Source: an uncultured Gammaproteobacteria bacterium (GTDB lineage: Bacteria > Pseudomonadota > Gammaproteobacteria > GCA-002705445 > GCA-002716945). From it: a stretch of 64,000 nucleotides of DNA. Positions within the stretch are counted from its first letter, which is position 1; the number at the start of each line of letters is the position of its first letter. Of the stretch, positions 1 to 64,000 are shown one piece after another. A model generated the notes under the pieces. That model was given only the letters and a program-made list of their open reading frames with translations. It made no database searches and had not been told where the DNA came from. Location of the stretch: contig CACAVP010000001.1 of assembly GCA_902535975.1 (NCBI GenBank), positions 6,352 to 70,351 of the forward strand, read 5' to 3'. The translations under genes were made by a program, and so were the position numbers.

Positions 1-468
1 TTCATATGCGCGGAACTTAAATCTACAGATGATAATGTAATTGATAAAATTACTGGTTTGCAGAATGAGATCAAGACTCTTAAGAAAAAAAATATTTTGT
101 ATTCCAAAGATTTTTTGACAAACCTTTATAAAGGTTATTCGGGTATTAATTTAAAAAATAATGTTATTTGTTTTATTGAGTGTGTTGATGATTTAGATTC
201 TAATGAATCGAGATTACTTACTGACATTATTAAATCTAATCATGATAAAAGCCTAAGTTTTCTATTAAGTAAATCTAAAAAAAATATAACTTGTTATATT
301 TGTGTATCTAAAAATATTATTTCTAGTTATAATGCGAAAAATTTATCCAAAGAGTTAAATACGAACTTTAACGGCAAAGGCGGAGGGAACGATACTTTCG
401 CAACAGTTGTCTTAAACGACACAAATGTTGATAAAATTAAGACGTTTATAACAGAAATAATAAAATGA
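1..468 (+). CDS. alaS: alanyl-tRNA synthetase, C-terminal fragment (5' end outside window)
   Basis: Frame is open from nt 1. The C-terminal KGGGxD..A motif resembles the AlaS DHHA1/C-terminal GGGGRPDMAQAGG region. Synteny alaS-lysC-csrA-tRNASer matches Pseudomonas. Confidence 0.6.
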   Translation, partial: FICAELKSTDDNVIDKITGLQNEIKTLKKKNILYSKDFLTNLYKGYSGINLKNNVICFIECVDDLDSNESRLLTDIIKSNHDKSLSFLLSKSKKNITCYICVSKNIISSYNAKNLSKELNTNFNGKGGGNDTFATVVLNDTNVDKIKTFITEIIK

Positions 469-1676
469 AAGTAATAGTAAAAAAATATGGCGGCACTTCT
501 GTCTCTAGCGTAACTAAAATAAAAAACATTGCAAAAAAGGTTGTAGATGATGCTACTCGTAACAATGTTGTGGTTGTACTCTCAGCAATGGGTAAAACTA
601 CTGATCAGCTTGTTTCGCTAGCAAATAGATGCACAAAAAATCCAGATATGAGGGACTATGATCTCCTGGTATCATCTGGTGAGCAAGTAAGCATTTCTCT
701 GTTATCGATGTCTATCAAGGATTTGGGTAGAGATGCTGTTGCATATACAGGGTGGCAAGCAGGCATAAGAACAAATAATTCACATTCATCTGCTCGCATT
801 GTAGATATAAATGCTAAAAAAATTAAAAAAGACTTAAAAGAGAACAAAATTGTAATCGTTGCAGGATTTCAAGGAATAAATAACGGTTCCATAACTACTC
901 TTGGAAGAGGTGGTTCCGATACATCTGCCGTAGCACTTGCTGCAGCATTGAAAGCTGCTGAGTGTCAGATATTCACAGATGTAGATGGAGTATATACAAC
1001 TGATCCTCGAGTTTGTTCAAAAGCTAAAAAAGTCGATCAAATGACTTATGAAGAGATGCTAGAAATGTCTGGTTTAGGCTCTAAAGTGTTACAATTACGA
1101 TCAGTTGAATTTGCGAGTAAATACAATGTTCCAGTTCGAGTTATGCATGCTCATAATTCAGGATCTGGTACATTAATTAAAAAAGAGGAGAAAAGCGTGG
1201 AAGATGCATTAATTACAGGAATAGCATTTACCAAAGATGAATCAGAGATAATGATTAGGGGCGTTAAAGACTCTCCTGGTATCGCCGCATCTATTCTGGG
1301 TCCTATCGGCGATGCAGATATCGAAGTGGACATGATAGTTCAAAACGTTGGCTCTGATGGATTGGCAGATTTTACTTTTACGGTCAGCAGAAAAGACTTT
1401 AATAAAGCAATACAAGTTATTGAAAAGAATAAGAAAAAAATGAATTTTTCAGATGTTTCTGCGACTAAAAATATTGTAAAGGTATCTCTGATAGGAGTTG
1501 GTATGAGATCTCATGCTGGAATAGCTGGCCAGATGTTCTCCTGCCTAGCGAGGAAAAAAATCAATATTCGTATGATTTCAACATCAGAAATCAAAATTTC
1601 TGTGGTAATTGATCAAAAAAACCTAGAAAACGCCGTTAAGGCGTTACATAATGAATTTAAGCTAGAAAGGAAATAA
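465..1676 (+). CDS. lysC: aspartate kinase (monofunctional, with ACT domains)
   Basis: N-terminal KYGGTSV motif and amino-acid-kinase domain. C-terminal ACT-like repeats. 403 aa. Confidence 0.9.
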
Positions 1677-1702
1677 TCTGGCCGGAAATGGAGGGGGAAA
1701 TC

Positions 1703-1888
1703 ATGCTTATACTAACTAGGCGTGTAGGAGAAGCTTTGATGGTAGGTGACGATACCAAAATTGTAGTTTTAGGGGTTAAAGGTAGCCAAATAAGACTAGG
1801 TATCAATGCACCCAAAGATGTCAAAGTTCACAGAGAAGAGATTTACGAAAAGATTAATGTAGATACTTCTGAAACTGCTACAAAGTAA
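1703..1888 (+). CDS. csrA: carbon storage regulator CsrA/RsmA
   Basis: [10 protein letters not shown]...GVKG.QIRLGI.AP. The true start is the internal ATG at 1703, preceded by a GGAGGGGG ribosome-binding site. The track ORF starts at 1688. Confidence 0.9.
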
Positions 1889-1902
1889 ACCAAATAATAC
1901 AG

Positions 1903-1990
1903 GGAGAAGTGGCTGAGTGGCTGAAAGCGGCACCCTGCTAAGGTGTTATAGGGTTATTCTCTATCGAGGGTTCGAATCCCTCCTTCTCCA
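1903..1990 (+). tRNA. tRNA-Ser (anticodon GCU), class II long variable arm
   Basis: GGAGAAG acceptor stem pairing with CTTCTCC. Anticodon loop CTGCTAA. TTCGAATCC T-loop. 88 nt. Confidence 0.85.
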
Positions 1991-1992
1991 AA

Positions 1993-3396
1993 CTAAGTCG
2001 ATTTCGGGAGTTTTTGGAAGGCATCTAATGCTCTTTGTCTAGTAGTTGATAGATCTACAATTGGTCGCGGGTAGTCACTATCAAGTTTTACACCATATTC
2101 TATTAGTCTATTTTCATCAAGATCAGCTGGTAAATGTATGTATTTACTTGGAATATTTTTCAACTCCGGAACATATTTTCGAATATAATCTCCGGTAGGA
2201 TCAAATTTTTTACTTTGCGTTACAGGGTTAAAAATTCTGAAATAGGGTGCTGCATCAGCTCCTGTACCTGCAACCCATTGCCAACTGGCGCTGTTACTTG
2301 CAATGTCTGCATCTACTAAAGTGTCCCAGAACCATTCTTGACCATATCTCCAATGTGTTAAGAGGTTTTTTACTAGAAATGAGCCTACAATCATACGCAC
2401 CCTATTATGCATATATCCTGTTTGCCATAGCTGTCTCATACCTGCATCAACTATAGGATAGCCTGTTAGCCCTTTCTGCCAAGATTTAATATTTTTTTGC
2501 TTATTTTCCCACTCGAAAGAGTCAAATTTCTTCTGTAAATTATCATGTATTAGATGGGGAAAATGAAACAGTAGGTGGTATGAAAATTCTCTCCAAACGA
2601 GTTCTTTATAAAATATCTCGCTATCATGACTGTTATCATCTTGAATAGATTCTGATAATTGTCTAATAGAGATTTCTCCAAACCTTATATGAGGTGACAG
2701 CATGGATGTTTTTGGCAAATCAGGTCTATTTCTATCTTCTGCATAACCTTGTAATCCTGAGGATAAGAAGGTGCCCAACCTTGTATTAGCACCTTTTTCG
2801 CCCGGTTCCCATATACTATCCAGCTTTTTATGCCAACTTTCCTCTGGCACGGCAGCTTCAATGACCGATTTGCTATCTTTGCTTTCTCTTGTTGGAAGAT
2901 AATGCAGTTTGCAGATATCGTAATTGTAAGATTCATATCTAAATTCGCTATATTTCTGCTTGTAGAAAGGTGTATATACTTTGAAAGGAGTACCATCTTT
3001 TTTTAGAGTTTTACTCGGATCCCTAAGTAAAGTTGAATGATAGATATTTAATGTAAGTCCCTGTTTTATAATATATTGTTCAATCTCATTGTCTTGTGAT
3101 AACTCTTGTTTGGAGTACCTTGCGTTCCAACACACATCAGTTATGTCATAACTATCAATTAGCTGTTTAAGTATAGTTTTTGGATCACCCTTTATAATAA
3201 CAAGATTGCCACTCATAGATTTGCAAAGAGACCCCAGACTTTTTTTGAGCCACCATCTGCTACTAGACCCAATAGGCATGGATTCATCAATAATATAAAC
3301 TGGTAGAACACTGTAGTTATTCGCTAAGCATAAATTAACTGTTTGGTTATCAGTCAACCTAAGATCGTTTCTAAACCAAATAAGACAATTTTTCAC
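1993..3396 (-). CDS. phrB: deoxyribodipyrimidine (CPD) photolyase, class I
   Basis: N-terminal LIWFRNDLRL. C-terminal WQWVAGTGADAAPYFRIFNP FAD-binding signature. Confidence 0.85.
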   Translation of the reverse strand: MKNCLIWFRNDLRLTDNQTVNLCLANNYSVLPVYIIDESMPIGSSSRWWLKKSLGSLCKSMSGNLVIIKGDPKTILKQLIDSYDITDVCWNARYSKQELSQDNEIEQYIIKQGLTLNIYHSTLLRDPSKTLKKDGTPFKVYTPFYKQKYSEFRYESYNYDICKLHYLPTRESKDSKSVIEAAVPEESWHKKLDSIWEPGEKGANTRLGTFLSSGLQGYAEDRNRPDLPKTSMLSPHIRFGEISIRQLSESIQDDNSHDSEIFYKELVWREFSYHLLFHFPHLIHDNLQKKFDSFEWENKQKNIKSWQKGLTGYPIVDAGMRQLWQTGYMHNRVRMIVGSFLVKNLLTHWRYGQEWFWDTLVDADIASNSASWQWVAGTGADAAPYFRIFNPVTQSKKFDPTGDYIRKYVPELKNIPSKYIHLPADLDENRLIEYGVKLDSDYPRPIVDLSTTRQRALDAFQKLPKST

Positions 3397-3507
3397 TAAT
3401 AATACTCCTTGTTTATCAATTGCAAATCATTTGCTATAAATGCCAAGATTATCAGAGGTGATGCGTAAATTCACCTTTTTAGGCAGACAAGAGTGTATAA
3501 TTAAAAA

Positions 3508-4437
3508 ATGGAATTAAGCATAGAATACCTGGTAATTTTTCTGTTATTGCTCACGATCTCATATCTAGTTTATAAGAGTAAAAATACGTCAAATAACAGT
3601 ACGGTAGGTGACCATAATCAAATAACTCTTGAGCAGTTAAAAGATGCTGTTAGAGAGTTAGAGAGGGCAACCAATCAAAATTCGTCAAATATGAACGAGA
3701 TGTATACACTTTTAACTAAAGGAGGCTCGGTAGCTGGAAAATTCGGAGAAATTAATCTAAAGACAATACTTGAGAGCGCAGGTTTTAAAAAAGGCGTCAC
3801 ATATGACGAGCAGAAGGGCGTTGGCGGCTCAATTCCTGATATTGTCATCAAATTACCAGATAGTAAAAAAGTAATTATTGATTCGAAAGTTTCACTTGCA
3901 GATTATAATGACTACCTTAACGCAAAAGACGATATAATAAAGGATAATGCCCTCAAAAAGCATCAAACATCTATTAAAAATCATATAAAGTCGTTATCTT
4001 CGTCTAATTATCGAAGTCTTTTTGGAGATGACTCCCTTGACTTGATTATTATGTTTATGCCGATAGAGGGAGCATATATGCTTGCATGTGATGATGATAT
4101 GGTTAGGAAAGCTTCTACTGAAAAAATAGCAATTGTTGGCCCAACTACATTAATCGCTATATTACAAATCATATCACGCATATGGAGCAGCAAGCGACAG
4201 TCAGAAGCAACAAATGAAATAATCCGTGCTGCAACTGATATTTATGACAAAACAAGATTAGTTGGAGAAGCATTTGAAGAATTTGAGAAACATCTTGCGC
4301 AGGCAAATAAATCTATTGCGTCAGGTAAAACAAGAACTAAAAACCTTGTTTCTAAAGTTGAAAAAATGCGTACAATAGGTGGCTTAGAGCCAATTAAGGA
4401 TATTTCAGATAAACTTAAAGTCATTGATAAAGACTAA
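3508..4437 (+). CDS. rmuC: DNA recombination protein RmuC (short form)
   Basis: GEINLKTILE...VIDSKVSL...IMFMPIEGAY motifs of the RmuC family. N-terminal transmembrane helix. Confidence 0.75.
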   Translation: MELSIEYLVIFLLLLTISYLVYKSKNTSNNSTVGDHNQITLEQLKDAVRELERATNQNSSNMNEMYTLLTKGGSVAGKFGEINLKTILESAGFKKGVTYDEQKGVGGSIPDIVIKLPDSKKVIIDSKVSLADYNDYLNAKDDIIKDNALKKHQTSIKNHIKSLSSSNYRSLFGDDSLDLIIMFMPIEGAYMLACDDDMVRKASTEKIAIVGPTTLIAILQIISRIWSSKRQSEATNEIIRAATDIYDKTRLVGEAFEEFEKHLAQANKSIASGKTRTKNLVSKVEKMRTIGGLEPIKDISDKLKVIDKD

Positions 4438-4438
4438 T

Positions 4439-4511
4439 GCGCCTGTAGCTCAGGGGATAGAGCAATGGTTTTCTAAACCATCGGTCGGAGGTTCGAATCC
4501 TTCCAGGCGTG
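4439..4511 (+). tRNA. tRNA-Arg (anticodon UCU)
   Basis: Cloverleaf: acceptor GCGCCTG/CAGGCGT (G1:U72 wobble), anticodon loop TTTCTAA, T-loop TTCGAAT. 73 nt. Confidence 0.8.
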
Positions 4512-4554
4512 TTATAGTAGATAAAAATATTTTTGTTAGACATCGGAGGTCGTT

Positions 4555-4953
4555 ATGTTGAGTGTGCACCCAATATTTATTCTTGTTTCAATTTGGAGTG
4601 GGGTAATAATTTTCTTTTCGGCAGTAGTTGCCCCAACTGTCTTTAAATCATTAGAAGAGAGAGAGGCTGGCGTATTTCTCAGAGCATTTTTCCCAAAATA
4701 CTATATTTTTGGAATTGTGCTAGGGATAGCATCTGTGATAATACTAATGATTATGCCTATTAGTGTCATTTTGACTTATGGTATTGCTGCAATGACATTA
4801 CTGACTATACTAGGGAGGATGTCTATACCAGTAATCAACAATGCTAGAGATTCTGGAGACGAGGCTGGATTTAAGAGATATCACCTCATCAGCGTTATGA
4901 TGAATATATTAACGTTGATTATAGGACTCGTGATCTTGGGTATATATTTATAA
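4555..4953 (+). CDS. small integral membrane protein (DUF4149/TMEM205-like)
   Basis: Four predicted hydrophobic helices. VAP..FK.L.E.EAG..LR.FF..YY pattern. Confidence 0.4.
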   Translation: MLSVHPIFILVSIWSGVIIFFSAVVAPTVFKSLEEREAGVFLRAFFPKYYIFGIVLGIASVIILMIMPISVILTYGIAAMTLLTILGRMSIPVINNARDSGDEAGFKRYHLISVMMNILTLIIGLVILGIYL

Positions 4954-5808
4954 ATGGTATATAAAACAATAATATCTATCGATGATTTAAAAAATAATCT
5001 AAATAATGATGACTTTCTAATCTTTGACTCTCGCTGTGATATTAAAGACAGCGGATACGGTATTGATTCTTATACAGAAGGGCACATTCCAAACTCGATT
5101 TTTGTTGATGTTGACACTGATCTTGCCAGCGAGAAAAGGCCAGGGACAGGTCGCCATCCTTTGCCAGATCCAAATACATTCTCCGAGAAGCTCTCTCATT
5201 GGGGTATGAGTAATAATAAACAGGTTGTTGTCTATGATGATGCAGGCGGGGCCTTTGCCGGTCGGCTTTGGTGGATGTTGAAGTGGTTAGGTCATGAAGC
5301 TGTAGCAGTCTTGGATGGAGGGCTAAATTCCTGGGTTAAAGGAGGAAATAAGCTTGTTACAACACCTACAGTTTTTGAAAAAGCACATTTTGAGCCTTGT
5401 GTTCAAGAAAATATGATTGCTAAAGTTGAAGATGTTGAGGAAGCCCAATTTAAAATGAATACGATCTTGTTAGATGCTCGATCAAAAGAGAGGTACCAAG
5501 GGATAAATGATCCTGTGGATCCAATTGCAGGACATGTACCAGGTGCGATATCCCACCCACTGGGTACAAATCTTGATAAAACAGCCAAATTTAGGAGAAA
5601 AGAGGATCTACAACACAATTTTAATAAAATCTCAAATGATATGAAGGATAAAGAAATTATATCGATGTGCGGTTCAGGCATAACTGCTTGCCATAACATC
5701 CTCGCGCTTGAAATTATTGGAATAAGAGATGTTAAGCTTTACGTTGGATCATGGAGCGAGTGGATCACGGATGCCAACAGGCCAATAGTTACAATCAAAT
5801 CTAACTAA
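4954..5808 (+). CDS. sseA: 3-mercaptopyruvate/thiosulfate sulfurtransferase (tandem rhodanese)
   Basis: Two rhodanese domains. Active-site CGSGITAC near the C-terminus. Confidence 0.8.
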   Translation: MVYKTIISIDDLKNNLNNDDFLIFDSRCDIKDSGYGIDSYTEGHIPNSIFVDVDTDLASEKRPGTGRHPLPDPNTFSEKLSHWGMSNNKQVVVYDDAGGAFAGRLWWMLKWLGHEAVAVLDGGLNSWVKGGNKLVTTPTVFEKAHFEPCVQENMIAKVEDVEEAQFKMNTILLDARSKERYQGINDPVDPIAGHVPGAISHPLGTNLDKTAKFRRKEDLQHNFNKISNDMKDKEIISMCGSGITACHNILALEIIGIRDVKLYVGSWSEWITDANRPIVTIKSN

Positions 5809-7003
5809 TTCTTTCATAGTTTTTAACTATGTAGGTTTCAATAATGTTCAAAAAGTCCTCTTTAATCCTGTCTCCTCTTAATGTCGTGACTTTTTCACCA
5901 TCAACATAGACAGGTGCGCTAGGTGATTCATTTGTTCCAGGCAAGCTTATACCTATGTTCGCATGTTTGGATTCACCCGGACCATTGACAATACATCCCA
6001 TCACAGCAATATTGATATTTTCAACATTTTTATACTGAGATTTCCAAGTTATCATATTGTTTTCTATATGATTATTTATATCCTTAGTCAATTCTATAAA
6101 ATAGTTACTGGATGTCCTGCCGCAACCTGGACAGGAAATAACTTTAGGCTTGAATTGTTTGAGCCCCAAGCTAGCAAGTATATTTTTACAAACATCGACC
6201 TCCTGTGTTCTTGCACCCATTTTATCTGGTGTCAATGACACTCTTATCGTGTCTCCAATACCCTGATTTATTAGTATGGATAATGCAGCTACAGAGGAGA
6301 CTATTGCCTCGTCACCCATTCCAGCCTCTGTGAGGCCGAGATGAAGTGGATATCTACATTTTTTCGCAATTCTTGTGTATACCTCAACAAGTTGAGTGAC
6401 TGATGACACCTTGCAGGATAATATAATCTTATTACTATCTAATCCAAGTTCTTCAGCTAGCTCCGCCGATTTTAGGACAGAGTCGATTAACGCGTCTTTG
6501 ATAATTTCCTCATACGTATCAGATTTTTTACCATCTACAATCGTCTTTTCTAGGTATGATCTGCTTAAGCTACCCCAGTTTCCTCCTATTCTTACTGCCT
6601 TATCATATTTTTTAGCAATGTTAATGATTTCAGTAAAATTTTTATTATCTGAGGAGCCGACATTTCCAGGATTAATTCTGTATTTATCTAAAATAGATGC
6701 AGCTTCAGGGTAACATGCCAAAAGAGTGTGGCCGTTATAATGAAAATCTCCAATCAAGGGGAGGTTATAATTAGATTTTACTAGTAAATCTTTGATTTTT
6801 ATGACACTTTTTGCACTATCTTCATTATTGACTGTTATGCGCACTAGCTCGGAACCGCTATCATACAGTTCCTTAATTTGTGATGCAGTTTTGAGACTGT
6901 CCTCCGTTTGGGTGTTAGTCATAGACTGAATTCTGATAGGGTGCGAAGAGCCTATTATGACTCCACCTACATCTACATCATATGTCTCTCGCCTTTTAAT
7001 CAT
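5801..7003 (-). CDS. ispG: 4-hydroxy-3-methylbut-2-enyl diphosphate synthase (flavodoxin)
   Basis: N-terminal RRETY.V.VG.V.IGS..PI.IQSMTNT and INPGNVG motifs align to E. coli IspG. 400 aa because of a larger inserted domain. Confidence 0.9.
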   Translation of the reverse strand: MIKRRETYDVDVGGVIIGSSHPIRIQSMTNTQTEDSLKTASQIKELYDSGSELVRITVNNEDSAKSVIKIKDLLVKSNYNLPLIGDFHYNGHTLLACYPEAASILDKYRINPGNVGSSDNKNFTEIINIAKKYDKAVRIGGNWGSLSRSYLEKTIVDGKKSDTYEEIIKDALIDSVLKSAELAEELGLDSNKIILSCKVSSVTQLVEVYTRIAKKCRYPLHLGLTEAGMGDEAIVSSVAALSILINQGIGDTIRVSLTPDKMGARTQEVDVCKNILASLGLKQFKPKVISCPGCGRTSSNYFIELTKDINNHIENNMITWKSQYKNVENINIAVMGCIVNGPGESKHANIGISLPGTNESPSAPVYVDGEKVTTLRGDRIKEDFLNIIETYIVKNYERIS

Positions 7004-7024
7004 TAATGATATTATAGTGAATAG

Positions 7025-8023
7025 TTGTATATGTTAACAGAAAGAGAAAATATATTAATTGAATGCCTTGTTAAGGATTATATATCCAAGGGGAGCGCGA
7101 TTAGCTCTGATAGGCTACTTGAGAGGACTGGATTAAAATATAGTACTGCCACAATAAGGAAAGATCTGATAAAACTTGAGAGCTTAGGGCTCGTGGAATC
7201 TACACATGTGTCATCAGGCAGAGTTCCCACGGTCAAAGGTTATCGATATTACATTGATAATAATCTCAAAAGAAAGCCTTTATCAAAATCTGAACAAGAA
7301 TCAATAAAAAGTCTTATTAAGTCGAACTTGAATGAGAGCTCTATAATCTCATCTGCAACAGAATATATATCTGAGTTATCAGATTTTGCAGCTGTAATTG
7401 GCTCGTTCAAAGACGATAAAAAAATATTTAATAAACTAGAAATTCATGAATTGTCGTCAAATAAAGCTCTAGCAGTGGTATATATGGAGAATAATCACAT
7501 CGACAATAAAATTATCGACATACAAGGATTATCTCTATCTAAGCTAAATGCGTGTGTGAGCTACTTAAATCAGAATTTTGGTGGTGTTGAGTTGAGAGAT
7601 ATTCCATCAATTTTGACTAAAGGGCTCGAGAGCATACGTGATGAGATAAATACGGCCCTTAAAGTCCTTAATAACTTCATTTATCCAGACGCAGCAGATT
7701 TTGTAGTTACTGGTCAAAAAAAACTTGTAGACTCTAGCGATTTCTACACGATCGATAAAGTAAAAAATTTAGTAGAATTATTCGATAAAAAACAGACACT
7801 TAAAGACTTAATGTTAAAATGTATTAAAAATGAGAATATTCAGATTTACATCGGTGATGAGTCCGGTACAGATTTACTGACAGACTGCAGTCTAATCTCT
7901 GCGCCATATCAAAAAAATAATGAAACAGTTGGAGTTCTTGGTGTGATTGGTCCAAAAAGGATGGATTACGAGAGAATAGTGGAGATTGTAGATTTTACTG
8001 CTAAAATGTTCTCGAAAAATTAA
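7025..8023 (+). CDS. hrcA: heat-inducible transcription repressor HrcA
   Basis: N-terminal winged-helix LTERE..IL..LV..Y...G.AISS..L. Sits upstream of grpE-dnaK-dnaJ. The start may be the ATG at 7031. Confidence 0.85.
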   Translation: MYMLTERENILIECLVKDYISKGSAISSDRLLERTGLKYSTATIRKDLIKLESLGLVESTHVSSGRVPTVKGYRYYIDNNLKRKPLSKSEQESIKSLIKSNLNESSIISSATEYISELSDFAAVIGSFKDDKKIFNKLEIHELSSNKALAVVYMENNHIDNKIIDIQGLSLSKLNACVSYLNQNFGGVELRDIPSILTKGLESIRDEINTALKVLNNFIYPDAADFVVTGQKKLVDSSDFYTIDKVKNLVELFDKKQTLKDLMLKCIKNENIQIYIGDESGTDLLTDCSLISAPYQKNNETVGVLGVIGPKRMDYERIVEIVDFTAKMFSKN

Positions 8024-8028
8024 GGTGC

Positions 8029-8571
8029 ATGTATATGATCGATAAAGAGAGCACAACAGAAACAACACCTGAAGAAGTCGAAGAGTCTGTATCTGAAAAT
8101 CAAGTCACTTCAGAGAACGAAAATGGCGAAAAAACTTGGGAAGAAAAATACAATGATACCTATGACGCACTTCTTAGGGCAAAAGCTGAGGTTGAAAATA
8201 TAAAAAAAAGGTCTGAAAAAGAAATTAGTAATGCATATAAGTTCAGTACAGAATCGATATTTTTAGATTTAATACCAATTTTTGAATCGCTTGACATTGC
8301 AGTTTCCCAAGATACGGACAGCCTTAATAAAGAGAACTTGGTTGAGGGCAATAAACTTCTAAAAAATATGTTTGATTCACTATTAGAAAAAAATTCTCTA
8401 GAAGTAATCAATCCAATTAATGAGAAATTCGACCCTAACTTACATCAAGCCATAAAAACTATCGAAAATAACAAAAAAGATGATAATACTGTGGATGAAG
8501 TCCTTCAGAAAGGATACAAACTAGTTGGCAGAGTGATAAAGCCTGCTCTCGTAGTGGTAATTAAGAACTAG
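8029..8571 (+). CDS. grpE: nucleotide exchange factor GrpE
   Basis: LLRAKAE.EN.KKR coiled coil and C-terminal GrpE fold motifs. Confidence 0.85.
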   Translation: MYMIDKESTTETTPEEVEESVSENQVTSENENGEKTWEEKYNDTYDALLRAKAEVENIKKRSEKEISNAYKFSTESIFLDLIPIFESLDIAVSQDTDSLNKENLVEGNKLLKNMFDSLLEKNSLEVINPINEKFDPNLHQAIKTIENNKKDDNTVDEVLQKGYKLVGRVIKPALVVVIKN

Positions 8572-8574
8572 TTG

Positions 8575-8604
8575 ACTTGAAAAATATCATTTTATACCCA
8601 TATT
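8575..8604 (+). promoter_or_regulatory. sigma32-type heat-shock promoter upstream of dnaK (CTTGAAA-N13-ACCCATATT)
   Basis: cTTGAAAaatatcattttatACCCATATt matches the RpoH consensus TTGAAA-N13-15-CCCCATNT. Lies 30-60 nt upstream of the dnaK GTG start. Confidence 0.6.
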
Positions 8605-8635
8605 ACCTGTGTAAATAACATAACAGGAGAAATTA

Positions 8636-10585
8636 GTGGCAATCATCGGAATAGATCTAGGTACAACTAACTCATGCGTATCCTTAATGGATGGCGATAA
8701 AACAAAGGTAATTGAAAATAGCGAGGGTGATAGAACAACCCCATCTTATGTTGCATTCACTGATGATGATGAAACACTAGTTGGTCAATCTGCTAAAAGA
8801 CAGGCTGTGACTAACCCGTCTAATACCCTGTATGCTATAAAACGTCTCATTGGAAGAAAGTTTGATGAAGAAGCAGTTCAAAAGGATATTGAACTAGTGC
8901 CATATTCTATTGTAAAAAATTCAAATGATGACGCTTGGGTTGAAGTTAATGGTAAAAAAATGGCTCCGCCGGAAGTATCAGCAAAAATACTAATGAAAAT
9001 GAAACAAACTGCAGAAGATTACCTTGGTGCAGAAGTTAAAGAAGCTGTAATAACTGTTCCAGCGTATTTTAATGACTCACAAAGACAAGCAACAAAGGAT
9101 GCTGGTAAAATTGCAGGTCTCGATGTTAAAAGAATCATAAATGAACCAACAGCTGCTGCGCTTGCATATGGTCTCGACAAAGCATCTAACGAAAAGAAGG
9201 TTGTTGTCTATGACTTAGGCGGAGGAACATTCGATGTATCAATAATCGAAATGACTAAGATTGATGGTGAACAGCAATTCGAAGTTTTATCAACTAGTGG
9301 CGATACGTTTCTCGGTGGAGAAGATTTTGATTTAAGATTAATCGATTATCTTGTTGATGAATTCAAAAAAGATCAGGGTATTGACCTTAAACAGGATCCA
9401 CTTGCAATTCAAAGGTTAAAAGAAGCTGCTGAGAAAGCAAAGATAGAGCTATCATCAAGCTCACAAACAGATATTAATCTTCCTTACGTGACAGCTGATG
9501 CGTCAGGGCCAAAACATATGAATCTTAAATTGAGTAGAGCTAAATTAGAATCACTAGTTGATGATCTAGTTCAGAAAACATTAGAGCCATGCAAAACAGC
9601 TCTTAAAGATGCAGGAGTTTCTGTCAGTGATATTGGTGAAGTAATTTTAGTTGGTGGTCAAACACGTATGCCAAAAGTACAAGAAACCGTAAAAGATTTC
9701 TTCAACAGGGAGCCAAAAAAAGACGTTAATCCTGATGAAGCTGTAGCCATGGGCGCAGCTATTCAAGCTGGTGTTCTTGGAGGTGATGTTAAAGACGTGC
9801 TTCTGCTCGATGTTACACCTTTAACATTAGGTATTGAGACTATGGGTGGTGTTAGAACTCCATTGATAGAAAAAAACACAACTATACCAACTAAAAAATC
9901 ACAGGTATTTTCAACTGCTGAGGATAATCAACCAGCGGTTACAGTCCATGTACTCCAAGGTGAAAGGGAAGTTGCATCTGGCAATAAGTCCCTAGGTAAG
10001 TTTGATTTATCAGATATACCACCAGCACCAAGAGGCACACCTCAGATTGAAGTCACATTTGATATTGATGCTAATGGAATATTGAATGTCTCCGCAAAGG
10101 ACAAAGCTACCGGAAAAGAACAATCGATCATAATCAAAGCCTCAAGCGGTCTTAGTGAAGAAGAAATCAATAATATGGTAAAAGATGCTGAGAAACATGC
10201 TGAAGCTGACAAAAAAGTCAAAGAACTTGTTGATGCAAAAAATCAAGCAGAAGCTATGATTAATGGATCTGAAAAAGCTATTAAAGATTTGGGCGACAAA
10301 GCTGATAAATCTGATGTAGATTCCACAAATAAGGCTATCGAAGATCTTAGAGAGGCTATAAAGACTGATGAGATCGAAAAAATAAAAGATTTGACAATGA
10401 AGCTTACTGAAGTTGCTGGTAAAATTGCGCAACAAGCTTATCAGGAACAAGCTCAAGCTGCAGGCGAGACAACTCAGACTGCAGATGGAAATGACAATGC
10501 AAATCCATCGAATAAAGATGCTGTAGATGCTGAATTTGAAGAAGTTGAAGATAGCCAAGACGAACCAAAAGAAAATACTAAATAA
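8636..10585 (+). CDS. dnaK: molecular chaperone DnaK (Hsp70)
   Basis: [12 protein letters not shown] and DLGGGTFD motifs with overall Hsp70 layout. GTG start with AGGAG ribosome-binding site. Confidence 0.95.
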
Positions 10586-11703
10586 TGGCAAAAGCCGATT
10601 ATTATAATCTGCTCGGCGTATCTCGAGACGCCTCCGAGCAAGAGCTTAAAAAAGCATATAAGAAATTGGCTATGAAATATCATCCTGATAGAAATCAGGG
10701 TGATAAGAATGCTGAGAAGAAATTTAAAGAAGTCTCAGAAGCTTACGAGGTACTCTCAGACCAAAATAAAAGGCAAGCATATGATCAGTTCGGACATGAA
10801 GGCTTAGATCAGAGATTTGGTCAAGGTGGAGGTTTTCAGGGAGGCTCTTTTAACGATATTTTTGGTGATGTCTTTGGTGACATTTTTGGTGGAAGTTCAA
10901 GATCTCAAACTAGGGCAAGAAGGGGCGCAGATTTAGAGTATAGAATTGAGGTATCTCTTGAGGATGCTATCAATGGAAAAGAGATAAAGATTAGTGTACC
11001 TAGAAGAGTAAGTTGTAAATCTTGTAAAGGAACTGGTGCTAAAAATGGAACTGCTTTAAAAACTTGTGGCCATTGCAATGGCCAAGGTCAAGTAAGAGTA
11101 AGTCAGGGTTTTTTCTCGGTTCAACAAACATGTCCAGTTTGCAAAGGAAGAGGCAAAGTTATTGAGGAGAGCTGTCCTGATTGTAATGGATCTGGATTTA
11201 TTCAGGAAACAAAAAAATTAGCAGTTAAAATACCTGCTGGGGTAGATAATGGAGATCAGATTAGGCTTTCAGGAGAAGGTGAGGGCGGACCTAATAATGG
11301 AGTGCCTGGTGATTTGTATGTATCAGTAAGTGTTAAACCTCACAAGTTTTTTCAAAGAGACGGAGATGATATTCTATGCGAGGTGCCAATTAGTTTTACG
11401 TCCGCAACATTAGGTGACAAGATAATATTGCCAACACTTGAGGGCAAAGTTGAATTAACTGTTCCAGCTGGTACTCAAAGCGGTAGAGCATTTAGAATAA
11501 AAAATAAAGGTGTTAAATCTGTAAGATCATCGTATAAAGGCGATTTATATTGTAAAGTAAATATAGAAACTCCAGTGAACTTAACTAAAGAGCAAAAAGA
11601 GTTATTGAATAAATTAGATGAGTCATTTTCTAAAAGCAAATCAAAACACAGACCTAATGAAAAATCATGGCTAGATGGTATAAAAGAATTTTTTGATAAA
11701 TGA
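10585..11703 (+). CDS. dnaJ: chaperone DnaJ (Hsp40)
   Basis: J-domain with HPD. G/F-rich region. Four CxxCxGxG zinc-finger repeats. Confidence 0.95.
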
Positions 11704-12422
11704 AAAATAGTAAAATAGCTATCAATGGATTTTTTGGGAGAATGGGTCAAGCTATCTATGAATTATCTTTGGAACAAAAGTTTAATGTTACACTTGGTGT
11801 TGATAAGAAAGATAAATTACAATCTGATCTGAATTTAAAATTGTCTGATAACTTATCTGAACATCCGGAATTATTTGATGTAGTGATAGATTTTTCACTA
11901 CCAGAGCCATGCCTTAATGCTGTACAAGAATGTCAAATGCTCAACAAGCCAATCACTATCGGCACAACTGGATTTAATTCCGAGCAAAAGGAAATACTTG
12001 TTGAGGCTAGTAAGGACATAGCTTTGCTATTAGCACCTAATATGAGTATAGGTGTTAATGCCACTCTCAGATCTATCTCTGAACTATCTAAACTATTGTC
12101 GAAATATGAAGTTTCGATAGAGGAAACACATCATAAAAATAAGCTTGATTCTCCATCCGGAACAGCTCTGAAGATTGCTGAAGTAATAGCAAAGTCTCGA
12201 CAGTCGAATTTAAGTGACATTAAGATTGAATCATTTAGAGAGGAGGGCGAAGTAGGTATTCATAAGACTGTTTTTAAATCACCAGATGATGAAATAATTC
12301 TTTACCATAACGCCTACAATAGAAAGATATTTGCACAAGGTGCACTTGATACCTCTCAATGGATTTCAAATCAGAGTAGTGGCTTTTATACGTATGAGAA
12401 TTATTTGGAGGATATTTCTTGA
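11700..12422 (+). CDS. dapB: 4-hydroxy-tetrahydrodipicolinate reductase
   Basis: N-terminal Rossmann [11 protein letters not shown]. DapB length. dnaJ-dapB synteny. Confidence 0.85.
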
Positions 12423-13345
12423 ACATAGCTGTCGTATTTCCGGGACAAGGATCGCAAAACAAAGATATGGCTGATAGCTTTAGTAATGTAAGTTCATTTA
12501 ATGATGTTATTGATCAGGGCTCCGAAATACTTAATTATGATGTTAGAGAAGCTATTAAAGATGAGCAGAAGATTAATGATACTATTTATACACAACCATT
12601 GATGCTTACAATATCTTATGCGATGTGGGATACATTGATTAAGAAGACAAGTGTAAAAGCAAATGTTGGAGCAGGACACAGCCTAGGTGAGTATACAGCA
12701 CTAGTAGCAAACAATACTATCTCTTTTCAAGATGCACTCATGTTGGTGAAAAAACGTGCTGAGTTTATGTCCTCAGCCATGGTGGACGTTGATGGTGCTA
12801 TGGCAGCAGTAATTGGGCTGGATGGTAATAAAGTAAGAGATATATGTATAGAAGCATCAAAAGACGGAGCAATTATAGAAGCTGTCAATTTTAATTGCCC
12901 TGGTCAAACGGTTATTGCTGGTCATACTGATGCGGTTGAGGATATAACGACTGTTTTGAAAACCTCTGGAGCTAAGATTGTAAAAAAATTACCAGTTTCT
13001 CTTGCTGCACATACCTCACTTCTTAAATCTGTTTCAAATGATTTACGAGATGAGCTGAGAGGGATTAACTTCAACTTAGACAATTCATTTGATGTGATTC
13101 ATAATTATGATTTATCTGTAAGTAAAAATGAGGAAAGGTTTATAGATTGTTTATCCATGCAAGTATGCTCTCCAGTTCGATGGATTGAGACTATGCAAAC
13201 CTTTAAAAGTAATGATGTCTCGGATGTTATTGAGGTCGGCCCTGGTAATGTCTTACAAGGGCTAGTCAAAAGATTTGATAAAACCTTACGCGTTCATTCT
13301 TTTAGTAATATTGAAGATATAAATTCAATCAAGCAGGTACTATAA
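12419..13345 (+). CDS. fabD: malonyl-CoA:ACP transacylase
   Basis: VFPGQGSQ and GHSLGEY active-site motifs. Confidence 0.9.
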   Translation: MNIAVVFPGQGSQNKDMADSFSNVSSFNDVIDQGSEILNYDVREAIKDEQKINDTIYTQPLMLTISYAMWDTLIKKTSVKANVGAGHSLGEYTALVANNTISFQDALMLVKKRAEFMSSAMVDVDGAMAAVIGLDGNKVRDICIEASKDGAIIEAVNFNCPGQTVIAGHTDAVEDITTVLKTSGAKIVKKLPVSLAAHTSLLKSVSNDLRDELRGINFNLDNSFDVIHNYDLSVSKNEERFIDCLSMQVCSPVRWIETMQTFKSNDVSDVIEVGPGNVLQGLVKRFDKTLRVHSFSNIEDINSIKQVL

Positions 13346-13352
13346 TATAAAC

Positions 13353-14081
13353 ATGAAGGATAAGGTTATACTCGTAACGGGCGCTAATAGAGGGATAGGG
13401 CTAAACATCATACAAAGACTTAATAATGAGGGCTACACCGTAATCGGTACTTCTAGAACTGACGATGGTGCAAATATAATATCCCAAGAAATCAACAGCA
13501 ATGGCGGGAAAGGATTAAAAATGGATGTTACAAATCAAGAGTCTATTAATTCTGCTATAAAAAATATTCAGGATGAATACGGTACACTTTATGGACTTGT
13601 AAATAATGCAGGTATGACCAATGACAATTTATTAATGAGAATGACCGATGAGCAATGGCTGTCAGTTATAGAGACTAATTTAACTTCTATCTATAGGGTA
13701 ACTAAATCGATTGTTAAAGATATGATGAAAGCGAGAGAAGGGCGCATAGTAAACATCGGGTCTATTGTTGGCATGATGGGTAACGCAGGCCAATCAAATT
13801 ACTCTGCATCTAAATCTGGTCTTTTAGGATTTACAAAATCTCTTGCGAGAGAGCTATCATCAAGAAATATTAACGTAAACTCAATTTCACCTGGTTTTAT
13901 AGATACTGACATGACTAAAGCTTTATCTGATGATCAAATTGATAATCTCTCTAAGAATATACCTTTAGGTAGAATCGCGGAATCATCTGAAGTGTCAAGT
14001 GTTGTCTCTTTTTTACTATCTGATGATTCATCATATATAACTGGTGAAAATATTAATGTAAATGGCGGCTTATATATGTAA
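13353..14081 (+). CDS. fabG: 3-oxoacyl-ACP reductase
   Basis: SDR fold: TGANRGIG, NAG, and YSASK catalytic motif. Confidence 0.9.
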   Translation: MKDKVILVTGANRGIGLNIIQRLNNEGYTVIGTSRTDDGANIISQEINSNGGKGLKMDVTNQESINSAIKNIQDEYGTLYGLVNNAGMTNDNLLMRMTDEQWLSVIETNLTSIYRVTKSIVKDMMKAREGRIVNIGSIVGMMGNAGQSNYSASKSGLLGFTKSLARELSSRNINVNSISPGFIDTDMTKALSDDQIDNLSKNIPLGRIAESSEVSSVVSFLLSDDSSYITGENINVNGGLYM

Positions 14082-14129
14082 AAATACATATAATTTTAAT
14101 CAAAATTAATTCGATAGGAGAATGTAATA

Positions 14130-14363
14130 ATGAGTAGTGTAGAGGAAAGAGTAAAGAATATTATCGTTACTCAGCTGGGTGTAAAAGCGGAAGATGTAAA
14201 AAATGAATCTAAATTTATAGATGATTTAGGTGCTGATTCTCTTGATACTGTTGAATTAGTTATGGCACTCGAAGAAGAGTTTGAAACGGAAATCCCTGAT
14301 GAAGAAGCTGAAAAAATAACTTCTGTTCAGGAAGCTATAGATTACGTCAACGCAAATCAATAA
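14130..14363 (+). CDS. acpP: acyl carrier protein
   Basis: [20 protein letters not shown] phosphopantetheine-attachment motif. 77 aa. Confidence 0.95.
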
Positions 14364-14365
14364 TT

Positions 14366-15610
14366 ATGACTAGAAAACGTGTGGTAGTCACCGGCATAGG
14401 ATGTCTAACGCCAATTGGATGTAATAAAGATGACTTCTGGAAATCTCTTTTAGAAGGCAAGTCTGGTGCTAAGACCATCGATTTTCTAGACGTTGATAAA
14501 CTGCCTGTAAAGTTCTCTGCGTCTGTAAAAGATTTTCAATCTGATAAATACTTCGACAAAAAAGATTTAAAGAAAATGGATCTTTTTATGCAATATGGTA
14601 TGGCTGCCGGTATGGATGCTGTAGCTGATGCAAAGTTATTAGAATCTCAATGTAATCCCGATAGAATTGGTGTTTCTATTGGCTCAGGCATAGGTGGACT
14701 TTATAACATAGAAAATACTAGAGATACATTTATCAAAAGTGGTTCAAGAAGAATATCACCTTTTTTTGTTCCAGCCAGTATCATAAATATGATCTCAGGT
14801 AACTTATCTATCAAATATGGTTTTAAAGGCCCTAATTTATCTATCGTTACAGCATGCACAACAGGGACGCATAATATCGGCGAGGGTTTCAGGCAAATAC
14901 AATACTCTCACGCAGATGTGATGATATGTGGTGGAGCAGAAATGGCTACCTCAGATTTAGGTGTGGGTGGATTTGCAGCTGCAAGGGCATTGTCTACTCG
15001 CAATGACTCGCCTGAGACAGCGAGCAGACCATGGGATAAAGATAGGGATGGTTTTGTTTTAGGAGATGGCGCAGGAGTGATTGTCCTGGAGGAGCTAGAG
15101 CACGCAAAAAAAAGAGGCGCAAAGATATATGCTGAAATAAATGGCTATGGCATGAGTGCAGACGCCTATCATATGACGCTTCCATCTGAAACAGGAGAAG
15201 GTGCATCTAGATGTATGACGCTAGCCCTTGAAGATGCAAACTTAGATCCATCAAACATTGATTATATTAATGCTCATGGAACTTCTACACCTGCAGGTGA
15301 TATTCTAGAGTTAAAAGCTGTGAAAAAAACATTTGGATCTAATTCTAAAAACCTTATTATCAATTCAACAAAGTCCATGATTGGGCACCTTCTGGGTGCA
15401 GCAGGTGGTGTTGAAGCTATCGTATGTATACTTTCGATATTAAACGGTAAGATTCATCAAACAATAAATATTGAAAACCTGGATCAAGAATGTGATTTAA
15501 ATGTAAATCATGAATCTTCTATCGATTGCGATATTAATTTCGCCTTATCTAACTCATTTGGTTTTGGAGGCACAAACGGATCTCTAATTTTTTCAAAATT
15601 TAAAAACTAA
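14366..15610 (+). CDS. fabF: 3-oxoacyl-ACP synthase II
   Basis: KAS II thiolase fold: active Cys in ACTTGTH context, then HGTSTPAGD and GHLLGAAG. Confidence 0.9.
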   Translation: MTRKRVVVTGIGCLTPIGCNKDDFWKSLLEGKSGAKTIDFLDVDKLPVKFSASVKDFQSDKYFDKKDLKKMDLFMQYGMAAGMDAVADAKLLESQCNPDRIGVSIGSGIGGLYNIENTRDTFIKSGSRRISPFFVPASIINMISGNLSIKYGFKGPNLSIVTACTTGTHNIGEGFRQIQYSHADVMICGGAEMATSDLGVGGFAAARALSTRNDSPETASRPWDKDRDGFVLGDGAGVIVLEELEHAKKRGAKIYAEINGYGMSADAYHMTLPSETGEGASRCMTLALEDANLDPSNIDYINAHGTSTPAGDILELKAVKKTFGSNSKNLIINSTKSMIGHLLGAAGGVEAIVCILSILNGKIHQTINIENLDQECDLNVNHESSIDCDINFALSNSFGFGGTNGSLIFSKFKN

Positions 15611-15616
15611 TTCCAC

Positions 15617-16423
15617 TTGAAAACACAGGTCTTTATAAATCCAAAATCTATTCCAGTTAATGATAGGGCATTTAATTATGGCGATGGACTGTTTGAAACT
15701 ATTTTAGTACATAATGGAGAGCCTCTCTTCCTTAAAGAGCACTTGATTAGGCTTAACTCAGGATGCAAGAAATTAAGGATTGAATTACCATCACGAACAC
15801 TTATTGAGAAATCTATTAATAAATCTATAGGAAATACAAAAAAATGTATTATAAAAATAATATACAGCAGAGGTATATCATCACATGGCTATGGCTATGA
15901 TAAAAAAGTGAAACCTCAATTATATATAATCAAAAAGAAAGCTACACATATCAGAAGGTCACTTTTCATTTCATTGCGATATTCTAAATACAAATTGTGT
16001 GATAACCCTTATTTATCAAAGATTAAACATTTGAATAGGTTGGAACAGATCCTCGGACTTACTTTTACGGACAGGAAAGAAAGTAATAATATTTTAATTG
16101 ATAAAAATGATAATATTATAGAGTGCATTTCCTCTAACATATTTCTATACACAATTAAGAAAAATAATTTTAATTTTGTCACCCCTGATTTGTCTAATTC
16201 TGGTGTAGATGGGATAATGAAAAAGGTTATTATAAAATTTATGAAAAGAAAAAAAATCAGTATTTCTGAGAATACTATCAAGCAAAAAGATATCAGAAAA
16301 TTTCATGGAGCTTTTATATGTAATTCGGTAACGGGTATTCAATTCGTTAAGAAGATAGGTGAACATGCTTTAAGTCATTCAAGAGAATTAGAGGCTATCT
16401 TGGATAAATTTGTCTATGAGTAA
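15617..16423 (+). CDS. pabC: aminodeoxychorismate lyase (fold-type IV PLP enzyme)
   Basis: N-terminal FNYGDGLFET.. of the class IV aminotransferase family. Position after fabF as in E. coli. TTG start. Confidence 0.65.
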   Translation: MKTQVFINPKSIPVNDRAFNYGDGLFETILVHNGEPLFLKEHLIRLNSGCKKLRIELPSRTLIEKSINKSIGNTKKCIIKIIYSRGISSHGYGYDKKVKPQLYIIKKKATHIRRSLFISLRYSKYKLCDNPYLSKIKHLNRLEQILGLTFTDRKESNNILIDKNDNIIECISSNIFLYTIKKNNFNFVTPDLSNSGVDGIMKKVIIKFMKRKKISISENTIKQKDIRKFHGAFICNSVTGIQFVKKIGEHALSHSRELEAILDKFVYE

Positions 16424-17036
16424 ATTTATTGTTATAGAAGGGAGCGAGGGTGTAGGTAAGTCTACTCAGATTAAAACTATAAAATCATTTCTGGAAGAAC
16501 ATAAAATTGAATATATTGTCACAAGAGAGCCGGGAGGAACATCATTCGGTGAATCGATTCGATCTATAATCCTTGATCAGAATAACGATACGGATAATCT
16601 AACTGACTCCTTACTATTTTATGCATCAAGATACGAGAACTATAGTAAAATTATACTGCCAGCGCTGAAAAATGGGAAAACCGTAATATGTGATAGATTC
16701 CATTACTCAACTTTCGTATATCAGGGGATAGTTGGTGATGATGAATTAGTTAAAAAGATACATAATATATTTGATGCTATATTTTCAAAATCTATTGATC
16801 ATATTATCTATTTATATACAGACCCAGAAGAGAGTTTGAAAAGAATATCAAGAAGATCAATAACTGATAAGTTTGAGAGTAGAGGTCTTGAATATTTGAA
16901 TAAATTAAACAAAGCTTATGAATCAATTTTTTCTAATATGGAGAATGTGATTAAATTAAATACCTCGAGAGACAAAGAAATCACAAAAAAAGATCTTCTC
17001 GAAAAACTGAAGACTATATTTACAACCCATGATTAA
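16410..17036 (+). CDS. tmk: thymidylate kinase
   Basis: P-loop FIVIEGSEGVGKST. TREPGGT. DRF lid motif. Confidence 0.9.
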   Translation: MSMSKFIVIEGSEGVGKSTQIKTIKSFLEEHKIEYIVTREPGGTSFGESIRSIILDQNNDTDNLTDSLLFYASRYENYSKIILPALKNGKTVICDRFHYSTFVYQGIVGDDELVKKIHNIFDAIFSKSIDHIIYLYTDPEESLKRISRRSITDKFESRGLEYLNKLNKAYESIFSNMENVIKLNTSRDKEITKKDLLEKLKTIFTTHD

Positions 17037-17928
17037 TAGATTCTCTTTAGATCATCAATCAAAAAATTATTTGATCATATCCTCTGATATAGAATCACGT
17101 TATGAGATGGTGATCAAAAAAGTAGGTGAGTACTATGACAAATCTGTTGAGAAGATACTTGAAAATCCTGATGTCATGTATGTGTCACTTCCCGTTATTG
17201 ATAAATCTGGAAATATTACATCAACGTTGTCAAATTATGAGTTACAAATGCGCGAGTATGGTTTACTTGATAAATTAGATACTAATAGAATCGGAAACGA
17301 AATAACTATTGATCAAATCAGAGAGGTAATATCATTTACTCAAATCTCCGCACACAAAAATAAGAAAACCGTCATATTAAATAGTGCTTCGAATATGAAT
17401 AAGGAAGCATCTTCAGCTCTTCTTAAGACCCTTGAGGAAGTTTCATCAAATTGTACTTTTATATTGCTAGCGAGTTCACTCAATAGCATTGCAGAAACCA
17501 TAAAAAGTAGGTGCCAAGTATTACAACACGAACAAAATTTCGAGATGAATAAGAATTCTAACTTCAAAGACTTCTTTTTTTCGAAACATCCTTTTTTGAG
17601 GAATATTGATCCTGATTATAATATTTTTAATCTTACAGAGAGCATAAAGGTACAAATTGATGGACTTTTAGACAAAACACTTGATCCTATAGATGTTTCT
17701 AATGAATGGAGTAATATACACTTGAATCTTATTCTATGTATTGTTGTTGAATATATTATTTTTAATTGTAAGAATGCAATATATAAGCCATTTGATCAGT
17801 CATTAGATCAATATCACAAAAAGCTAGTTGATACATATACCAAGATTCCTCTAATCAAGAAAAACATAAACCTTAATATAAATACAAAGTACTTATTGAA
17901 TAACCTTACGATTGAATTAGCTTCTTAA
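17029..17928 (+). CDS. holB: DNA polymerase III delta-prime subunit (degenerate AAA+, no Walker A)
   Basis: ALLKTLEE and TIKSRCQ motifs. Position after tmk. Confidence 0.65.
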   Translation: MINRFSLDHQSKNYLIISSDIESRYEMVIKKVGEYYDKSVEKILENPDVMYVSLPVIDKSGNITSTLSNYELQMREYGLLDKLDTNRIGNEITIDQIREVISFTQISAHKNKKTVILNSASNMNKEASSALLKTLEEVSSNCTFILLASSLNSIAETIKSRCQVLQHEQNFEMNKNSNFKDFFFSKHPFLRNIDPDYNIFNLTESIKVQIDGLLDKTLDPIDVSNEWSNIHLNLILCIVVEYIIFNCKNAIYKPFDQSLDQYHKKLVDTYTKIPLIKKNINLNINTKYLLNNLTIELAS

Positions 17929-17946
17929 TCATAATACTATCCAACT

Positions 17947-19101
17947 ATGAAAAAATCAGACAATAATGTTGTTAGTTTATTTGAGCAAACAAATCAGGGC
18001 GTTCAAAAAACTGTTTTAACTGACTCCATGAAAATGAAAAGAGGAGGCTCCTTATCTAATCCTATAGTAGCTTATGAAACCTGGGGTAAGTTATCTAAAC
18101 AAAAGGATAATGTTGTCGTCATTCTAACAGGCCTCAGCGCAAGTTCACATGTTGCCTCTCATTCTAATAATTCTAAACCAGGATGGTGGGAAGGAATAGT
18201 TGGTCCAGATAAGGCTATCGATACAAATAAATTTTATGTGATATGTGTTAATTCACTCGGTAGTTGTTTTGGCTCTACAGGACCAGCATCCATCAATCAA
18301 ATTACTGGTGAGCCTTTTCGGTTAACTTTCCCTGAGCTTACAATTGATGATATGGCGACTGCAACTAAACTTCTTTTAGATAAGTTGGGCATTAAGCAAA
18401 TTAATACTTTAGTGGGACCCTCTATGGGTGGAATGCATGCCTTGGCGTTAATCATTCAAAATAATGACTTTGTAAGAAACTTCATAGCTATCTCTACTGC
18501 ATTTCAATCATTACCTTATGCAATAGCCATAAGGTCACTGCAAAGAGAGGTTATTAGAAAAGATCCCCTATGGAAAAATGGCTATTATACACATGATAGT
18601 CAACCATTAAATGGTGTCAGAATTGCTAGAAAATTAGGAATGATATCCTATCGATCTGCAAATGAATGGGCACAGAGATTTGGGAGGAAAAAATCATCTA
18701 AAAATAATATAACTCAAAATACATTTGGTATAGAAAATACAGGTTTTGAATTCGAAATAGAGTCTTATTTAGAACACTTGGCTATAAAATTCCAAGATGT
18801 ATTTGATGCTAATTGCTATTTATATCTTTCGAGATCAATTGATTGGTTTGATATAATTGATTATGGATCTTCTTCTGAAGAAGTTTTGGGTAAAACCGGA
18901 TTAGAGAGCGCTTTGATACTAGGCGTTGAGTCAGATATATTATTTCCAATTAATCAACAAAAAGAACTCGCTGAGTATCTATCTACTAATTCTACAAAAG
19001 TCACATATAAAAGTTTAGACTGTATACAGGGTCATGATTCATTTTTAGTTGATATCGAGAGATTTTCTGAAGAAATTAAATGTTACTTAAAAGATATTTA
19101 G
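17947..19101 (+). CDS. metX: homoserine O-acyltransferase (MetX family alpha/beta hydrolase)
   Basis: YETWGKL...VVVILTGLSASSH and GPSMGGMHAL nucleophile-elbow motifs. Confidence 0.7.
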   Translation: MKKSDNNVVSLFEQTNQGVQKTVLTDSMKMKRGGSLSNPIVAYETWGKLSKQKDNVVVILTGLSASSHVASHSNNSKPGWWEGIVGPDKAIDTNKFYVICVNSLGSCFGSTGPASINQITGEPFRLTFPELTIDDMATATKLLLDKLGIKQINTLVGPSMGGMHALALIIQNNDFVRNFIAISTAFQSLPYAIAIRSLQREVIRKDPLWKNGYYTHDSQPLNGVRIARKLGMISYRSANEWAQRFGRKKSSKNNITQNTFGIENTGFEFEIESYLEHLAIKFQDVFDANCYLYLSRSIDWFDIIDYGSSSEEVLGKTGLESALILGVESDILFPINQQKELAEYLSTNSTKVTYKSLDCIQGHDSFLVDIERFSEEIKCYLKDI

Positions 19102-19559
19102 CTACGCTTTTATTACTAATTATTTGTACACCGTCTTACGCGGATCAATATGAGGGTATGGTAATAAAAGTTATTGACGGAGATACAATCTGGGTAAAAA
19201 CTAGCAATAAACATATTAAAATACGACTTAGTTATATTGATGCTCCTGAGCTTAAACAGACGCATGGGGTGCGAAGTAAGAATTTTTTAACTAATCTCAT
19301 ATTAGATAAAAATGTACAGATAAATGCGAACAAAAAGGATAGATATAACAGGCATTTAGGTGAAGTTTATATCCACAATCTAAAGGAGTCTATATTTGTG
19401 AATGCAAAAATGTTGAAATCTGGAAATGCTTGGATATATTCGGCCTATAGAGATAATTCCTACCTGCAAAACCTTGAAAATTACGCTAGGATGAAAAAAC
19501 TAGGTCTGTGGAGTGAAAAAGCACCCATAGAGCCATGGGTTTATCGAAGATCAAAATAG
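19080..19559 (+). CDS. secreted thermonuclease (SNase-like)
   Basis: Signal peptide. VIDGDT and IRL..IDAPE motifs of staphylococcal-nuclease homologues. Confidence 0.7.
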   Translation: MLLKRYLATLLLLIICTPSYADQYEGMVIKVIDGDTIWVKTSNKHIKIRLSYIDAPELKQTHGVRSKNFLTNLILDKNVQINANKKDRYNRHLGEVYIHNLKESIFVNAKMLKSGNAWIYSAYRDNSYLQNLENYARMKKLGLWSEKAPIEPWVYRRSK

Positions 19560-19696
19560 ACTTAATTTAAGTTTTTTTTAATCGTTTATTGGATCTACAT
19601 TTTTCTGAGCAGTAAATGACATCGTCCCAATTTCTCTCCCATTTTTTTCTCCATACGAAAGACAATCCGCACACAGGACATATCTTTCTCGGAAGA

Positions 19697-20050
19697 TCAC
19701 TTTTTTTCATTCAACTGATGCCTATTTTTATAGAACAAGAAAAGAGCAATAATTTCATACAGTATTACTCCAAAATGATAAATGATTGGTAAAGCGACTA
19801 TATTCCCAATCCATCTATACCTTGGTATATTCCGCCACATTATAATAAACGCTCTGACACCTGAATATATCTCATTGTCCTTTATTACATGCAATCGTCT
19901 AATCAGCTCCCTATGACTCTTGCCAGATAATTTCATAGATATTTCTAAATCATTGATATCTATCCAATTTATATCATTTTCAAGAGACTTATAATGACTT
20001 ATCTCTTTAGAGCATATAGGGCAACTGTCATTAAAAAGAACTTTGATCAT
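19697..20050 (-). CDS. DUF393/DCC-family thiol-disulfide oxidoreductase-like protein
   Basis: N-terminal [13 protein letters not shown] (CxxC). ~117 aa. This family is commonly adjacent to photolyase/cryptochrome genes. Confidence 0.6.
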
Positions 20051-21534
20051 AATGTATTCCTTTCGATAAATTCGCTTGCTTTGGACAATATGTTATCCTT
20101 TTTCTCTTTTTTCATTTTATCAAACAGTGAGACCATCATATTTAACCTAGGATTTTTTTTGAAGAATATGCGGTTCTTATCTATAAATCGCCAATAAAGT
20201 CCATCCATTACATCACACCATGGACCCTTCTTGAAATTCATCATCTTTAGAATATAGTTTGAACCACAGATATATGGTTTAGTTGCCATTATACCTCCAT
20301 CAGCAAAAAGCCCCATACTATACACATTCGGAGTCATAACCCAATCTGAAGAATCAATATATAGTTCCATAAACCACTTATAAGCGTTTCTGGGCTGGAT
20401 TTCGCACAAATTCATTATATTGACTTGAATCATTAGTCTTTCAATGTGATGGGAGTAGGCATGTTTAATTGTGCTCTTTATTGAGTAATCCAATGGATCT
20501 AAGCCCGTGTTACCGGTATACCAACTTTTTTTGATCTTTCTCTGATGGTTGAAAAAGTTACTTTTTTCCATATTCTTACCTTCAAAATGATAGAGACATC
20601 TCATGAACTCTCTCCATCCTATTATTTGTCTTATAAAACCTTCATATGAATTAAGAGGTATACCCTTTAAATCCTTGATATTATTCAGAATATCTAGAGG
20701 AGTTATTAAACCGATATTGAGTGAAGAGCTTAGATTTGAGTGAAACCATATATGTGATTTCTGGTCAACGGAATCCTCATAATCCCCAAATTGACTAAAT
20801 TTATGAGCAAGAAAGTGTTTTAGGTTATCTAGTGCCTGCTCTCTAGTCGTTGGGTAGTTAAAATATTTCGTTTCGCCGTAATGGTCTTTAAACATATTAT
20901 CGACTAACTTAGTTATATCTTTTGTATGTTTTGATTTTTTAAACTGTAAGAGGGCAGGTGGTAGCAAGTTTTGAGGTATTTTTTTTCTATTATCCCCATC
21001 ATATGTCCATTTCCCACCGACTGGTTTACCATCTTTCATCAATATGTCTAATTTTTTCCTTTGATTAATGTAAAAGTCCGTCATTTTGTATTTTGGGCTT
21101 TTCCTTTGTATACACATCTCTTCAAAGTCTTTTAATTTTGTCAGGAACATTGGAGTATCATAAATTTCAATACTTATTCCTTTTTTTTCCAGCCTCCTCA
21201 ATTTCCTCTCAAACCATATATCTTCAATTGTCCATAAACTGATCTTCTTTATTTTCAACTTATTTAGATATTTATGAAGATAATCCACATAAGTGTCTGA
21301 ATCTCCTGGTTTTAATTCATAGTAATCAGTCGTAACCTTGTTTTTATTAAGCATATCTCTGTAAGATCTCATCGCAGATAAAAATAGAGTGATCTTCTGT
21401 TTGTGATGTTTCTTATATGTACATAAGTCTATATCTTCCTTCATAAAAACATGCTTTATGTTAAATTTCTTTACATATTCTATTGGGAACAATTGGTTTC
21501 CTAAAATGACGTGTATTGTGATTTCCTTATCCAT
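20047..21534 (-). CDS. photolyase/cryptochrome family protein, PhrB/CryB (FeS-BCP, COG3046) type
   Basis: HHKQKITLFLSAMRSY, EGFIRQIIGWREFMR and AYSHHIERLMI blocks match Agrobacterium PhrB and Rhodobacter CryB-type proteins. Confidence 0.65.
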   Translation of the reverse strand: MDKEITIHVILGNQLFPIEYVKKFNIKHVFMKEDIDLCTYKKHHKQKITLFLSAMRSYRDMLNKNKVTTDYYELKPGDSDTYVDYLHKYLNKLKIKKISLWTIEDIWFERKLRRLEKKGISIEIYDTPMFLTKLKDFEEMCIQRKSPKYKMTDFYINQRKKLDILMKDGKPVGGKWTYDGDNRKKIPQNLLPPALLQFKKSKHTKDITKLVDNMFKDHYGETKYFNYPTTREQALDNLKHFLAHKFSQFGDYEDSVDQKSHIWFHSNLSSSLNIGLITPLDILNNIKDLKGIPLNSYEGFIRQIIGWREFMRCLYHFEGKNMEKSNFFNHQRKIKKSWYTGNTGLDPLDYSIKSTIKHAYSHHIERLMIQVNIMNLCEIQPRNAYKWFMELYIDSSDWVMTPNVYSMGLFADGGIMATKPYICGSNYILKMMNFKKGPWCDVMDGLYWRFIDKNRIFFKKNPRLNMMVSLFDKMKKEKKDNILSKASEFIERNTL

Positions 21535-21608
21535 GTATGAGTAGAATAGGTCATCTTTGGGATGATTTCTAGATATATGTATGTTCGTATAATATATATT
21601 ATGTAAAA

Positions 21609-22412
21609 CTAATAGGTAAAAAACACTTGATTGTTAGCTATCGTGTAATCATTAATAAGTAATTTCGTACTCTCTGACGATAACCAGTCAAACAATAATT
21701 TTGCTTGAAGATAATTGTTATCAGGGCATTTATCAGGATTGATCAGTATTAAGCCATATGGGTTCTGCATGAGTTTTTTATTGCTGAATAGAACACTATG
21801 ATTTTGTTTATTTGAAAATTTTATCCATGTAGATCTGTCTACAATAGTATAGGCATTAAGTGATATTGCGATATTAAGAGATTGCCCCATTCCTTGACCT
21901 GTTTCAAAGTACCATGATCCACTGAATATGCGCGGATCAATCTTAGCAGCATCCCATATTTTTTTCTCTGCAGCATTCGTCCCACTCGAATCAGCTCGTG
22001 ACACAAAATTTGATTTTTTGGTGTATATTTTTAAAAATGCCTCGTCTGGAGATAAAGATTTTCTGATATCAGCTGGATCATTGCTGGGTCCAACAATAAT
22101 GAAATCATTATACATTAGGATATGTCGTTTGATTCCATACCCTTGTTTCATAAATTGTTTTTCTCTTTTTTCATCATGTACAATCAATAAGTCTCCATCA
22201 CAATTTTTAGAGTTTCTAATAGCTTGACCTGTTCCAACTGCTATAGTCTTTATTACAAGCGAATCATATTTAGGATATTTAGGGAGAAGATATTTATATA
22301 ATCCAGAGTCTCTCGTTGATGTTGTAGACTGAATAATTACCTCACTTGAATGAGAATTCAGAGAGAAGAAAATAATTATTAATAATAGCAAATTATTATA
22401 TCTAATTTTCAT
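21609..22412 (-). CDS. tupA: ABC transporter periplasmic binding protein, tungstate/molybdate TupA-like
   Basis: Signal peptide. TTSTRDSGL motif characteristic of TupA-type oxyanion binders. Confidence 0.55.
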   Translation of the reverse strand: MKIRYNNLLLLIIIFFSLNSHSSEVIIQSTTSTRDSGLYKYLLPKYPKYDSLVIKTIAVGTGQAIRNSKNCDGDLLIVHDEKREKQFMKQGYGIKRHILMYNDFIIVGPSNDPADIRKSLSPDEAFLKIYTKKSNFVSRADSSGTNAAEKKIWDAAKIDPRIFSGSWYFETGQGMGQSLNIAISLNAYTIVDRSTWIKFSNKQNHSVLFSNKKLMQNPYGLILINPDKCPDNNYLQAKLLFDWLSSESTKLLINDYTIANNQVFFTY

Positions 22413-23031
22413 AATGAATCTCGCTATTACTATATAAGTGAATATTACGATGATTTATATTATTTTTTATCCTTGCATCATGAGTAATCATATAAATCTT
22501 TGTATTAGATGCAATAAGGTTAGTTATTATCTTCATTATCATTTCTATATGTTCGCTATCAAGATTATTAGATGGTTCATCATAATATAAAACTTGAGGA
22601 TCTAAAATCAAAGATCTTAATAATGATACAAGCTGTATTTCACCACCTGACAAAGCACGAATTTTTTTCTGCAGGAGATAATCAAGATTATGAGCAGAAA
22701 CCATATTCTCGATTATTTCAGATCTATATTTTGCTTCTATTGATTTACAATAAAGTGCATGGAAAAGATTATTATAAACAGTATTATTCAGAAAAATAGG
22801 ATTTTGAAAGACAAATGCTTTTCTGATATCGCTTTTTTCAAACCTTTCTACTCTACCAGATGTTGGCGTATAAAGACCATACAATATTTTCATCAATGTA
22901 GTCTTACCTACTCCATTATTACCAGTAATTATTGTAAGTGGAGAGTCTTCAATATTTATTGATATATCCTCTAAAATATTAGTCTTGTTCGCTGAATAAA
23001 AAAGTTTTTTTATCTTGAATGAAAAATTCAT
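22402..23031 (-). CDS. tupC: ABC transporter ATP-binding protein (TupC-like)
   Basis: Walker A GNNGVGKTT. LSGGE signature. Walker B. Confidence 0.7.
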   Translation of the reverse strand: MNFSFKIKKLFYSANKTNILEDISINIEDSPLTIITGNNGVGKTTLMKILYGLYTPTSGRVERFEKSDIRKAFVFQNPIFLNNTVYNNLFHALYCKSIEAKYRSEIIENMVSAHNLDYLLQKKIRALSGGEIQLVSLLRSLILDPQVLYYDEPSNNLDSEHIEMIMKIITNLIASNTKIYMITHDARIKNNINHRNIHLYSNSEIHYEN

Positions 23032-23687
23032 AGATAAACTCTCTTAATTAAAAAAATAATGAGATTAATTATTATTGCTATGAAGATAAGCGATAATCCT
23101 AGATACATTGCTAATTCTAGTTCACCACGTGAGGTTTCTAGTACAATACTAGTTGTCATTACCCTGGATATGTTTGATATGTTACCACCAACTATGATTA
23201 CTGCTCCAACTTCTGATAATGCGCGCCCTAGACCTGTCATTGATACTATTACTAAATCAAATCGTGTTTCAAGTATTATGGTATTTATAATCTTTCCTCT
23301 AGATGCATTTAAAGATGACATATATTCACTTATTTCATGAAATTTATTTTCAAAAATAGTATACAGTAATGATGTTATTATTGGTGTGATAATTATGAAC
23401 TGAGCTATTATCATTATTGTCGGGCTGTAGAGAATATCTAGAAATCCCAGAACACCAGAATTAGAAAATATAATATATAGAAACAGACCTACTACTACTG
23501 GAGGAAGACTCATTAATGAGTTCACAATCAATAGAATAAAGCCTTTTCCTCGAAAATTATTTAATAATAAATATGATGACAAAAGAAGAGAGAATAGAAA
23601 TGCGAGGACTGTCGCAAAAACTGAGACATATAATGATAGTTGGATGATTTCAATGTATTCGTTAGTTAAAATACTAAGATAACTCAT
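23028..23687 (-). CDS. tupB: ABC transporter permease (TupB-like)
   Basis: Six hydrophobic helices. EAA-like loop. Overlaps the ATPase gene. Confidence 0.6.
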   Translation of the reverse strand: MSYLSILTNEYIEIIQLSLYVSVFATVLAFLFSLLLSSYLLLNNFRGKGFILLIVNSLMSLPPVVVGLFLYIIFSNSGVLGFLDILYSPTIMIIAQFIIITPIITSLLYTIFENKFHEISEYMSSLNASRGKIINTIILETRFDLVIVSMTGLGRALSEVGAVIIVGGNISNISRVMTTSIVLETSRGELELAMYLGLSLIFIAIIINLIIFLIKRVYL

Positions 23688-23691
23688 GATA

Positions 23692-24405
23692 CTAAATCGG
23701 ATGTTTTAAGTGGTACTTGATCATACTTAGAATATGTATTAATAAATACTTTATAGACTTACTGCTCTCTCTTGCGCCATGATGTTTAACTTCAAATTGA
23801 CTGGTAAGAAGTATTCTCTCATTTGTAGAGTGAACTCTTTTGCATATATCAACATCCTCATAGTAAAGAAAAAACTGTTCATCGAAACCTCCTATATTTC
23901 TAAATAAACTACTCTCGAATAACATGAACATACCTGATATCCAGTCCACATCATAAACTTTCTTTTCACTAAAAGAATATTCGCTTTTCTTTTTAAAAAT
24001 TCTTTTAAAAGGAGTCAGGATAGACGGAAACATTCGTGCGTTGTCATTATGAGATCCATTATTTGTCACACTTATCGGCGATATTAGTTTAGTATTTGTA
24101 GATACTAATATCTTAATAAGTTCATTTATCATATTAGCCTCGATTTGAACATCAGGATTCAAAATTAAAAAATATTTTGAATCTGATAATGAAAACGCAT
24201 AATTATGATTTTCTCCGAATCCTTTAATTTGAGTATTTCTAACGATTAGTACTCTTTTATTATTTGTATATTTCCTTATAATATTTTCATCTTCACTTAC
24301 ATTTATAGTAAGTATGATCCTTACCTCAGTATTATTGATTAGCTCATCCAACAAGTTTTTTATCATCATGAGTTGTTTATGAGATACTATAGAAACCGTG
24401 ATCAT
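23692..24405 (-). CDS. glycosyltransferase family 2 (rhamnosyltransferase-like)
   Basis: GT-A fold with NPD and YYEDVD (DxD) motifs. 237 aa. Confidence 0.65.
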   Translation of the reverse strand: MITVSIVSHKQLMMIKNLLDELINNTEVRIILTINVSEDENIIRKYTNNKRVLIVRNTQIKGFGENHNYAFSLSDSKYFLILNPDVQIEANMINELIKILVSTNTKLISPISVTNNGSHNDNARMFPSILTPFKRIFKKKSEYSFSEKKVYDVDWISGMFMLFESSLFRNIGGFDEQFFLYYEDVDICKRVHSTNERILLTSQFEVKHHGARESSKSIKYLLIHILSMIKYHLKHPI

Positions 24406-25271
24406 CGAATGTAATTATCCTTTTGTAATAATTGATCTACATAATAACGCCAGTCTTTGATTTGTATTTTAGAAATGTTTCTTAATTTATCATTATCCAA
24501 AACACTATAAAGTGGTCTTCTAGCCGCTAAATCAAGCTTATCCGTACTTATTTTACTAATTTTGATAGAATTAGTATCATTGTCTTTCAGTTTATTATAT
24601 ATGTACATTGCAAATTCATACCATGATGTATTGCCGTTAGGAACAACATTATATATTCCAAAACATGTTTTATCATTATTAATGATATCTAAAACTACTT
24701 TTGCAATAAAGTGAGATGATGTTGGCACGCCAAACTGATCATCAACAATTTTTAAATTATTATTGTTATCTATTGATTGGATTATTTTTGCTAAAAAATT
24801 TCCTTCATACTCTGAATATACCCATGATGTTCTAAATATGAAATATTTATCATGATTTTGAATAATATTTAAATCGCCCTGCTGTTTAGAATATCCATAA
24901 TAATTTATAGGATCCATCTCGGAATCCTCTTTGTAAGGATCAATTGATGCACCAGAAAAAACATAATCACTAGAGAAGTGAATTAATACTATTCCTTTAT
25001 CAGAGCAATATTTTGCTAGGAACTCAGGAAGTTTAGCATTTATTTGATAAGACAATTCTTTATTATTTTCAGCTTCATCAACTTTAGTGTAGGCAGCCGC
25101 ATTTATTATCATTTGTGGATTAAAGGATGATACATGATATGTAAGAGCTTTATAATTTAAGAAATTGAAATCTTTTTTTGAACATGATGATAAAACATGG
25201 TTATCATTAGCAATTATTTTTTGAAGATCCTTCCCTATTTGTCCTTGATTTCCCAATAATAATATTTTCAT
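24402..25271 (-). CDS. rfbD: dTDP-4-dehydrorhamnose reductase
   Basis: ILLLGNQGQIGKDL Rossmann fold. RmlD length and YxxxK. Confidence 0.8.
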   Translation of the reverse strand: MKILLLGNQGQIGKDLQKIIANDNHVLSSCSKKDFNFLNYKALTYHVSSFNPQMIINAAAYTKVDEAENNKELSYQINAKLPEFLAKYCSDKGIVLIHFSSDYVFSGASIDPYKEDSEMDPINYYGYSKQQGDLNIIQNHDKYFIFRTSWVYSEYEGNFLAKIIQSIDNNNNLKIVDDQFGVPTSSHFIAKVVLDIINNDKTCFGIYNVVPNGNTSWYEFAMYIYNKLKDNDTNSIKISKISTDKLDLAARRPLYSVLDNDKLRNISKIQIKDWRYYVDQLLQKDNYIR

Positions 25272-26500
25272 ATTTTTGATACATGTATCTTATTAATTTG
25301 AGAAGCAAAAAAAATTATAAGGACAAGAAAGAATACTACTGCTTGATGATGAGTAAATTGAGTTTGTGTCATCATATAACCAAACTGTGAAATCAAAACT
25401 GATAGGCCTGATATACTAAAATAAGACGCTTCGTTATCCAAATGTTTGCTAAAAAATCTATATAATAATAGATAAAAGATCAATAAGCCTATTATCCCAA
25501 TAAAACCTGCTTTAACCCCAATATCTAGGAAATCATTGTGGGGATGATCTCTTGCTTCGATTCTAATATTCCTCTCGAAACTCTTATCTTTAACTATTTT
25601 TTCGAATTTATTAAACCCAACTCCAATTAATTTATTTTCTTTGATAATATCAAAAGCCGTATCAATGAAAAATACTCTTTCTTTAATAGAATTATCTATA
25701 TTTGATATATATACGGTATCGTTTTGAACTAAGTTTGAAATATTCACAGCATATAGTTGGAATTTTGTACTTAATGGAGTAAGAGACAGAATAAAGATTA
25801 AACCTATCATACTTGCAGTATTTTTAAGGGAGATCCTCATCAAGCCTTTATAAAGTAAATATATCAGAAATAATGCTAAACCAATTAATGAACCAACTGT
25901 CATTGAGAAGGACCATGACAATAAAGATGAGATTAACCCAAGAAATATAAATCTTTTACCTATTTTACAGTCTGAAAGTAAAGCACAGATGTTAAGAATA
26001 AATAATGTCATGCATAAATTTCCATACGTAATAGCTGAGCTAGAGACAGGGTTTAATCGATTTGGATAATCTCTATTAATGCGCTGATCAAATGTAATTT
26101 TATCTTCTGAAAGATAATATATTCCAGAAGATAACAGAGATAGTACAGATAAAATGATTATGACTTTGATAAATGTATTTTCATCAAATTTAATAGAGGA
26201 TAACATTAAATAAATTGGCAATAATAAAATTAGTCTTGAATAATTGTCAAATTCGTTTAACTGTGCTGAGTGGTAAATAAGGGCAAAAGCTATAATCAGA
26301 AACAGTTGAACAAAAGGTATAAAGAAATCTTTAGTGTTTCCTAATTTAAGATTACTCCTACTATCATATAAAAAAATCATAGATGAAATTAATAGGAGTA
26401 TTAATAAAAAATTAGCGATTGATCTGTCGATGAAATTGAAAACAAGAAAAGATATAAAAAGAAATGGAACGAGATTATCGGTATATTTTGTAGATAGCAA
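25268..26500 (-). CDS. O-antigen ligase/polymerase family membrane protein (Wzy_C domain)
   Basis: ~10 TM helices. HPHNDFLDIGVKAGFIGIIG loop motif typical of Wzy/WaaL. Confidence 0.6.
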   Translation of the reverse strand: MLSTKYTDNLVPFLFISFLVFNFIDRSIANFLLILLLISSMIFLYDSRSNLKLGNTKDFFIPFVQLFLIIAFALIYHSAQLNEFDNYSRLILLLPIYLMLSSIKFDENTFIKVIIILSVLSLLSSGIYYLSEDKITFDQRINRDYPNRLNPVSSSAITYGNLCMTLFILNICALLSDCKIGKRFIFLGLISSLLSWSFSMTVGSLIGLALFLIYLLYKGLMRISLKNTASMIGLIFILSLTPLSTKFQLYAVNISNLVQNDTVYISNIDNSIKERVFFIDTAFDIIKENKLIGVGFNKFEKIVKDKSFERNIRIEARDHPHNDFLDIGVKAGFIGIIGLLIFYLLLYRFFSKHLDNEASYFSISGLSVLISQFGYMMTQTQFTHHQAVVFFLVLIIFFASQINKIHVSKI

Positions 26501-26502
26501 TT

Positions 26503-28176
26503 CTAGAACAAGCCAACAATGTTGCCGTCATCATCAATATCTATCCGCTCAGCTGCTGGTATTTTTGGCAAACCAGGCATAGTCATTATGTCACCACAGA
26601 CCATAACAATAAATTCAGCTCCAGCAGACAGCCTTACTTCCCTGATTGGTATCTCATGATTATCTGGTGCGCCTCTAAGAGACGGATCAGTGGAGAAGGA
26701 ATACTGCGTCTTGGCCACACATACCGGAAACTCGCCGTATCCATTATTCTGTAATTCCTCGATTTGTTTTTTTACTGAAGCACTTGCTGTTATGCTTGAA
26801 GCGCCATATATTTTTTTAGCAATCGTCTCCATTTTGTCCCATAACGGCATCTCGTCAGGGTATAAGAAATTAAAATTGTTATCTGATGATTCAATGGTTT
26901 CAACTACAGTCTTAGCAAGCTCCTCAGCTCCTTTTCCTCCGTGAGCCCAATGAGTGGAAGATACAATTGGAACATCAAGTTCACTTGATTTTTTCTTAAG
27001 TAATTCTCTCTCTTTATCTGTATCGAAACTAAAGCCATTTATACCAACTACAACAGGTAGACCGTAGTTATTTTTGATGTTATTAACATGTCTTTCTAGG
27101 TTACTCATTCCTTTCTCAAGATAGTCTATGCCCTCCTCATTGAGGTTTTCAAGTGAGCAGCCACCATGATATTTTAAAGCTCTAATGGTAGCAACTAAGA
27201 CTACAGCAGAGGGTTTTAGATCTGCTTTTCTACATTTAATATCTAAAAATTTTTCAGCACCTAAGTCTGCTCCAAACCCAGCTTCAGTAACAACGAAGTC
27301 TGCAAGCTTAAGCGAAGCTTTAGTAGCAATCACAGAATTACAGCCATGCGCAATATTAGCGAAAGGACCTCCATGAATCACAGCAGGGTTATTTTCTAGA
27401 GTTTGTACTAGATTAGGTTTTAAAGCATCTTTAAGTAACACTGTCATCGCGCCGTCAGCGTTAATATCTTTTGCTAAAATTGGCTTTTTATCTCTTGTGT
27501 ATGCTATTACTATTTTGCCTAGCCTATTTTTTAGATCACCTATTGACGTAGCTAGACAAAATATTGCCATTATTTCAGAAGCTACAACTATATCGAATCC
27601 ATCCTGACGCGGATATCCATTACCTATAGATCCCAGAGAGCAAACAGTACTTCTTAAAGCTCTATCATTCATATCAAGAACTCTTTTCCATGATACCCTC
27701 CTTACGTCTATACCAAGTTTATTTCCATGGTGAATGTGATTATCAAGCATAGCTGCAAGAAGATTGTTTGCTAGCTGGATTGCATTGAAATCTCCGGTAA
27801 AATGAAGATTAATATCTTCCATTGGTATAACTTGTGCCATACCCCCGCCTGCTGCACCACCTTTCATACCAAATACAGGCCCTAGTGAAGGCTCTCTGAT
27901 GGTGACAAGCGCTTTCTTACCAATGAGGTTTAAAGCGTCTCCAAGACCTACAGAGGTAGTTGTTTTTCCTTCTCCAGCTGGGGTTGGGCTAATAGCAGTA
28001 ACTAAAATAAGCTTGCCATCAGGTTTATTTCCAAGAGATTTAATATAATCAAGTGATATCTTAGCTTTGTAGTGTCCAAAGGGCTCGAGTGAATCAATTG
28101 GTATATCAAGCTTCTCCGCGATGCTACCGATTCTTTCTGGACTCGCTGCCTGGGCTATTTCAATATCAGATTTCAT
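26503..28176 (-). CDS. fhs: formate--tetrahydrofolate ligase
   Basis: Full-length [17 protein letters not shown]-loop. 557 aa. Confidence 0.9.
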
Positions 28177-28219
28177 TAGAATAATATTAACAGAAAAAAT
28201 AGGCTAATTACAATTAGGT

Positions 28220-29329
28220 CTAATCAATTCCTCTATTATTTATAACTTTTCTCAAGTTATCAGATTTAGAATAAGGGCTATCAACATCATCAATCATCAA
28301 TGGTTTACTCGCTTTAAGATCTTTTAGGATTATAGTTTCATTTACTATCTCACGACACGACAGCTGTCCCTTGACTAATGGAATAGCTAATTTAAAAAGA
28401 TCGTTAAAATTATCACTAGATATTTTTGTACCTTTAGGGATATCTTTCCTCATATAGATTCCTCTCACTAGTTCATCGAGATAAACAGTCTCTCTATTTG
28501 ATATGATGCGCCTCGAGGTGGAATTGCCACCGCAAATTTCTCTTGCTTTTTGGTATGCTTGAAACCACTCATGTATATTATCGGGTATAGAATTATACTT
28601 TGACACCGCTACACCGCCTTCATTAATATCGATATGTCTTTCCCATGTTCTAGCCCCCTTGGCATACGATGCAATCATTGAATTGGTCCAATTATGATAT
28701 TCATGTGATGAGAAACCAATGATGTTATTTGGATATCTCTTTCTAAGATAATCAATTTGATCTAACTCCAATTCGTGATCCTCGGAGGGATATAATGATA
28801 CACAGTGATTCACTGCAAGAGGAATATCTCTTTTATTGAAGTAGTCAACTATATTATCAATATCAAGTTCCGACATACCTCCAGTTGATACTATTGTCGG
28901 TAATTTTTTTGATGCTATTTTCTCAATTAATGGCCAATCATTTGCATCAGAACTTGCAATTTTGATAATTGGATAGCCTAGTTCTTCACATACATCAACA
29001 GATTTCTCATCGAAAGGTGTTGCCATAGCGATACATCCTGAACTTATAATTTTATCAGAGAGCTTTTTATAGCTACTTTTGGAAAGTTTTGTTGAAATTG
29101 TTTTTGAAATGTATCTCGATTTTTTATAGTTTTTATAATCATCATGAATAAAATTGTCAACATCTCTAATCTGCAATTTTATTGCTGCTTTAATTTTGTT
29201 ATAACGAACAACTTTTGAATATTGTGAAATGATGCTCTCACCTCTTTTGATATCACCCAGATGATTGTTAGCTAATTCAAGTACAAAAAGATCTTGGAGA
29301 AGTTCTTTACCTTTATTATGTTTTGACAT
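28220..29329 (-). CDS. NeuB-family nonulosonic/ulosonic acid synthase (PEP-aldose condensing), with C-terminal AFP-like domain
   Basis: LELANNHLGDIKRGESII vs NeuB EIGINHEGSL. ATPFDEKSVD...IKIASSD...PTIVSTGGMS...AVNHCVSLYPSE...IGFSSHE...ERHI. C-terminal KGTKISSDNF SAF domain. Confidence 0.75.
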   Translation of the reverse strand: MSKHNKGKELLQDLFVLELANNHLGDIKRGESIISQYSKVVRYNKIKAAIKLQIRDVDNFIHDDYKNYKKSRYISKTISTKLSKSSYKKLSDKIISSGCIAMATPFDEKSVDVCEELGYPIIKIASSDANDWPLIEKIASKKLPTIVSTGGMSELDIDNIVDYFNKRDIPLAVNHCVSLYPSEDHELELDQIDYLRKRYPNNIIGFSSHEYHNWTNSMIASYAKGARTWERHIDINEGGVAVSKYNSIPDNIHEWFQAYQKAREICGGNSTSRRIISNRETVYLDELVRGIYMRKDIPKGTKISSDNFNDLFKLAIPLVKGQLSCREIVNETIILKDLKASKPLMIDDVDSPYSKSDNLRKVINNRGID

Positions 29330-29431
29330 GACTCACCCCGAGCTACAATAATTTCTGAGGTTAACATTTGTAGCTTATTATTTCAAATCGAAATTTATTT
29401 CAGAAGAAAAAAGAGTGTATTATATAAAAAA

Positions 29432-30376
29432 TTAATCATCATCAAAATTAATTCTCTTTTCTTCGATGATTATTGGTCTGTTATTTATATAACGTAATAT
29501 ATGAGCAAGATATTCTCCAATAAATCCAATTACAAGAAATAATGCACCAAATAAGAATGACGTGAGTATGATCAATGGCGCAATACCAGCAGAAAAATCT
29601 GACCAAAAGATTAACTTTTTGAAAAAATAATATATACCTATTAGTATGCTTATAAAACTAATGATAAAACCAAAAAAACTTATGATTCTCAAGGGGACTA
29701 TAGAATTACTAATAATTCCTAACATACCTATGTCATAGAGTGTATAGAGATTATTTTTAGTAACACCCTTCTCTCTCCTATTTTGTGTAAATTCAATTAG
29801 TTTAGGTTTAAATCCTAATTCAGTAATCATTCCTCTCAAGTACGGATATGGATCATTTATTTTCTTAATAATATCTATAAATCTTTTTGAATATATACCA
29901 AAACCAGTAGAGTGATGAATAATGTCGTGTTCTGTAATTTTCTTTAAAAATGTGTAATACAAACCTCGTATTTTATGAAATAAAAAATTTGTTTTAGATC
30001 TAGTTTTCACTCCTAAAACTACCTCATCACCTTTAAGCCAAGCATCTACTAACTCAGGGATTAATTCAGGAGGGTCTTGCATATCAGATGCAAGATATAA
30101 CACAGCGTCTGAATTCGTCTGCATCATGGCCCAATATGGTGATCTTATATGCCCAAAATTTCTTTTATTAAAAATAAGCTTTAGTTTTTTGTCTTTAGAG
30201 GCAAGTTTCTCCAACAAAGATCTAGTATCATCTGTACTGGCGTTATCAATAATCAGCACGTCAATATCAATATCACTAATCTTGGATATATTCTTCTTAA
30301 CTGAAGTATAGAAATCTTGAATTATTTCTGCTTCGTTATAACAAGCTGATACAATTGTAAGTGTTTTATTTGGCAT
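29432..30376 (-). CDS. polyprenyl-phosphate sugar synthase (GtrB/ArnC/DPM1-type GT2 with two C-terminal TM helices)
   Basis: TIVSACYNEAE, DNASTDDT and DMQDPP motifs plus C-terminal hydrophobic hairpin. Confidence 0.75.
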   Translation of the reverse strand: MPNKTLTIVSACYNEAEIIQDFYTSVKKNISKISDIDIDVLIIDNASTDDTRSLLEKLASKDKKLKLIFNKRNFGHIRSPYWAMMQTNSDAVLYLASDMQDPPELIPELVDAWLKGDEVVLGVKTRSKTNFLFHKIRGLYYTFLKKITEHDIIHHSTGFGIYSKRFIDIIKKINDPYPYLRGMITELGFKPKLIEFTQNRREKGVTKNNLYTLYDIGMLGIISNSIVPLRIISFFGFIISFISILIGIYYFFKKLIFWSDFSAGIAPLIILTSFLFGALFLVIGFIGEYLAHILRYINNRPIIIEEKRINFDDD

Positions 30377-31379
30377 TTTTAGATTTATCCATAGATGATA
30401 CTCTGATTTTTAACAATAGTTTAGAGATTAACAAAAAAATATCTCCATATCTGATTCTTGATAGCGCAATAACTGAAACACCATAAATCAGCGCAGCCCA
30501 TCGAGGCAATATAACAATCGGTCTTATAATCCTATATGATAGGTATCTACTCAAAGAGCTATCAAATTCAATGAGATTATCAATGGAAATGTGATTTAAC
30601 CTTCTATATAAAAAATATTGCGAATAAAATAAAAGGATAGTTTTTATGAGTACTTTTTTATAAATATCACTGTCTAGGTATGATAAAAGTTGTTGACTAT
30701 AGTTGTTAACGAAAATCTCATAGAAATCATAGTTATATTCATAGTTTATTTTTGCAGCAATCATAAATTTTCCAATATACAAGTTATTATTATGACTAGA
30801 TGCTTGTAAAAGTAAATTCAATTGATATAAGGAGGTGTTTTCCGAATGCACAGCATCACTAAAATCAACTAGCTCTCTATTGACTATGATCGAAGAGATG
30901 AAAGTAGATCTATATGATACTTTCTCAATGAAATGATTAAAATCATAAGCATAAGTTAGTTCATTAAAAATGGGTTTTTCATCATATGATTTTTTATACC
31001 CGTAAGAGTTAAGGAATATACATGATAGCTCTTTATCTCTTATTTCTTTGATAAGATATGCTATGCTATCTTCTAGAATATAATCATCGTCTCCAACAAC
31101 CCAAATATACTTTCCGCTAGCTTTTTTGTAACAATTTATAATATTCTTATCGCCACCAATATTTTCTGAATTTTGAATAATCACTAAATGCTGCTTCAGT
31201 GATTTATATTTACTAAGAACATCTAGCTTATAATTAGATGAGTCATTGATTGATACAAGAATTTCTAATTCTATATTTTCATCCATGGCTATGATGTTTG
31301 TTTCAAGTGACTTTATACATAATTCAAAAAGATCTTCTCTCTGATATGTTGGAATACAAATAGATAATAATTTAGACAT
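30366..31379 (-). CDS. glycosyltransferase family 2
   Basis: SICIPTYQRE start. DDDYIL DxD motif. GT-A fold. Confidence 0.65.
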   Translation of the reverse strand: MSKLLSICIPTYQREDLFELCIKSLETNIIAMDENIELEILVSINDSSNYKLDVLSKYKSLKQHLVIIQNSENIGGDKNIINCYKKASGKYIWVVGDDDYILEDSIAYLIKEIRDKELSCIFLNSYGYKKSYDEKPIFNELTYAYDFNHFIEKVSYRSTFISSIIVNRELVDFSDAVHSENTSLYQLNLLLQASSHNNNLYIGKFMIAAKINYEYNYDFYEIFVNNYSQQLLSYLDSDIYKKVLIKTILLFYSQYFLYRRLNHISIDNLIEFDSSLSRYLSYRIIRPIVILPRWAALIYGVSVIALSRIRYGDIFLLISKLLLKIRVSSMDKSKNAK

Positions 31380-32598
31380 TTTTTATTTTGATAATACTTC
31401 TAATTGCTAGTGGTAATACAACAACTAATTGCATCCCAAGCAAAGACACAAGTGGCCCGTAAACTCCGTGTGTCTTGATTGTAATAATACTAAACAGTAA
31501 AATAACTAACGAGCTTAAAGAGTTTATTTTGAATAAAGGGTCAACTAAAAATGATCTTGTATAGATGATCAAGCTACCAATTATCTGATTTATTAGTATT
31601 GCGACTGCTAAAATAATCATTAAGTCAAAACTAAGCATCCTACTAGTTAAAACACTCAAGCTCTCCAAATAATAAAATATTGATATTATAACTACACCAG
31701 GTATGTAGATCTGAAATAACTCTCTAATGCTTTTAATATATATTTGATCTAAATTTCTAAGGTTCTTATTTGTTGCTTCTTGAGTCATGTTTGGAATACT
31801 TAAATGTAGCTTAGATGAGGAAATTAATAATATAGTATTGAGCATAGCTAAAGTTAGACCAAATTGTCCTGATAGTTCAACGGAAAGATAAATAAAAATT
31901 ATAAGTATCTGAAATTGTGTGATGATGTAACCGGCAAGCCAAGATATGCCAACGTGGATAACAAATGTCTCTCTGGGTAATTCGATGGAGTGGCTGGATA
32001 ATACTGAATTTAAATAAACATAAAATAGTCTATTATGTTTTTTTATCAAGTAAAGAATTTGCACTATAACAGCAGATATAGAAATCGCAATAGTAGCTAA
32101 GAGTCCAACAAAATATAAAACAACAATAAAAAAAAATATGATTGATGAAACATTCTGTACCAGTTTAATAAAATAAACTTCTCTTATATGTCCAGTCCCC
32201 TGCAAAATAGCAAATATTGGCATCAAAAATAAAAAAATTGAGGAGGTTAAACACAAGAGCAACCATATTGGTATCCAATTATAGGAAAGATTTTGATCTT
32301 GATAAGAGAAGAATATATAACCAATTATAGTAAAAGAAATAAAAAAAAATACACTGGACTTTAAATATTTAGGTGCAGAATATCTTAATAAATCATCACT
32401 ATTACTAATTTTTGATGATGATAGGTGTAAGAGTGATTCAGAATATCCAAAATCAAATAATGTATAAAATCCCACCATTGTTAAAAATGCATAATACCAA
32501 CCCTGCTCATAGATTGTTAGATAGCTTGTAACAAGAAAAAGAAATAGAATTCCTGTAACTGCATGGACTATTCGCTGTATGAGTATAATATTATTCAT
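31372..32598 (-). CDS. polytopic membrane protein, putative Wzx-type flippase
   Basis: ~12 hydrophobic segments. 408 aa. Position within the glycan cluster. No sequence motif verified. Confidence 0.35.
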   Translation of the reverse strand: MNNIILIQRIVHAVTGILFLFLVTSYLTIYEQGWYYAFLTMVGFYTLFDFGYSESLLHLSSSKISNSDDLLRYSAPKYLKSSVFFFISFTIIGYIFFSYQDQNLSYNWIPIWLLLCLTSSIFLFLMPIFAILQGTGHIREVYFIKLVQNVSSIIFFFIVVLYFVGLLATIAISISAVIVQILYLIKKHNRLFYVYLNSVLSSHSIELPRETFVIHVGISWLAGYIITQFQILIIFIYLSVELSGQFGLTLAMLNTILLISSSKLHLSIPNMTQEATNKNLRNLDQIYIKSIRELFQIYIPGVVIISIFYYLESLSVLTSRMLSFDLMIILAVAILINQIIGSLIIYTRSFLVDPLFKINSLSSLVILLFSIITIKTHGVYGPLVSLLGMQLVVVLPLAIRSIIKIKNV

Positions 32599-34390
32599 GA
32601 ACAGGGATTATCATATTCTCCTGAAGCTCTTCTTTGCTCAAAAATGGTGATAAATCCTCTAAAGGTGGTGAAGTTATTGTGCCATCCGGATGCTGCTTGG
32701 CCCCTAATTTAGGTTCGAAGCGTTGATTTGGATCTACAAAGACCTCGAGTATGCCAGACGATTTTTTCAGAAGTTTTTTGACTTCTCTCTCTAATTTACT
32801 TATATCTTTGCATGCTTCGTATTTAAAACCAAATGAGGAAGCAATTTTTCTGAATGACGGAAAAGTGACGCCACTTTTAGGACCAGAGCCAAATTCTTTT
32901 CCATTGAAGAAATTTTTTTGAGTTTGGAACATTGATACATACCCTTTATTGTTAATGATTATTATTTTTATTGGTAGTTGATTTGATTTGATAGTTTCTA
33001 GTTCTTGAAGATTCATCATAATGGAACCATCGCCTGTAATACATACAATGTCTTTCATGCCACTGCTATAGCATGCACCAATTGCCGCAGGTAAATCATA
33101 ACCCATTGTCGCGGACCCTGAGTTAGACCAAACCCTCTGGCCTTTTTTTATTTTAAATGCCTGGTGAGTTGTTACCACGGCCGTACCGTTTGCTGTTATA
33201 ACAATGTCATTATTTTTCATATTATTTGAGAGTATATCGATCAGACAGTACGGATTAATTTGTTTTTTAGGATTATAAAATTCATCCTTTACGACAGGAT
33301 ATTTTATTTTTCTTTTTTTACACCACGTAATCCAATCATTATGAAGCATAAGTTTATTTCGTATTTTCTGAGTTAATCTGGGGAGAAATATATTTAGATT
33401 TTTATGAACTTTTAAGTATGGTTTAACTGTATGTTTATTGAGTTCTGTTTTATCAACATCAACCCAGATAATTTTTGATGCTCTTGCAAACATTTTATAA
33501 TTGTAACTAACTTGTCTTATGTTAAGTCTAGAACCTAATACAAGGAGTAGATCAGAATTTTGAACAGCAAAGTTTCCTGCTCTATCACCAACCGTACCAG
33601 CTTTGCCAATATATAATTTATGGTCTTCCCATATCACATCTTGAGAGTTGAAAGAGGAAACTACTGGAATATTTAATAAATTTACCAGCTTAATGAAGTC
33701 TGCATGTTTACCCGACAATCTTATTCCACTTCCGCAATATATTACAGGCCTCTTTGATTTTTTGATTAGTGAGAGGATTTTTTTTAATTTATTATCAAGT
33801 TCTTTTTTATTTTCTACTATTCTTGGAGGAACATATCTCTTCATCTTTTTTATATCCACCATTGCTGCCTGAATATCCAAGGGTATATCAAGCCAACATG
33901 GTCCTGGTCTGCCAGATTTAGCTAAATAAATTGCTTTTTCAAGATCATATAGAACATCTTTAGCTTTTGTAATCATCTTAGAAAACTTTGTTATTGGTTT
34001 GATAACTGGAATTATATCTAGTTCTTGATCACCTAATTGTCTGAGAGGAACTTTTGAGGCGCTAACAGTTGTCTCTAGTTTTACTTGTCCAGATAGGACG
34101 ATCATTCCAATACTATCGACAAAAGCCCCATAAACGCCAGTTATAGCATTTGTCCCTCCTGGCCCTGATGTGACATTTAGAGCGCAGAGGTTGTTATTAA
34201 GTCTATAAAAAGATTCTGCAGCTATGCTAGATGCTTGCTCATGGTGATTGTAAATTACGTTGAATCTTTCATTTATAGAAAATGAATGATTAAGATGCAT
34301 AGACCCTCCCCCAGTGACTGAAAAACATGTGTTTATCCCATGTTTAGCCAAAGTTGTTACTATAAGGTCACTTACTTTTACAGTTGTCAT
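32591..34390 (-). CDS. thiamine-diphosphate-dependent enzyme, acetolactate-synthase-like (YerE-type sugar branching enzyme candidate)
   Basis: N-terminal TPP_enzyme_N. Central domain. C-terminal GDGS...MNLQELETI TPP-binding motif. Adjacent to ddhA/ddhB. Confidence 0.7.
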   Translation of the reverse strand: MTTVKVSDLIVTTLAKHGINTCFSVTGGGSMHLNHSFSINERFNVIYNHHEQASSIAAESFYRLNNNLCALNVTSGPGGTNAITGVYGAFVDSIGMIVLSGQVKLETTVSASKVPLRQLGDQELDIIPVIKPITKFSKMITKAKDVLYDLEKAIYLAKSGRPGPCWLDIPLDIQAAMVDIKKMKRYVPPRIVENKKELDNKLKKILSLIKKSKRPVIYCGSGIRLSGKHADFIKLVNLLNIPVVSSFNSQDVIWEDHKLYIGKAGTVGDRAGNFAVQNSDLLLVLGSRLNIRQVSYNYKMFARASKIIWVDVDKTELNKHTVKPYLKVHKNLNIFLPRLTQKIRNKLMLHNDWITWCKKRKIKYPVVKDEFYNPKKQINPYCLIDILSNNMKNNDIVITANGTAVVTTHQAFKIKKGQRVWSNSGSATMGYDLPAAIGACYSSGMKDIVCITGDGSIMMNLQELETIKSNQLPIKIIIINNKGYVSMFQTQKNFFNGKEFGSGPKSGVTFPSFRKIASSFGFKYEACKDISKLEREVKKLLKKSSGILEVFVDPNQRFEPKLGAKQHPDGTITSPPLEDLSPFLSKEELQENMIIPVHE

Positions 34391-35424
34391 TTATCTTTGT
34401 TCCATTGGTAGGTTCTCTCTATTGCTTCATTTAAAAATACAGATTGTTGAATACCGCTACAACTAATAATTTTATTATTATCAGGGACATATCTTGAAGT
34501 ATTCCATCCTACATCCTTTTTATCTTCAACTACGTAACTACTATGATATTTTGATGCAATCATATCAGCTAACTTAGATATTGATACGCATTCTTTTGAG
34601 CCAAGATTATATGATCCGCTTGTATTATCATCAACAAGGAGAAATAACATCCATAGTACCAGATCTGTTGGATAGAGATACGAGCGTACAGGCTTACCAT
34701 TTCCTTTTACAACAATTTTTTCTTTTTTTAATGCATTATCTATAAAATTACCTGCAGCAAAATGTATATCAAGAGAAAGCATTGGTCCAAGTAGTGCAAA
34801 TATCCTTGCATTTGCATATTTGAGGTTATATTTTTTACTATATAGTGCAAATAATGATTCAGATGAGCGTTTAGCCTCGGCATATGCATGAAGTGCGTTT
34901 GACGTATCTGGTGCAGATCTCTCTGACTCCTTGATATATTCGATATTACTATCTTGAACGCCATATATTGCCCCAGAGCTGAGGTTCAGTGCTCTGCCAG
35001 TAAATTTTTTCTTTTTTAGTTCTGAAAGAATTCTTTTTGTGCCATCAACTACTACTGAAAACATTTCTATTGGGTCTTTTTCGTTAAGTTCTGCACTTGC
35101 TGATGTTGCACCATGTACTAAGTAATCATAATTACAGTTTAGTGACATCTCTCTTATATCTGATTGGATTACATGAATCGATTGATTAGTAAAATCTATG
35201 TATTTATTTTGATACAATCTTTCTTTATCTCTTGTTAAGACATGTAATGTGTATGAGCAACCTGTCAATTTTTGATAATGAAGGAGGGATGATATTAGCC
35301 ATTTGCCTATGAATCCAGTACATCCGGTTAAAAGAATTTTTTTATTATCAAGTTTTTTCAGATACTTACCACCAACTTCGGTGATGTAATCTAGGTCATC
35401 ATTAATACACCACCTTTTATTCAT
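34387..35424 (-). CDS. NAD(P)-dependent epimerase/dehydratase family protein (extended SDR; sugar nucleotide reductase/epimerase)
   Basis: ILLTGCTGFIGKWL Rossmann fold. YAEAK catalytic motif. Confidence 0.6.
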   Translation of the reverse strand: MNKRWCINDDLDYITEVGGKYLKKLDNKKILLTGCTGFIGKWLISSLLHYQKLTGCSYTLHVLTRDKERLYQNKYIDFTNQSIHVIQSDIREMSLNCNYDYLVHGATSASAELNEKDPIEMFSVVVDGTKRILSELKKKKFTGRALNLSSGAIYGVQDSNIEYIKESERSAPDTSNALHAYAEAKRSSESLFALYSKKYNLKYANARIFALLGPMLSLDIHFAAGNFIDNALKKEKIVVKGNGKPVRSYLYPTDLVLWMLFLLVDDNTSGSYNLGSKECVSISKLADMIASKYHSSYVVEDKKDVGWNTSRYVPDNNKIISCSGIQQSVFLNEAIERTYQWNKDK

Positions 35425-36466
35425 CTAAATATTCGTGTATCTGTTTTTTAGAAAATTCTAACATATCCTTGTTATTCATATATGCTTTGTACCATTCTAC
35501 AGTAGCAGTCAGAGACTTTTCAAAACTCCACTTTGGAATCCAATCTAAATCTCTGCGTGACTTTGTTATATCTAAATAAAGCAACCCTGCCTCGTGATCA
35601 AACTTTTCTCTAGAGATATCATAGTTCAGCTCAGGCAATTCTATTTTCATGTACTCGACTACGTCTCTAACCGTTTTATGTGAGGTTTCATTCGGCCCAA
35701 AATTCCATGAGCCTTGCACATTTTCAACAGAATATAACCTCTCTGCAAGCTCCATATAACCAATAAGTGGTTCTAGTACATGTTGCCATGGTCTTACAGA
35801 GTCTGGATATCTTATCAGTAGCTGCTTATTAGAGATAATTGATCTAAAAATATCTGGTATTAATCTATAATTTGACCAATCTCCGCCTCCAATAACATTA
35901 CCAGCTCTTGCAGTTACTGCCCGAGGAATCTCTTTAAAGAAAGAAGATATGTATGCTGACGTTACGATCTCAGAGCAGGCTTTTGATGCAGAATATGCAT
36001 CATGACCACCAAGCTCGTCTGTTTCTTTATATCCTGTGTTTTTTTCGAGATTCTTATAACATTTATCAGATGTTACATTTACAAAAGCTTTTATATAATC
36101 AAAAGTTCTTACAATTTCGCAGATATTAACACTTCCAATTACATTTGTTTCAAAAGTATTAACCGGATCTTTATATGATTCTTTGACTATGCTTTGTGCG
36201 GCCATATGAAAAATAACTTCCGGTCTGTGCTCCGATACTAAGCTATGCAGATTGTTATAATCTTTAATGTTAGAAATATTACTTTTACAAACAGTATCTA
36301 ATTTATTTGTTTGAAATATCGAAGGCGTTGTATTCGGCTCTAACGATACACCTACTATTTCAGAGCCAAGTTCATTTAAAAGCATGGTTAACCATGAGCC
36401 TTTAAATCCTGTGTGACCAGTTATAAGGACCTTTTTATTTTTCCAAAAGTTAGTCTTTAAAGTCAT
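35417..36466 (-). CDS. rfbG: CDP-glucose 4,6-dehydratase
   Basis: FWKNKKVLITGHTGFKGSWL N-terminus typical of DdhB/RfbG. YSASK. Confidence 0.85.
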   Translation of the reverse strand: MTLKTNFWKNKKVLITGHTGFKGSWLTMLLNELGSEIVGVSLEPNTTPSIFQTNKLDTVCKSNISNIKDYNNLHSLVSEHRPEVIFHMAAQSIVKESYKDPVNTFETNVIGSVNICEIVRTFDYIKAFVNVTSDKCYKNLEKNTGYKETDELGGHDAYSASKACSEIVTSAYISSFFKEIPRAVTARAGNVIGGGDWSNYRLIPDIFRSIISNKQLLIRYPDSVRPWQHVLEPLIGYMELAERLYSVENVQGSWNFGPNETSHKTVRDVVEYMKIELPELNYDISREKFDHEAGLLYLDITKSRRDLDWIPKWSFEKSLTATVEWYKAYMNNKDMLEFSKKQIHEYLDE

Positions 36467-37223
36467 GCCAAGGGAATATTTTCTTAGACTGAGCTAGGTC
36501 ATTCAGATAATTCATGTCTCTCAATGTATCCATCGGTTGCCAGAAAAGTTCATGTTTATAAGCGCTAAGTTCATTTTTATCAGCCAATTTTTCAAGTGGC
36601 TCTCTTTCCCATATAGTCATGTCATTATTAATATAAGAGAATATTTCTGGCTCAAGAACAAAAAAACCTCCGTTTATCCAACCTGATTCTCCAATAGGTT
36701 TTTCAACAAATTTAGTTACAGATCCATTATCTAATGATACAGACCCAAACCTACCTTGTGGTTTAACTACTGTCATTGTTGAGATTTTTTTTGACTCCTT
36801 ATGGTGATCTAATAGTTTATTAATATCGATATTACCTACACCGTCACCATAAGTAAGAAAAAAGGTCCCATCTATATATTTTTTGATTCTTTGAATGCGG
36901 CCACCTGTCATTGTAGTTTCACCTGTATCAACTAACGTGACTCTCCAATTCTCCGAGTTATTTGAATGAACTTCCATCTTATTTTCTTTGAGATTAAATG
37001 TAATATCAGAATTACGAAGCAGAAAGTTAGAAAAATATTCTTTGATAGTATAACCTTTATAGCCACAACAGATTATAAAATCAGACACACCGTAGTAAGA
37101 ATATATCTTCATTACATGCCATAGAATTGGTTTGCCAGCAATCTCCACCATTGGTTTAGGCACTCTTGATGTCTCCTCTGAGAGTCTTGTTCCTAGGCCG
37201 CCAGCAAGAATTACTGCTTTCAT
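36450..37223 (-). CDS. rfbF: glucose-1-phosphate cytidylyltransferase
   Basis: MKAVILAGGLGTRLSEET..PKPMVEIAGKPILWHVMKIYS...FIICCGYKGY almost co-linear with Salmonella RfbF. Confidence 0.9.
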   Translation of the reverse strand: MKAVILAGGLGTRLSEETSRVPKPMVEIAGKPILWHVMKIYSYYGVSDFIICCGYKGYTIKEYFSNFLLRNSDITFNLKENKMEVHSNNSENWRVTLVDTGETTMTGGRIQRIKKYIDGTFFLTYGDGVGNIDINKLLDHHKESKKISTMTVVKPQGRFGSVSLDNGSVTKFVEKPIGESGWINGGFFVLEPEIFSYINNDMTIWEREPLEKLADKNELSAYKHELFWQPMDTLRDMNYLNDLAQSKKIFPWHDFKD

Positions 37224-37255
37224 AATAATCTCTGTAATATTTAAACTTATCTAAA

Positions 37256-38497
37256 CTAAAGTTTATGAGTAATGCAATAGTTTTTCAAACCTATAATTGT
37301 TGAATCAATAGCACTTGTACATTTCACAACTTTTAAATTTGTATTGTACTCTAATACTTCACAAAATTCAGGAATTTTCACACCAAGTGCACCAGTTACA
37401 TATATTTTTTTAAAATCTTGATAGCGTTTGATATCGTTGACGATAGATATATACTGATTAACAAGTGCCTTTTTTATAGAGTATATATAATCATCGATCT
37501 CGTTGATATTATCAATAGATGTTAAATTCTCATTTTTTTTATAACCATACAATCCTTTTATTATGCTCAGATTAATTTCATATTCATTATCATGATTTAT
37601 GTTATTACTAGTCTTGAATAACTTGTTCCAAAAAATAGAATCAATATTTTCATCAAATAGTGAATCGACATAAGAAGCATATTCATTAAGTACTCTGCCA
37701 CAAGGAATGTGCGTTAATGTATTAATGAATTTTTTATTCGCAAAGGGTCTAATTTCATAAGATAGATTTGGGGAATATTCCATGGAAACCTGAGAGCCTG
37801 TTCCCAGGTTTATGTTTACACTTGAAGACAAGTCAATTGACATTATAGCTGCTTGTAGATCACCTAAACCTCCATATATAGGGATATTTTTTTTTGAATA
37901 ATTTATATATCCAAGTGTTTCACTATATGATGAAACATCGTAAGTAATAATTTCTGTCTCATCCAAACTCTTCATCCAACTATTGTTCCAGATATCAAAT
38001 AATCCAGTGGCAGCAGCAAGATGTATGGATGTTTTATTGCTCCATGAACCATTTAAAAGAATTAAGGCGTCTATAAGTGAAAGGAGATGGCTTTTTTTAT
38101 GAAAATTTTCATGATACTTTAGATTGATTCTTGGTAACCCGACTTTGTCATTAATGCCAGTAATTTTTAACAAGCTGTCGTCTGGGCTTTGTATATTTTT
38201 TTCTTTGTTATGTGATAAATCTGCTCTCCATGATATATACAAATCTTCTTCTAATGGTGGCAAAGATTCAGATAATATAAATCCATGCATTTCAGAGCAT
38301 ATGGCTATTTTGTCAATGTCATGATGATATTCAAGATGTTCATGAAATCTCTCATTTATATACCTTAATGTTACTTTTGATCTTTCATTGAAAAATGTTC
38401 CAGGAGTGCTAAAAATATCTGACAAGACTTTAGTTTCAGAATTAAATAGCGATGATTTTACTCGACTAGCACCAAAGTCTATCAATAATATATTCAC
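37256..38497 (-). CDS. ASKHA-fold putative sugar/cyclitol kinase (hypothetical)
   Basis: N-terminal LLIDFGASRVK resembles the phosphate-1 motif of the actin-like ATPase/sugar kinase superfamily. Overlaps the DHQS-like gene by 4 nt. Confidence 0.3.
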   Translation of the reverse strand: MNILLIDFGASRVKSSLFNSETKVLSDIFSTPGTFFNERSKVTLRYINERFHEHLEYHHDIDKIAICSEMHGFILSESLPPLEEDLYISWRADLSHNKEKNIQSPDDSLLKITGINDKVGLPRINLKYHENFHKKSHLLSLIDALILLNGSWSNKTSIHLAAATGLFDIWNNSWMKSLDETEIITYDVSSYSETLGYINYSKKNIPIYGGLGDLQAAIMSIDLSSSVNINLGTGSQVSMEYSPNLSYEIRPFANKKFINTLTHIPCGRVLNEYASYVDSLFDENIDSIFWNKLFKTSNNINHDNEYEINLSIIKGLYGYKKNENLTSIDNINEIDDYIYSIKKALVNQYISIVNDIKRYQDFKKIYVTGALGVKIPEFCEVLEYNTNLKVVKCTSAIDSTIIGLKNYCITHKL

Positions 38498-39669
38498 ATC
38501 TGGCTTAAATTCTTAATTGTCTCATTGATTCGCTTATCACTCACTTCGTCAAGAGAGAAGTCAATAAATCTCATATCACCAATCCTGCTTATAATTGCTA
38601 ATTTTAAGTTTGACCCGATAACCTTTTTGTCTCTCTTTAGAAATTCAATAAAAGAACTATTTTTTAATGTAAAGAAATAGTCCAGTGAGTTTTTTGGGAC
38701 TATATTCATAACTATGTCCCTGATAACAGAGATGGTATCAGATGATAAATCTAAAATAGATCTAGAAAGTTCATTTTCAACCATGATCCCGAGCGCAACA
38801 GCTTGTCCATGTGGAATTTTAAAATCAACCATTGCTTCAATAGCATGACCTATGCTGTGACCATAATTCATTGATTTCCTATGATTAAGCTCAAACTCAT
38901 CATATTCCACTACTGACTTCTTAACAGATAAAGATAGCTTTATCAGTTTATCAAGAATTTCCTTATCTGGCTTTAAGAGACTATCATTAGATATCAAATG
39001 GTAAATAAGTTTTTTATATTGTAAAAAAACTTCCTCCCCACCTGTGATCGCTAACCTAAGAATTTCACCATAGCCTGAAAATATATCATCTTTATTAAGA
39101 GTATAATTAAAATTAGTATCAATAATTATTTCTCTTGGGGCGGAAAAGAGTGCAATTAAATTTTTGGTACCATTATGGTTCAAACCCGTCTTGCCCCCTA
39201 CGCAACTATCACTTTGACCCAATAAAGTTGTAGGGATATATTTCCAAGGTATCCCTCTTTTAAAGGTAGCTGCTGCATAAGCTACTAGATCTTGAATAAT
39301 TCCTCCACCTAACCCATAAATACATGTTCCTCGGTTAGCATTATTTTCAAGAAGAAAATCACATATTCTGAGAGCTTCATGAATATTTTTATTATCTTCT
39401 ACAGCTTCAACAATATAGGTAGGATAACTATTTAAAGTATCGCGTAAATTAGGATAAATCCTCATTATATTTTTATCAGCTATAAATATATAATCTGAAT
39501 ATTTTTCGTTATTTAGATCTATCTTACTTACAACATTATCAGTAAATGTTACTTTATAGTCTCGCGGTGAGGATGATATGCACATAGTATTTGAATTATT
39601 CAAATCCACATTAAAATCTGAACCATCAATTAAAAAATTATATTCACTAGTTGTTCTCAAAAAAACCAC
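38494..39669 (-). CDS. 3-dehydroquinate synthase-like sugar phosphate cyclase
   Basis: GLGGGIIQDLVAYAAATFKRGIPWKYIPTTLLGQSDSCVGGKTGLN, GTKNLIALFSAP and ELNHRKSMNYGHSIGHAIEA...HGQAVALG align block-for-block with AroB/DHQS-family motifs. ~80 aa N-terminal extension. Confidence 0.75.
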   Translation of the reverse strand: MVFLRTTSEYNFLIDGSDFNVDLNNSNTMCISSSPRDYKVTFTDNVVSKIDLNNEKYSDYIFIADKNIMRIYPNLRDTLNSYPTYIVEAVEDNKNIHEALRICDFLLENNANRGTCIYGLGGGIIQDLVAYAAATFKRGIPWKYIPTTLLGQSDSCVGGKTGLNHNGTKNLIALFSAPREIIIDTNFNYTLNKDDIFSGYGEILRLAITGGEEVFLQYKKLIYHLISNDSLLKPDKEILDKLIKLSLSVKKSVVEYDEFELNHRKSMNYGHSIGHAIEAMVDFKIPHGQAVALGIMVENELSRSILDLSSDTISVIRDIVMNIVPKNSLDYFFTLKNSSFIEFLKRDKKVIGSNLKLAIISRIGDMRFIDFSLDEVSDKRINETIKNLSQM

Positions 39670-40330
39670 CTGCTATAAATCCACCATCGATAGTAATATC
39701 TTGGCCAGTTAGATACGATGCTTTTTCACTACATAGGTAAAGCGCCATGTTACTTATGTCTTTAACATTTCCTAGTCTCTTCAAAGGTATTCGTGTTTCC
39801 AGTTTTACGATATCTTCTTTTGGAAGATTATTTCTTGTAAGTTTAGTATCAATAAAACCAGGAGTAATTGAGTTTACACGGATATCGTATTGACTAAGTT
39901 CTAAAGCAAGGTTTTTCATTACACCTTGTAACGCATGCTTTGATACAGAATACGGAAATCTACCAACTCTTCCATAGCTCGAATAAAGTGAGGAAATTAT
40001 AACTATCGATGATGATTTGGATAATAAATTCTTTGTTATCAAGTAATGGACTATCTTTACAAATGACATAAAGTTAATATTGATTGATTTAAGTATTCTT
40101 TCAATATCATCAGATTCAAAATGATTCAATTTATTATCTGCAGCACAAAAAATTAAGTTGTCATAAACAGTTACAATTGATTGAAGATATTTATCAACAG
40201 AGTCTTTTGAAGATAAATCTAAATCTGATCTTGTTGTTGCGATAACATTACTTGTTTTTGAAAATTCATCAGAAATAGACGTCCCAATATCGCCATTTCC
40301 TGAAATTATAAGAGTATTTTTCATGCTCAT
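39647..40330 (-). CDS. short-chain dehydrogenase/reductase (classical SDR)
   Basis: IISGNGDIG glycine motif. YSVSK catalytic motif. 227 aa. Confidence 0.7.
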   Translation of the reverse strand: MSMKNTLIISGNGDIGTSISDEFSKTSNVIATTRSDLDLSSKDSVDKYLQSIVTVYDNLIFCAADNKLNHFESDDIERILKSININFMSFVKIVHYLITKNLLSKSSSIVIISSLYSSYGRVGRFPYSVSKHALQGVMKNLALELSQYDIRVNSITPGFIDTKLTRNNLPKEDIVKLETRIPLKRLGNVKDISNMALYLCSEKASYLTGQDITIDGGFIAGGFFENN

Positions 40331-40344
40331 AGTATAAGTTTACC

Positions 40345-40755
40345 TCAATCCTCAGCTTTAAATGTAATTTTACTCTGCCAAAGATATCCAAATAATATAA
40401 CAGGTATTGCAAACATATATTGAGCAATTACAGGATGTAGACTTAAATAATATATCAGAGCAGGTAATATTATTATATTAAATAAATAAACAATTACATG
40501 ATAAGTACTAAACTTGAATAACTCTGATATATAATTACCAGAAGTCTTAAATACATAAATCTTATTAGTCATGTATGCAAATAGGACGGAAATTATGTAT
40601 GATCCCGTAAGAATTTGGAGATAGTGAAAATTAAATTCAAATAATACAAAGTATAAAATTGGGAATATACTAAGACCTACTATAGTATTTACGATTCCTA
40701 CATAGAGATAACTTTTTAATTTATTCTCAGCCAACACGTTGGTACTATTTTTCAT
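40345..40755 (-). CDS. GtrA-family polyprenyl-phosphate-sugar flippase-like membrane protein
   Basis: 136 aa with four hydrophobic helices. Y.YVGIVNTIVGLSIFPILYF N-terminus typical of GtrA. Confidence 0.55.
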   Translation of the reverse strand: MKNSTNVLAENKLKSYLYVGIVNTIVGLSIFPILYFVLFEFNFHYLQILTGSYIISVLFAYMTNKIYVFKTSGNYISELFKFSTYHVIVYLFNIIILPALIYYLSLHPVIAQYMFAIPVILFGYLWQSKITFKAED

Positions 40756-40853
40756 GATATTTGAATATAGTTGCTCTATGTTAGAAAATGATAGTTCATA
40801 TAATGTAATTTTTCCACATAATAAATAAGTAATGTATTTAAGCTATTGAATGT

Positions 40854-42884
40854 CTATTTTACAAAAGAATAAAATGAGTATAGCATTTTATTATTTACAT
40901 GTAATGCTTTTCCCTTATCAATAATTTCTTTATACCAATATTGATTAGATACATTCATTCTATAAACATATACACTCTCTTTTTTATAAGTAAAAGCCCT
41001 ATCCTCATAACATTGATGAACATTAGAGCATCTTGCTAGAACATTTTCAAAATCGTTCAAATGCATCTGAGAAACATAGAAAATTAAATCGGTACTATCT
41101 TTTAAATTACATTCATCAATAAAATCGGTAATAAATTCGCTATCACATGTTTCTGCGTCAATGTTCGCCCTTGCAAAGTTAATATTGTATTGACCAGAAA
41201 CGTATTTTTTAATGATAGAATCTTCCATCTTTTTTGGTGGCAAGAAGTTATTTTTTTTTATAAGTCCATAATGTCCCTGATGCACAACGTGTGGCATCTT
41301 TAACATATAAATATGCATTGGTGGATTATACTTCATTTGTTCAATAGTTTTTTTAAGACTAGAAGAGGATGTCGTATCGTACCAAAATAATAAATTATAT
41401 TTCGATTGATTATCACTTAAGAGATTAAACATTGGTATTGAAGGTGTGGTTAAGATATTATTGTTTTCATTTTTTTGAGCAAAAGAAATAATATCATGTG
41501 TAAATTTGTCCATATGTATACCTCTAAAAATACCACTCGAAAATGATCTTTCATTTTTAATGTTATCTATGATGCTATTTGTTTTATATCCCCACCATTC
41601 ATATGAAGGATTAACAAGTTTATTTATTCCAAAAAAGACAGTTACAGTAATTATGGGCAAGATAGTATTTCTTAAAATATAGCTATCATCAGCGTTGTGA
41701 CAATATTTCTTGATCACAAAAATTAACTCTGCAAAAAATAACGCAAGTAAGATTTCTAAACTTACAGAATTAAAACCAGCTGTAGTTGTTCCGCAGTACG
41801 CAAGTGCATATAACGGTATACACAACAACACCTCACCTTTGGAGTTATTTCTTAAAAGTCGTAACAGAGGCCAAGATAGTGCGAAGACGTAAAGCAGCGC
41901 TGTTTTTACTTTAAATATGATAAAAATAGATATTATTAATACGAGAATTAGTATCAGGTAGAGATGTGATCGGGCGTTAACATTAGATATTCCGATGAAT
42001 GTTGAAATATTTTGGTAGTAATTTCCTATGAATGAAGCAAGTTTTTCTTTATATGATTGGATTAGAAAATATACAGCATACACGAAGGTTATCAGTAATG
42101 CAGATACTGTTATGATTGCTCTATTACCTGGATCTAGAATAAACCTAGACAAAACGACGAATATAGACCCTTTTGGTGTATCAAGCGAGAAGATTGTTAC
42201 CCATGAAGGAGTTATGTAGGTCGTATAAGCTAATAATAAGGCTATACTCACCAAGAATACAAGATTCTTCTTTAGAATACCTAAAAAATTATAGCCATAG
42301 AGGATTAGAAATCCATTTAGATATAACAATAACCCAAAACCATAAATTACACCGATATTATGTTTAGTAAGGATTAGTAGACCTATTAATAATCCCGAAA
42401 ACAGAAATGTCTTATTTTTTATTTTATTACTTGCGCTTGGCAAAATGTAAATTGTGAGAGCAACAATAAGCGATACAATAGTGTGATAGTCTTTAGCAAC
42501 AAATGTTGAATTGCTTATTATTAAAAAAAATACTAATAATGAACTAATGATAGCAGAGTGAATGTCAGTATATTTTTTTAAGATTAAGAAAATTATATAA
42601 AAGTTTAATGCGTGCAATAAGGCGAATATATATCTCAAAGAAATAAAATCTAATCCAAAGAGATCTATTAATCTACTAAATACATGGACTGTTAAAGGGG
42701 GTAAAAAATAATTATATTCTTTATAAATATCTACTCCACTGTTTACATATACAGCAAAGCTTTCAAACCATCCCTCTGTGATGAAGAACTGATACTTAGA
42801 AATAAAATAATTAAAAATTAATATAACAGAAAAAAAAGCTATGTAGATGGCTAAGGATATAATATTTTTTTTATCAGTCTTCAA
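40854..42884 (-). CDS. large polytopic membrane protein with C-terminal soluble domain (GtrC/GT-C-like glycosyltransferase candidate)
   Basis: ~12 N-terminal TM helices plus ~250 aa hydrophilic C-terminus. Follows the GtrA-like gene. Confidence 0.3.
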   Translation of the reverse strand: MKTDKKNIISLAIYIAFFSVILIFNYFISKYQFFITEGWFESFAVYVNSGVDIYKEYNYFLPPLTVHVFSRLIDLFGLDFISLRYIFALLHALNFYIIFLILKKYTDIHSAIISSLLVFFLIISNSTFVAKDYHTIVSLIVALTIYILPSASNKIKNKTFLFSGLLIGLLILTKHNIGVIYGFGLLLYLNGFLILYGYNFLGILKKNLVFLVSIALLLAYTTYITPSWVTIFSLDTPKGSIFVVLSRFILDPGNRAIITVSALLITFVYAVYFLIQSYKEKLASFIGNYYQNISTFIGISNVNARSHLYLILILVLIISIFIIFKVKTALLYVFALSWPLLRLLRNNSKGEVLLCIPLYALAYCGTTTAGFNSVSLEILLALFFAELIFVIKKYCHNADDSYILRNTILPIITVTVFFGINKLVNPSYEWWGYKTNSIIDNIKNERSFSSGIFRGIHMDKFTHDIISFAQKNENNNILTTPSIPMFNLLSDNQSKYNLLFWYDTTSSSSLKKTIEQMKYNPPMHIYMLKMPHVVHQGHYGLIKKNNFLPPKKMEDSIIKKYVSGQYNINFARANIDAETCDSEFITDFIDECNLKDSTDLIFYVSQMHLNDFENVLARCSNVHQCYEDRAFTYKKESVYVYRMNVSNQYWYKEIIDKGKALHVNNKMLYSFYSFVK

Positions 42885-42931
42885 AGCAGTTACCTTTTTT
42901 AAAAAATTCGAATAGTGCGCTTATCATCATG

Positions 42932-44749
42932 TTAATTTATTTTTTTGTTCGTAAGAATGACTATTTCATCATAATTAAGGCTTTTGTTGAAATATGTTCC
43001 ATCATTAATAGTATTATATATTTCATCGTTTGCCATTAAACCTGCATCTGGGTTGCCTTTATAACTCAGGCCAATTATGTAATCTACGTCATTTTTTATT
43101 ATCTCTATAATATTATCAGACGAGACCTCCCTATATGAGGTTCCTAAGTGCCACCACAAAGGGAGTCCTGATGGTGGCACGATATTATACTTTGCATATA
43201 GATATTCAATTCTTGATAAAAATAGGATTTTCCTATTTTTAAGTTTATCTTGGTTGTCCTTAAAGAAACTCTCGACACTCTTCTCATAACGATAATGATA
43301 TTGTGATGTTTTATGATTTTTGAAAAATTCATCATCAAGAATTGCAGTATAGTCATTCCTATCAATAGGTGGCCCGGCAGTTAGAAGCTTTAATCTATAA
43401 AATCCCTCAAGAGAGAGGGAAACTATAATTATTATAGCCCATGGAGCTATAGTTTTTATAGTTGTTGAATCATAGGAATTATTTGCGATGAATGCTATCG
43501 CAATTGACAGAATAAGTATCCCGAAAGATGAAGACCTTACATCAAAACTTTGCAGAATTATAATAAATGTCAGTAATACACCAAAGAATCCCCATCCGAA
43601 CAAAATTAATTTATGCATACTAAATTGATCAGTAAAATCTTTTAGAACTCTATTTTTAATCAATGGTATCAGGAAATATATTGTTGTTATGAACAAGAAT
43701 AAGATTGGGATAATTTCCCAATTCCTTGATACCAATAAAAAGAAAAATGCAAAAAGGCCCAGCGTCCATGAAGGTGTAGGCCGATTGAATAGTCTCGATG
43801 AGATCAATTCTAATGTAAAAATAAGGATAAGTAGGAATTCAAAAAAATATAAAGAGTATTCTTTTAATCGTCCTCCAGATAAATCAAATAGATTAAATGT
43901 AAGTAATCCTGCATTAATAAAACCATGGATAGCAGACCTCTCACTCCCTATCATCGATAAATCATATATGTATTTGTTTATATCAAAAAATATAAAATTA
44001 GTTATTAGATATAGTGTTAAATAAAAAATAATACTTAAGTAAAAAATCCATATTAGGGTTAACTTTATTCGTTGATATATATTTATCTTAGTATCAAACA
44101 ATATCCATGTAGCAAGAAGCAAAGAATTCATTACTGCAAAACCCACACCTGTATTAGCTCGCATAAAACATAAAAACGATAAAATGAAAGCTAATAGAAT
44201 AATAGAAGGAGATGTTATCTTATTATAGTGCCTGTTGATGATTATTATGTACAAAAGAAAGGTTGAAAATGCTGCCATCACATTACTAGCATCATGAAGG
44301 TAAATAAAACCATCAGTTATTAAAGGCAATATGGTGGCAAATAAAAAAGCATAAAAAATTATTATGTTAGATTTTTTCGAGTTTAGATGATAATAAGTAC
44401 CGACTACAGCAAAGATAGATGTATAGATAATTAATCCATTAGTAAATAAATTCCATGTGACTCCATCATTGATAACAGCCATCAATTTTAAAATTACTGC
44501 AAAGCCAGGAGAAAAAGCATTATCAACAAAATCATGAAAGCTCTGACCGCTGTACATTGCTTGGGCAAGAGAAACAATAGGTGCGAGATCAAAACCTGCA
44601 AAACCTTTTGATCCTATAAAGGATGAATAGATTGCAGCTATCGTAAATACGAATGTCACAAAAAGAGCTTCTAGAAAATTTATTTTTTTAATAGCGTTCA
44701 ACAGAGGTTTCTCGTATTGTATAATCGGTATTTCCTGATCATTCTCCAA
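42932..44749 (-). CDS. large polytopic membrane protein (second GtrC/GT-C-like candidate, same layout as the neighbour)
   Basis: Same architecture as the 40854..42884 product. No verified catalytic motif. Confidence 0.3.
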   Translation of the reverse strand: MENDQEIPIIQYEKPLLNAIKKINFLEALFVTFVFTIAAIYSSFIGSKGFAGFDLAPIVSLAQAMYSGQSFHDFVDNAFSPGFAVILKLMAVINDGVTWNLFTNGLIIYTSIFAVVGTYYHLNSKKSNIIIFYAFLFATILPLITDGFIYLHDASNVMAAFSTFLLYIIIINRHYNKITSPSIILLAFILSFLCFMRANTGVGFAVMNSLLLATWILFDTKINIYQRIKLTLIWIFYLSIIFYLTLYLITNFIFFDINKYIYDLSMIGSERSAIHGFINAGLLTFNLFDLSGGRLKEYSLYFFEFLLILIFTLELISSRLFNRPTPSWTLGLFAFFFLLVSRNWEIIPILFLFITTIYFLIPLIKNRVLKDFTDQFSMHKLILFGWGFFGVLLTFIIILQSFDVRSSSFGILILSIAIAFIANNSYDSTTIKTIAPWAIIIIVSLSLEGFYRLKLLTAGPPIDRNDYTAILDDEFFKNHKTSQYHYRYEKSVESFFKDNQDKLKNRKILFLSRIEYLYAKYNIVPPSGLPLWWHLGTSYREVSSDNIIEIIKNDVDYIIGLSYKGNPDAGLMANDEIYNTINDGTYFNKSLNYDEIVILTNKKIN

Positions 44750-44888
44750 TTGGCATCCATCTTGTAATATATTTGATAGTAGATTAAGATACTATCATTA
44801 TTTGTGAGTTATGTAATCAAAATTAAATTTTCATAGATAACTACTCACGTTACATAGAGGCTAACTTGAATATAAGTATAAATATATT

Positions 44889-45095
44889 ATGCGATCTCTT
44901 TTACAGTTCTTTCTAATCTCAAATTTTCTTTTTTTTTCACATAATGCGTTTGCATACATGGACCCAGGCTCTTTATCTATTCTATTACAAATAATTATCG
45001 GAATCTTTGCATCTATTGCTATCTTTTTTAAACAATTAAAACAAAGGATATTAAATATTTTCAGAAGAACAAAGAAAAAAAATGATGATAAATGA
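44889..45095 (+). CDS. small membrane/secreted peptide (hypothetical)
   Basis: 68 aa with a hydrophobic N-terminus and a second hydrophobic helix. First gene of the plus-strand mini-operon. Confidence 0.25.
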   Translation: MRSLLQFFLISNFLFFSHNAFAYMDPGSLSILLQIIIGIFASIAIFFKQLKQRILNIFRRTKKKNDDK

Positions 45096-45135
45096 AGTTA
45101 TCTAAGTAAAATCTAAATGTAAAAATTTTTTTATT

Positions 45136-46524
45136 ATGGAAAAAATATCTAGCTCTTTCAAAGATAACTCAAACCAAGTATATGTCCATGATTCTAAAAT
45201 AATTAGAACTATAAATGTAGAAAAAAACTCTGCATATCCTAAAGTTTTTGAAGATGGGATCATAGATGAACTTATAAAAAAAGGAGATATAGTAAATTCA
45301 AAATTGATACCGCCTTTAGACTATAAAGACAAAAAAAATATATATATTGAACATGAAAAAATAAATTTTATATCATATCCATATGAATGGAGTAATATTT
45401 TTCTTTACCTTGCAGGTTTGAAAACACTTGAGATTAATAAAAGTTTATTGGAATATGGTTACCATTTAATTGATGCAAATGCATTTAATATTCAATTTAT
45501 AAATGGAAAACCAACTCTAATTGATCTTGGTTCTATCGTCAATTATGATAACAAATTTGGATGGCAAGGAATGCAAGAGTTTATATGTTCTTTTTTTAAT
45601 CCATTATATTTTATGTCAAGATCCTCAATTCGCTTCAATGATGTCTATAAAAGTTTCCTAAATGGTATACCTTCAAGCTTTATATATAAAACAAAAAATA
45701 TAAGAGATTTTTTCCGTTTACGATTTTTATTGAATATATTTTCTCATGAGCAACTAATGAAGAATATACATAAAAAAAATCAAATAAAAAATAAAAATAT
45801 AGAAAGTGTGAAATATATTTCTACTAATAAATATAAATCAATACTTGAATTGCAAGAGAGTTTTCTGAAGAAAACTTATTCCGATATTAAGAGCACTCGA
45901 TCATATTGGGATAGTTATGCAAGTAAAATGCATAACTATAGTGATACTGATATTGAGAAAAAGCAAAAAATTATTATTGATTATGTAAATAAATATAAAC
46001 CAAAATGTTTATTAGATCTGGGATGCAACAATGGTGATTATTCTCTACTTGCACATCAGAATGGTATTGAAAAAATTATAGCTGTTGATAATGATGAGAA
46101 TTGTATAGAAAGGTTAGCTCAAAAAGTAATAGATAGTAATCTTCCAATTGTTCCGCTGATAATAGATTTTACTAATGAGTCACCATTACATGGTTGGTCT
46201 GGTTCAGAGAGGTTTTCATTTTCCCATAGAGCTAAAGAATGTGATGGCGTCATTGCTTTAGCCCTAGTTCATCACTTGGTGATAGGAAAAAATATACCAA
46301 TGGATCAGGCAATAAAATGGATTATACAATCTTCAGAACATGGAGTTATAGAATTTGTAAAAAAAGAAGATAGTCAGATTAAGGAAATGCTCTCTTCAAG
46401 AAAAGATATATTTGAAGATTATAATATTGATACATTTAGAGATATTATGAAAAAAAATGTAAAGATATTAAATGAGAAAATATTAGATTCTAATACAAGA
46501 GTGATATTTATTTATGAAAAATAA
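45136..46524 (+). CDS. bifunctional kinase-like (APH/choline-kinase fold) / class I SAM-dependent methyltransferase fusion protein
   Basis: N-terminal domain HLIDANAFN...IDLGS (HxDxxxxN catalytic loop plus DxG metal loop). C-terminal domain LLDLGCNNGDYS (motif I) plus IAVDNDENCIERL. Confidence 0.5.
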   Translation: MEKISSSFKDNSNQVYVHDSKIIRTINVEKNSAYPKVFEDGIIDELIKKGDIVNSKLIPPLDYKDKKNIYIEHEKINFISYPYEWSNIFLYLAGLKTLEINKSLLEYGYHLIDANAFNIQFINGKPTLIDLGSIVNYDNKFGWQGMQEFICSFFNPLYFMSRSSIRFNDVYKSFLNGIPSSFIYKTKNIRDFFRLRFLLNIFSHEQLMKNIHKKNQIKNKNIESVKYISTNKYKSILELQESFLKKTYSDIKSTRSYWDSYASKMHNYSDTDIEKKQKIIIDYVNKYKPKCLLDLGCNNGDYSLLAHQNGIEKIIAVDNDENCIERLAQKVIDSNLPIVPLIIDFTNESPLHGWSGSERFSFSHRAKECDGVIALALVHHLVIGKNIPMDQAIKWIIQSSEHGVIEFVKKEDSQIKEMLSSRKDIFEDYNIDTFRDIMKKNVKILNEKILDSNTRVIFIYEK

Positions 46525-48031
46525 ATACTTATTCACTCTAATTCTTGGATTACTAATAATATTAGATAATTTATCCTTTGTATATTTTAATTATGCGAAA
46601 GAGATAGCTCCATCTCTCTTATATATTTTTGGTTTTTCATTTTTGATTTTTTCTGTTTTCTATTTTTTATTTAAAAAAACAATCTTTATAAATTATGTCA
46701 CTAGTTTTTATCTATTAACATTAGTGATGACATTTAAACTTCTTCAGTACTCATTTATAGCAAAATTAGATACTTTTTATTTATTCGTGTTATCAGTTTT
46801 AGTTTTTATTTTTATTAAATTATTTTTTGATAAAAAAAGAACTATAGATTTATTAATTATCGTTTTTTTTGTTTCCTCAACTTCGTTAATTTCAAATTAT
46901 CTAACTCAAAATGAAAATATTAATGATATTAAATATGAAATAACTAATGATCATAATAATTTTATTGATCAACTCTCTTCAATTAAATTAAAAAGTAAGC
47001 CAAATATATATTTAATAGGTTTTGATTCAATGACATCTAAGTCATGGCAAAAAAAATATTTTGGTTATGAAGAGAGTTATATTGAAACGTTAGATAAGTA
47101 CTATGAATCATACTCTGGATTTAATTTATACGTGCCAACTCTTCATGCTTTAAATGCGCTCATGAGACTAGATCAAGATAAAAAAATCTATGGTCCATTA
47201 ATGCCAACACTTGGATTAGTTAATGGAAAATATCGAAGTCCATTACTTTATTTGATGAAAAGTAATGGTTACACAACAAACTTTTACTATTATGATACTT
47301 ACTTTGGGGAAAAGGGAAGATATCTTGATAATCTTTATATTAATGAAAAGCAGATTTTAACTCATACTGCATTATGTCAGTCAAGCAATAGCATACAAAG
47401 AAAATTTTTCTTAATGGGAGCTTGTAATGAAGACACACTGATAGATGGTATATTGGGATATACGGGACCTGGGGTTGACATATATGAATGGCCAAAGATC
47501 ACTATCTCATTAGCTATAGATAGATCGATAAAATCAGGTAACCCTAATATAAATATTTTATTTTTTTATCGCCCTATAGGACATGTTCCGTCGGCATTTG
47601 ACTATAATAATGAACAACAGTTAGTAGATTATAAAAAATTCTATAGTCGCCATAGTGTTATAGCTAGAGAATTACTAGAGAAAATAAGAAATAAAATTTT
47701 AAGTAAAGACCCCAAAGCATTAGTTGTTGTTTTTGGTGATCATGGTCCTTACCTATCAAAAGGAGTAGATTGCTCTAAACAAGAAAATAAAACTTTTTGC
47801 ATACATAATACATACGCAGCAAATGTTAGTGTATTAAAAACAAATAATAGATGTTCATCAGAGTATAAATCATTCATCCGAGGAAATGTTATCACGCCAA
47901 GTGAAATTGTATTTTCTAAGTTGTCCTGCCTTTCGAAAAATCCTGTTCTTTTAAGACAACAAATAAAGTATAGAAATTCTTCAGAAACGAAGCCTGGATT
48001 TTTTGAAAATTTAGATAATTATTTGTACTAG
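46514..48031 (+). CDS. membrane-anchored alkaline-phosphatase-superfamily protein (phospho-substituent transferase/sulfatase-like)
   Basis: Five N-terminal TM helices. Soluble domain with IYLIGFDSMTS and VVVFGDHGPYL (GDHG) metal-ligand motifs. Confidence 0.4.
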   Translation: MKNKYLFTLILGLLIILDNLSFVYFNYAKEIAPSLLYIFGFSFLIFSVFYFLFKKTIFINYVTSFYLLTLVMTFKLLQYSFIAKLDTFYLFVLSVLVFIFIKLFFDKKRTIDLLIIVFFVSSTSLISNYLTQNENINDIKYEITNDHNNFIDQLSSIKLKSKPNIYLIGFDSMTSKSWQKKYFGYEESYIETLDKYYESYSGFNLYVPTLHALNALMRLDQDKKIYGPLMPTLGLVNGKYRSPLLYLMKSNGYTTNFYYYDTYFGEKGRYLDNLYINEKQILTHTALCQSSNSIQRKFFLMGACNEDTLIDGILGYTGPGVDIYEWPKITISLAIDRSIKSGNPNINILFFYRPIGHVPSAFDYNNEQQLVDYKKFYSRHSVIARELLEKIRNKILSKDPKALVVVFGDHGPYLSKGVDCSKQENKTFCIHNTYAANVSVLKTNNRCSSEYKSFIRGNVITPSEIVFSKLSCLSKNPVLLRQQIKYRNSSETKPGFFENLDNYLY

Positions 48032-48720
48032 AATTTTTTAAGTAAAGTTTGAGATATAATATAATCTTCGGGTATTCCGATATCGATAAAAATCCCTTCG
48101 AAGTTACATACACCTATTTTTTCAAAATTTTTTTTGATTGCTAAAAAATCTTGCTCGAAAGAAAAATTTAATCCTTCAGTAAAATCATCTAGCTGATTAG
48201 TTTTTAAATAATAAACACCTGCATTAATTATACCAGGCTCATTACTTCCTTTTTCCTCAAACCCAAGAAGATTGTTATCTTTAAAAGAAATTGAGCCGTA
48301 TCTTGATACATTTTTAACAAATATTCCACATAGAATTGATTTATTAATCTTGTTAAACGTTGACTCCACTAAATCATAATTAATGTCTGCAAAAGTATCT
48401 CCATTAAATACAAAAATACAATCTTCTGTTGCATGAGAAATTCCTAGCTTAATTGCACCACCGGTTCCTAACATGTCTTCTTCTTTTGAAAAAATTATTT
48501 CAGTACCAAAATCTTCTTTTGAAAAATAGTCTATAATATATTGACTTTTATAGCCTATAGATAGGATTACTCTTTTAAAATTATTTTTAACTAAATGTTT
48601 TATTAATATCTCTAGAAAGGGTCTCCCATTAATTAACGCCATTGGTTTAGGAATATCTTTTACTAGAGGTTTAAGCCTTGTTCCAAGTCCGCCTGCAAGA
48701 ATTATTGCTTCTCTAGTCAT
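48028..48720 (-). CDS. sugar-1-phosphate nucleotidyltransferase, short form (HddC-like heptose-1-P guanylyltransferase candidate)
   Basis: AIILAGGLGTRL..L....PKPM. 230 aa with no C-terminal extension. In an operon with the heptose genes. Confidence 0.55.
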   Translation of the reverse strand: MTREAIILAGGLGTRLKPLVKDIPKPMALINGRPFLEILIKHLVKNNFKRVILSIGYKSQYIIDYFSKEDFGTEIIFSKEEDMLGTGGAIKLGISHATEDCIFVFNGDTFADINYDLVESTFNKINKSILCGIFVKNVSRYGSISFKDNNLLGFEEKGSNEPGIINAGVYYLKTNQLDDFTEGLNFSFEQDFLAIKKNFEKIGVCNFEGIFIDIGIPEDYIISQTLLKKF

Positions 48721-48744
48721 AAAATTTATTATTTAGTTTGGTAA

Positions 48745-49776
48745 TCACCTATTAAGAGGAATTTTTCCTCTTTTGATTTCAACTCGCCAATGTTCTAGCA
48801 AGTCACCAAACATTTTTTTTACTGGTATTTCTGGCTGCCAGTCAATAACTGAGGAAATTTTTGTATTATCAAACATTTGATAATCTGCATCAATTGGCCT
48901 TAATCTTGATTCTTCTTCAATTACAGTAATATCGTTTCTTGTGCTCATGCTCAACATGATATCTATGACCTCTGTCAATTTATAAGCCTCTTTTCCAGCA
49001 ATATTAAAATAGTCTCCTTTAGAGATTTTATTTTCATAACATGCGCATAAAAGCAAATAATACGCCCTTACCGCGTCTCTAGTATCTTGAAATGTCCTAA
49101 TACTAGACAAATTACCAACAAAAATATTTGGATCTTGAAGCCCAGCTTCAATGAGAGCTATCTGTTTCGCAACAGTACTCTCAAAAAAAACGTCACTTCT
49201 TCTCGGACCTGAATGTGTACCCATCCTAGTCACAAATGTTTTCATTTTGTATGCTTCGCCATAAAATCTTCCAAGGTGATCAGTTGCTATTTTACTTATA
49301 CTATATGGACTCGACCCATGAAAAGGAGTTGATTCATTAATCTTTTCCCCCGAAGGTTGCTTCCCATAAACTTCGCTTGAGGAACATATATGTATTGACG
49401 GGTCATATGAACAATTCTCTCCTACTTTTTTAATGCTCTCTAATAGATTCGTTGTACCGATGATATTCGTTTGTAATGTTTCTAATGGTATATCGAAGGA
49501 TGTTTTTGGGAATGATTGAGCTGCTAGATGCGATATAAATTTAGGCTTTTCTCTCAAAATAATATTGTAAATCGACACATAATCATTTAAGTCACCATAA
49601 CAGAGATATATTCTTTCTTTATTATTTATCTTTGTTGTTAGGTGATATAGGTTGTCCATAGGTTCTTGCCATCTCATAAATCCAATTATGTTTAAATCTG
49701 TATTTTCCAGAATATAATCAGCCAGTTGAGAACCTACTTGTCCAGTGATTCCAGTAATTAGTATTGAATTATTCAT
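48745..49776 (-). CDS. GDP-mannose/GDP-manno-heptose 4,6-dehydratase (Gmd/DmhA-like)
   Basis: ILITGITGQVGS...YGDL.D......I....P..I.HLAAQS matches the Gmd family. 343 aa. Confidence 0.75.
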   Translation of the reverse strand: MNNSILITGITGQVGSQLADYILENTDLNIIGFMRWQEPMDNLYHLTTKINNKERIYLCYGDLNDYVSIYNIILREKPKFISHLAAQSFPKTSFDIPLETLQTNIIGTTNLLESIKKVGENCSYDPSIHICSSSEVYGKQPSGEKINESTPFHGSSPYSISKIATDHLGRFYGEAYKMKTFVTRMGTHSGPRRSDVFFESTVAKQIALIEAGLQDPNIFVGNLSSIRTFQDTRDAVRAYYLLLCACYENKISKGDYFNIAGKEAYKLTEVIDIMLSMSTRNDITVIEEESRLRPIDADYQMFDNTKISSVIDWQPEIPVKKMFGDLLEHWRVEIKRGKIPLNR

Positions 49777-50876
49777 ATATACCTTTCAAAACATGAGAGC
49801 CATACTCTATATCCTTTAAAAAATTTGAGGAAAGTATTCTTCTCATCATTACTCAATTGATGAGTTTCATCGAGCTTTTTATCAAGTTCATTCAGTAAGT
49901 TTAAAGAAACATCAAAATATGTTTTACCGGATAGCTGAATTGATCTAAGCCAACCGACAAAAGTTTCAGTATTTTGATTTCCAAATATTTCAAGTTCTAG
50001 GTCATGCCATAAATTATGATCATTTCTATCCTGTTTAACCAGTGGAAAGCCAAAACTTATTGCATCATCAAAATAGTCGGCAACTCGCTTTGTAAAATAA
50101 CTTGCCCAAATGTCATCAAAGCGTCCAATATGAGGGCTAAGAAAATAGGATGGTATCGCTTCTCTGGCTAGGGCAGTATTTTGTGAGTTAAATGGGCACC
50201 ATGTATCTTTTTCTAGAGCAAAGTTATCATCACGTATATATCCAGTCACATCAATTGGATTAGTAAGTCTAGTTATTGCATCAATGTCAGGATCTCCTAA
50301 CCAAAGCCCACCATTAACAACCACCTTTTTACTTTTAATAGATTCAATTTTTTTAGCTCTTGAAATTTGTCTTTCTGATATGGGGTAACCTCGAGCAAAA
50401 AATTCTCTACTATTCTTATCAATTAAAAAATCACAAATATTTAGCCATGAGGAAGAGGTCTCTAAAACCGGCAAACTAATAGTTGATCCAACATTTTGAT
50501 GACCATCTAAATACCCCTCACGCTCTATAAAATTATCATCATCTATGGTGATTATCACATCAGAGTTATTTTCATATGCGAAAAGTATACCCACATTTCT
50601 TCTTTGAACACAATTCCATGGTAAAAAGTTTAGAAGTTCAGGATATTTCTCTAGATAGTTATTCTGTTTCTCGACATCAAAGTATTGAAAATCATAATTG
50701 AACTTATCATTTAGAGATTCTACGTATGGTTTAGCCTTTTTATCGGTTTTTTTATCTCCAATAACGATAAAAGATACGTTCTTATAATCATGATTGATAC
50801 AATCATTTGCATAGTCTTCAAGTAAAACTGGATTATTGATTGTAGTTGTAACTATTGAGAATTTTTTATTAGTCAT
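49773..50876 (-). CDS. GT75 / reversibly-glycosylated-polypeptide-like protein (putative NDP-sugar pyranose-furanose mutase)
   Basis: VIITIDDDNF, FARGYPISERQ, GGLWLGDPDIDAITRL and GRFDDIWASYF blocks parallel plant RGP/UDP-arabinopyranose mutase motifs. Confidence 0.5.
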   Translation of the reverse strand: MTNKKFSIVTTTINNPVLLEDYANDCINHDYKNVSFIVIGDKKTDKKAKPYVESLNDKFNYDFQYFDVEKQNNYLEKYPELLNFLPWNCVQRRNVGILFAYENNSDVIITIDDDNFIEREGYLDGHQNVGSTISLPVLETSSSWLNICDFLIDKNSREFFARGYPISERQISRAKKIESIKSKKVVVNGGLWLGDPDIDAITRLTNPIDVTGYIRDDNFALEKDTWCPFNSQNTALAREAIPSYFLSPHIGRFDDIWASYFTKRVADYFDDAISFGFPLVKQDRNDHNLWHDLELEIFGNQNTETFVGWLRSIQLSGKTYFDVSLNLLNELDKKLDETHQLSNDEKNTFLKFFKGYRVWLSCFERYI

Positions 50877-50878
50877 TG

Positions 50879-51847
50879 TTATCTCTCTCTTATTTTACTC
50901 TGATTCTCCTTAAACCAGTTTATAGTTTTTAACAGACCTGATTTTAGATCAACTTTAGGCTTCCAATTAAGCTTTGTTACTTTATCAGTATTAAATTCTC
51001 TCTCTTTTTGTCCGGCTGGTTGGTTTGTATCATAGTTAAGTTGACCTTTAAAGTCGGTTAATTCAGCTATTGTTTCAGCTAGATGCCTAATCGATGTTTG
51101 AAGACCAGTGGCAATATTGATAGAACCTTCAAATTTGTTATCCACTAGAAGTACTATTGCAGAAATTAAGTCATCTATAAACAGAAAATCTCTCTTAGCC
51201 TCACCATTCCCCCAAATATCAATTGTATTTTGCTTTTTTTGAACACATTCAACAAATCTTCTTATTAGTCCAGGAACAACATGCGAATTGACTACATGAA
51301 AGTTATCATGTGGACCGTAGATATTTGCAGGAATACAATATGCGTACTTAATTTTACTTTTTTCATTTATTGCTCTCAGGTGAACCAACAAACCTCTTTT
51401 TGCATAAGCATATGCATCATTTGTTACTTCAGGAATCCCATCAAGAAAGTCAGCCTCATTCAGCATGCGTCCCTCTAAAATTTTAGGGTAGGCGCACCCA
51501 GTGCCCATCCCAAAAAAATACTCTACATTATTTTCTGATGATGCATTTACGATGTTAGTATTAATTAGAACATTATCGCTATAAAAGTCAGCCTTATTCG
51601 TATTATTTGCATGAATTCCCCCTACTTTGGCTGCGAGATGTATTACAACATTAGGCTTGAAATCAGCAAAAAGTTGATCAGTTATAGATTTGTTTCTCAA
51701 ATCATATTTGCTGCCTATAGACAATATAGATTCATTTTTATTCTCGTAGTAGTTTGAAAGATTCTTACCAATTAAGCCTGTACCGCCTGTAATTAATATC
51801 TTTCGATTCATCATTTTTAGATTATTTTGCATCCCAGCTCTCAGCAC
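50879..51847 (-). CDS. GDP-L-fucose synthase-like 3,5-epimerase/4-reductase (Fcl/WcaG family)
   Basis: AAKVGGIHANNT..ADF and NIYGPHDNFH..NSHVVPGLIRRF are near-identical to Fcl signature blocks. Confidence 0.75.
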   Translation of the reverse strand: MLRAGMQNNLKMMNRKILITGGTGLIGKNLSNYYENKNESILSIGSKYDLRNKSITDQLFADFKPNVVIHLAAKVGGIHANNTNKADFYSDNVLINTNIVNASSENNVEYFFGMGTGCAYPKILEGRMLNEADFLDGIPEVTNDAYAYAKRGLLVHLRAINEKSKIKYAYCIPANIYGPHDNFHVVNSHVVPGLIRRFVECVQKKQNTIDIWGNGEAKRDFLFIDDLISAIVLLVDNKFEGSINIATGLQTSIRHLAETIAELTDFKGQLNYDTNQPAGQKEREFNTDKVTKLNWKPKVDLKSGLLKTINWFKENQSKIRER

Positions 51848-52862
51848 CTATAAGAGTAAATACACAGGGATAGAAAAATCCCTGAGGACACAGCTCTCTT
51901 AATTTGCTTATTACAGATATTCTCTTGGATAGAGGGACAATAAACATCATGAATCCTCCACCACCTGCACCCAATACTTTAGCAGAGAGTGCGCCTGCGC
52001 TATAAGCTGATTTTATATATTTATCAATTTCACCAGTTGTAATAGAAGTTGATGTCTCTTTCTTTATTTCCCAGTTTTGTTCTAAGCCTTTTGCAAATTC
52101 AAATATATCCCCTCTTAGTAGCGCATTTTTCATTGGAGCAACAAGCTCTTTGATTTTTTCAAGCTGAAGATAGATATCAGAATCACCACTCTCAAGTTTT
52201 TTTGTCTGACTATCAATAATATTGGCGGATTCTCTTGATTGGCCTGTATAGTAAAGTACTATGTTTGACTCAAGAATAGATACGTACTCATTTTTTAAAC
52301 GCAGTGGATTAACTATTACATGATCTCCTGGATTAAATTCAATAAAATTAAATCCTCCAAATGATGCAGCATACTGATCTTGTCTGCCTCCATTTAGTTT
52401 CATTTTTACTCTCTCAACTAAAAAAGCATGTCTTGCTAGTTCATAATCCCCGAGACCCAAATTAAGAAAGTCATTAAAAGCTTGAAGTATAGCTATCGTG
52501 AGAGTTGATGATGCTCCCAATCCTGAGCCTATTGGTGCATCTGAGTGTGTTTTTATTCTTACAGGAATAGGTTTGTCATTATTGAAGTGATTTATTACAT
52601 ACTTATATATTTCATGATGTAATTTCAATTGAAATGTTTGATCATCAAAGATTTTATCTAAATCTACAGATTCATTCAAACTTAAGTCTAAAGATTCATA
52701 AAATACTCTATCAGTAGATACCTCAAGCTCACAATAAGCATACATTGCTATAGTAGCATTCAGCACAGCGCCACCTCTATCGTCTACAAAGGGAGATAAC
52801 TCTGTGCCTCCACCAGCAAAACTCAATCTTAGTGGGGCTCTAGCTGTAACTTTTTGTTTCAT
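51822..52862 (-). CDS. hddA: GHMP kinase, D-glycero-alpha-D-manno-heptose 7-phosphate kinase-like
   Basis: RAPLRLSFAGGGTE N-terminus and PIGSGLGASSTL GHMP motif. Confidence 0.65.
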   Translation of the reverse strand: MKQKVTARAPLRLSFAGGGTELSPFVDDRGGAVLNATIAMYAYCELEVSTDRVFYESLDLSLNESVDLDKIFDDQTFQLKLHHEIYKYVINHFNNDKPIPVRIKTHSDAPIGSGLGASSTLTIAILQAFNDFLNLGLGDYELARHAFLVERVKMKLNGGRQDQYAASFGGFNFIEFNPGDHVIVNPLRLKNEYVSILESNIVLYYTGQSRESANIIDSQTKKLESGDSDIYLQLEKIKELVAPMKNALLRGDIFEFAKGLEQNWEIKKETSTSITTGEIDKYIKSAYSAGALSAKVLGAGGGGFMMFIVPLSKRISVISKLRELCPQGFFYPCVFTLIGAESWDAK

Positions 52863-53259
52863 GATGTTTTCTATGTAAAAAATATTTTCTTAATGAAAAG
52901 TTTAATATATAAGTGAAGAATATTAATAAAATTCTGGAGTATAAATAATATACACCAAATATATCAGTAAGGATCCACATTGCAAAAACTGTGAATCCTA
53001 AGACTGCCGTTGATATCAAAATATAGCTTCCGAATTCTAATGTAAAGTTATCTCTAAATCTCCTTGATGAAAAGACCCAATTAACTGAAATAAAATAATT
53101 AACTACTGATCCAACAAAAAATCCTATAGTAGTCCCATATAAATAATAGATATCGAAGTATGTGACTAATAGGTACAATGTCGAGATATCTGATAGTGTA
53201 GCAATGCCCCCTACTACAGCATATTTAAGGCCCTCACTGATTAAACGTTTATCGAGCAC
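52840..53259 (-). CDS. GtrA-family membrane protein
   Basis: 139 aa. YAVVGGIATLSDISTLYLLV. Four helices. Confidence 0.55.
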   Translation of the reverse strand: MLDKRLISEGLKYAVVGGIATLSDISTLYLLVTYFDIYYLYGTTIGFFVGSVVNYFISVNWVFSSRRFRDNFTLEFGSYILISTAVLGFTVFAMWILTDIFGVYYLYSRILLIFFTYILNFSLRKYFLHRKHHETKSYS

Positions 53260-53983
53260 TTTTGAAAAACCTATTGAAAGTATAATATATCAAAAGATAT
53301 ATAGAATTTTTTATGGATTTTGATGAAACGCTTGCAGATGGTGATTTATATGTTATCGGGGTCTCTATACATTTGAATTTTTTCATTATATATCTTATTT
53401 CTGTTTGATAAAAATGTGAGGTTGACTTTATCCCATAATTGATAAGATGCGAAACTGCTTCTCTTTTCATAGCAATAAATCCTGAGGTTCCGTCTTTATA
53501 CGACATACCAAGCAATAAATTAGAAAACATAGTCCCTAACCTTGATAAATAATGTCTAGATGGACGTGAGTTATAAATAGAGCCCCCCTTTATAAATCGT
53601 GACCCAAAGACACAATCGTAATTTTTGTCTAAAAGTTCTAAAAACTTATAAATATCATCAGGATTATGTGATAACCCTCCATCCATCTCAATCACCGCAT
53701 CATGATTATCATCGTATGCTTTAGTATATCCTAGTATATATGCATCAATTGCATTCTTGTTATCTTCACCCCACAGAAAAACAAATCTATCATCTTTAGC
53801 ACTTATTTCCTCACATATTGATCTTGTGTTATCTTTAGATGCATTGTCTACAACTAGATAAATAGTAAATTTGTATTGTAATGAGGCAATCGATGAACAA
53901 ATGCTTTTATACAACTCGCGAGTAGTTTTGCTCTCATTTGCTAGCGGAATAACTATGCCAATAGAATCTAATTTATCATTCAT
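53249..53983 (-). CDS. GT2 polyprenyl-phosphate glycosyltransferase, soluble DPM1-like
   Basis: IVIPLANE, VVDNASKDNT and EMDGGLSHNP motifs. 244 aa. Confidence 0.6.
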   Translation of the reverse strand: MNDKLDSIGIVIPLANESKTTRELYKSICSSIASLQYKFTIYLVVDNASKDNTRSICEEISAKDDRFVFLWGEDNKNAIDAYILGYTKAYDDNHDAVIEMDGGLSHNPDDIYKFLELLDKNYDCVFGSRFIKGGSIYNSRPSRHYLSRLGTMFSNLLLGMSYKDGTSGFIAMKREAVSHLINYGIKSTSHFYQTEIRYIMKKFKCIETPITYKSPSASVSSKSIKNSIYLLIYYTFNRFFKSAR

Positions 53984-54051
53984 ATCAAGCCTTTTATACG
54001 TTCATCAGTTATCACGATGAAATACGTTTTTTAATATCTAAAATTTAATCA

Positions 54052-54597
54052 GTGTATAATAGGTGTATTGTACATGAATATAGTATGAAATATTATAAAA
54101 AAGAAATCCCGGAAATAATAATCTTTGAGCCTAGTTTGCATGAAGATGAAAGGGGCTGTTTTTATGAGAGTTATGTTAAAGAATTTTATGATAATGCAAT
54201 TGGTAGAGATGTAAATTTTATTCAGGAAAATGTTTCAGTTTCGAAACTAGGTGTATTAAGAGGTATGCATTATCAAACGCAGCCTTATGAACAGGCTAAG
54301 CTAATCAGTGTAGCTAAAGGAGAAGTATTTGATGTTGCATTAGATATAAGAGAAGATTCTCTGACTTATGGTAAATGGACAAGTGAAATAATATCATCTG
54401 ATAATAATAAGAGAATGTGGATACCAGAGGGTTTTGCACATGGTTTTCTTGCTTTAACTGATGATGTTGTCCTAAATTACAAGACTACAGAATATTACTC
54501 GCCTGACCATGAGATAATTTTTAAATATAATGATCCTAAATTTTCTATCGATTGGCCAAAGGAAATTAACTACATAATTTCAGAAAAAGATTCATAA
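54052..54597 (+). CDS. rfbC: dTDP-4-dehydrorhamnose 3,5-epimerase
   Basis: Cupin. RGCFYES, RGMHYQ and WIPEGFAHGF motifs. Confidence 0.85.
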   Translation: MYNRCIVHEYSMKYYKKEIPEIIIFEPSLHEDERGCFYESYVKEFYDNAIGRDVNFIQENVSVSKLGVLRGMHYQTQPYEQAKLISVAKGEVFDVALDIREDSLTYGKWTSEIISSDNNKRMWIPEGFAHGFLALTDDVVLNYKTTEYYSPDHEIIFKYNDPKFSIDWPKEINYIISEKDS

Positions 54598-54605
54598 GAT
54601 CAGAT

Positions 54606-55655
54606 TTAATTATTCCGATAGCCTCTGCCGAGTCTGACATTAGATTTATGCTCTTTCAGAATATTAGAGGTCCATTCTTTATTTTCTAAGTACCAGTCAA
54701 CAGTTTTTTCTAGACCTTCTATAATATCAACCTGTGGATTCCATAATAGCTCGTTGATAATTTTACTCGCATCAATAGCATATCTTCTATCGTGGCCAGG
54801 TCGATCTGACACATATTCAATTAAATAATCATAAGATTTATCTGAGGGTACTTTCTCATCTAGAATCCTACAAATATTTTTGACTATATCAATGTTATAA
54901 CACTCATTATCAGATCCTATCATGTAGGTCTCACCTACTTTCCCATTTTCCATTACTGAAAAGAGCGCATCAACGTGATCATCGACATATATCCAATCAC
55001 GAATCTGTTTACCATCGCCATATATTGGTATTTTCCTGCCCAAAAGTGCATTTGTAATTGTGAGGGGAATCAACTTCTCTGGGAACTGATAAGGGCCATA
55101 ATTGTTTGAACAATTTGTGATTATTGCAGGAATATGATGCGTATTAATCCAGGATCTTACCAAATGATCGCTTGAAGCCTTTGATACAGAATATGGATTG
55201 AGAGGATCGTATTTTGTATCTTCGTTGAACTTAATATTATTTTTCACAGATCCAAAAACTTCATCAGTAGAAATATGATGAAAAACAATATTATCAGGGC
55301 AGTCCTTTTTAACCCAGTACTTCGTAAATTCATCAAGGAGAACACACGTCCCCATTATATTAGTCGATAACACAGTAAAAGCTGAATCTATAGACCTATC
55401 TACATGACTTTCGGCTGCCAGATGAAAAATATATTCAGGTTGAAAATTTTCAAAGATATTATGTATCTTATCCTGATCTCTAATATCTGTCTGCTCAAAA
55501 GAATATTTTGGATGTTTCTCGATTGAGACAAGGTTTGTGAGTGAACCGGCATAGGAAAGACAGTCGACATTTAAAACAGTATGACCTCTCTTTATGGCTG
55601 ATAGGGTAACATTTGTACCGATAAAACCTGCGCCCCCTGTAATTAGAATTCGCAT
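54606..55655 (-). CDS. rfbB: dTDP-glucose 4,6-dehydratase
   Basis: MRILITGGAGFIG. YSVSK. RmlB length. Confidence 0.85.
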   Translation of the reverse strand: MRILITGGAGFIGTNVTLSAIKRGHTVLNVDCLSYAGSLTNLVSIEKHPKYSFEQTDIRDQDKIHNIFENFQPEYIFHLAAESHVDRSIDSAFTVLSTNIMGTCVLLDEFTKYWVKKDCPDNIVFHHISTDEVFGSVKNNIKFNEDTKYDPLNPYSVSKASSDHLVRSWINTHHIPAIITNCSNNYGPYQFPEKLIPLTITNALLGRKIPIYGDGKQIRDWIYVDDHVDALFSVMENGKVGETYMIGSDNECYNIDIVKNICRILDEKVPSDKSYDYLIEYVSDRPGHDRRYAIDASKIINELLWNPQVDIIEGLEKTVDWYLENKEWTSNILKEHKSNVRLGRGYRNN

Positions 55656-55658
55656 AAA

Positions 55659-57017
55659 CTAAACTCGATCATATATGTCATCAAATCGTATAATATCATC
55701 TTCTTCAAGATAGTCGCCGATTTGTATTTCAATCAACTTCAGCGGTGTTGACTGATCATTCCAGAGCATATGTTTATCATTTTTATCTATACAAGTTGAT
55801 TCATTTATCGATAAACTAAATATCTTATTATTTTTTTGTATCTGTGCGGTTCCCTCTAAAACTATCCAATGCTCAGTCCTTCTTCTATGACTCTGAAGAG
55901 ATAGTTTGCCATTTGGATCAACATGAAGAATTTTTATTTGATAACCAGGATATTTTAATAGGGATTCATACCATCCCCATGGTTTATATATTTTTTTTGT
56001 TTCCATTGTTTGAAGAGTATCAATATTGGATATAATATTTTTGATGTCACTTAGTTTACTTTTTTCAATACATAAAGTTTTCTGATTGGCGACGACGCAG
56101 ACTATATCTCTTAATCCAATGCCTATGACTTCATGGTTGTTGTCATAGGATTTTACAAAAGAATTTTCTGATTCTATCAGTAAATCCGATGACGAGTGCT
56201 CTGCAATACTCTTCCAGTCTCCCAGATCAGACCAGTGCTTTTCATACTTGAAACAACCTATATTTTCTATTTTTTCCATTATTGCAGTGTCAAACGAAAT
56301 ATTGTTTAAGTTTGTCCATAATTCCGAAATAATATGGGTTTCTCGTGCGTTATAATTCGTCTGAGATGAGATTCTATATAATTTGTCAAATAAGCCTACG
56401 TCGACTTTTTTTATAATTTCTAGTAACTTAGAAACTTGGAATAAAAACATTCCTGAATTCCATAGGTAGTTACCCGAATTAAACATTTCTTCTGCTTTTA
56501 ATTTATTTGGCTTTTCAAAAAAGTTTGTAACCGATGACACAAGAGACTCACCACTTGATTGAATATAGCCATATTGATCTGATGCATATTTAGGTGTAAT
56601 TCCAAATGTAATTACATTGAAATGATCTATAAATTTCATACTAGATTTTACAGCAAAATCAAAGTAATCACTATTTGGTATGTAATGATCTGAAGGCATA
56701 ACTAACATATATGCATCTTGATTTTTGTTCAAGAGGCAGGATATCAATATGCTTGCAGCTGTATTCTTCCCATCATTCTCATAGATAACTTTTTCATAGA
56801 GCTGTGAATCTATTTCATCTATAAAAGGTTTATGTTTTATATTCGTAGAAATTATAGGTTTCTCAAATACCTCACTTTTGCATCGACTGAGTGTCTGTGT
56901 AAGTAACATTTGATTATTAATTATTAATTGGTATTGTTTAGGTTTGTTAACTTGAGATAAAGGCCACAATCTTGTTCCTGAGCCTCCAGCTAAAATCAAT
57001 GGTATAATTTTTTCCAT
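55659..57017 (-). CDS. manC: mannose-1-phosphate guanylyltransferase / mannose-6-phosphate isomerase (type II PMI-GMP)
   Basis: LILAGGSGTRLWPLS NTase domain. C-terminal cupin. Start set at the internal Met (57017) abutting the gmhA stop. Confidence 0.8.
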   Translation of the reverse strand: MEKIIPLILAGGSGTRLWPLSQVNKPKQYQLIINNQMLLTQTLSRCKSEVFEKPIISTNIKHKPFIDEIDSQLYEKVIYENDGKNTAASILISCLLNKNQDAYMLVMPSDHYIPNSDYFDFAVKSSMKFIDHFNVITFGITPKYASDQYGYIQSSGESLVSSVTNFFEKPNKLKAEEMFNSGNYLWNSGMFLFQVSKLLEIIKKVDVGLFDKLYRISSQTNYNARETHIISELWTNLNNISFDTAIMEKIENIGCFKYEKHWSDLGDWKSIAEHSSSDLLIESENSFVKSYDNNHEVIGIGLRDIVCVVANQKTLCIEKSKLSDIKNIISNIDTLQTMETKKIYKPWGWYESLLKYPGYQIKILHVDPNGKLSLQSHRRRTEHWIVLEGTAQIQKNNKIFSLSINESTCIDKNDKHMLWNDQSTPLKLIEIQIGDYLEEDDIIRFDDIYDRV

Positions 57018-57018
57018 A

Positions 57019-57618
57019 TCACTCAGAGTCTTTAACATCTCCGAAAAGCTTGAACTCAACTGACTCACAGATCATATGACCAGCGATAGCATGGACTTCC
57101 TGAATCTTTGGAGTTTGGTCAGAATTAACTGAAATCACAACATCACAATTATCTGCTAGAAGTTTAGTCTCGCACCCAGACATTGCAATTATGCTTTTGA
57201 CTAGTGGCCTAGCGTCTTTTAAAAGTTCAAGAATATTCTCTGATTTTCCAGACGTAGTGTAAACTATCAACGTATCATCGTTTGTCCCAAAAGCTTGTAT
57301 TTGTCTTGAAAAGACTTTTTCATATCCATAATCATTAGAAATACATGTTAAGTTAGAAGTATTGGTAGTTAATGCTATCGCAGGAAGAGACGGTCTATTA
57401 AAATTAAATCTGCCAACAAACTCAGCGCATATATGTTGACTATCTGCTGCGCTCCCTCCATTACCTGCAAGCATGACTTTCCCTTTTTTATTGTATGTAT
57501 CAATAATCAATTCTGAGGCTTTTTTGAGAGATTCTAAGAATTCTCTAGAATTTAGAGATTCATTAATTACTTCTTTGGATTTCTCCAAGGAATTCATGAG
57601 TAGGGTTTCAATGTTCAT
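57019..57618 (-). CDS. gmhA: phosphoheptose (sedoheptulose-7-phosphate) isomerase
   Basis: SIS domain. GNGGSAADSQHICAEFVGRF aligns with E. coli GmhA [21 protein letters not shown]. Confidence 0.75.
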   Translation of the reverse strand: MNIETLLMNSLEKSKEVINESLNSREFLESLKKASELIIDTYNKKGKVMLAGNGGSAADSQHICAEFVGRFNFNRPSLPAIALTTNTSNLTCISNDYGYEKVFSRQIQAFGTNDDTLIVYTTSGKSENILELLKDARPLVKSIIAMSGCETKLLADNCDVVISVNSDQTPKIQEVHAIAGHMICESVEFKLFGDVKDSE

Positions 57619-57622
57619 TTTT

Positions 57623-58435
57623 TTAAAATTTAGTATTGTCTAAAATATCACATTTCCCATCATTTTTTGAATTTTTACTAGTAATTTTAATAAGACCAGA
57701 TACGCGATTTATATTAATTTTTGAATCTGAATTTGTAGCAGCTATTAAAATTTCACTAAATTCTGGTTTATAATATTTTTTTGAATCAAATTCAAATTGA
57801 TAAAAAATCCTATCAGACTCGTTAAAAACAAATGTAAGTTCATGATCATTCATCTGACATAATATGAATTTATTTTTCTTAGCATATTCTGTTTCTGGTT
57901 GTATATATGCTACAGGAGGAATGATATCGTCCATGTCATCTATAGATCTTGTTTTTGTACTTTCATTAACTTCTTTTTCTCTCTGATTTAGACTTTCAGG
58001 GATATCTTTTACAAGCATAGTTTTTGTCTCATTTCTTGTAATACAATACTCAAATGGAATGGTTAGGAGCCCAGAGTCATATAAATGCAATATTACTTTT
58101 TTGTCATTTATGATAAACAAATGATTGCGCCAACCCTTATAGTAGTCTCCTTTTTTCTCATTAATGGATAGACAAACTCTATAACCACTATAGATATCTC
58201 CCAGATGATCGATAGTCAACTTTTGGGGTGCATTTACGAATTCAATTTTTGTCGTTTGATGGTCTTCAATATTATTTATCAAGTAGTCTTTTAAAATAAC
58301 GTTGTATGTTTTGGGGTACTCACCGTAATCATCTTGTGAAACTTTGATATTTAGATCAGAAGATATAACAGATTGAGATGCAATATTAGTACATCCAGCT
58401 AATAAAAAAAATGTTATATAAACTAGAAATTTCAT
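57623..58435 (-). CDS. lipoprotein of unknown function
   Basis: Lipobox LLAGC after a hydrophobic signal. 270 aa. No recognised domain. Confidence 0.4.
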   Translation of the reverse strand: MKFLVYITFFLLAGCTNIASQSVISSDLNIKVSQDDYGEYPKTYNVILKDYLINNIEDHQTTKIEFVNAPQKLTIDHLGDIYSGYRVCLSINEKKGDYYKGWRNHLFIINDKKVILHLYDSGLLTIPFEYCITRNETKTMLVKDIPESLNQREKEVNESTKTRSIDDMDDIIPPVAYIQPETEYAKKNKFILCQMNDHELTFVFNESDRIFYQFEFDSKKYYKPEFSEILIAATNSDSKININRVSGLIKITSKNSKNDGKCDILDNTKF

Positions 58436-58436
58436 A

Positions 58437-58520
58437 TGCCCAGGGCCGGAGTCGAACCGGCACGAGATTGCTCTCGAGGGATTTTAAGTCCCTTGCGTCT
58501 ACCAATTCCGCCACCCGGGC
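58437..58520 (-). tRNA. tRNA-Leu (anticodon UAA)
   Basis: Reverse complement GCCCGGGTGGCGGAATTGGTAGACGC...CTTAAAA loop...GGTTCGACTCC. Class II long arm. Confidence 0.85.
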
Positions 58521-58696
58521 TGTAATTATATTTGTATGTAGACATAATTCTTTTGTTTATATAGTTCGTAATTCACATAAATATAGGAAGTAATATGCTA
58601 AGTAAGATAACATATCATGGTAAATTTTAGTATAGATTTATAAGCTATGGAAAGATTAATTATTATGCGCGAACGGATATTCTTTGGCTGCAATCA

Positions 58697-59938
58697 TCAA
58701 GTACCTTTCTTTCTTAGCATGATCATTACAGTTCTTAAGCCTATCTCTAATTCAAGCCAAAAGGACCAATTTTTAATATAATAAAGATCAAACATTAGCT
58801 TTTCAACAGCATCTTCCTCATTGTGTCCATATCGAAACATAACTTGTGCGAAACCAGTTATTCCTGGGGATACATTATTACGTAGATTGTAATTTTTTAT
58901 CTTATCTGAATAGTGCTTATGTAAATCTATCCATTCTGCTCTTGGTCCAGATATATGCATGTCTCCGAACAAGACATTTAGAAATTGTGGCATTTCATCT
59001 ATTCTTGTTTTCCTCATAAATGATCCATATGGAAATATTCTTTGTTTATCATTAATATTTTTTTCTGTTGTTTTGTCATGCATACTCTTTATTTTTAATA
59101 TTCTAAAAATTTTACCATTCTTTCCAATTCTATCTTGAGTAAAAATGAATCTCCCTGGTGATTGGTGTTGTACCGCTAGAAATGACATAGGTATTATAAC
59201 TAAACATATTGGAATAAAAAAAATAATAACCAACGAGTCAATTAATTTTTTAAGAATGAATTGAAAATAATTGTATCTCATAATATTGCTTTCTTCAGAG
59301 TTGAACTTATCATATGTAGTTTTTCTCAGATAGGATTCTAAAAACTTATCTATATCTATGATTTTATAATTATAGTTCACTTTGTCATCCTCAAGAACAT
59401 TAGATGTATTATTCACAACAAGGGATATTGTTTCATCGTGGTTGTATGAATCAAAGTCCTCGCAGACAGTATATTTGATATTCATATTTTTAAGCAGAGT
59501 AGAATCATTGTTTGATAACTCATATGAGTTGCCTATTATGGCAATTTTAATAATATTTTTTTCATATCGTGCTATTAGCTCATTTCCGACAATGACTAAG
59601 CAGAGAAGAAATGGGGTTAAAACAATATAATCATACACGAACTGCCTATCGCTTATAGCGAGAAGTAATAATACTATTATCATAAAAGAATAAAAAAAAG
59701 ATATGCAGAGATATTTTAATCGATAATTTAAATGGATGAGTATGTTGCTATATTTATTAGAGTGAAAAATAGTAAATAGATGAAAAACTATCCCAAAAGA
59801 TAATAAGGCGAAAAGATTTAATGAAATACTCTCATCTTCATACTGAATAAATGTGATCCAAAAAAGTATTGGAGCGATCATATTGAATAATAAACGAGGA
59901 ATTTGCTTACTATCAAAAATGTACATAACGTCCCACAC
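58697..59938 (-). CDS. undecaprenyl-phosphate sugar phosphotransferase (WbaP/WcaJ-type initiating transferase)
   Basis: C-terminal bacterial sugar transferase domain ...ISGPRAE...SPGITGFAQV.... N-terminal TM helices. 413 aa. Confidence 0.8.
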   Translation of the reverse strand: MWDVMYIFDSKQIPRLLFNMIAPILFWITFIQYEDESISLNLFALLSFGIVFHLFTIFHSNKYSNILIHLNYRLKYLCISFFYSFMIIVLLLLAISDRQFVYDYIVLTPFLLCLVIVGNELIARYEKNIIKIAIIGNSYELSNNDSTLLKNMNIKYTVCEDFDSYNHDETISLVVNNTSNVLEDDKVNYNYKIIDIDKFLESYLRKTTYDKFNSEESNIMRYNYFQFILKKLIDSLVIIFFIPICLVIIPMSFLAVQHQSPGRFIFTQDRIGKNGKIFRILKIKSMHDKTTEKNINDKQRIFPYGSFMRKTRIDEMPQFLNVLFGDMHISGPRAEWIDLHKHYSDKIKNYNLRNNVSPGITGFAQVMFRYGHNEEDAVEKLMFDLYYIKNWSFWLELEIGLRTVMIMLRKKGT

Positions 59939-59954
59939 AGTGAAAAAGCTTACA

Positions 59955-60025
59955 AGGCTAAGGTCGGAATCGAACCGGCGTTGACGGCTTTGCAGGCCGC
60001 TGCATTACCACTCTGCCACTTAGCC
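59955..60025 (-). tRNA. tRNA-Cys (anticodon GCA)
   Basis: Reverse complement GGCTAAGTGGCAGAG...CCTGCAAAGCC...GGTTCGATTCCGACCTTAGCCT. Confidence 0.8.
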
Positions 60026-60033
60026 AAATTTTG

Positions 60034-60106
60034 AGCGGGAAACGGGGCTCAAACCCGCGACCTCAACCTTGGCAAGGTTGCGCTCTATCAACTGAGCTAT
60101 TCCCGC
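60034..60106 (-). tRNA. tRNA-Gly (anticodon GCC)
   Basis: Reverse complement GCGGGAATAGCTCAGTTGATAGAGCGCAACCTTGCCAAGGTTGAGGTCGCGGGTTTGAGCCCCGTTTCCCGCT, near-identical to E. coli glyW. Confidence 0.85.
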
Positions 60107-60113
60107 AAATAAA

Positions 60114-60671
60114 CTAGCTTAGTATATCATCCCAAGCGTTTCTTACATAATAAATGAATGATATCACTGTTAAAACTGCAGCTATGAATAATAGCAATAT
60201 GCCAATAATATGTAAATCTATAGCGCCTAATGCAGTATTGGAATGAAGTAAACTAAATAATGCCAACATCTGAAAACCTGTCTTGATTTTCCCAAGATTA
60301 TTAACTTTTAGCGGTACATTGCTTTTCAACTCGGCCAATCTTTGCCTAATTGCGATTACGAGGAACTCTCTAGAAATGATGATTAATGATGACAAGATAA
60401 AAATAATAGAATCGAGTGATCTTGCTAGCAGAAAAATTGTTATAACAACCAAAAGTTTATCAGCTATAGGGTCGAGAAATGCTCCAAAAGCTGTAGTTTG
60501 GTTAAAGTTTCTTGCAACAAAGCCATCGAGATAATCTGTGATTAGTGCTAACAAAAAAATATAAGCAGAGATATCTCTGTATTTTCCATCATCCAGAATA
60601 AAGAAAAATACAATCAGAGGAATAAAGACTATTCTTGATATTGTAAGTATTGTAGCAACATTTAATTTCAT
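60114..60671 (-). CDS. pgsA: CDP-diacylglycerol--glycerol-3-phosphate 3-phosphatidyltransferase
   Basis: DG..AR........G..LDP.ADK CDP-alcohol phosphatidyltransferase motif. 185 aa. Confidence 0.85.
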   Translation of the reverse strand: MKLNVATILTISRIVFIPLIVFFFILDDGKYRDISAYIFLLALITDYLDGFVARNFNQTTAFGAFLDPIADKLLVVITIFLLARSLDSIIFILSSLIIISREFLVIAIRQRLAELKSNVPLKVNNLGKIKTGFQMLALFSLLHSNTALGAIDLHIIGILLLFIAAVLTVISFIYYVRNAWDDILS

Positions 60672-62467
60672 TTATGAATACTCATATATATATTTGTTGC
60701 CAACTTTTCACTTATACCGCTAACCTGTTTTAAATCCCTTATTGAAGCTTTCAAAACTCCTTGTATTCCTCCAAAATGATTGATGATTATTTTTTTTCTC
60801 TCATCCCCTATGCCTGGTATCCCATCAAGTTTAGAATTAAACATAAGTTTGTTATGTCTCTTTCGTTGATTAAGTATTGCAAATCGATGAGCTTCGTCTC
60901 TGATAGATTGTATTAAAGTAAGTGTCTCTTGATTAATATTATTTGTAATATCGCTATTTATATTATTCAGTATCTTATCATTTTTACTTAAACGATTTAG
61001 GCCTTTATGAATACCAATAATATTTACATTTTTACATTCAAGTGCCTCAACTACTTTCTTCGCTTGTGTTATCTGTCCTTTGCCTCCATCGACAATAATT
61101 AACATATGAGATGATTCAAAGCTTTCAAGTTTTAATAATCTACGTCTTATAATTTCTTTTAAGGCAGCATAATCATCAGATTTTTTTGTATTAACAATAT
61201 TGTATTTTCTATAGTTTTTTTTATCAAAACCATCTTTATCATAATAAATAGCAGATCCAACTGCCGAACTACCACTAATGTGACTCACATCGAAACATAA
61301 TATGAAATCTACATTTATTTTAAGCTGTGTATTTAAGTTTTTAAGGAGATTTTGGTCTTTTTTAATAGTTCTAAGCGATCTGTTAAATAAATTTGTAGAA
61401 CATAAATTCATGAATTCAGTGTACTTCTTGTCTATTCTGTTTAATATTTTTGAGTTTTGCTGATATTTTTTATTTATTACGGATTCGATATTATCTTTAT
61501 CAAGAATCTTATCCTTAGAAATTATTAGATTTGGAGGAACATGTGTTAGATAATATTGTTTAAAAAAAGAAGTAAGGGTCTCATTAATATTTTCATAATT
61601 ACTTTTTGAGAATATATAGTTTTTACAACCCATGTTAACTCCATTTCTTATAATATTAATGTCTACGAGTAATTTAGATTCATTTTCATAGCCTAAAATA
61701 AAATCTATGCTTTGATTTTCAGGAAAAATTGAGTAATGGCTTGCTATGTCTCTAACAAGAGCAATATTATCCCTGAATTTTGCTGCGAGTTCATAATTTT
61801 TATTTTCTGATGCAACTGCCATCTCCTCTTCCATTTTCTCAAACAAAGATGAGGTTTCACCTTTAAGAAACATGACTGCGCTCTCTACACTTTTTTTATA
61901 CTCTGATTTATCTATCAAGCCAACACAAGGTCCTGAGCATCTTTTTATTTGATACTGTAAACATGGTTTCTTTCTAGATCTATAATAGCTATCCTCACAT
62001 AAACGTACTAAAAATGTTTTTTGTAATATAGCAAGAATTTTACGAACATTACTTACATGTGTATATGGACCAAATAGTTGTTCATCCTTGTCTGCTGTAC
62101 CCCTGTAAAATTTAAAGCCTGGATAATCATGAGTTTTGTTCATATAAATGTATGGATATGATTTATCATCACGCAGAAGGATATTATATTTCGGCTTGTA
62201 CTCTTTTATTAAATTATTCTCTAGTAACAGCGCATCCTGCTCATTGGAGGTTATCTGATAATCTATGTCTTTAATTTTATGAATAAGTCGCTGATTCTTC
62301 AGTGATTGATTAGATTTGGTAAAGTAAGATGAGACTCTTTTCTTTAAATTACCTGCTTTGCCTATATATAGTATGGTTCTGCTATCATCCAGCATCTTGT
62401 AAACACCTGGAGCAGTTGGGAGATTTTTTAATAGTGATTTATCCATAATAACTAAGTTTAATTGCAC
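60668..62467 (-). CDS. uvrC: excinuclease ABC subunit C
   Basis: N-terminal GIY-YIG (GVYKM...LYIGKA). UvrBC-interacting region. C-terminal RNaseH-like/HhH domain. Confidence 0.9.
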   Translation of the reverse strand: MQLNLVIMDKSLLKNLPTAPGVYKMLDDSRTILYIGKAGNLKKRVSSYFTKSNQSLKNQRLIHKIKDIDYQITSNEQDALLLENNLIKEYKPKYNILLRDDKSYPYIYMNKTHDYPGFKFYRGTADKDEQLFGPYTHVSNVRKILAILQKTFLVRLCEDSYYRSRKKPCLQYQIKRCSGPCVGLIDKSEYKKSVESAVMFLKGETSSLFEKMEEEMAVASENKNYELAAKFRDNIALVRDIASHYSIFPENQSIDFILGYENESKLLVDINIIRNGVNMGCKNYIFSKSNYENINETLTSFFKQYYLTHVPPNLIISKDKILDKDNIESVINKKYQQNSKILNRIDKKYTEFMNLCSTNLFNRSLRTIKKDQNLLKNLNTQLKINVDFILCFDVSHISGSSAVGSAIYYDKDGFDKKNYRKYNIVNTKKSDDYAALKEIIRRRLLKLESFESSHMLIIVDGGKGQITQAKKVVEALECKNVNIIGIHKGLNRLSKNDKILNNINSDITNNINQETLTLIQSIRDEAHRFAILNQRKRHNKLMFNSKLDGIPGIGDERKKIIINHFGGIQGVLKASIRDLKQVSGISEKLATNIYMSIHK

Positions 62468-63023
62468 GTAAAAAAATCTTTTTTAACATACGTTTGTTGA
62501 TTTTATGTGTATTAATATTTAATTTACTACAATGATACGAGGATATTAATTTTATTTTCTCATTTAATTTTAATACGTTACCATGTTGAAATTTATGAGT
62601 ATTATATTTGATATCATATAGTTTGATTATTTGTCTATATGCCACCTCACCAAGAGCGATAATTACCTTTAGGTTCTGTAGCCTTGATAATTCATGAAAA
62701 TTATAAACTTGGCAATTATTTTTTTCAGCAGTTAACGGTAAATTCTTTTCTGGATAGCACCTTACAACATTTGTAATAAAATACTCATCAATTTCCAACT
62801 CTTCAATTATCTCCCTGATGAGTTGTCCTGAAAAATCAGCAGTAAATGGAATGCCTGTTTTATTTGCACCATGTAAACCAGGGGCAAGTCCGAAAACACA
62901 TATTCTGGAATTCAAACTTCCTGTTCCCCACACGGGTTTGCAATGATAACCGGGGTACTTATTTTTGATTTCTTGAAGATGTTTTTTGATACGCCCACAC
63001 AGTGTGCATTCTGTTTCGTACAT
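62439..63023 (-). CDS. uracil-DNA glycosylase superfamily protein (family 4/5-like)
   Basis: GLAPGLHGANKTGIPFT motif and an N-terminal Cys cluster. Confidence 0.6.
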   Translation of the reverse strand: MYETECTLCGRIKKHLQEIKNKYPGYHCKPVWGTGSLNSRICVFGLAPGLHGANKTGIPFTADFSGQLIREIIEELEIDEYFITNVVRCYPEKNLPLTAEKNNCQVYNFHELSRLQNLKVIIALGEVAYRQIIKLYDIKYNTHKFQHGNVLKLNEKIKLISSYHCSKLNINTHKINKRMLKKIFLRAIKLSYYG

Positions 63024-63962
63024 CTAGAACCTCAACAAAATTGATCCCCATGTAAATCCAGCACCAAAAGCCTCCATCATGATATAGTCACCTGATTTGA
63101 ATGTATTTTTAGTATTAGCATCATCAAATGCTAGAGGGATTGATGCAGCTGAGGTATTTCCATGCTTATTTACGGTAATAATAATTTTATCATGTGACAA
63201 ACTTATCTTCTTAGCAATAGCTAAGATTATTCTTTCATTGGCCTGATGTGGTACAAGCCAGTCAAGCTGTCCCTGCTCAAGATTATTTAATTCGAGTGTA
63301 TGTTTTGCCAATTGGCCAAGTGTATTTACTGCTGTTTTGAAAACATCACTGCCTTTCATTTCAATGTATTCTAAATCTGTATTAACTGTTAATAAATCCT
63401 TATACGATCCATCAGAACCTATAGTGCTTGATAAAATTCCAGCAGTATCAGAACTGCCCACTATCATGGCTCCTGCCCCATCACCAAATAATACACACGT
63501 GTTCCTATCTGTCCAATCTAGTAGCGAGGTGATCTTCTCAGTACCTACTACTAACGCATATTTTACTTGTTTAGACTCAATGTATTTCTTTGCAATGTCT
63601 AAGGCATAAACAAAGCCAGTACATGCTGCATTCAAATCAACCGAAAAGGCATTTTTTATATTAAGTCTATTTTGGAGGAGAACTGCAGTACTAGGGAATT
63701 TTCTTTCAGGTGTACAAGTAGCTAAAAATATTGCGCCTATCTCATCTTTTTTTAATCCAGACTTATTAATTGCATCTATCGATGCCTGATAAGCCATATC
63801 TACAGACGTCTCGTCATCAGATGATACTCTTCGCTCTTTGATGCCAGTTCTTTCTGTTATCCACTCATCAGTGGTATCTACGATACTCTCAAGCTCTTTA
63901 TTAGTTAAAATCTTTTCCGGAAGATAGCTACCACTAGATATTATTTTTGTAAATTTACTCAT
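63024..63962 (-). CDS. fabH: 3-oxoacyl-ACP synthase III
   Basis: KAS III: active Cys in AACTGF, HQAN, and NTSAASIP C-terminal motifs. Confidence 0.85.
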   Translation of the reverse strand: MSKFTKIISSGSYLPEKILTNKELESIVDTTDEWITERTGIKERRVSSDDETSVDMAYQASIDAINKSGLKKDEIGAIFLATCTPERKFPSTAVLLQNRLNIKNAFSVDLNAACTGFVYALDIAKKYIESKQVKYALVVGTEKITSLLDWTDRNTCVLFGDGAGAMIVGSSDTAGILSSTIGSDGSYKDLLTVNTDLEYIEMKGSDVFKTAVNTLGQLAKHTLELNNLEQGQLDWLVPHQANERIILAIAKKISLSHDKIIITVNKHGNTSAASIPLAFDDANTKNTFKSGDYIMMEAFGAGFTWGSILLRF

Positions 63963-64000
63963 TCAGCTCCCTACTAGTATATTCTCTAATGCTATCAATT

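Follow-up and report, generated by a model that had tools for sequence, protein, structure and literature searches.

Gene content of the locus

The window analysed here is a stretch of 64,000 nucleotides from an abundant uncultured marine gammaproteobacterium, and it is drawn from a metagenome-derived contig of 131.7 kb. The taxonomic label derives from a single NCBI name, "Gammaproteobacteria bacterium," and from E. coli-like synteny. The earlier note had described a glycan island at 23692-59938 in which nearly every gene is glycan-related, and 32 of the 33 ORFs are indeed sugar-related by family match or context, the exception being the housekeeping gene fhs within the island (Table 1). Of the four proposed nucleotide-sugar chemistries, genes for dTDP-, CDP-, GDP-mannose- and GDP-heptose-linked sugars were all identified; family searches found no rmlA, gmhB or CMP-sugar synthetase (including CMP-ulosonate synthetase) within the window, so that none of the dTDP, GDP-heptose and ulosonic-acid routes is complete there. 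Two GtrA proteins, two GtrB-like GT2 proteins and one protein each of the Wzy_C, Wzx-like, WbaP/WcaJ and NeuB-family types are present as predicted, whereas the count of at least five GT2 enzymes drops to four GT2-domain proteins (starting at 23692, 29432, 30366 and 53249), two of them being the GtrB-like ones. Likewise, only one of two supposed large GT-C-like membrane proteins has a matching family, PMT_2.

The other, a 605-aa protein with no Pfam or NCBIfam match, has 3 close homologues and, among 1.84 billion representatives, about 90 relatives; the 10 relatives that were scanned gave no significant Pfam match, hhalign found no relation to the GT-C protein and the AlphaFold2 model is poor (pLDDT 48). 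It is a possible candidate for the periplasmic transferase of a second Gtr system. The neighboring module on the opposite strand has only weak Pfam matches (E = 3e-4 and 7e-4), and its sulfatase/alkaline-phosphatase-like product is a possible phospho-substituent transferase. An inverted repeat of 29 nt, 86% complementary, has its arms at 44979-45007 and 48006-48034.

Table 1. Features of the divergent block and its right border (window coordinates)
Feature	Position	Strand	Evidence or remark
Left part of hyperdivergent block	19560..23687	-	Gene content conserved, sequence ~30% diverged between strains
DCC1-like	19697-20050	-	Pfam/NCBIfam
Cryptochrome/DPRP	20047-21534	-	Pfam/NCBIfam
tupA	21609-22412	-	Pfam/NCBIfam
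tupC	22402-23031	-	Pfam/NCBIfam
tupB	23028-23687	-	Pfam/NCBIfam
Cargo slot 1, between tupB and fhs	23692..26500	-	GT2, rmlD, Wzy_C protein
GT2, rhamnosyltransferase-like (weak)	starts 23692	-	Cargo slot 1
rmlD	24402-25271	-	277 bits; dTDP pathway
fhs, formate-tetrahydrofolate ligase	26503..28176	-	909 bits to NF010030; housekeeping scaffold gene
Branched-sugar cassette	28220..42884	-	Family matches; recurrence in other loci
NeuB-like	28220-29329	-	Cassette member
GtrB-like GT2	29432-30376	-	Cassette member
GT2	30366-31379	-	Interspersed in cassette
Wzx-like flippase	31372-32598	-	Interspersed in cassette
YerE/JanthE-like ThDP enzyme	32591-34390	-	Cassette member
SDR reductase	34387-35424	-	Cassette member
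rfbG	35417-36466	-	452 bits; CDP pathway
rfbF	36450-37223	-	401 bits; CDP pathway
FGGY-like kinase	37256-38497	-	Cassette member
DHQS-like	38494-39669	-	Cassette member
SDR	39647-40330	-	Cassette member
GtrA	40345-40755	-	Cassette member
GT-C	40854-42884	-	Cassette member; PMT_2, E = 7e-9
605-aa polytopic membrane protein	42932..44749	-	Orphan family; ~11 TM segments, C-terminal soluble domain
Two-gene module	45136..48031	+	Lowest GC, 26%
462-aa protein	within 45136..48031	+	C-terminal SAM-methyltransferase-like domain; weak Pfam match
505-aa membrane-anchored protein	within 45136..48031	+	Sulfatase/alkaline-phosphatase-like; weak Pfam match
GDP-6-deoxy-heptose module	48028..53983	-	Family matches; own Gtr pair
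hddC	48028-48720	-	GDP-heptose pathway
GDP-heptose 4,6-dehydratase	48745-49776	-	519 bits to 7US5 (C. jejuni GDP-heptose 4,6-dehydratase)
GT75 NDP-pyranose mutase	49773-50876	-	154 bits to MtdL 7XPR/7YUA
Fcl-like 3,5-epimerase/4-reductase	50879-51847	-	206 bits to E. coli GDP-fucose synthetase
hddA	51822-52862	-	GDP-heptose pathway
GtrA	52840-53259	-	Heptose module Gtr pair
GtrB-like GT2, short	53249-53983	-	Heptose module Gtr pair
rmlC	54052-54597	+	217 bits; dTDP pathway; above TIGRFAM equivalog cut-off
rmlB	54606-55655	-	438 bits; dTDP pathway; above TIGRFAM equivalog cut-off
manC	55659-57068	-	382 bits; GDP-mannose; above TIGRFAM equivalog cut-off
gmhA	57019-57618	-	Family match; right-hand scaffold (57019..58435)
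270-aa lipoprotein	57623-58435	-	N-terminal LAGC lipobox; right-hand scaffold
tRNA-Leu(UAA)	58437..58520	-	Initiator gene stands between tRNA-Leu and tRNA-Cys
Polyprenyl-phosphate glycosyl-1-phosphate transferase, WbaP/WcaJ type	58697..59938	-	Bac_transf 164 bits; TIGR03025 223 bits
tRNA-Cys(GCA) + tRNA-Gly(GCC)	59955..60106	-	tRNA-Cys 3' end is right recombination boundary

Borders and variability among relatives

The window was compared with 20 marine metagenome contigs matching its core flanks at 94-98% nucleotide identity; these are error-prone nanopore assemblies near the species boundary, and some of the "strain" variation among them may be between sister species. Over the left flank, 10 contigs are 93.7-95.9% identical and their alignments stop at 19439-19590, and over the right flank, 10 contigs are 94.6-97.9% identical and stop at 59940-59981. 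Identity drops sharply at both breakpoints, the left one (~19.56 kb) being the 3' end of a nuclease gene and the right one (59.95 kb) exactly the 3' end of tRNA-Cys, in line with the proposed end at a tRNA cluster. The left border had been misplaced, however: in the 10 left-side relatives, identity falls from 94-96% over 4131-19539 to 67-72% over 19594-23528. The tupABC, cryptochrome and DCC1 genes, with tup previously taken for the conserved left flank, reach only 67-72% identity in most relatives and therefore belong to the swapped block, which begins ~4 kb further left.

Within the block, a scaffold is kept in relatives at ~30% divergence (67-75% nucleotide identity), namely DCC1, cryptochrome, tupABC, fhs, gmhA, the lipoprotein, tRNA-Leu and the initiating transferase. 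The fhs gene was found in L003, L007, L091 and 8 of the 10 contigs L106-L115 (missing in L113 and L114), and is 75% identical in L003 and L007, the right flank of which is 95-98% identical. Among relatives with sequence there, the lipoprotein gene is always kept and gmhA is absent only from L007, their protein identities being only 37-74%. The initiator (34-58% protein identity) is embedded in the glyW-cysT-leuZ tRNA operon (58437-60106), and the order tRNA-Cys/initiator/tRNA-Leu is identical in L001-L007.

By contrast to this scaffold, the glycan cargo differs among relatives, from ~1 kb in the smallest case to ~32 kb in the largest. The island of L003 is nearly empty (~6.5 kb), and the cargo of L001, L004, L005 and L007 includes other methyltransferases, DegT, UDP-glucose dehydrogenase, GT1 and NusG. 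The first cargo slot is missing in 7-8 of the 10 relatives, which have fhs directly after tupB, and is occupied by rmlC/rmlD in L113. Eight of 9 core proteins fall into 90%-identity clusters of 139-851 members, compared with only 1-16 members for 16 of 17 island genes checked in the same way.

The island is AT-richer than the core, as had been noted (30.9% GC versus 35.0% on the left and 32.5% on the right; GC3 0.237 versus 0.269, Mann-Whitney p = 0.002), but the drop is modest, and the GC profile along the window has no sharp edge. This slightly lower GC, together with the metagenomic source of the contig, could point to an assembly or binning chimera in which foreign glycan genes were fused to the core. 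Nevertheless, codon-position GC is near that of the core, contigs assembled independently from other samples show these flanks joined to homologous scaffold genes at identical breakpoints, the same island type occurs on ~8 further long contigs (at least 90% protein identity), and TARA contigs link tupABC to the branched-sugar cassette, leaving a chimera with a vanishingly small probability. A collinear version of the island, 80% identical in nucleotides, is present in TARA and NCBI marine metagenomes.

The slightly lower GC, the right border exactly on the tRNA-Cys 3' end and the initiator gene between tRNA-Cys and tRNA-Leu would also suit an integrative mobile island, phage-like or otherwise, inserted site-specifically at the tRNA cluster. 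Yet, as the earlier note had stated for integrases and transposases, no integrase, recombinase, transposase or conjugation family was matched in any ORF of at least 80 aa (Pfam/NCBIfam), and a repeat search of the window yielded neither a significant repeat pair nor a direct repeat of the tRNA 3' end. Furthermore, the left border is the 3' end of a protein gene rather than an att site, every relative has an island at the same place with common scaffold genes, and mosaic breakpoints fall within scaffold genes (cryptochrome/tupA in L112, L113 and L114). Insertion of a mobile element is thus largely refuted and highly improbable. Given the lack of integrase, transposase and flanking repeats and the mosaic breakpoints in 3 relatives, the data support a variable glycan locus exchanged through homologous recombination, the gene content between the two shared breakpoints differing from relative to relative. 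Haplotypes of ~40 kb (~19.56-59.95 kb) would be swapped whole between close lineages, with recombination anchored in the conserved flanks, metX-nuclease at the left end and tRNA-Cys-tRNA-Gly-pgsA-uvrC at the right end, and with cargo slots in the tupB/fhs, fhs/gmhA and tRNA-Cys/tRNA-Leu intervals.

Two sugar-building modules

Judging from their sequences and recurrence, the genes read earlier as "ulosonic acid," "cyclitol" and "branched deoxyhexose" functions form one uncharacterised cassette rather than separate chemistries. Besides its CDP-hexose genes, the cassette comprises a NeuB-like synthase and a YerE-like ThDP enzyme, together with a kinase, an SDR–DHQS-like pair and a Gtr system for delivery. 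These genes (including rfbF/rfbG and GtrA/GtrB/GT-C) co-occur repeatedly in unrelated metagenomic loci, homologous cassettes are present in L100, L103, L104 and L105, and in 52 of 55 metagenome loci the DHQS-like gene has an SDR gene directly upstream. Like the gene identities, breakpoints and cargo variability, this recurrence is directly observed.

Two candidate activities are unlikely: a nonulosonic-acid route for the NeuB-like protein, which scores 109 bits to NeuB and 114 bits to PseI, far under the cut-offs of 400 and 340, with no CMP-synthetase in the window; and a sedoheptulose-7-phosphate cyclase (cyclitol-forming) for the DHQS-like enzyme, which keeps the full DAHP-type active site. 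The presence of NeuB-, DHQS- and ThDP-family genes had suggested four or more independent pathways (branched deoxyhexose, ulosonic acid, cyclitol, heptose, rhamnose and mannose), each supplying one residue of a single, unusually complex repeat unit. This is distinctly unlikely in view of those two results, the joint movement of the genes with rfbF/rfbG and the Gtr system, and the mere two conventional GT2 enzymes plus initiator at hand. Because of the latter count, the more likely inference is a short backbone that two Gtr-type systems decorate in the periplasm.

In the second module, the GT75 mutase among GDP-heptose genes predicts a 6-deoxy-heptofuranose; one more distant GT75 homologue adjoins 6-deoxyhexose genes rather than heptose genes.

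Proposed glycan assembly

From this gene complement we infer an order of assembly, donor sugars and products. The WbaP-type enzyme would load the first sugar onto undecaprenyl phosphate, two GT2 enzymes would elongate it, probably from dTDP-rhamnose and GDP-mannose, the Wzx-like protein would flip the unit and the Wzy_C protein would polymerise or ligate it. Two three-component Gtr-type systems would then add periplasmic side branches from undecaprenyl-phosphate-linked sugars: an acyl-branched 6-deoxyhexose made by the CDP-glucose/YerE-like ThDP/NeuB-like/kinase/SDR–DHQS-like cassette, and a 6-deoxy-heptose, probably 6-deoxy-L-galacto-heptofuranose, supplied by the GDP-heptose/dehydratase/Fcl-like/GT75-mutase module.

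The Wzy_C domain (PF04932) is common to WaaL ligases, Wzy polymerases and PglL-type transferases, and for the protein of the first cargo slot a role as polymerase, ligase or O-oligosaccharyltransferase is conceivable. With one Wzy_C protein and no Wzz in the window, O-antigen, protein O-glycosylation and lipooligosaccharide are indistinguishable on gene content. General protein O-glycosylation by a PglL-type enzyme, or a capsule, would fit these features and the use of Wzm/Wzt by a sister variant, but we consider either unlikely: Wza/Wzb/Wzc and Kps export genes are absent from the window, and both gmhA in the fixed scaffold and PagL (lipid A deacylase), which flanks the block in relatives, point to LPS. 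Collectively, the ~40 kb block is very probably a replacement-type flexible genomic island encoding a surface glycan that is specific to the strain and is most likely an O-antigen-like polysaccharide linked to Und-PP.

Comparison with known systems

Islands of this type are already known: near-identical strains swap such sugar-coat loci wholesale by recombination, and published frameworks exist for replacement islands (PMC4033161, PMC4898812, PMC11898729) and for acyl-branched sugars (PMC9306805). The interest of the present island lies in the two unusual sugar-building modules it carries. In Escherichia coli, leuZ is 12 nt from cysT, whereas here the initiator gene stands in between. Compared with MtdL, the GT75 protein conserves the DDD motif, R159, D195, S228, Q229, R257 and D260, but carries the substitutions D87V and H287Q.

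A locus exchanged between fixed breakpoints

With PgsA and acyl carrier protein (ACP) as exact-match anchors, we recovered 20 long contigs sharing the core of the window. Nearly all are nanopore assemblies of seawater metagenomes, with sample names that appear to refer to the Great Barrier Reef, and the exact ACP sequence is present on at least 1000 contigs; that the host is SAR86-like would be a guess. Exact-sequence look-ups of the DHQS-like, DCC1, and tupA proteins returned no record. The right flank (fabH-udg-uvrC-pgsA-tRNA-Gly-tRNA-Cys) is 94.6-97.9% identical among these genomes, and all alignments end at 59940-59981, i.e., at the 3' end of tRNA-Cys, in agreement with the earlier note, which had the island end at a tRNA cluster. 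The left flank (4131-19539; rmuC to dnaK, fabD-fabG-acpP-fabF, and metX to a SNase-type nuclease gene) is 93.7-95.9% identical, and its alignments break off at 19439-19590, where the nuclease gene has its 3' end. Both recombination edges are located to within about 150 nt, and the swapped block measures about 40.4 kb (19.56-59.95 kb). The tup transporter, which the note had regarded as the conserved left flank, lies inside it.

Two classes of genes occupy the block. Scaffold genes, namely DCC1, cryptochrome/DPRP, tupA, tupC, tupB, fhs, gmhA, a gene for a 270-aa lipoprotein, tRNA-Leu, and the initiating transferase gene, are retained at 67-75% nucleotide identity, compared with 94-98% in the flanks. 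The glycan genes, or cargo, sit in three slots (tupB/fhs, fhs/gmhA, and tRNA-Cys/tRNA-Leu) and differ from those of the window in contigs L001, L002, L003, L004, L005, L007, L113, and L114. For instance, L001 and L005 carry Wzy_C, C-methyltransferases, and an amine oxidase; L004 carries DegT, an RmlC-like protein, and NeuB; and L007 carries fhs, Wzy_C, UDP-glucose dehydrogenase, GT1, and a NusG paralogue. The sequence between the breakpoints ranges from about 10 kb (L003, pgsA through the nuclease gene) to about 40 kb; the island of L003 is almost empty (about 6.5 kb), with gmhA adjoining fhs and a single epimerase gene before tupB. Since fhs directly follows tupB in 7-8 of 10 relatives, the GT2-rmlD-Wzy_C block at 23692-26500 is itself cargo. 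Three contigs are mosaics, remaining similar to the window into the cryptochrome gene or tupA, as far as 22389 (L112, 82%), 21548 (L113, 90%), or 21418 (L114, 94%), after which identity falls to about 70%.

The housekeeping gene fhs (26503-28176) is bona fide (909 bits) and, between strains with 95-98% identical flanks, only about 75% identical at the nucleotide level. This is a case of extreme hitch-hiking divergence, shared by tupABC and the cryptochrome gene. When fhs was used as a query against genome contigs, only matches of 62-74% identity from unrelated taxa were returned, because the gene is too conserved.

Variation extends beyond the glycan genes. In at least seven relatives, a gene for PagL, a lipid A deacylase, lies at the left breakpoint, between the nuclease gene and DCC1 (around 15430-16005 in L106-L111), where the window has a 138-nt gap (19559-19697); thus, lipid A modification also varies with the island haplotype. 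The NusG-family paralogue of L007 (160 aa, 9268-9750), located among glycosyltransferases, may be an RfaH-like antiterminator for a long glycan operon. In a sister lineage (L097-L099), the scaffold of tRNA-Cys, initiator, tRNA-Leu, lipoprotein, and gmhA is accompanied by Wzm/Wzt (ABC-transporter-dependent) export and RgpF, indicating that the assembly pathway itself is swapped between island variants.

Near-identical flanks, fixed breakpoints, differing cargo, and mosaics together constitute the signature of a replacement flexible genomic island (PMC4033161; also PMC4898812, PMC11898729), and the assignment of the locus to this known kind, exchanged by homologous recombination, is well supported. 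The hallmarks of an integrative element, an integrase or recombinase gene and att direct repeats, were not found: no ORF of at least 80 aa matched integrase or transposase families in Pfam or NCBIfam, a repeat scan yielded only short AT-rich chance matches and no att direct repeats, and an Rfam scan gave five tRNAs and chance AT-rich matches, nothing else. The note's view of a variable locus lacking integrase, transposase, and direct repeats, and replaced by homologous recombination, is therefore upheld by both the family, repeat, and Rfam scans and the comparison of 20 contigs with shared flanks, differing gene sets, and mosaics.

Recurrence of the island and the split tRNA operon

Proteins at least 90% identical to those of the island, along its whole length, reside on the same set of about 8 ENA contigs of 25-40 kb. 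A collinear version of 21398-38176 at 80% nucleotide identity is found on TARA Oceans and NCBI marine-metagenome contigs; its most diverged genes are those for a glycosyltransferase, Wzy, and Wzx (61-72% protein identity). As a proxy for metagenomic read recruitment over the island, we used the sizes of 90%-identity protein clusters: of the nine core proteins looked up, eight belong to clusters with 139-851 members and FabG stands alone, and of the 17 island genes looked up, 16 belong to clusters with 1-16 members.

In Escherichia coli K-12, the order is uvrC-pgsA-glyW(GCC)-cysT(GCA)-leuZ(UAA), with 12 nt from cysT to leuZ. In the window and all relatives examined (58437-60106; L001-L007), the initiator gene fills a gap of about 1.4 kb between tRNA-Cys and tRNA-Leu. 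The ancestral glyW-cysT-leuZ operon is thus split by the initiating transferase gene. In a more distant lineage (L097:49-4762), an SDR–DHQS-like–kinase trio is also situated between the two tRNAs.

Gene content and composition

Every ORF of at least 80 aa from 19.7 to 64 kb was scanned against Pfam and NCBIfam. The nucleotide-sugar genes listed in the note (dTDP, CDP, GDP-Man, and GDP-Hep pathways), along with a NeuB-family protein, two GtrA proteins, two GtrB/PgfS/ArnC-like GT2 proteins, and a WbaP-type initiator, were mostly borne out.

Features of the island, in window coordinates
Feature	Position	Strand	Remark
rmlD	24402-25271		dTDP pathway
Wzy_C protein	25268-26500		one copy
NeuB-family protein	28220-29329		
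Wzx-like protein	31372-32598		weak match
ThDP enzyme	32591-34390		
rfbG	35417-36466		CDP pathway
rfbF	36450-37223		CDP pathway
DHQS-like protein	38494-39669		
PMT_2-type GT-C protein	40854-42884		676 aa
Orphan membrane protein	42932-44749		605 aa
Two-gene pair	45136-48031	+	
hddC	48028-48720		GDP-heptose
hddA	51822-52862		GDP-heptose
rmlC	54052-54597	+	dTDP pathway
rmlB	54606-55655		dTDP pathway
manC	55659-57068		GDP-mannose
gmhA	57019-57618		GDP-heptose
Lipoprotein	57623-58435		270 aa
WbaP/WcaJ-type initiator	58697-59938		

RmlB, RmlC, and RmlD score above their NCBIfam cut-offs; RmlA was not detected in the whole 64 kb and may be encoded elsewhere in the genome. Neither gmhB nor a CMP-sugar synthetase gene was detected within the window by the same scans. 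The initiator (Bac_transf, 164 bits) is accompanied by four GT2 proteins, one fewer than the minimum of five previously counted. The Wzx-like match is weak (74 bits against a cut-off of 300), the single Wzy_C protein (62 bits) would fit Wzy, WaaL, or PglL, and no Wzz was found among ORFs of at least 80 aa. The product may be an O-antigen, a lipooligosaccharide extension, or a protein glycan, which sequence alone does not separate.

The window has a GC content of 32% and five tRNAs. The AT-richness ascribed to the island in the note is real (GC is 30.9%, versus 35.0% for the left and 32.5% for the right core; GC3 of 0.237 versus 0.269, p = 0.002), but there is no sharp compositional edge, with 15.6-23.7 kb being equally GC-poor. 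The GC minimum (26%) coincides with the plus-strand gene pair, for which only weak methyltransferase and sulfatase-like matches were obtained. This is the only long opposite-strand segment of the island, as well as its lowest-GC segment, and it is flanked by a 29-nt inverted repeat (86% complementary; 44979-45007 and 48006-48034), which could be the trace of a two-gene module that was inserted or inverted, or reflect chance in AT-rich DNA.

Two putative Gtr-type delivery systems are present. The first has all three parts: GtrA (60 bits), a GtrB-like protein (146 bits to PgfS), and, as their partner, the 676-aa PMT_2-type GT-C (E = 7e-9). The second comprises GtrA (68 bits) and a short GtrB-like protein (65 bits), with no verified transferase. 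Of the two large GT-C-like membrane proteins claimed earlier, only the 676-aa protein qualifies. The other, of 605 aa with about 11 transmembrane segments, belongs to a rare orphan family without annotation, for which 5.8 billion clusters contain three close homologues and 1.84 billion representatives about 90 distant relatives. It has no Pfam match even at E <= 5, ten of its distant relatives gave no significant Pfam match, and an hhalign comparison for a relation to GT-C was negative, so that its GT-C status is left without support; its AlphaFold2 model has a pLDDT of 48. The 270-aa lipoprotein carries an LAGC lipobox and matches no family, and it adjoins tRNA-Leu in every island variant with sequence there (37-64% protein identity).

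A cassette combining NeuB-like, DHQS-like, and ThDP enzymes

The earlier note had read an ulosonic acid and a possible cyclitol as separate chemistries of the island. The NeuB-like protein, with 114 bits to PseI and 109 bits to NeuB, stays far below the respective cut-offs of 340 and 400; among solved proteins it is nearest to 3G8R (191 bits), which is uncharacterised, and no NeuA, NeuC, or PseB/C/F/G/H was found in the Pfam and NCBIfam scans of ORFs of at least 80 aa. A nonulosonic acid of the sialic, pseudaminic, or legionaminic type is thereby eliminated, given these low scores and the lack of a CMP-synthetase and UDP-GlcNAc-processing enzymes.

The DHQS-like protein is closer to true 3-dehydroquinate synthases (120-145 bits) than to DOIS, DDGS, or EEVS (68-80 bits). 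It retains R130, K152, N162, E194, K250, R264, N268, H271, H275, H287, and K356, and an alignment of 25 family members shows no variation at these positions; the members also have K197R and an SSPRxY motif at the N-terminus in common. Given this DAHP-type active site and the proximity to true DHQS, an SH7P cyclase (EEVS, DDGS, EVS) making a cyclitol is dismissed. Nor is the protein the housekeeping AroB: it falls below the cut-off of the aroB model (261 bits, cut-off 305), scores higher against TIGR04425 (296 bits, cut-off 400), and is alone in its 90%-identity cluster (although about a dozen copies 81-99% identical to it turned up), and its gene is absent from the island version of L003.

The third enzyme, ThDP-dependent, matches JanthE (PDB 8RPH) with 418 bits versus 266 bits for acetolactate synthase. 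JanthE is a YerE-like carboligase, the physiological substrates of which have not been identified (PMC12188165). The cassette further includes rfbF and rfbG, both above cut-offs, two SDR proteins (the one paired with the DHQS-like protein at 39647-40330), and a divergent kinase of the FGGY type (413 aa; FGGY_N at E = 0.002; 28% identical to the FGGY kinase of L100). RfbH (E1) is absent from the window and present in the homologous L100 cassette (758 bits).

In the neighbourhoods of homologues (L100-L105; 41-57% identity), rfbF, rfbG, (RfbH), ThDP, SDR, DHQS-like, FGGY kinase, and NeuB-like genes recur, together with (HAD), epimerase, GtrA, GtrB, and large membrane protein genes; the cassette proteins of these loci are 28-59% identical to those of the window. 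Among 80 further metagenome loci, 52 of the 55 with sequence at that position have an SDR gene directly upstream of the DHQS-like gene on the same strand. Of the 18 loci that extend for at least 4 kb to either side, 8 have a YerE-like ThDP gene within 10 kb of the DHQS-like gene; for the closer relatives, the figure is 3 of 3. These recurring neighbours show that the NeuB-like, DHQS-like, and ThDP genes, presumed to represent three chemistries, are one co-inherited unit. In an unrelated metagenomic glycan locus (L103:14677-15870), a RuBisCO-large-subunit-like protein (PF00016, 397 aa) is encoded a few genes downstream of a NeuB-HAD-ThDP-SDR-DHQS-like cassette.

A literature search for a paper on the cassette found none, and the bradyrhizose and caryose literature held no gene-level information for a matching cluster. 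The best frame for the cassette is the 'unifying scheme' for acyl-branched sugars, in which a CDP-4-keto-deoxyhexose is combined with a carboligase resembling YerE, a reductase resembling YerF, and an enzyme providing a functionalised alpha-keto acid (PMC9306805). Within this frame, it is conceivable, although we lean against it, that the cassette encodes a pathway not described before, leading to caryophyllose-like acyl-branched sugars that are long and polyhydroxylated. The NeuB-like enzyme (with the kinase) or the shikimate pathway would provide a DAHP-type 3-deoxy-heptulosonate 7-phosphate, the phosphate of which the DHQS-like enzyme would remove by DHQS-type chemistry. The SDR would then trap the 6-keto intermediate as 3,7-dideoxy-heptulosonate, and the YerE/JanthE-like ThDP enzyme would use this alpha-keto acid to branch C4 of CDP-4-keto-6-deoxyglucose, the acceptor expected in a window lacking RfbH. 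Finally, the adjacent GtrB/GtrA/GT-C system would transfer the branched sugar to the glycan in the periplasm. The DHQS-like enzyme may equally go on to cyclise, in which case a quinate-like carbocycle or a carbocycle-fused sugar would be built instead of 3,7-dideoxy-heptulosonate. Either variant, if true, would provide a function for a widespread, unannotated enzyme family, and the cassette would offer a candidate physiological context for JanthE-type enzymes. The proposed link between the DHQS-like/SDR pair, the NeuB-like synthase, and the kinase on the one hand and YerE-type branched-sugar chemistry on the other is testable with purified proteins, even though the organism cannot be cultivated.

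A candidate GT75 mutase within a GDP-heptose module

GmhA (177 bits), HddA (294 bits), and HddC (188 bits) all score under their equivalog cut-offs. They are joined by a GDP-heptose 4,6-dehydratase (48745-49776; 519 bits to 7US5), an Fcl-like protein (50879-51847; 206 bits to 1E6U), and a GT75 protein (49773-50876) with a match over residues 34-327 (154 bits; 7XPR/7YUA) to MtdL, a Mn-dependent GDP-L-galactose/GDP-L-fucose pyranose-furanose mutase (PMC9937993). The GT75 protein keeps the DDD motif, R159 (nucleophile), D195, S228, Q229, R257 (substrate residue), and D260 (base), and carries substitutions at D87 (to V), the Mn ligand H287 (to Q), and N42 (to K). As of 2023, MtdL and Hyg20 were the only bacterial GT75 members characterised (PMC9937993); homologues number 2031 metagenome proteins at E <= 1e-20, mostly annotated as hypothetical.

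From these similarities, we predict that the product is GDP-6-deoxy-L-galacto-heptofuranose, formed by an analogous, non-orthologous mutase, since an Fcl-type enzyme acting on a 4-keto-6-deoxy-heptose would give the L-galacto form that MtdL and Hyg20 accept. The corresponding sugar is known from Campylobacter jejuni HS:10, where a FADH2-type mutase is assumed (PMC10680097). Alternatively, the GT75 protein could yield GDP-L-fucofuranose from manC-derived GDP-mannose. One other GT75 context (L197) contains 6-deoxyhexose genes and not heptose genes, and a search for GT75 homologues in all fetched loci found none; the heptose association is thus specific to this island type. The predicted heptofuranose pathway, with a metal-dependent GT75 mutase inside it, is a concrete enzyme hypothesis that can be tested with purified proteins.

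Overall, the earlier observation was essentially right, with its borders and chemical reading corrected, and the branched-sugar cassette and the GT75-heptose module are the features worth experimental follow-up.

Comparison with known systems

Like the replacement islands of marine Alteromonas and Pelagibacterales (PMC4033161, PMC4898812, PMC11898729), the locus occupies a fixed chromosomal position in an abundant planktonic marine host, differs in glycan gene set between near-identical strains, is exchanged by homologous recombination, shows raised divergence at its borders, and lacks mobility genes. Unlike them, it belongs to another host lineage, is bounded by a nuclease gene on one side and a split glyW-cysT|leuZ operon on the other, spreads its cargo over three slots, and is exchanged together with some 10 genes of the non-glycan or scaffold class (tupABC, cryptochrome, DCC1, fhs), which show about 30% nucleotide divergence, tupABC, fhs, and cryptochrome being an unusually large hitch-hiking housekeeping set. 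Replacement islands for surface glycans are believed to allow numerous clones of a single marine species to persist side by side when phages exert pressure, and the present locus, in a gammaproteobacterium that is abundant but uncultured, is a clear example with sharp boundaries.

With the Wzx/Wzy-dependent O-antigen clusters of enterobacteria (galF-gnd), the island shares nucleotide-sugar genes, glycosyltransferases, a Wzx-like protein, a candidate Wzy, low GC, rml, man, and CDP-sugar modules, and hitch-hiking diversity in housekeeping neighbours, as in gnd. Here, however, the initiator is within the locus, inside a tRNA operon, and the two Gtr-type systems are part of the locus rather than prophage-borne. 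The latter resemble GtrA/GtrB/GtrC and ArnC/ArnT-type systems in having two GtrA, two GtrB/PgfS/ArnC-like GT2 proteins, and one PMT_2-type GT-C, but they are chromosomal, stand beside pathways for their presumed donor sugars, and are predicted to use CDP- or GDP-activated rare sugars instead of UDP-glucose.

In the acyl-branched sugar clusters (yersiniose YerE/YerF, erwiniose ErwE, caryophyllose MMAR_2332; PMC9306805), as in the cassette, rfbF/rfbG lie beside an ALS-like ThDP enzyme gene with adjoining SDR reductase genes, and the functionalised alpha-keto acid used as donor could come from a further enzyme. There, this enzyme is a class II pyruvate aldolase, whereas the cassette has a NeuB-like PEP-dependent synthase, an FGGY-like kinase, and a strictly coupled SDR–DHQS-like pair, and delivery would proceed via GtrA/GtrB/GT-C.

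The heptose module parallels the capsular GDP-6-deoxy-heptose pathway of C. jejuni (PMC10680097; 7US5) in the predicted 6-deoxy-L-galacto-heptofuranose, a sugar known from HS:10. It differs in that a single bifunctional Fcl-like enzyme is predicted in place of separate cupin epimerases and reductases, that the candidate mutase is a metal-dependent GT75 protein, of a different enzyme family from the assumed FADH2-type one, and that gmhB is missing from the window. The FADH2-type mutases in the literature on CDP- and GDP-furanoses likewise belong to a family other than GT75. MtdL and Hyg20 (PMC9937993) act on L-galacto GDP sugars, the configuration expected of the Fcl-like product; whereas they come from an actinomycete antibiotic cluster, the GT75 protein described here is part of a heptose locus for a Gram-negative surface glycan.

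Follow-up and report, generated by a model that had tools for sequence, protein, structure and literature searches.

Acyl-branched sugars are built on CDP-4-keto-3,6-dideoxy-Glc by an aldolase, then a ThDP enzyme and then a reductase (Steitz et al. 2022, PMC9306805). The published scheme covers yersiniose, erwiniose and caryophyllose, with a YerE-like ThDP enzyme and a YerF-like reductase (PMC9306805). JanthE of Janthinobacterium sp. HH01 (PDB entries 8rph, 8rpi and 8rpj) is a YerE-like, ketone-accepting carboligase, whose donors include pyruvate as well as long and 4-hydroxy-2-oxo acids and whose natural substrates are described as still to be identified (PMC12188165).

Here we analysed a 64 kb stretch of DNA (the window) from an uncultured low-GC marine gammaproteobacterial lineage, in which a NeuB-like gene lies next to fhs (Table 1). 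We suggest that two things stand here side by side: fhs is a trapped core gene, and the NeuB-like protein is one of a subfamily whose partners in making a branched sugar are a ThDP carboligase and the CDP-hexose pathway. We give this combined reading an even chance. Judged from sequence, what the NeuB-like enzyme probably makes is the side chain of a branched and unusual sugar of the cell surface. From PEP it would make a 3-deoxy-2-ulosonic (4-hydroxy-2-oxo) acid, the presumed acyl donor for C4-branching of a CDP-4-keto-6-deoxyhexose. Such a route would follow the yersiniose/erwiniose/caryophyllose scheme in a PEP-dependent form, with the NeuB-like enzyme in the role of the class II pyruvate aldolases (ErwI, MMAR_2331) of the published 'unifying scheme'.

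Table 1. Features of the window.
Feature	Position	Strand	Remarks
Insertion 2, ~2.8 kb (GT2, RmlD, Wzy-like)	23688..26502		between fhs and tupB-like gene
Formate-tetrahydrofolate ligase (fhs)	26503..28176	(-)	557 aa; Pfam FTHFS 883 bits
Insertion 1, ~28.8 kb, strain-specific glycan genes	28177..57018		between gmhA-like core gene and fhs
NeuB-like PEP-dependent synthase (predicted)	28220..29329	(-)	369 aa; Pfam NeuB, 3g8r match, model, active-site mapping, neighbourhood counts
GT2 polyprenyl-phosphate glycosyltransferase (ArnC/GtrB/PgfS-like)	29432..30376	(-)	Glycos_transf_2 84 bits
JanthE/YerE-like ThDP-dependent carboligase (predicted)	32591..34390	(-)	599 aa; GDG motif; three TPP-enzyme Pfam domains
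Extended SDR, epimerase/dehydratase family	34387..35424	(-)	Pfam Epimerase 109 bits; no equivalog match
CDP-glucose 4,6-dehydratase (makes CDP-4-keto-6-deoxy-D-glucose)	35417..36466	(-)	TIGR02622 452 bits vs 278
Glucose-1-phosphate cytidylyltransferase (makes CDP-glucose)	36450..37223	(-)	TIGR02623 401 bits vs 300
Divergent FGGY-family sugar kinase	37256..38497	(-)	413 aa; weak Pfam FGGY_N match
3-Dehydroquinate-synthase-like protein (DHQS-like; AroB paralogue, 'sugar phosphate phospholyase' type)	38494..39669	(-)	below-cut-off profile scores
Classical SDR (FabG-like), third of SDR/DHQS-like/FGGY trio	39647..40330	(-)	adh_short_C2 129 bits
GtrA-family small membrane protein, putative Und-P-sugar flippase	40345..40755	(-)	PF04138 60 bits
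GT-C type (PMT_2) membrane glycosyltransferase	40854..42884	(-)	676 aa; PF13231 36.6 bits vs 26.1

The window shares with the acyl-branched sugar pathway the CDP-Glc synthase, the 4,6-dehydratase, a predicted YerE-like ThDP enzyme and SDRs. The logic is also the same, with a C–C-forming enzyme predicted to make a 4-hydroxy-2-oxo acid beside the carboligase. However, the aldolase slot would be occupied by a PEP-dependent NeuB-fold synthase instead of a BphI-type or HpcH-type pyruvate aldolase. Some NeuB-like loci also add an FGGY kinase, a DHQS-like protein, an SDR or a HAD phosphatase. RfbH/E1, found in most related NeuB-like loci, is absent from the window, so the acceptor here would differ from the published one; the missing gene may be encoded beyond the 64 kb.

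Both reading frames singled out by the initial annotation, fhs and the NeuB-like gene, are genuine and lie on the minus strand. The fhs product scores 909.4 bits against the NF010030 equivalog cut-off of 652 over residues 1–557. It is an ordinary core C1-metabolism gene, trapped between two insertions and standing outside the sugar module. In three island-less relatives (L171, L172 and L173; 88% identity to the window in fhs) the order gmhA-like, fhs, tupB-like, tupC-like, tupA-like is colinear with the window flanks. There gmhA-like adjoins fhs without insertion 1. Insertion 2 is missing from the same three loci and from L089, in all of which fhs is followed directly by tupB-like (and, in L089, then by tupC-like). 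Hence, the ancestral site of fhs in this lineage is between gmhA-like and the tup-like ABC transporter, and it has become flanked on either side by insertions of strain-specific glycan genes. In L088 fhs lies between quite different glycan genes, and none of the 80 other NeuB-like loci carries it. A part for fhs in making N-formyl sugars, which the initial annotation had considered, thus does not hold. The alternative named there, a core gene syntenic with the tup genes and caught beside the island, is what the relatives support.

The NeuB-like protein matches Pfam NeuB (PF03102) with 126.4 bits against a gathering cut-off of 22.1. By sequence its best solved structure is 3g8r (E 2e-55, residues 10–348), and N. 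meningitidis NeuB (NmNeuB) is matched at E 1e-21. The AlphaFold model (pLDDT 90) superposes on 3g8r with TMq 0.78 and on full-length NmNeuB with TMq 0.77–0.78 over 345 columns. The latter superposition indicates that the C-terminal antifreeze-like domain is present, in line with the family assignment of the initial annotation. Pfam SAF has no significant match in the sequence itself, and some homologues carry PF08666. Next in the fold search come the DAHPS and KDO8PS barrels, and no extra nucleotide-binding domain is seen in the model.

Residues E18, K51, Q53, K123, S126, S148, Y180, S207, H209, E230 and H232 (NeuB-like numbering) are conserved with NmNeuB, whose metal, PEP and catalytic set we take to be E25, K53, Q55, K129, S132, S154, Y186, S213, H215, E234 and H236. 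The set, with the metal ligands H209 and H232, is invariant in an alignment (A1) of the window protein and 17 homologues (18 sequences), consistent with the PEP-condensing type of enzyme that had been proposed. The aldose of NmNeuB is presumably bound by E134, N184 and D247, and by R314 from the partner subunit. The R314 region falls outside the sequence alignment, and the pocket comparison covers E134, N184 and D247. These are replaced by D128, S178 and V240, respectively, invariantly or nearly so across the subfamily, and Y138 of NmNeuB is changed invariantly as well. By its residues, the enzyme has a remodelled aldose pocket with the catalytic, PEP and metal sites kept.

NeuB, PseI and LegI share the two-domain fold (TIM barrel and C-terminal antifreeze-like domain; TM 0.73–0.78 to the model), but are only 22–23% identical to the NeuB-like protein. 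The latter scores 114.4 bits against 340.25 for the PseI equivalog TIGR03586 and 109.2 against 399.65 for the NeuB equivalog TIGR03569. These profiles and residues place it in a distinct, large and widespread NeuB subfamily outside both equivalogs. They make ManNAc or a diacetamido sugar a very unlikely substrate, as the initial annotation had also supposed. The closest solved structure, 3g8r, is a structural genomics entry for a Chromobacterium violaceum 'probable spore coat polysaccharide biosynthesis protein E'. It is 31% identical and belongs to a sister group, reading ASCSFTDW and STHEDPD where the subfamily has its signatures ASSDxNDW and S[TS]HEYH[DN]W. In the literature we found 3g8r cited only as one listed published structure for AlphaFold2 homology modelling.

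The subfamily spans Pseudomonadota, Actinomycetota, Bacteroidota, Acidobacteriota, Myxococcota and Elusimicrobiota at 55–64% identity, and at least 578 species-level genomes hold a relative. Culturable carriers include Pseudomonas putida 31303 and Zoogloea oryzae NBRC 102407. We compared 80 loci with 10 kb flanks, 56 of which have at least 5 kb on both sides. In 51/56 loci a JanthE/YerE-like ThDP enzyme is encoded no more than 5 kb from the NeuB-like gene, and in 21 it is the neighbouring gene; 67 of the 80 loci carry one. Within 10 kb are also found glucose-1-phosphate cytidylyltransferase (48/56), CDP-glucose 4,6-dehydratase (45/56) and a homologue of the extended SDR (44/56, adjacent in 15). 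The genes forming the CDP-4-keto sugar thus co-occur with the NeuB-like gene in 80–86% of loci. An RfbH/E1-like protein is present in 46/56 loci, the representative scoring 731 bits against the NF011936 cut-off of 423. Pyruvate aldolases of the MhpE, MhpF and YfaU types were found in none of the 80 loci (tblastn, E. coli queries), and no pyruvate aldolase Pfam family occurs in the island of the window. Hence, the NeuB-like gene is not the orphan described before, since the subfamily is tightly linked to the ThDP carboligase and the CDP-hexose genes and the island holds both. The initial annotation had passed over the cytidylyltransferase, the 4,6-dehydratase, the ThDP enzyme, the DHQS-like protein, the FGGY kinase and the SDRs of the same island.

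The default reading of that annotation, an ordinary synthase of the ulosonic or nonulosonic acid type (Kdn, Leg, Pse or Neu-like) with its CMP-transferase and other partners elsewhere in the genome, is in our view highly unlikely. It agrees with the NeuB fold and conserved catalytic residues, with the 64 kb of the genome that were covered and with the few loci that have no ThDP partner. It does not sit well with scores far under the PseI and NeuB cut-offs, with the changed aldose pocket or with a ThDP enzyme that is consistently nearby. The DegT-family neighbours are RfbH-type dehydrases and not aminotransferases. A KdsB-type CMP-transferase was found in 0/80 loci within the 10 kb flanks (tblastn with E. 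coli KdsB, of limited sensitivity for NeuA-type proteins). In the window neither E. coli KdsB nor the RfbH/DegT representative gave a significant tblastn match. All ORFs of at least 100 aa from 19.7 to 60 kb were scanned with Pfam and/or NCBIfam. As the initial annotation had stated, there is no NeuA-type CMP-transferase, NeuC/PseG, DegT aminotransferase, N-acetyltransferase or formyltransferase among them, and the island has no Pse/Leg genes (PseBCFGH/Leg).

The best PDB match of the window ThDP enzyme is JanthE (8rph), with 418 bits over the full length, followed by 5ahk (266 bits) and plant ALS (about 230). We take 5ahk, annotated in the PDB as ALS II large subunit, to be PpYerE. JanthE has a CDG ThDP motif, unlike the GDG of the window enzyme. 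In a Janthinobacterium MAG the ThDP enzyme adjoining the NeuB-like gene is a distant JanthE relative (335 bits), also with GDG and not CDG. Simple decarboxylation of 2-oxo acids is common in the ThDP decarboxylase superfamily. Together with the adjacency of the two genes in 21/56 loci, this would fit a two-carbon extension pair, in which the 2-oxo acid is just decarboxylated to a 2-deoxy-aldose that is built into the glycan without involvement of the CDP-sugar. We regard this as quite improbable, because the closest characterised relatives (JanthE, then YerE-type enzymes) are ketone-accepting carboligases and not decarboxylases. The frequency of the genes for the CDP-4-keto sugar also counts against it, and no separate enzyme for activation of a 2-deoxy-aldose is apparent.

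Five of the 56 loci lack a ThDP enzyme in the 10 kb to either side of the NeuB-like gene. The run SDR, DHQS-like, FGGY, HAD, NeuB-like stops at core genes in L009 and L013, and one ENA contig has the same run, again with no ThDP enzyme nearby. The NeuB-like product may therefore also be used in a way that involves no ThDP enzyme. Loci of this kind (e.g. L009, L069 and L074) retain the CDP-hexose genes. Such loci would be expected if the NeuB-like enzyme used the C4 carbonyl of the CDP-4-keto-6-deoxyhexose itself as the site of PEP addition, giving a three-carbon 2-oxo-acid branch that the ThDP enzyme then decarboxylates or extends. It would also be expected that the dehydratase and cytidylyltransferase are nearly as frequent as the ThDP enzyme (45–48 against 51 of 56). 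The branch would resemble that of shewanellose, 4-C-(3-carboxamide-2,2-dihydroxypropyl); in literature mentioning shewanellose we found no discussion of its biosynthesis. However, we know of no NeuB, KDO8PS or DAHPS-type enzyme with a ketone or nucleotide-sugar electrophile, and the model lacks an extra domain for binding the nucleotide. Furthermore, the HAD phosphatase, FGGY kinase and DHQS-like genes adjoining the NeuB-like gene imply free sugar-acid phosphate intermediates. Direct addition is thus unlikely.

Returning to the acyl-donor route, we note that the window holds three putative tailoring genes, for the FGGY kinase, the DHQS-like protein and the classical SDR. PF00370 is present in most homologues of the kinase, some of which bear the name pentulose/hexulose kinase or sedoheptulokinase. 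The trio occurs in 7/80 NeuB-like loci (L008, L009, L011, L013, L018, L032 and L037). Homologues of the FGGY kinase led to three further cases, L175, L176 and the ENA contig. In these three it lies at most one gene from the NeuB-like gene: adjacent in L176, with HAD between in the ENA contig and TPP between in L175. L176 (Elusimicrobium simillimum) has a compact operon in the order G1PCT, 4,6-dehydratase, RfbH-like, epimerase, SDR, DHQS-like, FGGY, NeuB-like, TPP, 835-aa protein, GtrA, GT2, and the gene order of L011 is similar.

The DHQS-like protein is under both relevant cut-offs (TIGR04425, 296.4 against 400; aroB TIGR01357, 260.9 against 305). Its best PDB matches are true DHQ synthases (about 1e-41), and alignment with E. 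coli AroB shows that the catalytic and substrate motifs are retained, including residues that we take to bind the carboxylate and phosphate of DAHP. The pairing recalls DAHP synthase and DHQ synthase of the shikimate pathway, also a PEP-dependent aldol-type synthase with an AroB-like NAD/metal enzyme. However, the window synthase is NeuB-type and not AroG/AroF or KdsA-type, and the pair is set in an island of glycan genes, in company with a kinase and an SDR. If the DHQS-like protein performs a full DHQ-type cyclisation, the product is not a 2-oxo acid and cannot be a ThDP donor. The NeuB-like enzyme and the trio would then make a carbocyclic (quinate/dehydroquinate-like) or cyclitol carboxylic acid for the glycan, and the ThDP enzyme would separately make a yersiniose-type acetyl branch from pyruvate. 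JanthE accepts pyruvate (PMC12188165), and the ThDP enzyme might thus do without the NeuB-like product; the runs of L009, L013 and the ENA contig, with no ThDP enzyme nearby, agree with such a division. Nevertheless, with a DHQS-like gene in only 8/80 loci against 67/80 for the ThDP enzyme, this is not a general role of the subfamily. As no enzyme for activation or attachment of such an acid is evident either, we think it a poor prospect for the window.

For the acyl-donor route we propose the following steps.

Step 1: Glc-1-P would be converted to CDP-Glc and then to CDP-4-keto-6-deoxy-Glc; both enzymes are assigned at equivalog level. In parallel, the NeuB-like enzyme would condense PEP with an aldehyde to the 3-deoxy-2-ulosonic (4-hydroxy-2-oxo) acid.

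Step 2: In the window island the acid might be tailored by the FGGY kinase, the DHQS-like protein and the SDR, for example with phosphorylation, NAD-dependent elimination of the phosphate and keto-reduction leading to an omega-deoxy chain. This step is speculative.

Step 3: By analogy with YerE, ErwE and MMAR_2332, the ThDP enzyme would decarboxylate the acid and transfer the acyl-anion equivalent onto C4 of the CDP-keto sugar. ErwE itself does not take pyruvate. With the product used as a free 2-oxo acid donor and not as a CMP-sugar, the activation route that appeared unclear in the initial annotation would cease to be a problem. What stands of that interpretation is the NeuB-fold enzyme whose substrate is very unlikely to be ManNAc or a diacetamido sugar; the orphan status and a part for fhs in N-formyl sugars do not.

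Step 4: The side-chain ketone would be reduced by an SDR. The extended SDR, whose gene adjoins the ThDP gene in the window, is a candidate for this YerF-like reduction or for epimerisation of the branched CDP-sugar.

Step 5: The GT2 is the predicted enzyme for attaching the sugar to undecaprenyl phosphate. Together with GtrA and the GT-C protein, a predicted periplasmic transferase for the Und-P-linked sugar, it would bring the acyl-branched sugar to the surface glycan. The GtrA/GtrB/GtrC and ArnC/ArnT systems likewise combine a GT2, a GtrA-family protein and a GT-C (PMT_2) enzyme. Here, however, a CDP-linked branched sugar would take the place of UDP-Glc or UDP-Ara4FN as donor, and all three window proteins are below equivalog cut-offs (best NCBIfam scores of the GT2: PgfS 146 and ArnC 95 bits). 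A GT2 lies within 10 kb of the NeuB-like gene in 25/56 loci and the GtrA cluster is present in 17 NeuB-like loci, with GtrA directly before GT2 in L176. In the ENA contig a PMT_2 protein also comes after the NeuB-like gene.

Both open reading frames singled out in the initial annotation, the NeuB-like gene and fhs (formate-tetrahydrofolate ligase), are present on the minus strand. The AlphaFold model of the NeuB-like protein (pLDDT 90) superposes on 3g8r, a structural-genomics entry, with a TMq of 0.78 and on the full-length N. meningitidis NeuB (NmNeuB) with a TMq of 0.77-0.78 over 345 columns. Hence, the protein does have both a TIM barrel and a C-terminal antifreeze-like domain, and the fold proposed earlier from the sequence is confirmed. 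The protein stays below the cut-offs for PseI (114 vs 340 bits) and NeuB (109 vs 400 bits). Mapping onto NmNeuB reveals conservation of E18, K51, Q53, K123, S126, S148, Y180, S207, H209, E230, and H232, a set that includes both histidines of the metal site, the catalytic Glu, and the Lys and Ser residues that bind PEP. Four NmNeuB residues, which we take to be those contacting ManNAc, are invariantly replaced in the family: E134 by D128, N184 by S178, Y138 by W132, and D247 by V240. Among solved structures 3g8r comes closest, but it shares just 31% identity and the subfamily motifs are missing from it, which places it in a sister group.

Judged from its sequence, the NeuB-like protein is a member of a distinct, large, and highly conserved subfamily. 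Homologues with 55-64% identity are found across Pseudomonadota, Actinomycetota, Bacteroidota, Acidobacteriota, Myxococcota, Saccharibacteria, and Elusimicrobiota, and a search by two subfamily-specific peptide motifs gives at least 578 relatives among species-representative genomes. Pelagibacteraceae SAGs are among the closest named genome matches, with top identities of 63-64%; a protein search of the plasmid collection returned no homologue at 1e-40. The members routinely carry the wrong label ‘sialic acid synthase SpsE’ or ‘N-acetylneuraminate synthase’. The gene is therefore not the orphan it was initially taken for, but belongs to a large mis-annotated subfamily with conserved partners. 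If the role proposed below is right, caution is advisable in taking NeuB homologues in metagenomes as signs of sialic-acid-like surface sugars.

The minus-strand array of the NeuB-like gene contains ten genes that the initial annotation had not registered, and they are listed in the table together with the two original ones. The absence of NeuA, NeuC/PseG, DegT aminotransferase, and N-acetyltransferase genes claimed there is upheld: among all ORFs of at least 100 aa between 19.7 and 60 kb none encodes any of these or a formyltransferase. E. coli KdsB and an RfbH representative, used as tblastn queries, had no significant match in the window. The promoter and terminator scans of the 23-31 kb region gave counts equal to the shuffled expectation and are thus uninformative on the operon structure.

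Genes of the minus-strand array with window coordinates and supporting matches
Feature	Coordinates	Strand	Evidence
Formate-tetrahydrofolate ligase (fhs), 557 aa	26503-28176	-	NF010030, 909 bits vs cut-off 652
NeuB-like protein, 369 aa	28220-29329	-	NeuB domain, Pfam 126 bits
ArnC/GtrB-like GT2	29432-30376	-	
ThDP enzyme, 599 aa	32591-34390	-	
Extended SDR	34387-35424	-	
CDP-glucose 4,6-dehydratase	35417-36466	-	452 bits vs 278
Glucose-1-phosphate cytidylyltransferase	36450-37223	-	401 bits vs 300
FGGY-type kinase, 413 aa	37256-38497	-	no sequence match in PDB; identified by homology search
DHQ-synthase-like (DHQS-like) protein	38494-39669	-	
Classical SDR	39647-40330	-	
GtrA-family protein	40345-40755	-	
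PMT_2 GT-C transferase	40854-42884	-	

The company of NeuB-like genes was counted in the 80 best genome loci, by clustering of called ORFs and then by tblastn, which is more robust; per-neighbour counts refer to the 56 loci whose two flanks each cover at least 5 kb. A homologue of the window's ThDP enzyme lies within 5 kb in 51 of these 56 and is adjacent in 21; in the other five it is absent within 10 kb. Within 10 kb are also found glucose-1-phosphate cytidylyltransferase (48/56), a DegT-family protein (46/56), CDP-glucose 4,6-dehydratase (45/56), an extended SDR (44/56), an FkbM methyltransferase (33/56), and an ArnC-like GT2 (25/56). The representative of the DegT family is RfbH, the CDP-4-keto-6-deoxyglucose 3-dehydrase E1 (NF011936, 731 bits vs 423). 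In Pseudomonas, Zoogloea, and Acidovorax (five loci: L044, L052, L053, L057, and L070) the module adjoins fliD and fliS as well as genes for glycosyltransferase-like proteins of about 1200 aa. Culturable carriers with this placement include P. putida 31303, P. guariconensis, Zoogloea oryzae NBRC 102407, and Acidovorax sp. SDU_ACID1. This position is indicative of flagellin glycosylation islands and suggests that the predicted branched sugar decorates flagellin in the three genera.

The best solved relative of the window's ThDP enzyme is 8rph (418 bits, full length), followed by 5ahk (266 bits) and plant acetolactate synthases (about 230 bits). 8rph is JanthE of Janthinobacterium sp. HH01, a YerE-like carboligase with ketones as acceptors and 2-oxo acids as donors, long and 4-hydroxy acids among them; it accepts pyruvate as well (PMC12188165). 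Erwiniose, caryophyllose, and ‘gastriose’ originate in three steps (Steitz et al. 2022, PMC9306805): formation of a 4-hydroxy-2-oxo acid by a pyruvate aldolase (ErwI, MMAR_2331, or MygI), its addition to CDP-4-keto-3,6-dideoxy-D-glucose by a YerE-like ThDP enzyme, and completion of the branch by a YerF-like reductase. The NeuB-like loci have the elements of this scheme, with the extended SDR as candidate reductase, but not the pyruvate aldolase, whose place would be taken by the predicted PEP-dependent NeuB-fold synthase; aldolases of the MhpE/MhpF or YfaU type, as well as KdsB-type cytidylyltransferases, occur in none of the 80 loci. The generic product of such synthases is a 3-deoxy-2-ulosonic acid, which is itself a 4-hydroxy-2-oxo acid. 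The conserved partners of the subfamily suggest that the acyl-branched sugar pathway has a PEP-dependent variant. No link between NeuB-type genes and YerE-like enzymes is made in the accessible literature; Krug et al. 2024 (Angew e202403535) and Lanza et al. 2024 (e202404045) may mention such genes.

In a Janthinobacterium lividum MAG (L056:1478-3310) a ThDP enzyme with the canonical GDG motif is encoded directly downstream of the NeuB-like gene. It was considered as JanthE itself and rejected (335 bits, GDG instead of CDG). As the two are only distantly related, Janthinobacterium may carry two different YerE-like enzymes.

We propose the following pathway for the window. Two enzymes recognized at the equivalog level would make CDP-4-keto-6-deoxy-Glc, and the NeuB-like enzyme would supply the 2-oxo acid donor. 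The ThDP enzyme would then perform a decarboxylative addition at C4, followed by reduction of the side-chain carbonyl by an SDR. Finally, the trio of GT2, GtrA, and GT-C proteins would pass the sugar on through undecaprenyl phosphate. As the window lacks RfbH, the acceptor would keep its 3-OH here unless E1 is encoded elsewhere in the genome. We note that pyruvate is a substrate of JanthE; the ThDP step could therefore do without the product of the NeuB-like enzyme. A less probable alternative is that the NeuB-like enzyme would add PEP directly to the CDP-4-keto sugar with the formation of a shewanellose-like branch; the presence of kinase, phosphatase, and DHQS-like genes nearby speaks against this and in favour of free intermediates.

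The SDR, DHQS-like, and FGGY genes form a recurrent cassette. The FGGY kinase and the DHQS-like gene accompany the NeuB-like gene in the window and in 8 of the 80 loci, seven of which also have a FabG-like SDR; the eighth is the short contig L026. At two loci without a nearby ThDP gene, L009 and L013, the cassette runs up to core genes (queA, tgt, secD). The neighbourhoods of three distant kinase homologues have the same arrangement each time: G1PCT (the cytidylyltransferase), 4,6-dehydratase, RfbH-like, epimerase, SDR, DHQS-like, FGGY, NeuB-like, TPP (ThDP) enzyme, 835-aa protein, GtrA, and GT2 in Elusimicrobium simillimum (L176); DegT, NeuB-like, TPP, SDR, DHQS-like, and FGGY in L175; and SDR, DHQS-like, FGGY, HAD, NeuB-like, and PMT_2 in an ENA contig. 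In the DHQS-like proteins the AroB motifs are intact, and with them the Lys, Arg, and Asn residues presumed to bind the carboxylate and phosphate of DAHP; the best PDB matches of these proteins are true DHQ synthases. Both observations suggest a DAHP-like substrate. The phosphorylated product of the NeuB-like enzyme would be DAHP-like.

The FGGY kinase might phosphorylate the terminal hydroxyl of the NeuB-like product, the DHQS-like enzyme might eliminate the phosphate, and the SDR might reduce the resulting ketone to 3,7-dideoxyheptulosonate. This acid, which would arise via DAHP-like chemistry borrowed from the shikimate pathway, is one candidate for the tailored 3-deoxy-2-ulosonic acid; by retro-analysis of the systematic name it is the expected donor for the 1,3,4,5-tetrahydroxyhexyl side chain of caryophyllose. 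Alternatively, the DHQS-like enzyme might perform the full carbocyclisation, as in DHQ synthesis, and its product would then not be a ThDP donor. Taken in full, our reading is that the NeuB-fold synthase and the DHQS-like enzyme, with the FGGY kinase and SDR, build a tailored 3-deoxy-2-ulosonic acid, which the JanthE-type carboligase grafts onto a CDP-4-keto-6-deoxyhexose, in an unrecognised route to higher-carbon branched or carbocyclic bacterial sugars; we offer it as a speculative and rather unlikely one.

If the proposed role is right, a highly conserved but as yet unmodelled NeuB subfamily, with relatives in at least 578 species-level genomes in many phyla, obtains a testable function. 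[quoted passage not shown] Unusual branched sugars would be expected in flagellin glycosylation islands and in the hypervariable islands for surface glycans that abundant marine bacteria carry. Should the full tailored-acid route hold, these would be caryophyllose-like sugars on the surfaces of marine bacterioplankton and on the flagellins of Pseudomonas, Zoogloea, and Acidovorax, and the sister-group structure 3g8r would possibly gain a predicted function too.

The other gene of the pair, fhs, is a core gene that has become enclosed in a hypervariable glycan region. Its homologues are very numerous in marine metagenomes: all of the at least 120 matches listed are 87-90% identical, and the named ones among them are MAGs labelled Gammaproteobacteria, which fhs and its colinear flanks match at 88-89%. 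This match led us to reject an origin of the window from SAR11, which low GC, TARA scaffolds, and the Pelagibacteraceae matches of the NeuB-like protein had suggested. In two relatives without the island of strain-specific glycan genes, L171 (a 996-kb ENA contig) and L172 (GCA_016777025.1), the order is fabH ... uvrC, pgsA, Bac_transf, a 253-aa gene, a gmhA-like SIS gene, fhs, tupB-like, tupC-like, tupA-like, a photolyase-related gene, a DCC1-like gene ... holB, tmk ... fabF; a third, L173 (GCA_016779485.1), starts at the 253-aa gene and covers only the part from there to fabF. All three are colinear with the flanks of the window, where about 28.8 kb (28177-57018) is inserted between the gmhA-like gene and fhs, and about 2.8 kb (23688-26502; GT2, RmlD, Wzy-like) between fhs and the tupB-like gene. 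The position of fhs between the gmhA-like and tupB-like genes is the outcome that the initial annotation itself had named as speaking against a functional link with the NeuB-like gene. Such a link is refuted by this synteny and by the absence of fhs beside the NeuB-like gene in all 80 other loci, which together identify fhs as a trapped core gene. Adjacency within a hypervariable island is thus no evidence of a functional link.

Two further close relatives, with fhs at 85-89% identity, differ beside it: in L089 (MDSZ01174546.1) fhs is followed directly by the tupB-like and tupC-like genes, and in L088 (MDSZ01235396.1) it is flanked by different glycan genes (Wzy, UDP-glucose dehydrogenase, GT1, GT4). 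Both flanks are therefore hot spots of recombination or insertion in the lineage. Gene-wise GC3 is 0.17-0.35 throughout, and gene-wise GC and GC3 mark fhs as neither foreign nor native; its high GC (0.397) reflects protein conservation. Exact-sequence look-up of the NeuB-like protein and of the fhs cluster representative P0241, which is 100% identical to the window's fhs, gave no match.

The ‘tup’ genes (21609-23687, minus strand) score well below the equivalog cut-offs (TupA 195 vs 400, TupB 130 vs 320), so the tungstate assignment is only tentative; the permease fits the generic ABC_perm1 subfamily. In L171 uvrC is called as three fragments (4577-6357) and the tupC-like and tupA-like genes as one fused product (12410-13819), which are probably frameshift errors of the long-read assembly, not biology.

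Rfam finds five tRNAs in the window and nothing else. tRNA-Leu(taa) (58437-58520, minus strand) lies between a 270-aa gene and the Bac_transf initiating transferase, and tRNA-Cys and tRNA-Gly (59955-60106, minus strand) between Bac_transf and pgsA at the far edge of the glycan region; the three are possible integration landmarks. The lowest GC of the window (0.26-0.30 per gene) is at 42932-48031, with a 605-aa ORF matching neither Pfam nor NCBIfam (42932-44749, minus strand) and two plus-strand ORFs (462 and 505 aa) whose only matches, methyltransferase-like and sulfatase-like, are weak.

Last, a second nucleotide-sugar module (48028-53983 and 57019-57618, minus strand) resembles a GDP-(6-deoxy)heptose pathway. 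Its genes encode an HddC-like guanylyltransferase (188 bits vs 300), an HddA-like kinase (294 vs 600), a gmd-like 4,6-dehydratase, an fcl-like reductase (257 vs 500), and its own GtrA and GT2. An unusual protein with the plant ‘reversibly glycosylated polypeptide’ domain (RGP, PF03214) is encoded at 49773-50876 on the minus strand. The gmhA-like gene needed by this GDP-heptose-like module is a core gene, present also in the relatives without the island.

Follow-up and report, generated by a model that had tools for sequence, protein, structure and literature searches.

In Yersinia pseudotuberculosis, the precursor of yersiniose A is made by rfbF/rfbG-type genes (ddhA/ddhB) and its 3-hydroxyl is first removed by E1/E3 (DdhC/DdhD). 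The ThDP-dependent carboligase YerE, which uses pyruvate (PMC9306805, PMC12247030), then places a C2 branch on the C4 ketone of the CDP-4-keto-6-deoxyhexose, and the reductase YerF acts after it. The pathways of erwiniose (ErwE/ErwF/ErwI/ErwJ) and caryophyllose (MMAR_2331/2332) act on a 3,6-dideoxy acceptor: a 4-hydroxy-2-keto acid is made by a pyruvate aldolase of the BphI or the HpcH/citrate-lyase type, coupled by the ThDP enzyme to the CDP-keto sugar and followed by a reductase (PMC9306805). [quoted passage not shown] The structure of this C-4-branched sugar comes from Marchetti et al. 2018, as cited in PMC9912281, where it is described as 3-O-methylated. For another member of the enzyme family, JanthE of Janthinobacterium sp. 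HH01 (PDB 8rph, 8rpi and 8rpj), no physiological substrate is known (PMC12188165).

The locus studied here lies in a window of 64 kb (the whole stretch of DNA that was analyzed) from a low-GC marine gammaproteobacterium. Positions 32591-37223 are filled by four co-directional minus-strand ORFs of 257 aa (36450-37223), 349 aa (35417-36466), 345 aa (34387-35424) and 599 aa (32591-34390), neighboring ORFs sharing overlaps of 4 to 17 nt. The initial annotation had recognized in them rfbF, rfbG, an extended SDR and a 599-aa TPP enzyme, and we confirm this, with exact ORF coordinates. It took these four genes as the unit, but the operon additionally encodes a synthase resembling NeuB, a DHQS-like enzyme, an FGGY-like kinase and a second, short SDR. 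The quartet is part of a 14-gene module, 28220-44749, in one long minus-strand glycan operon:

28220..29329, minus strand: NeuB-family PEP-condensing synthase, presumed maker of a 3-deoxy-2-ulosonic acid donor (Pfam NeuB domain)
29432..30376, minus strand: GT2 polyprenyl-phosphate glycosyltransferase of the GtrB/ArnC/PgfS type (Pfam GT2)
30366..31379, minus strand: GT2 glycosyltransferase (Pfam Glycos_transf_2)
31372..32598, minus strand: Wzx-like flippase with 11 hydrophobic segments (NF041503 at 74 bits, below cut-off)
32591..34390, minus strand: YerE/JanthE-like ThDP-dependent carboligase, predicted to add the C-branch onto C4 (three TPP domains; JanthE is the best PDB match)
34387..35424, minus strand: extended SDR, presumed by analogy to reduce the C1' ketone of the branch, like YerF (Pfam Epimerase domain)
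35417..36466, minus strand: rfbG, CDP-glucose 4,6-dehydratase giving CDP-4-keto-6-deoxyglucose, the presumed acceptor (TIGR02622 equivalog)
36450..37223, minus strand: rfbF, glucose-1-phosphate cytidylyltransferase giving CDP-glucose (TIGR02623 equivalog)
37256..38497, minus strand: divergent FGGY-family sugar kinase (weak FGGY_N match)
38494..39669, minus strand: 3-dehydroquinate-synthase-like (DHQS-like) enzyme, presumed to act in omega-deoxygenation by taking the phosphate off a DAHP-like ulosonate (Pfam DHQ_synthase and DHQS_C)
39647..40330, minus strand: classical short-chain dehydrogenase, presumed ketoreductase after the DHQS-like step (Pfam adh_short_C2)
40345..40755, minus strand: small membrane protein of the GtrA family, for polyprenyl-phosphate-sugar handling or flipping (Pfam GtrA_DPMS_TM)
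40854..42884, minus strand: polytopic GT-C (PMT_2-like) glycosyltransferase with about 12 hydrophobic segments, presumed to transfer the branched sugar in the periplasm (Pfam PMT_2)
42932..44749, minus strand: 605-aa polytopic membrane protein with about 12 hydrophobic segments and no Pfam match or assigned family; it opens the co-directional array, its membership in the module being uncertain

We give a probability of about 0.5 to the reading that this module, the core of the operon, serves the synthesis and export of a higher-carbon 4-C-branched 6-deoxyhexose that retains its C3 oxygen. The assignments of the precursor genes hold, since both proteins exceed their NCBIfam equivalog cut-offs (RfbF, TIGR02623, 401 bits versus 300; RfbG, TIGR02622, 452 bits versus 278). 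They are respectively 59% and 45% identical to their Salmonella homologues, and the near-identical RfbF N-terminus noted initially corresponds to a perfect match of the first 18 residues. The extended SDR is intact, with its TGxxGxxG and YxxxK motifs.

The 599-aa protein presents all three TPP domains by Pfam, the catalytic Glu51 and a GDG...NN motif. Could it be an ordinary biosynthetic acetolactate synthase (AHAS), placed inside the island by chance? Its relatives are annotated at source as 'acetolactate synthase large subunit', and TIGR00118 is its top NCBIfam match, but the 346 bits obtained fall short of the 538-bit cut-off, and the protein stays under all other AHAS cut-offs as well. Its best PDB match is JanthE (8rph, full length, 418 bits, E=4.5e-124), far above the more distant YerE homologue PpYerE (266 bits) and any AHAS (233 bits at most), in agreement with the initial proposal of a YerE-like enzyme. 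JanthE aligns through the C-terminal PKLG...SPPLEDLSP tail and conserves it; with PpYerE and with most AHAS structures, the alignment ends before this tail, at query residues 541-543. By alignment count, the PKLG Lys, common to the C-terminal lids of both enzymes, is JanthE K567, a residue important for catalysis (PMC12188165); the ThDP motif differs, being the canonical GDG in the window enzyme and an unusual CDG in JanthE. Also against an acetolactate synthase, the gene overlaps those of the extended SDR (by 4 nt) and of the Wzx-like protein (by 8 nt) inside a glycan operon, it keeps its synteny with rfbF/rfbG in different phyla and no small-subunit gene was found adjacent to it, so that we regard this explanation as scarcely credible. 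Most likely, judging from the sequence, the ThDP enzyme extends a CDP-linked 6-deoxy sugar, the 3-oxygen of which is retained, by a carbon side chain. As a genotype this is not the rarely documented case that had been announced, the window enzyme having thousands of relatives at 55-60% identity.

The retention of this oxygen depends on the absence of E1/E3. Pfam scans of most ORFs of at least 150 aa in the window (those at 19.7-64 kb minus 54052-54597, 60114-60671 and 62439-63023, and 10 of the 18 under 19.6 kb) found no DegT or Fer2/FNR domain. With Salmonella RfbH and RfbI as queries, phmmer had no match at E<1e-5 among all window ORFs of 70 aa or more, and a six-frame tblastn for E1/E3 across the 64 kb returned only noise at E<=10. 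The claim that the island has no DdhC/DdhD is thus upheld within the 64 kb; an E1 could in principle be encoded beyond them. In our tree, the window ThDP enzyme is the sister of a group, clade A, which includes the R. palustris cluster, and JanthE branches basally. Among the clusters with RfbG in view, E1 occurs in 0 of 18 from clade A versus 21 of 27 others (Fisher 8e-8, phylogeny uncorrected). Because no E1/E3 would act, as indicated by gene absence in the window and in the whole sister clade, the C3 oxygen is expected to be kept. It must also be retained in the R. palustris sugar, since this is reported as 3-O-methylated. The predicted 4-C-branched 6-deoxy sugar with its 3-oxygen is supported, but the C2 branch that went with it is disfavored by the context of donor genes.

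For R. palustris we used a locus (L088) from assembly GCA_002937155.1, which encodes an identical ThDP protein, and compared it as the CGA009 cluster. Its order is RfbF-RfbG-HpcH-ADH-DHQS-SDR-ThDP-GtrA-MT-GT2, and 8 of its 10 genes have window homologues, with 28-62% identity. Common to both are RfbF, RfbG, the extended SDR (41% identity), the ThDP enzyme (53%), the DHQS-like enzyme, the short SDR, GtrA and the polyprenyl-phosphate-type GT2 (48%), as well as the lack of E1/E3; the window ADH and DHQS reach only 28% and 33% identity with their counterparts. The gene order differs, as does the host, a marine gammaproteobacterium for the window, which has no MT23 methyltransferase, carries the FGGY-like kinase inside the operon, and replaces the HpcH/citrate-lyase-type aldolase by the NeuB-family synthase. 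The latter stays under the PseI and NeuB equivalog cut-offs and conserves the residues of NmNeuB that we take to bind the metal and PEP. The neighboring genes suggest a long polyol chain of six carbons as in the Rhodopseudomonas sugar, of which the predicted product would, if true, be an unmethylated relative.

The nature of the donor was approached through a survey of 83 related loci. An HpcH-like aldolase is found in 46 and a NeuB-like gene in 19, never both (naive P=7e-9, phylogeny uncorrected), so that one or the other accompanies the ThDP enzyme in 65 loci; such mutual exclusion is expected if either one supplies the ThDP donor. The NeuB homologues of the 19 loci score 400+ bits, and in three of them (L026, L037 and L052) the gene abuts that of the ThDP enzyme. 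The DHQS-like enzyme and the short SDR come together in 23 of 24 loci, an aldolase-type gene also being present in 21 of the 24, and NeuB-like, DHQS-like, short SDR and FGGY-like kinase genes co-occur with the ThDP family across phyla. From this co-occurrence we infer that the donor is an acid made by an aldolase or a PEP-dependent synthase. The extended SDR has a homologue in all 23 clade-A loci, and GtrA is present in 22 of them versus 2 of the 60 others.

The initial annotation had instead proposed pyruvate as donor and a C8 sugar. The ThDP enzyme would then transfer two carbons to CDP-4-keto-6-deoxyglucose to give a 6-deoxy-4-C-acetyl or -hydroxyethyl hexose with its 3-OH, and the NeuB-like, DHQS-like, SDR and kinase genes would make an unrelated second glycan component. 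YerE does use pyruvate (PMC9306805, PMC12247030), which is also one of several donors accepted by JanthE, the best solved relative (PMC12188165), and in the window three genes, those of Wzx and of two GT2 proteins, stand between the ThDP gene and the NeuB-like gene downstream of it. We nevertheless find this unlikely in view of the mutually exclusive HpcH-like and NeuB-like genes, the loci where NeuB abuts the ThDP gene, and the R. palustris cluster, which has the same accessory genes and a tentatively assigned C6-branched sugar, while ErwE rejects pyruvate altogether (PMC9306805). A branch longer than C2 is more likely because of the accessory genes of the same operon and of the aldolase-donor scheme (PMC9306805).

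The DHQS-like protein, the gene of which overlaps that of the short SDR, raises another question. Its nearest PDB matches are true DHQSs (1e-41, versus 1e-21 to 1e-18 for sugar-phosphate cyclases), and it retains every position that we take to be catalytic or substrate-binding in AroB, those binding Zn, phosphate and carboxylate being invariant. True DHQS chemistry tends toward carbocyclisation at its end, the enol-pyranose intermediate cyclising readily. The NeuB-like and DHQS-like enzymes might thus form a DAHP-synthase/DHQS pair making a dehydroquinate-like carbocycle, reduced by the short SDR, in which case the final sugar would carry, or be fused to, a cyclitol, and the ThDP enzyme would couple the CDP-sugar either to a unit derived from the carbocycle or to a simple keto acid. 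O-antigen sugars with a carbocycle exist, such as bradyrhizose (PMC9912281). However, conversion to a dehydroquinate-type product would remove the alpha-keto acid function that a ThDP donor needs, and the same HpcH/ADH/DHQS/SDR/ThDP set goes in R. palustris with a tentatively assigned sugar whose branch is an acyclic deoxy-polyol (PMC9306805); we consider the carbocycle improbable and tentatively favor the idea of a non-cyclising DHQS homologue.

The long-branch reading gives the following route. RfbF and RfbG, identified by their equivalog scores, would produce CDP-4-keto-6-deoxy-D-glucose, whose oxygen would stay on C3 without an E1/E3 step. Separately, the NeuB-like synthase would condense PEP with a small aldose, which probably enters as a tetrose phosphate unless the FGGY-like kinase phosphorylates the product later, to yield a DAHP-like 3-deoxy-ulosonate phosphate. 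The DHQS-like enzyme may then perform the part of DHQS chemistry that comprises oxidation, elimination of phosphate and reduction, and the short SDR may reduce the omega-1 ketone, leading to an acid of the 3,7-dideoxyheptulosonate type. By analogy with YerE/YerF and ErwE/ErwF, the ThDP enzyme would decarboxylate this acid and direct the acyl anion onto the CDP-sugar, at its C4 ketone, and the adjacent extended SDR would reduce the C1' ketone of the branch. As predicted from sequence, the product is most likely a 6-deoxyhexose that retains its 3-oxygen and bears on C4 a long polyhydroxyalkyl branch rather than a C2 one, the branch probably being 1,3,4,5-tetrahydroxyhexyl-like. The locus would be a variation on the published branched-sugar scheme (PMC9306805); neither a PEP-dependent NeuB-type enzyme nor the DHQS-like/SDR/kinase trio appears in PMC9306805 or PMC12247030.

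For export, the GtrB/ArnC-like GT2 probably moves the sugar onto undecaprenyl phosphate, with GtrA handling it, and the GT-C protein would attach it outside the cytoplasm. This GT2 scores 146 bits with NF047588 (PgfS) and 95 bits with ArnC, both under cut-off, and has a pair of TM segments at its C-terminus. As for the kinase, which would be superfluous if erythrose-4-phosphate is the substrate, its weak FGGY_N match (E=0.002) spans the whole N-domain, and its homologues in L026, L052 and L013 match FGGY_N at 1e-16 to 1e-20; the kinase gene adjoins ADH-DHQS in L026, L052 and the P0011 locus. Finally, HAD phosphatases are found close to some clusters.

Four minus-strand ORFs with mutual overlaps of 4 to 17 nt occupy positions 32591-37223, as the initial annotation had proposed, and rfbF and rfbG lie directly upstream of the SDR and ThDP genes in the same operon:

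36450-37223, minus strand: rfbF, glucose-1-phosphate cytidylyltransferase (TIGR02623, 401 bits against a cut-off of 300, equivalog level)
35417-36466, minus strand: rfbG, CDP-glucose 4,6-dehydratase (TIGR02622, 452 bits against a cut-off of 278, equivalog level)
34387-35424, minus strand: extended SDR with TGxxGxxG and YxxxK motifs (345 aa, hereafter SDR345), its gene overlapping the ThDP gene
32591-34390, minus strand: ThDP enzyme of 599 aa (Pfam TPP_enzyme_N, M and C, catalytic Glu, canonical GDG...NN)

On sequence grounds, the identities of RfbF and RfbG are established. Compared with the Salmonella reference locus (L086), RfbF is 59% identical overall and the same over residues 1-18, which agrees with the near-identity claimed for its N-terminus, and RfbG is 45% identical. 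In the ThDP enzyme, E51, G453-D454-G455 and N480-N481 are invariant in our family alignment (A1), in keeping with the ThDP motif GDG-X(24-27)-NN. Its proposed membership of the YerE-like family was borne out by PDB scores, which place it nearer to JanthE and PpYerE than to AHAS or other ThDP subclasses. The best match, over the full length, is JanthE (8rph; 418 bits, E=4.5e-124), a YerE-like ketone-accepting carboligase from Janthinobacterium with unknown physiological substrates (PMC12188165, PMC12247030), followed by PpYerE (5ahk) with 266 bits, the AHASs with no more than 233 bits and glyoxylate carboligase with 160 bits. JanthE and the window enzyme have in common the C-terminal tail PKLG...SPPLEDLSP, whereas the alignment to PpYerE ends before it. 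That the protein might be a true AHAS (the IlvB, IlvG or IlvI large subunit) has almost no probability left, since its score is 346 bits for TIGR00118, whose cut-off is 538, and far below the cut-offs of the remaining AHAS models; with every AHAS model below its cut-off and JanthE as best PDB match, acetolactate synthase identity was rejected. The family is very large, with thousands of proteins at 55-60% identity from Rhizobium to Saccharibacteria, and the closest match in a one-genome-per-species survey was 55% identical.

The E1/E3 pair (DdhC/DdhD, or RfbH/RfbI) required by the yersiniose-type pathway (3,6-dideoxy, C2 branch) had been reported missing, and this holds across the whole 64 kb, where Pfam, phmmer and tblastn all returned no homologue. 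The Pfam scan showed no DegT or FNR/Fer2 domain in the ORFs of at least 150 aa that it covered, namely all those at 19.7-64 kb except 54052-54597, 60114-60671 and 62439-63023, and 10 of the 18 below 19.6 kb. Salmonella RfbH and RfbI had no phmmer match among the window ORFs of at least 70 aa, and six-frame tblastn of the window at E<=10 gave noise only. In a neighbour-joining tree without bootstraps, the window ThDP enzyme is sister to a clade (clade A) that includes Rhizobium, Bradyrhizobium, Methylotenera, many sphingomonads and one Saccharibacteria MAG, and whose clusters have the order RfbF-RfbG-(HpcH)-SDR-ThDP-GtrA-methyltransferase-GT2. E1, which scores 450-660 bits where present, was found in none of 18 clade-A loci as against 21 of 27 others with RfbG in view (Fisher P=8e-8, not corrected for phylogeny). 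Judged by this gene content, the absence of E1 is a property of the lineage. In the E1-containing loci whose order was examined (L037, L052), E1 sits beside or close to rfbG, so the gap directly after the window rfbG is meaningful. As a marker of 3-deoxygenation, E3 was rejected: among 31 related clusters with a strong E1/RfbH homologue (within L026-L084), an RfbI/E3-like gene lies no more than 10 kb away in a single case (L037), and E1 alone is therefore informative. The organisms that carry E1 may not need E3, or may encode it at another site.

A Bradyrhizobium clade-A query led to the Rhodopseudomonas palustris protein P0252, on a chromosome-sized contig of 5,459,214 bp, and an identical ThDP protein is encoded in locus L088 from R. 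palustris assembly GCA_002937155.1. This locus has no E1 or E3 and reads RfbF-RfbG-HpcH-like-adh_short-DHQS-like-SDR-ThDP-GtrA-MT-GT2. The window has homologues for 8 of these 10 cassette genes but lacks the methyltransferase and the HpcH-like aldolase, the latter being replaced by a NeuB-like synthase. Identities between L088 and the window are:

RfbF, 62%
RfbG, 43%
ADH (short SDR), 28%
DHQS-like, 33%
SDR (cluster reductase against SDR345), 41%
ThDP, 53%
GtrA, 38%
GT2, 48%

An R. palustris CGA009 cluster (aldolase, ThDP enzyme, reductase and SAM methyltransferase) was tentatively assigned to the sugar with a C6 branch in the O-antigen of the strain (PMC9306805). The same work showed by experiment that ErwE, MMAR_2332 and MyGE accept gamma-hydroxylated long 2-keto acids and that ErwE does not accept pyruvate (PMC9306805). 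Since the R. palustris sugar is 3-O-methylated (PMC9912281), its C3 oxygen is retained, and this E1-less relative supports the earlier argument that a pathway lacking E1 keeps the 3-oxygen. The E1-less R. palustris cluster is the nearest characterised relative of the window system. In L088, the aldolase and reductase genes are separated by adh_short and DHQS-like genes (7114-8932); for its cluster, the text of PMC9306805 makes no mention of either.

The idea of a unit of four genes did not stand, because the same-strand array is bigger and spans 28220-44749. Apart from the four core genes, it contains:

42932-44749, minus strand: 12-TM protein of unknown family, first in transcription order
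40854-42884, minus strand: GT-C (PMT_2)
40345-40755, minus strand: GtrA
39647-40330, minus strand: short SDR
38494-39669, minus strand: DHQS-like protein
37256-38497, minus strand: divergent FGGY-type kinase, its family taken from Pfam matches of homologues only
31372-32598, minus strand: Wzx-like protein
30366-31379, minus strand: GT2
29432-30376, minus strand: GtrB/ArnC/PgfS-like GT2
28220-29329, minus strand: NeuB-family synthase

The FGGY-like kinase ORF had no match in the PDB. A promoter and terminator scan of 26-45.5 kb gave counts equal to the shuffled expectation and is thus uninformative on the limits of the operon.

The NeuB-like protein scores below the equivalog cut-offs of PseI (114 bits against 340) and NeuB (109 bits against 400), and it keeps the equivalents of NmNeuB E25, K53, T110, K129, Y186, S213, H215, E234 and H236, which we take to be metal and PEP residues. 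Its best solved relative is PDB 3g8r (E=2e-55), named 'probable spore coat polysaccharide biosynthesis protein E', an entry for which we came across no account of a function, so that this NeuB subfamily already has a solved structure. In a PDB search, the DHQS-like protein matches true DHQSs at 1e-41 and sugar-phosphate cyclases less closely, at 1e-21 to 1e-18. AroB positions R120, D136, K142, N152, E184, K226, R240, N244, H247, H251, H264 and K323/K324, presumably the Zn ligands and the DAHP phosphate- and carboxylate-binding residues of the A. nidulans structure, are invariant in the DHQS-like alignment (A2), and the motif K-x13-R-x3-N-x2-H-x3-H occurs in 26 of 27 family members. Given that these positions are kept, the substrate should be a DAHP-like ulosonate phosphate. 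It is doubtful that the gene is a true shikimate-pathway AroB, since its place is in a glycan operon and its presence co-varies with that of the ThDP family.

This co-variation was surveyed in the contexts of homologues plus 80 loci taken from one genome per species, together 83 non-redundant loci, each ORF being scored against the window proteins, the HpcH-like aldolase, the methyltransferase and Salmonella E1/E3. Of the 85 loci first tabulated, many of them short contigs, 49 had RfbF and 47 had RfbG. An HpcH/citrate-lyase-like protein of 265 aa occurs in 46 of the 83 loci and a NeuB-like protein (400 bits or more) in 19, never both (naive hypergeometric P=7e-9); one or the other is present in 65, many of the remaining loci being short contigs. 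Phmmer against the window ORFs found no homologue of the 265-aa protein. The published 'unifying scheme' for acyl-branched sugars (PMC9306805), to which the system belongs functionally, places a pyruvate aldolase of HpcH/citrate-lyase or BphI type beside the ThDP gene, and here a NeuB-family synthase is found instead; the NAD(P)H-dependent reductase that the scheme pairs with the ThDP enzyme is represented by SDR345. DHQS-like and short-SDR genes were paired in 23 of 24 cases, 21 of the 24 having an aldolase-type gene too. Three related loci (L026, L052 and L037) have NeuB-ThDP-ADH-DHQS(-kinase), or these genes permuted, and two others (L047 and L031) have SDR-ThDP-ADH-DHQS-NeuB, so that the window carries the full set in a different order.

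By analogy and from gene context, the ThDP enzyme would decarboxylate a 2-keto acid and attach the remainder to C4 of CDP-4-keto-6-deoxyglucose, after which SDR345 would reduce the branch ketone, in the role of YerF/ErwF. For the donor, we tentatively propose, with a probability of roughly 0.3, that a conserved 'omega-deoxygenation' cassette of kinase, DHQS paralogue and short SDR diverts DHQS chemistry to supply 3,7-dideoxyheptulosonate to the YerE-like enzyme, the ulosonate being made in the marine lineage of the window by a NeuB-family PEP-dependent synthase and not by a pyruvate aldolase. The NeuB-like synthase would make the ulosonate from PEP and a small aldose by condensation, the FGGY-like kinase could provide the phosphate leaving group, the DHQS-like enzyme would perform only oxidation, phosphate elimination and reduction without forming a carbocycle, and the short SDR would reduce the resulting ketone to give 3,7-dideoxyheptulosonate. 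Decarboxylative addition and reduction would then yield a 1,3,4,5-tetrahydroxyhexyl side chain with a terminal methyl, exactly as in caryophyllose and the R. palustris sugar. HAD-family phosphatase genes lie beside some clusters (L088 3076-3744; the P0011 locus) and are unexplained if the DHQS-like enzyme takes off the phosphate.

The 3,7-dideoxyheptulosonate donor would account for the interchangeability of HpcH-type and NeuB-type genes, for the ADH and DHQS genes travelling with aldolase-type genes, and for the DHQS-like gene of R. palustris, whose sugar branch is an acyclic deoxy-polyol. DHQS intermediates cyclise readily, but a NeuB/DHQS pair that forms a carbocycle is an improbable reading. 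The pyruvate donor and C2 branch of the initial annotation, from which the retained 3-oxygen and the YerE-like enzyme are supported, we consider unlikely: the NeuB-like, DHQS-like, SDR and kinase genes of the operon, as putative keto-acid supply genes, argue against it, as they do against the four-gene unit.

As for export, GtrA was found in 22 of 23 clade-A loci as against 2 of 60 others, and clade A also has a GtrB/ArnC-like GT2 with a C-terminal TM pair, to which the window adds a GT-C protein. By analogy with Gtr/Arn systems, this combination suggests that the branched sugar is put onto undecaprenyl phosphate and added at the periplasmic face.

No new kind of system is revealed here, R. 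palustris being the chemically characterised precedent: retention of the 3-oxygen without E1 is already documented, and clusters without E1 are common. The new elements, to judge by the literature that could be searched, are the PEP-dependent NeuB-type donor supply and the proposed role of the DHQS-like/SDR/kinase trio; a search linking CDP-glucose, acetolactate synthase, dehydroquinate synthase, cytidylyltransferase and O-antigen returned nothing relevant. If the model holds, the retro-biosynthetic scheme for branched sugars would gain a NeuB-type, PEP-dependent supply of the keto-acid donor and a DHQS-derived deoxygenation step, the terminal CH3-CHOH of caryophyllose-type side chains would be accounted for, widespread 'AroB-like' and 'NeuB-like' genes of glycan clusters would acquire new functions, and the mis-annotation of glycan-locus genes as 'acetolactate synthase', 'dehydroquinate synthase' and 'sialic acid synthase' would be corrected. 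An abundant group of streamlined marine gammaproteobacteria would also be predicted to display a C12-type branched deoxysugar on the cell surface, which would bear on how phages and grazers recognise these cells, whose genomes have hypervariable glycan islands. In that case, the enzymes could also serve as biocatalysts for chiral tertiary alcohols.

DnaK of the window shares 94% identity with proteins of gammaproteobacterial MAGs and also has Tara Oceans matches; together with the GC content (26-38%), this points to a streamlined marine gammaproteobacterium as host. The lowest-GC stretch (0.26-0.27) holds a divergently oriented gene pair at 45136-48031 (plus strand), which encodes a protein of 462 aa with weak methyltransferase matches and one of 505 aa with a weak sulfatase-family match. 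A second sugar-nucleotide block at 48028-59938 (minus strand) encodes a 230-aa nucleotidyltransferase, a GMD-like dehydratase, an RGP-like (UDP-arabinopyranose-mutase-type) protein, an epimerase, a GHMP kinase and a GT2, as well as a GDP-mannose dehydratase, ManC, a SIS/GmhA-like isomerase and a Bac_transf initiating transferase, so the island makes several unusual sugars. Within the co-directional glycan operon, a full-length formate-tetrahydrofolate ligase (26503-28176, minus strand; NF010030, 909 bits), with no formyltransferase nearby, is flanked by the NeuB-like and Wzy_C/O-antigen-ligase-like genes. The arrangement is the same in L004, a lagoon metagenome contig with a 99% identical copy of the operon, in which many frameshifts split rfbF and the SDR, DHQS and FTHFS genes among others; this looks like long-read assembly error and not pseudogenisation.
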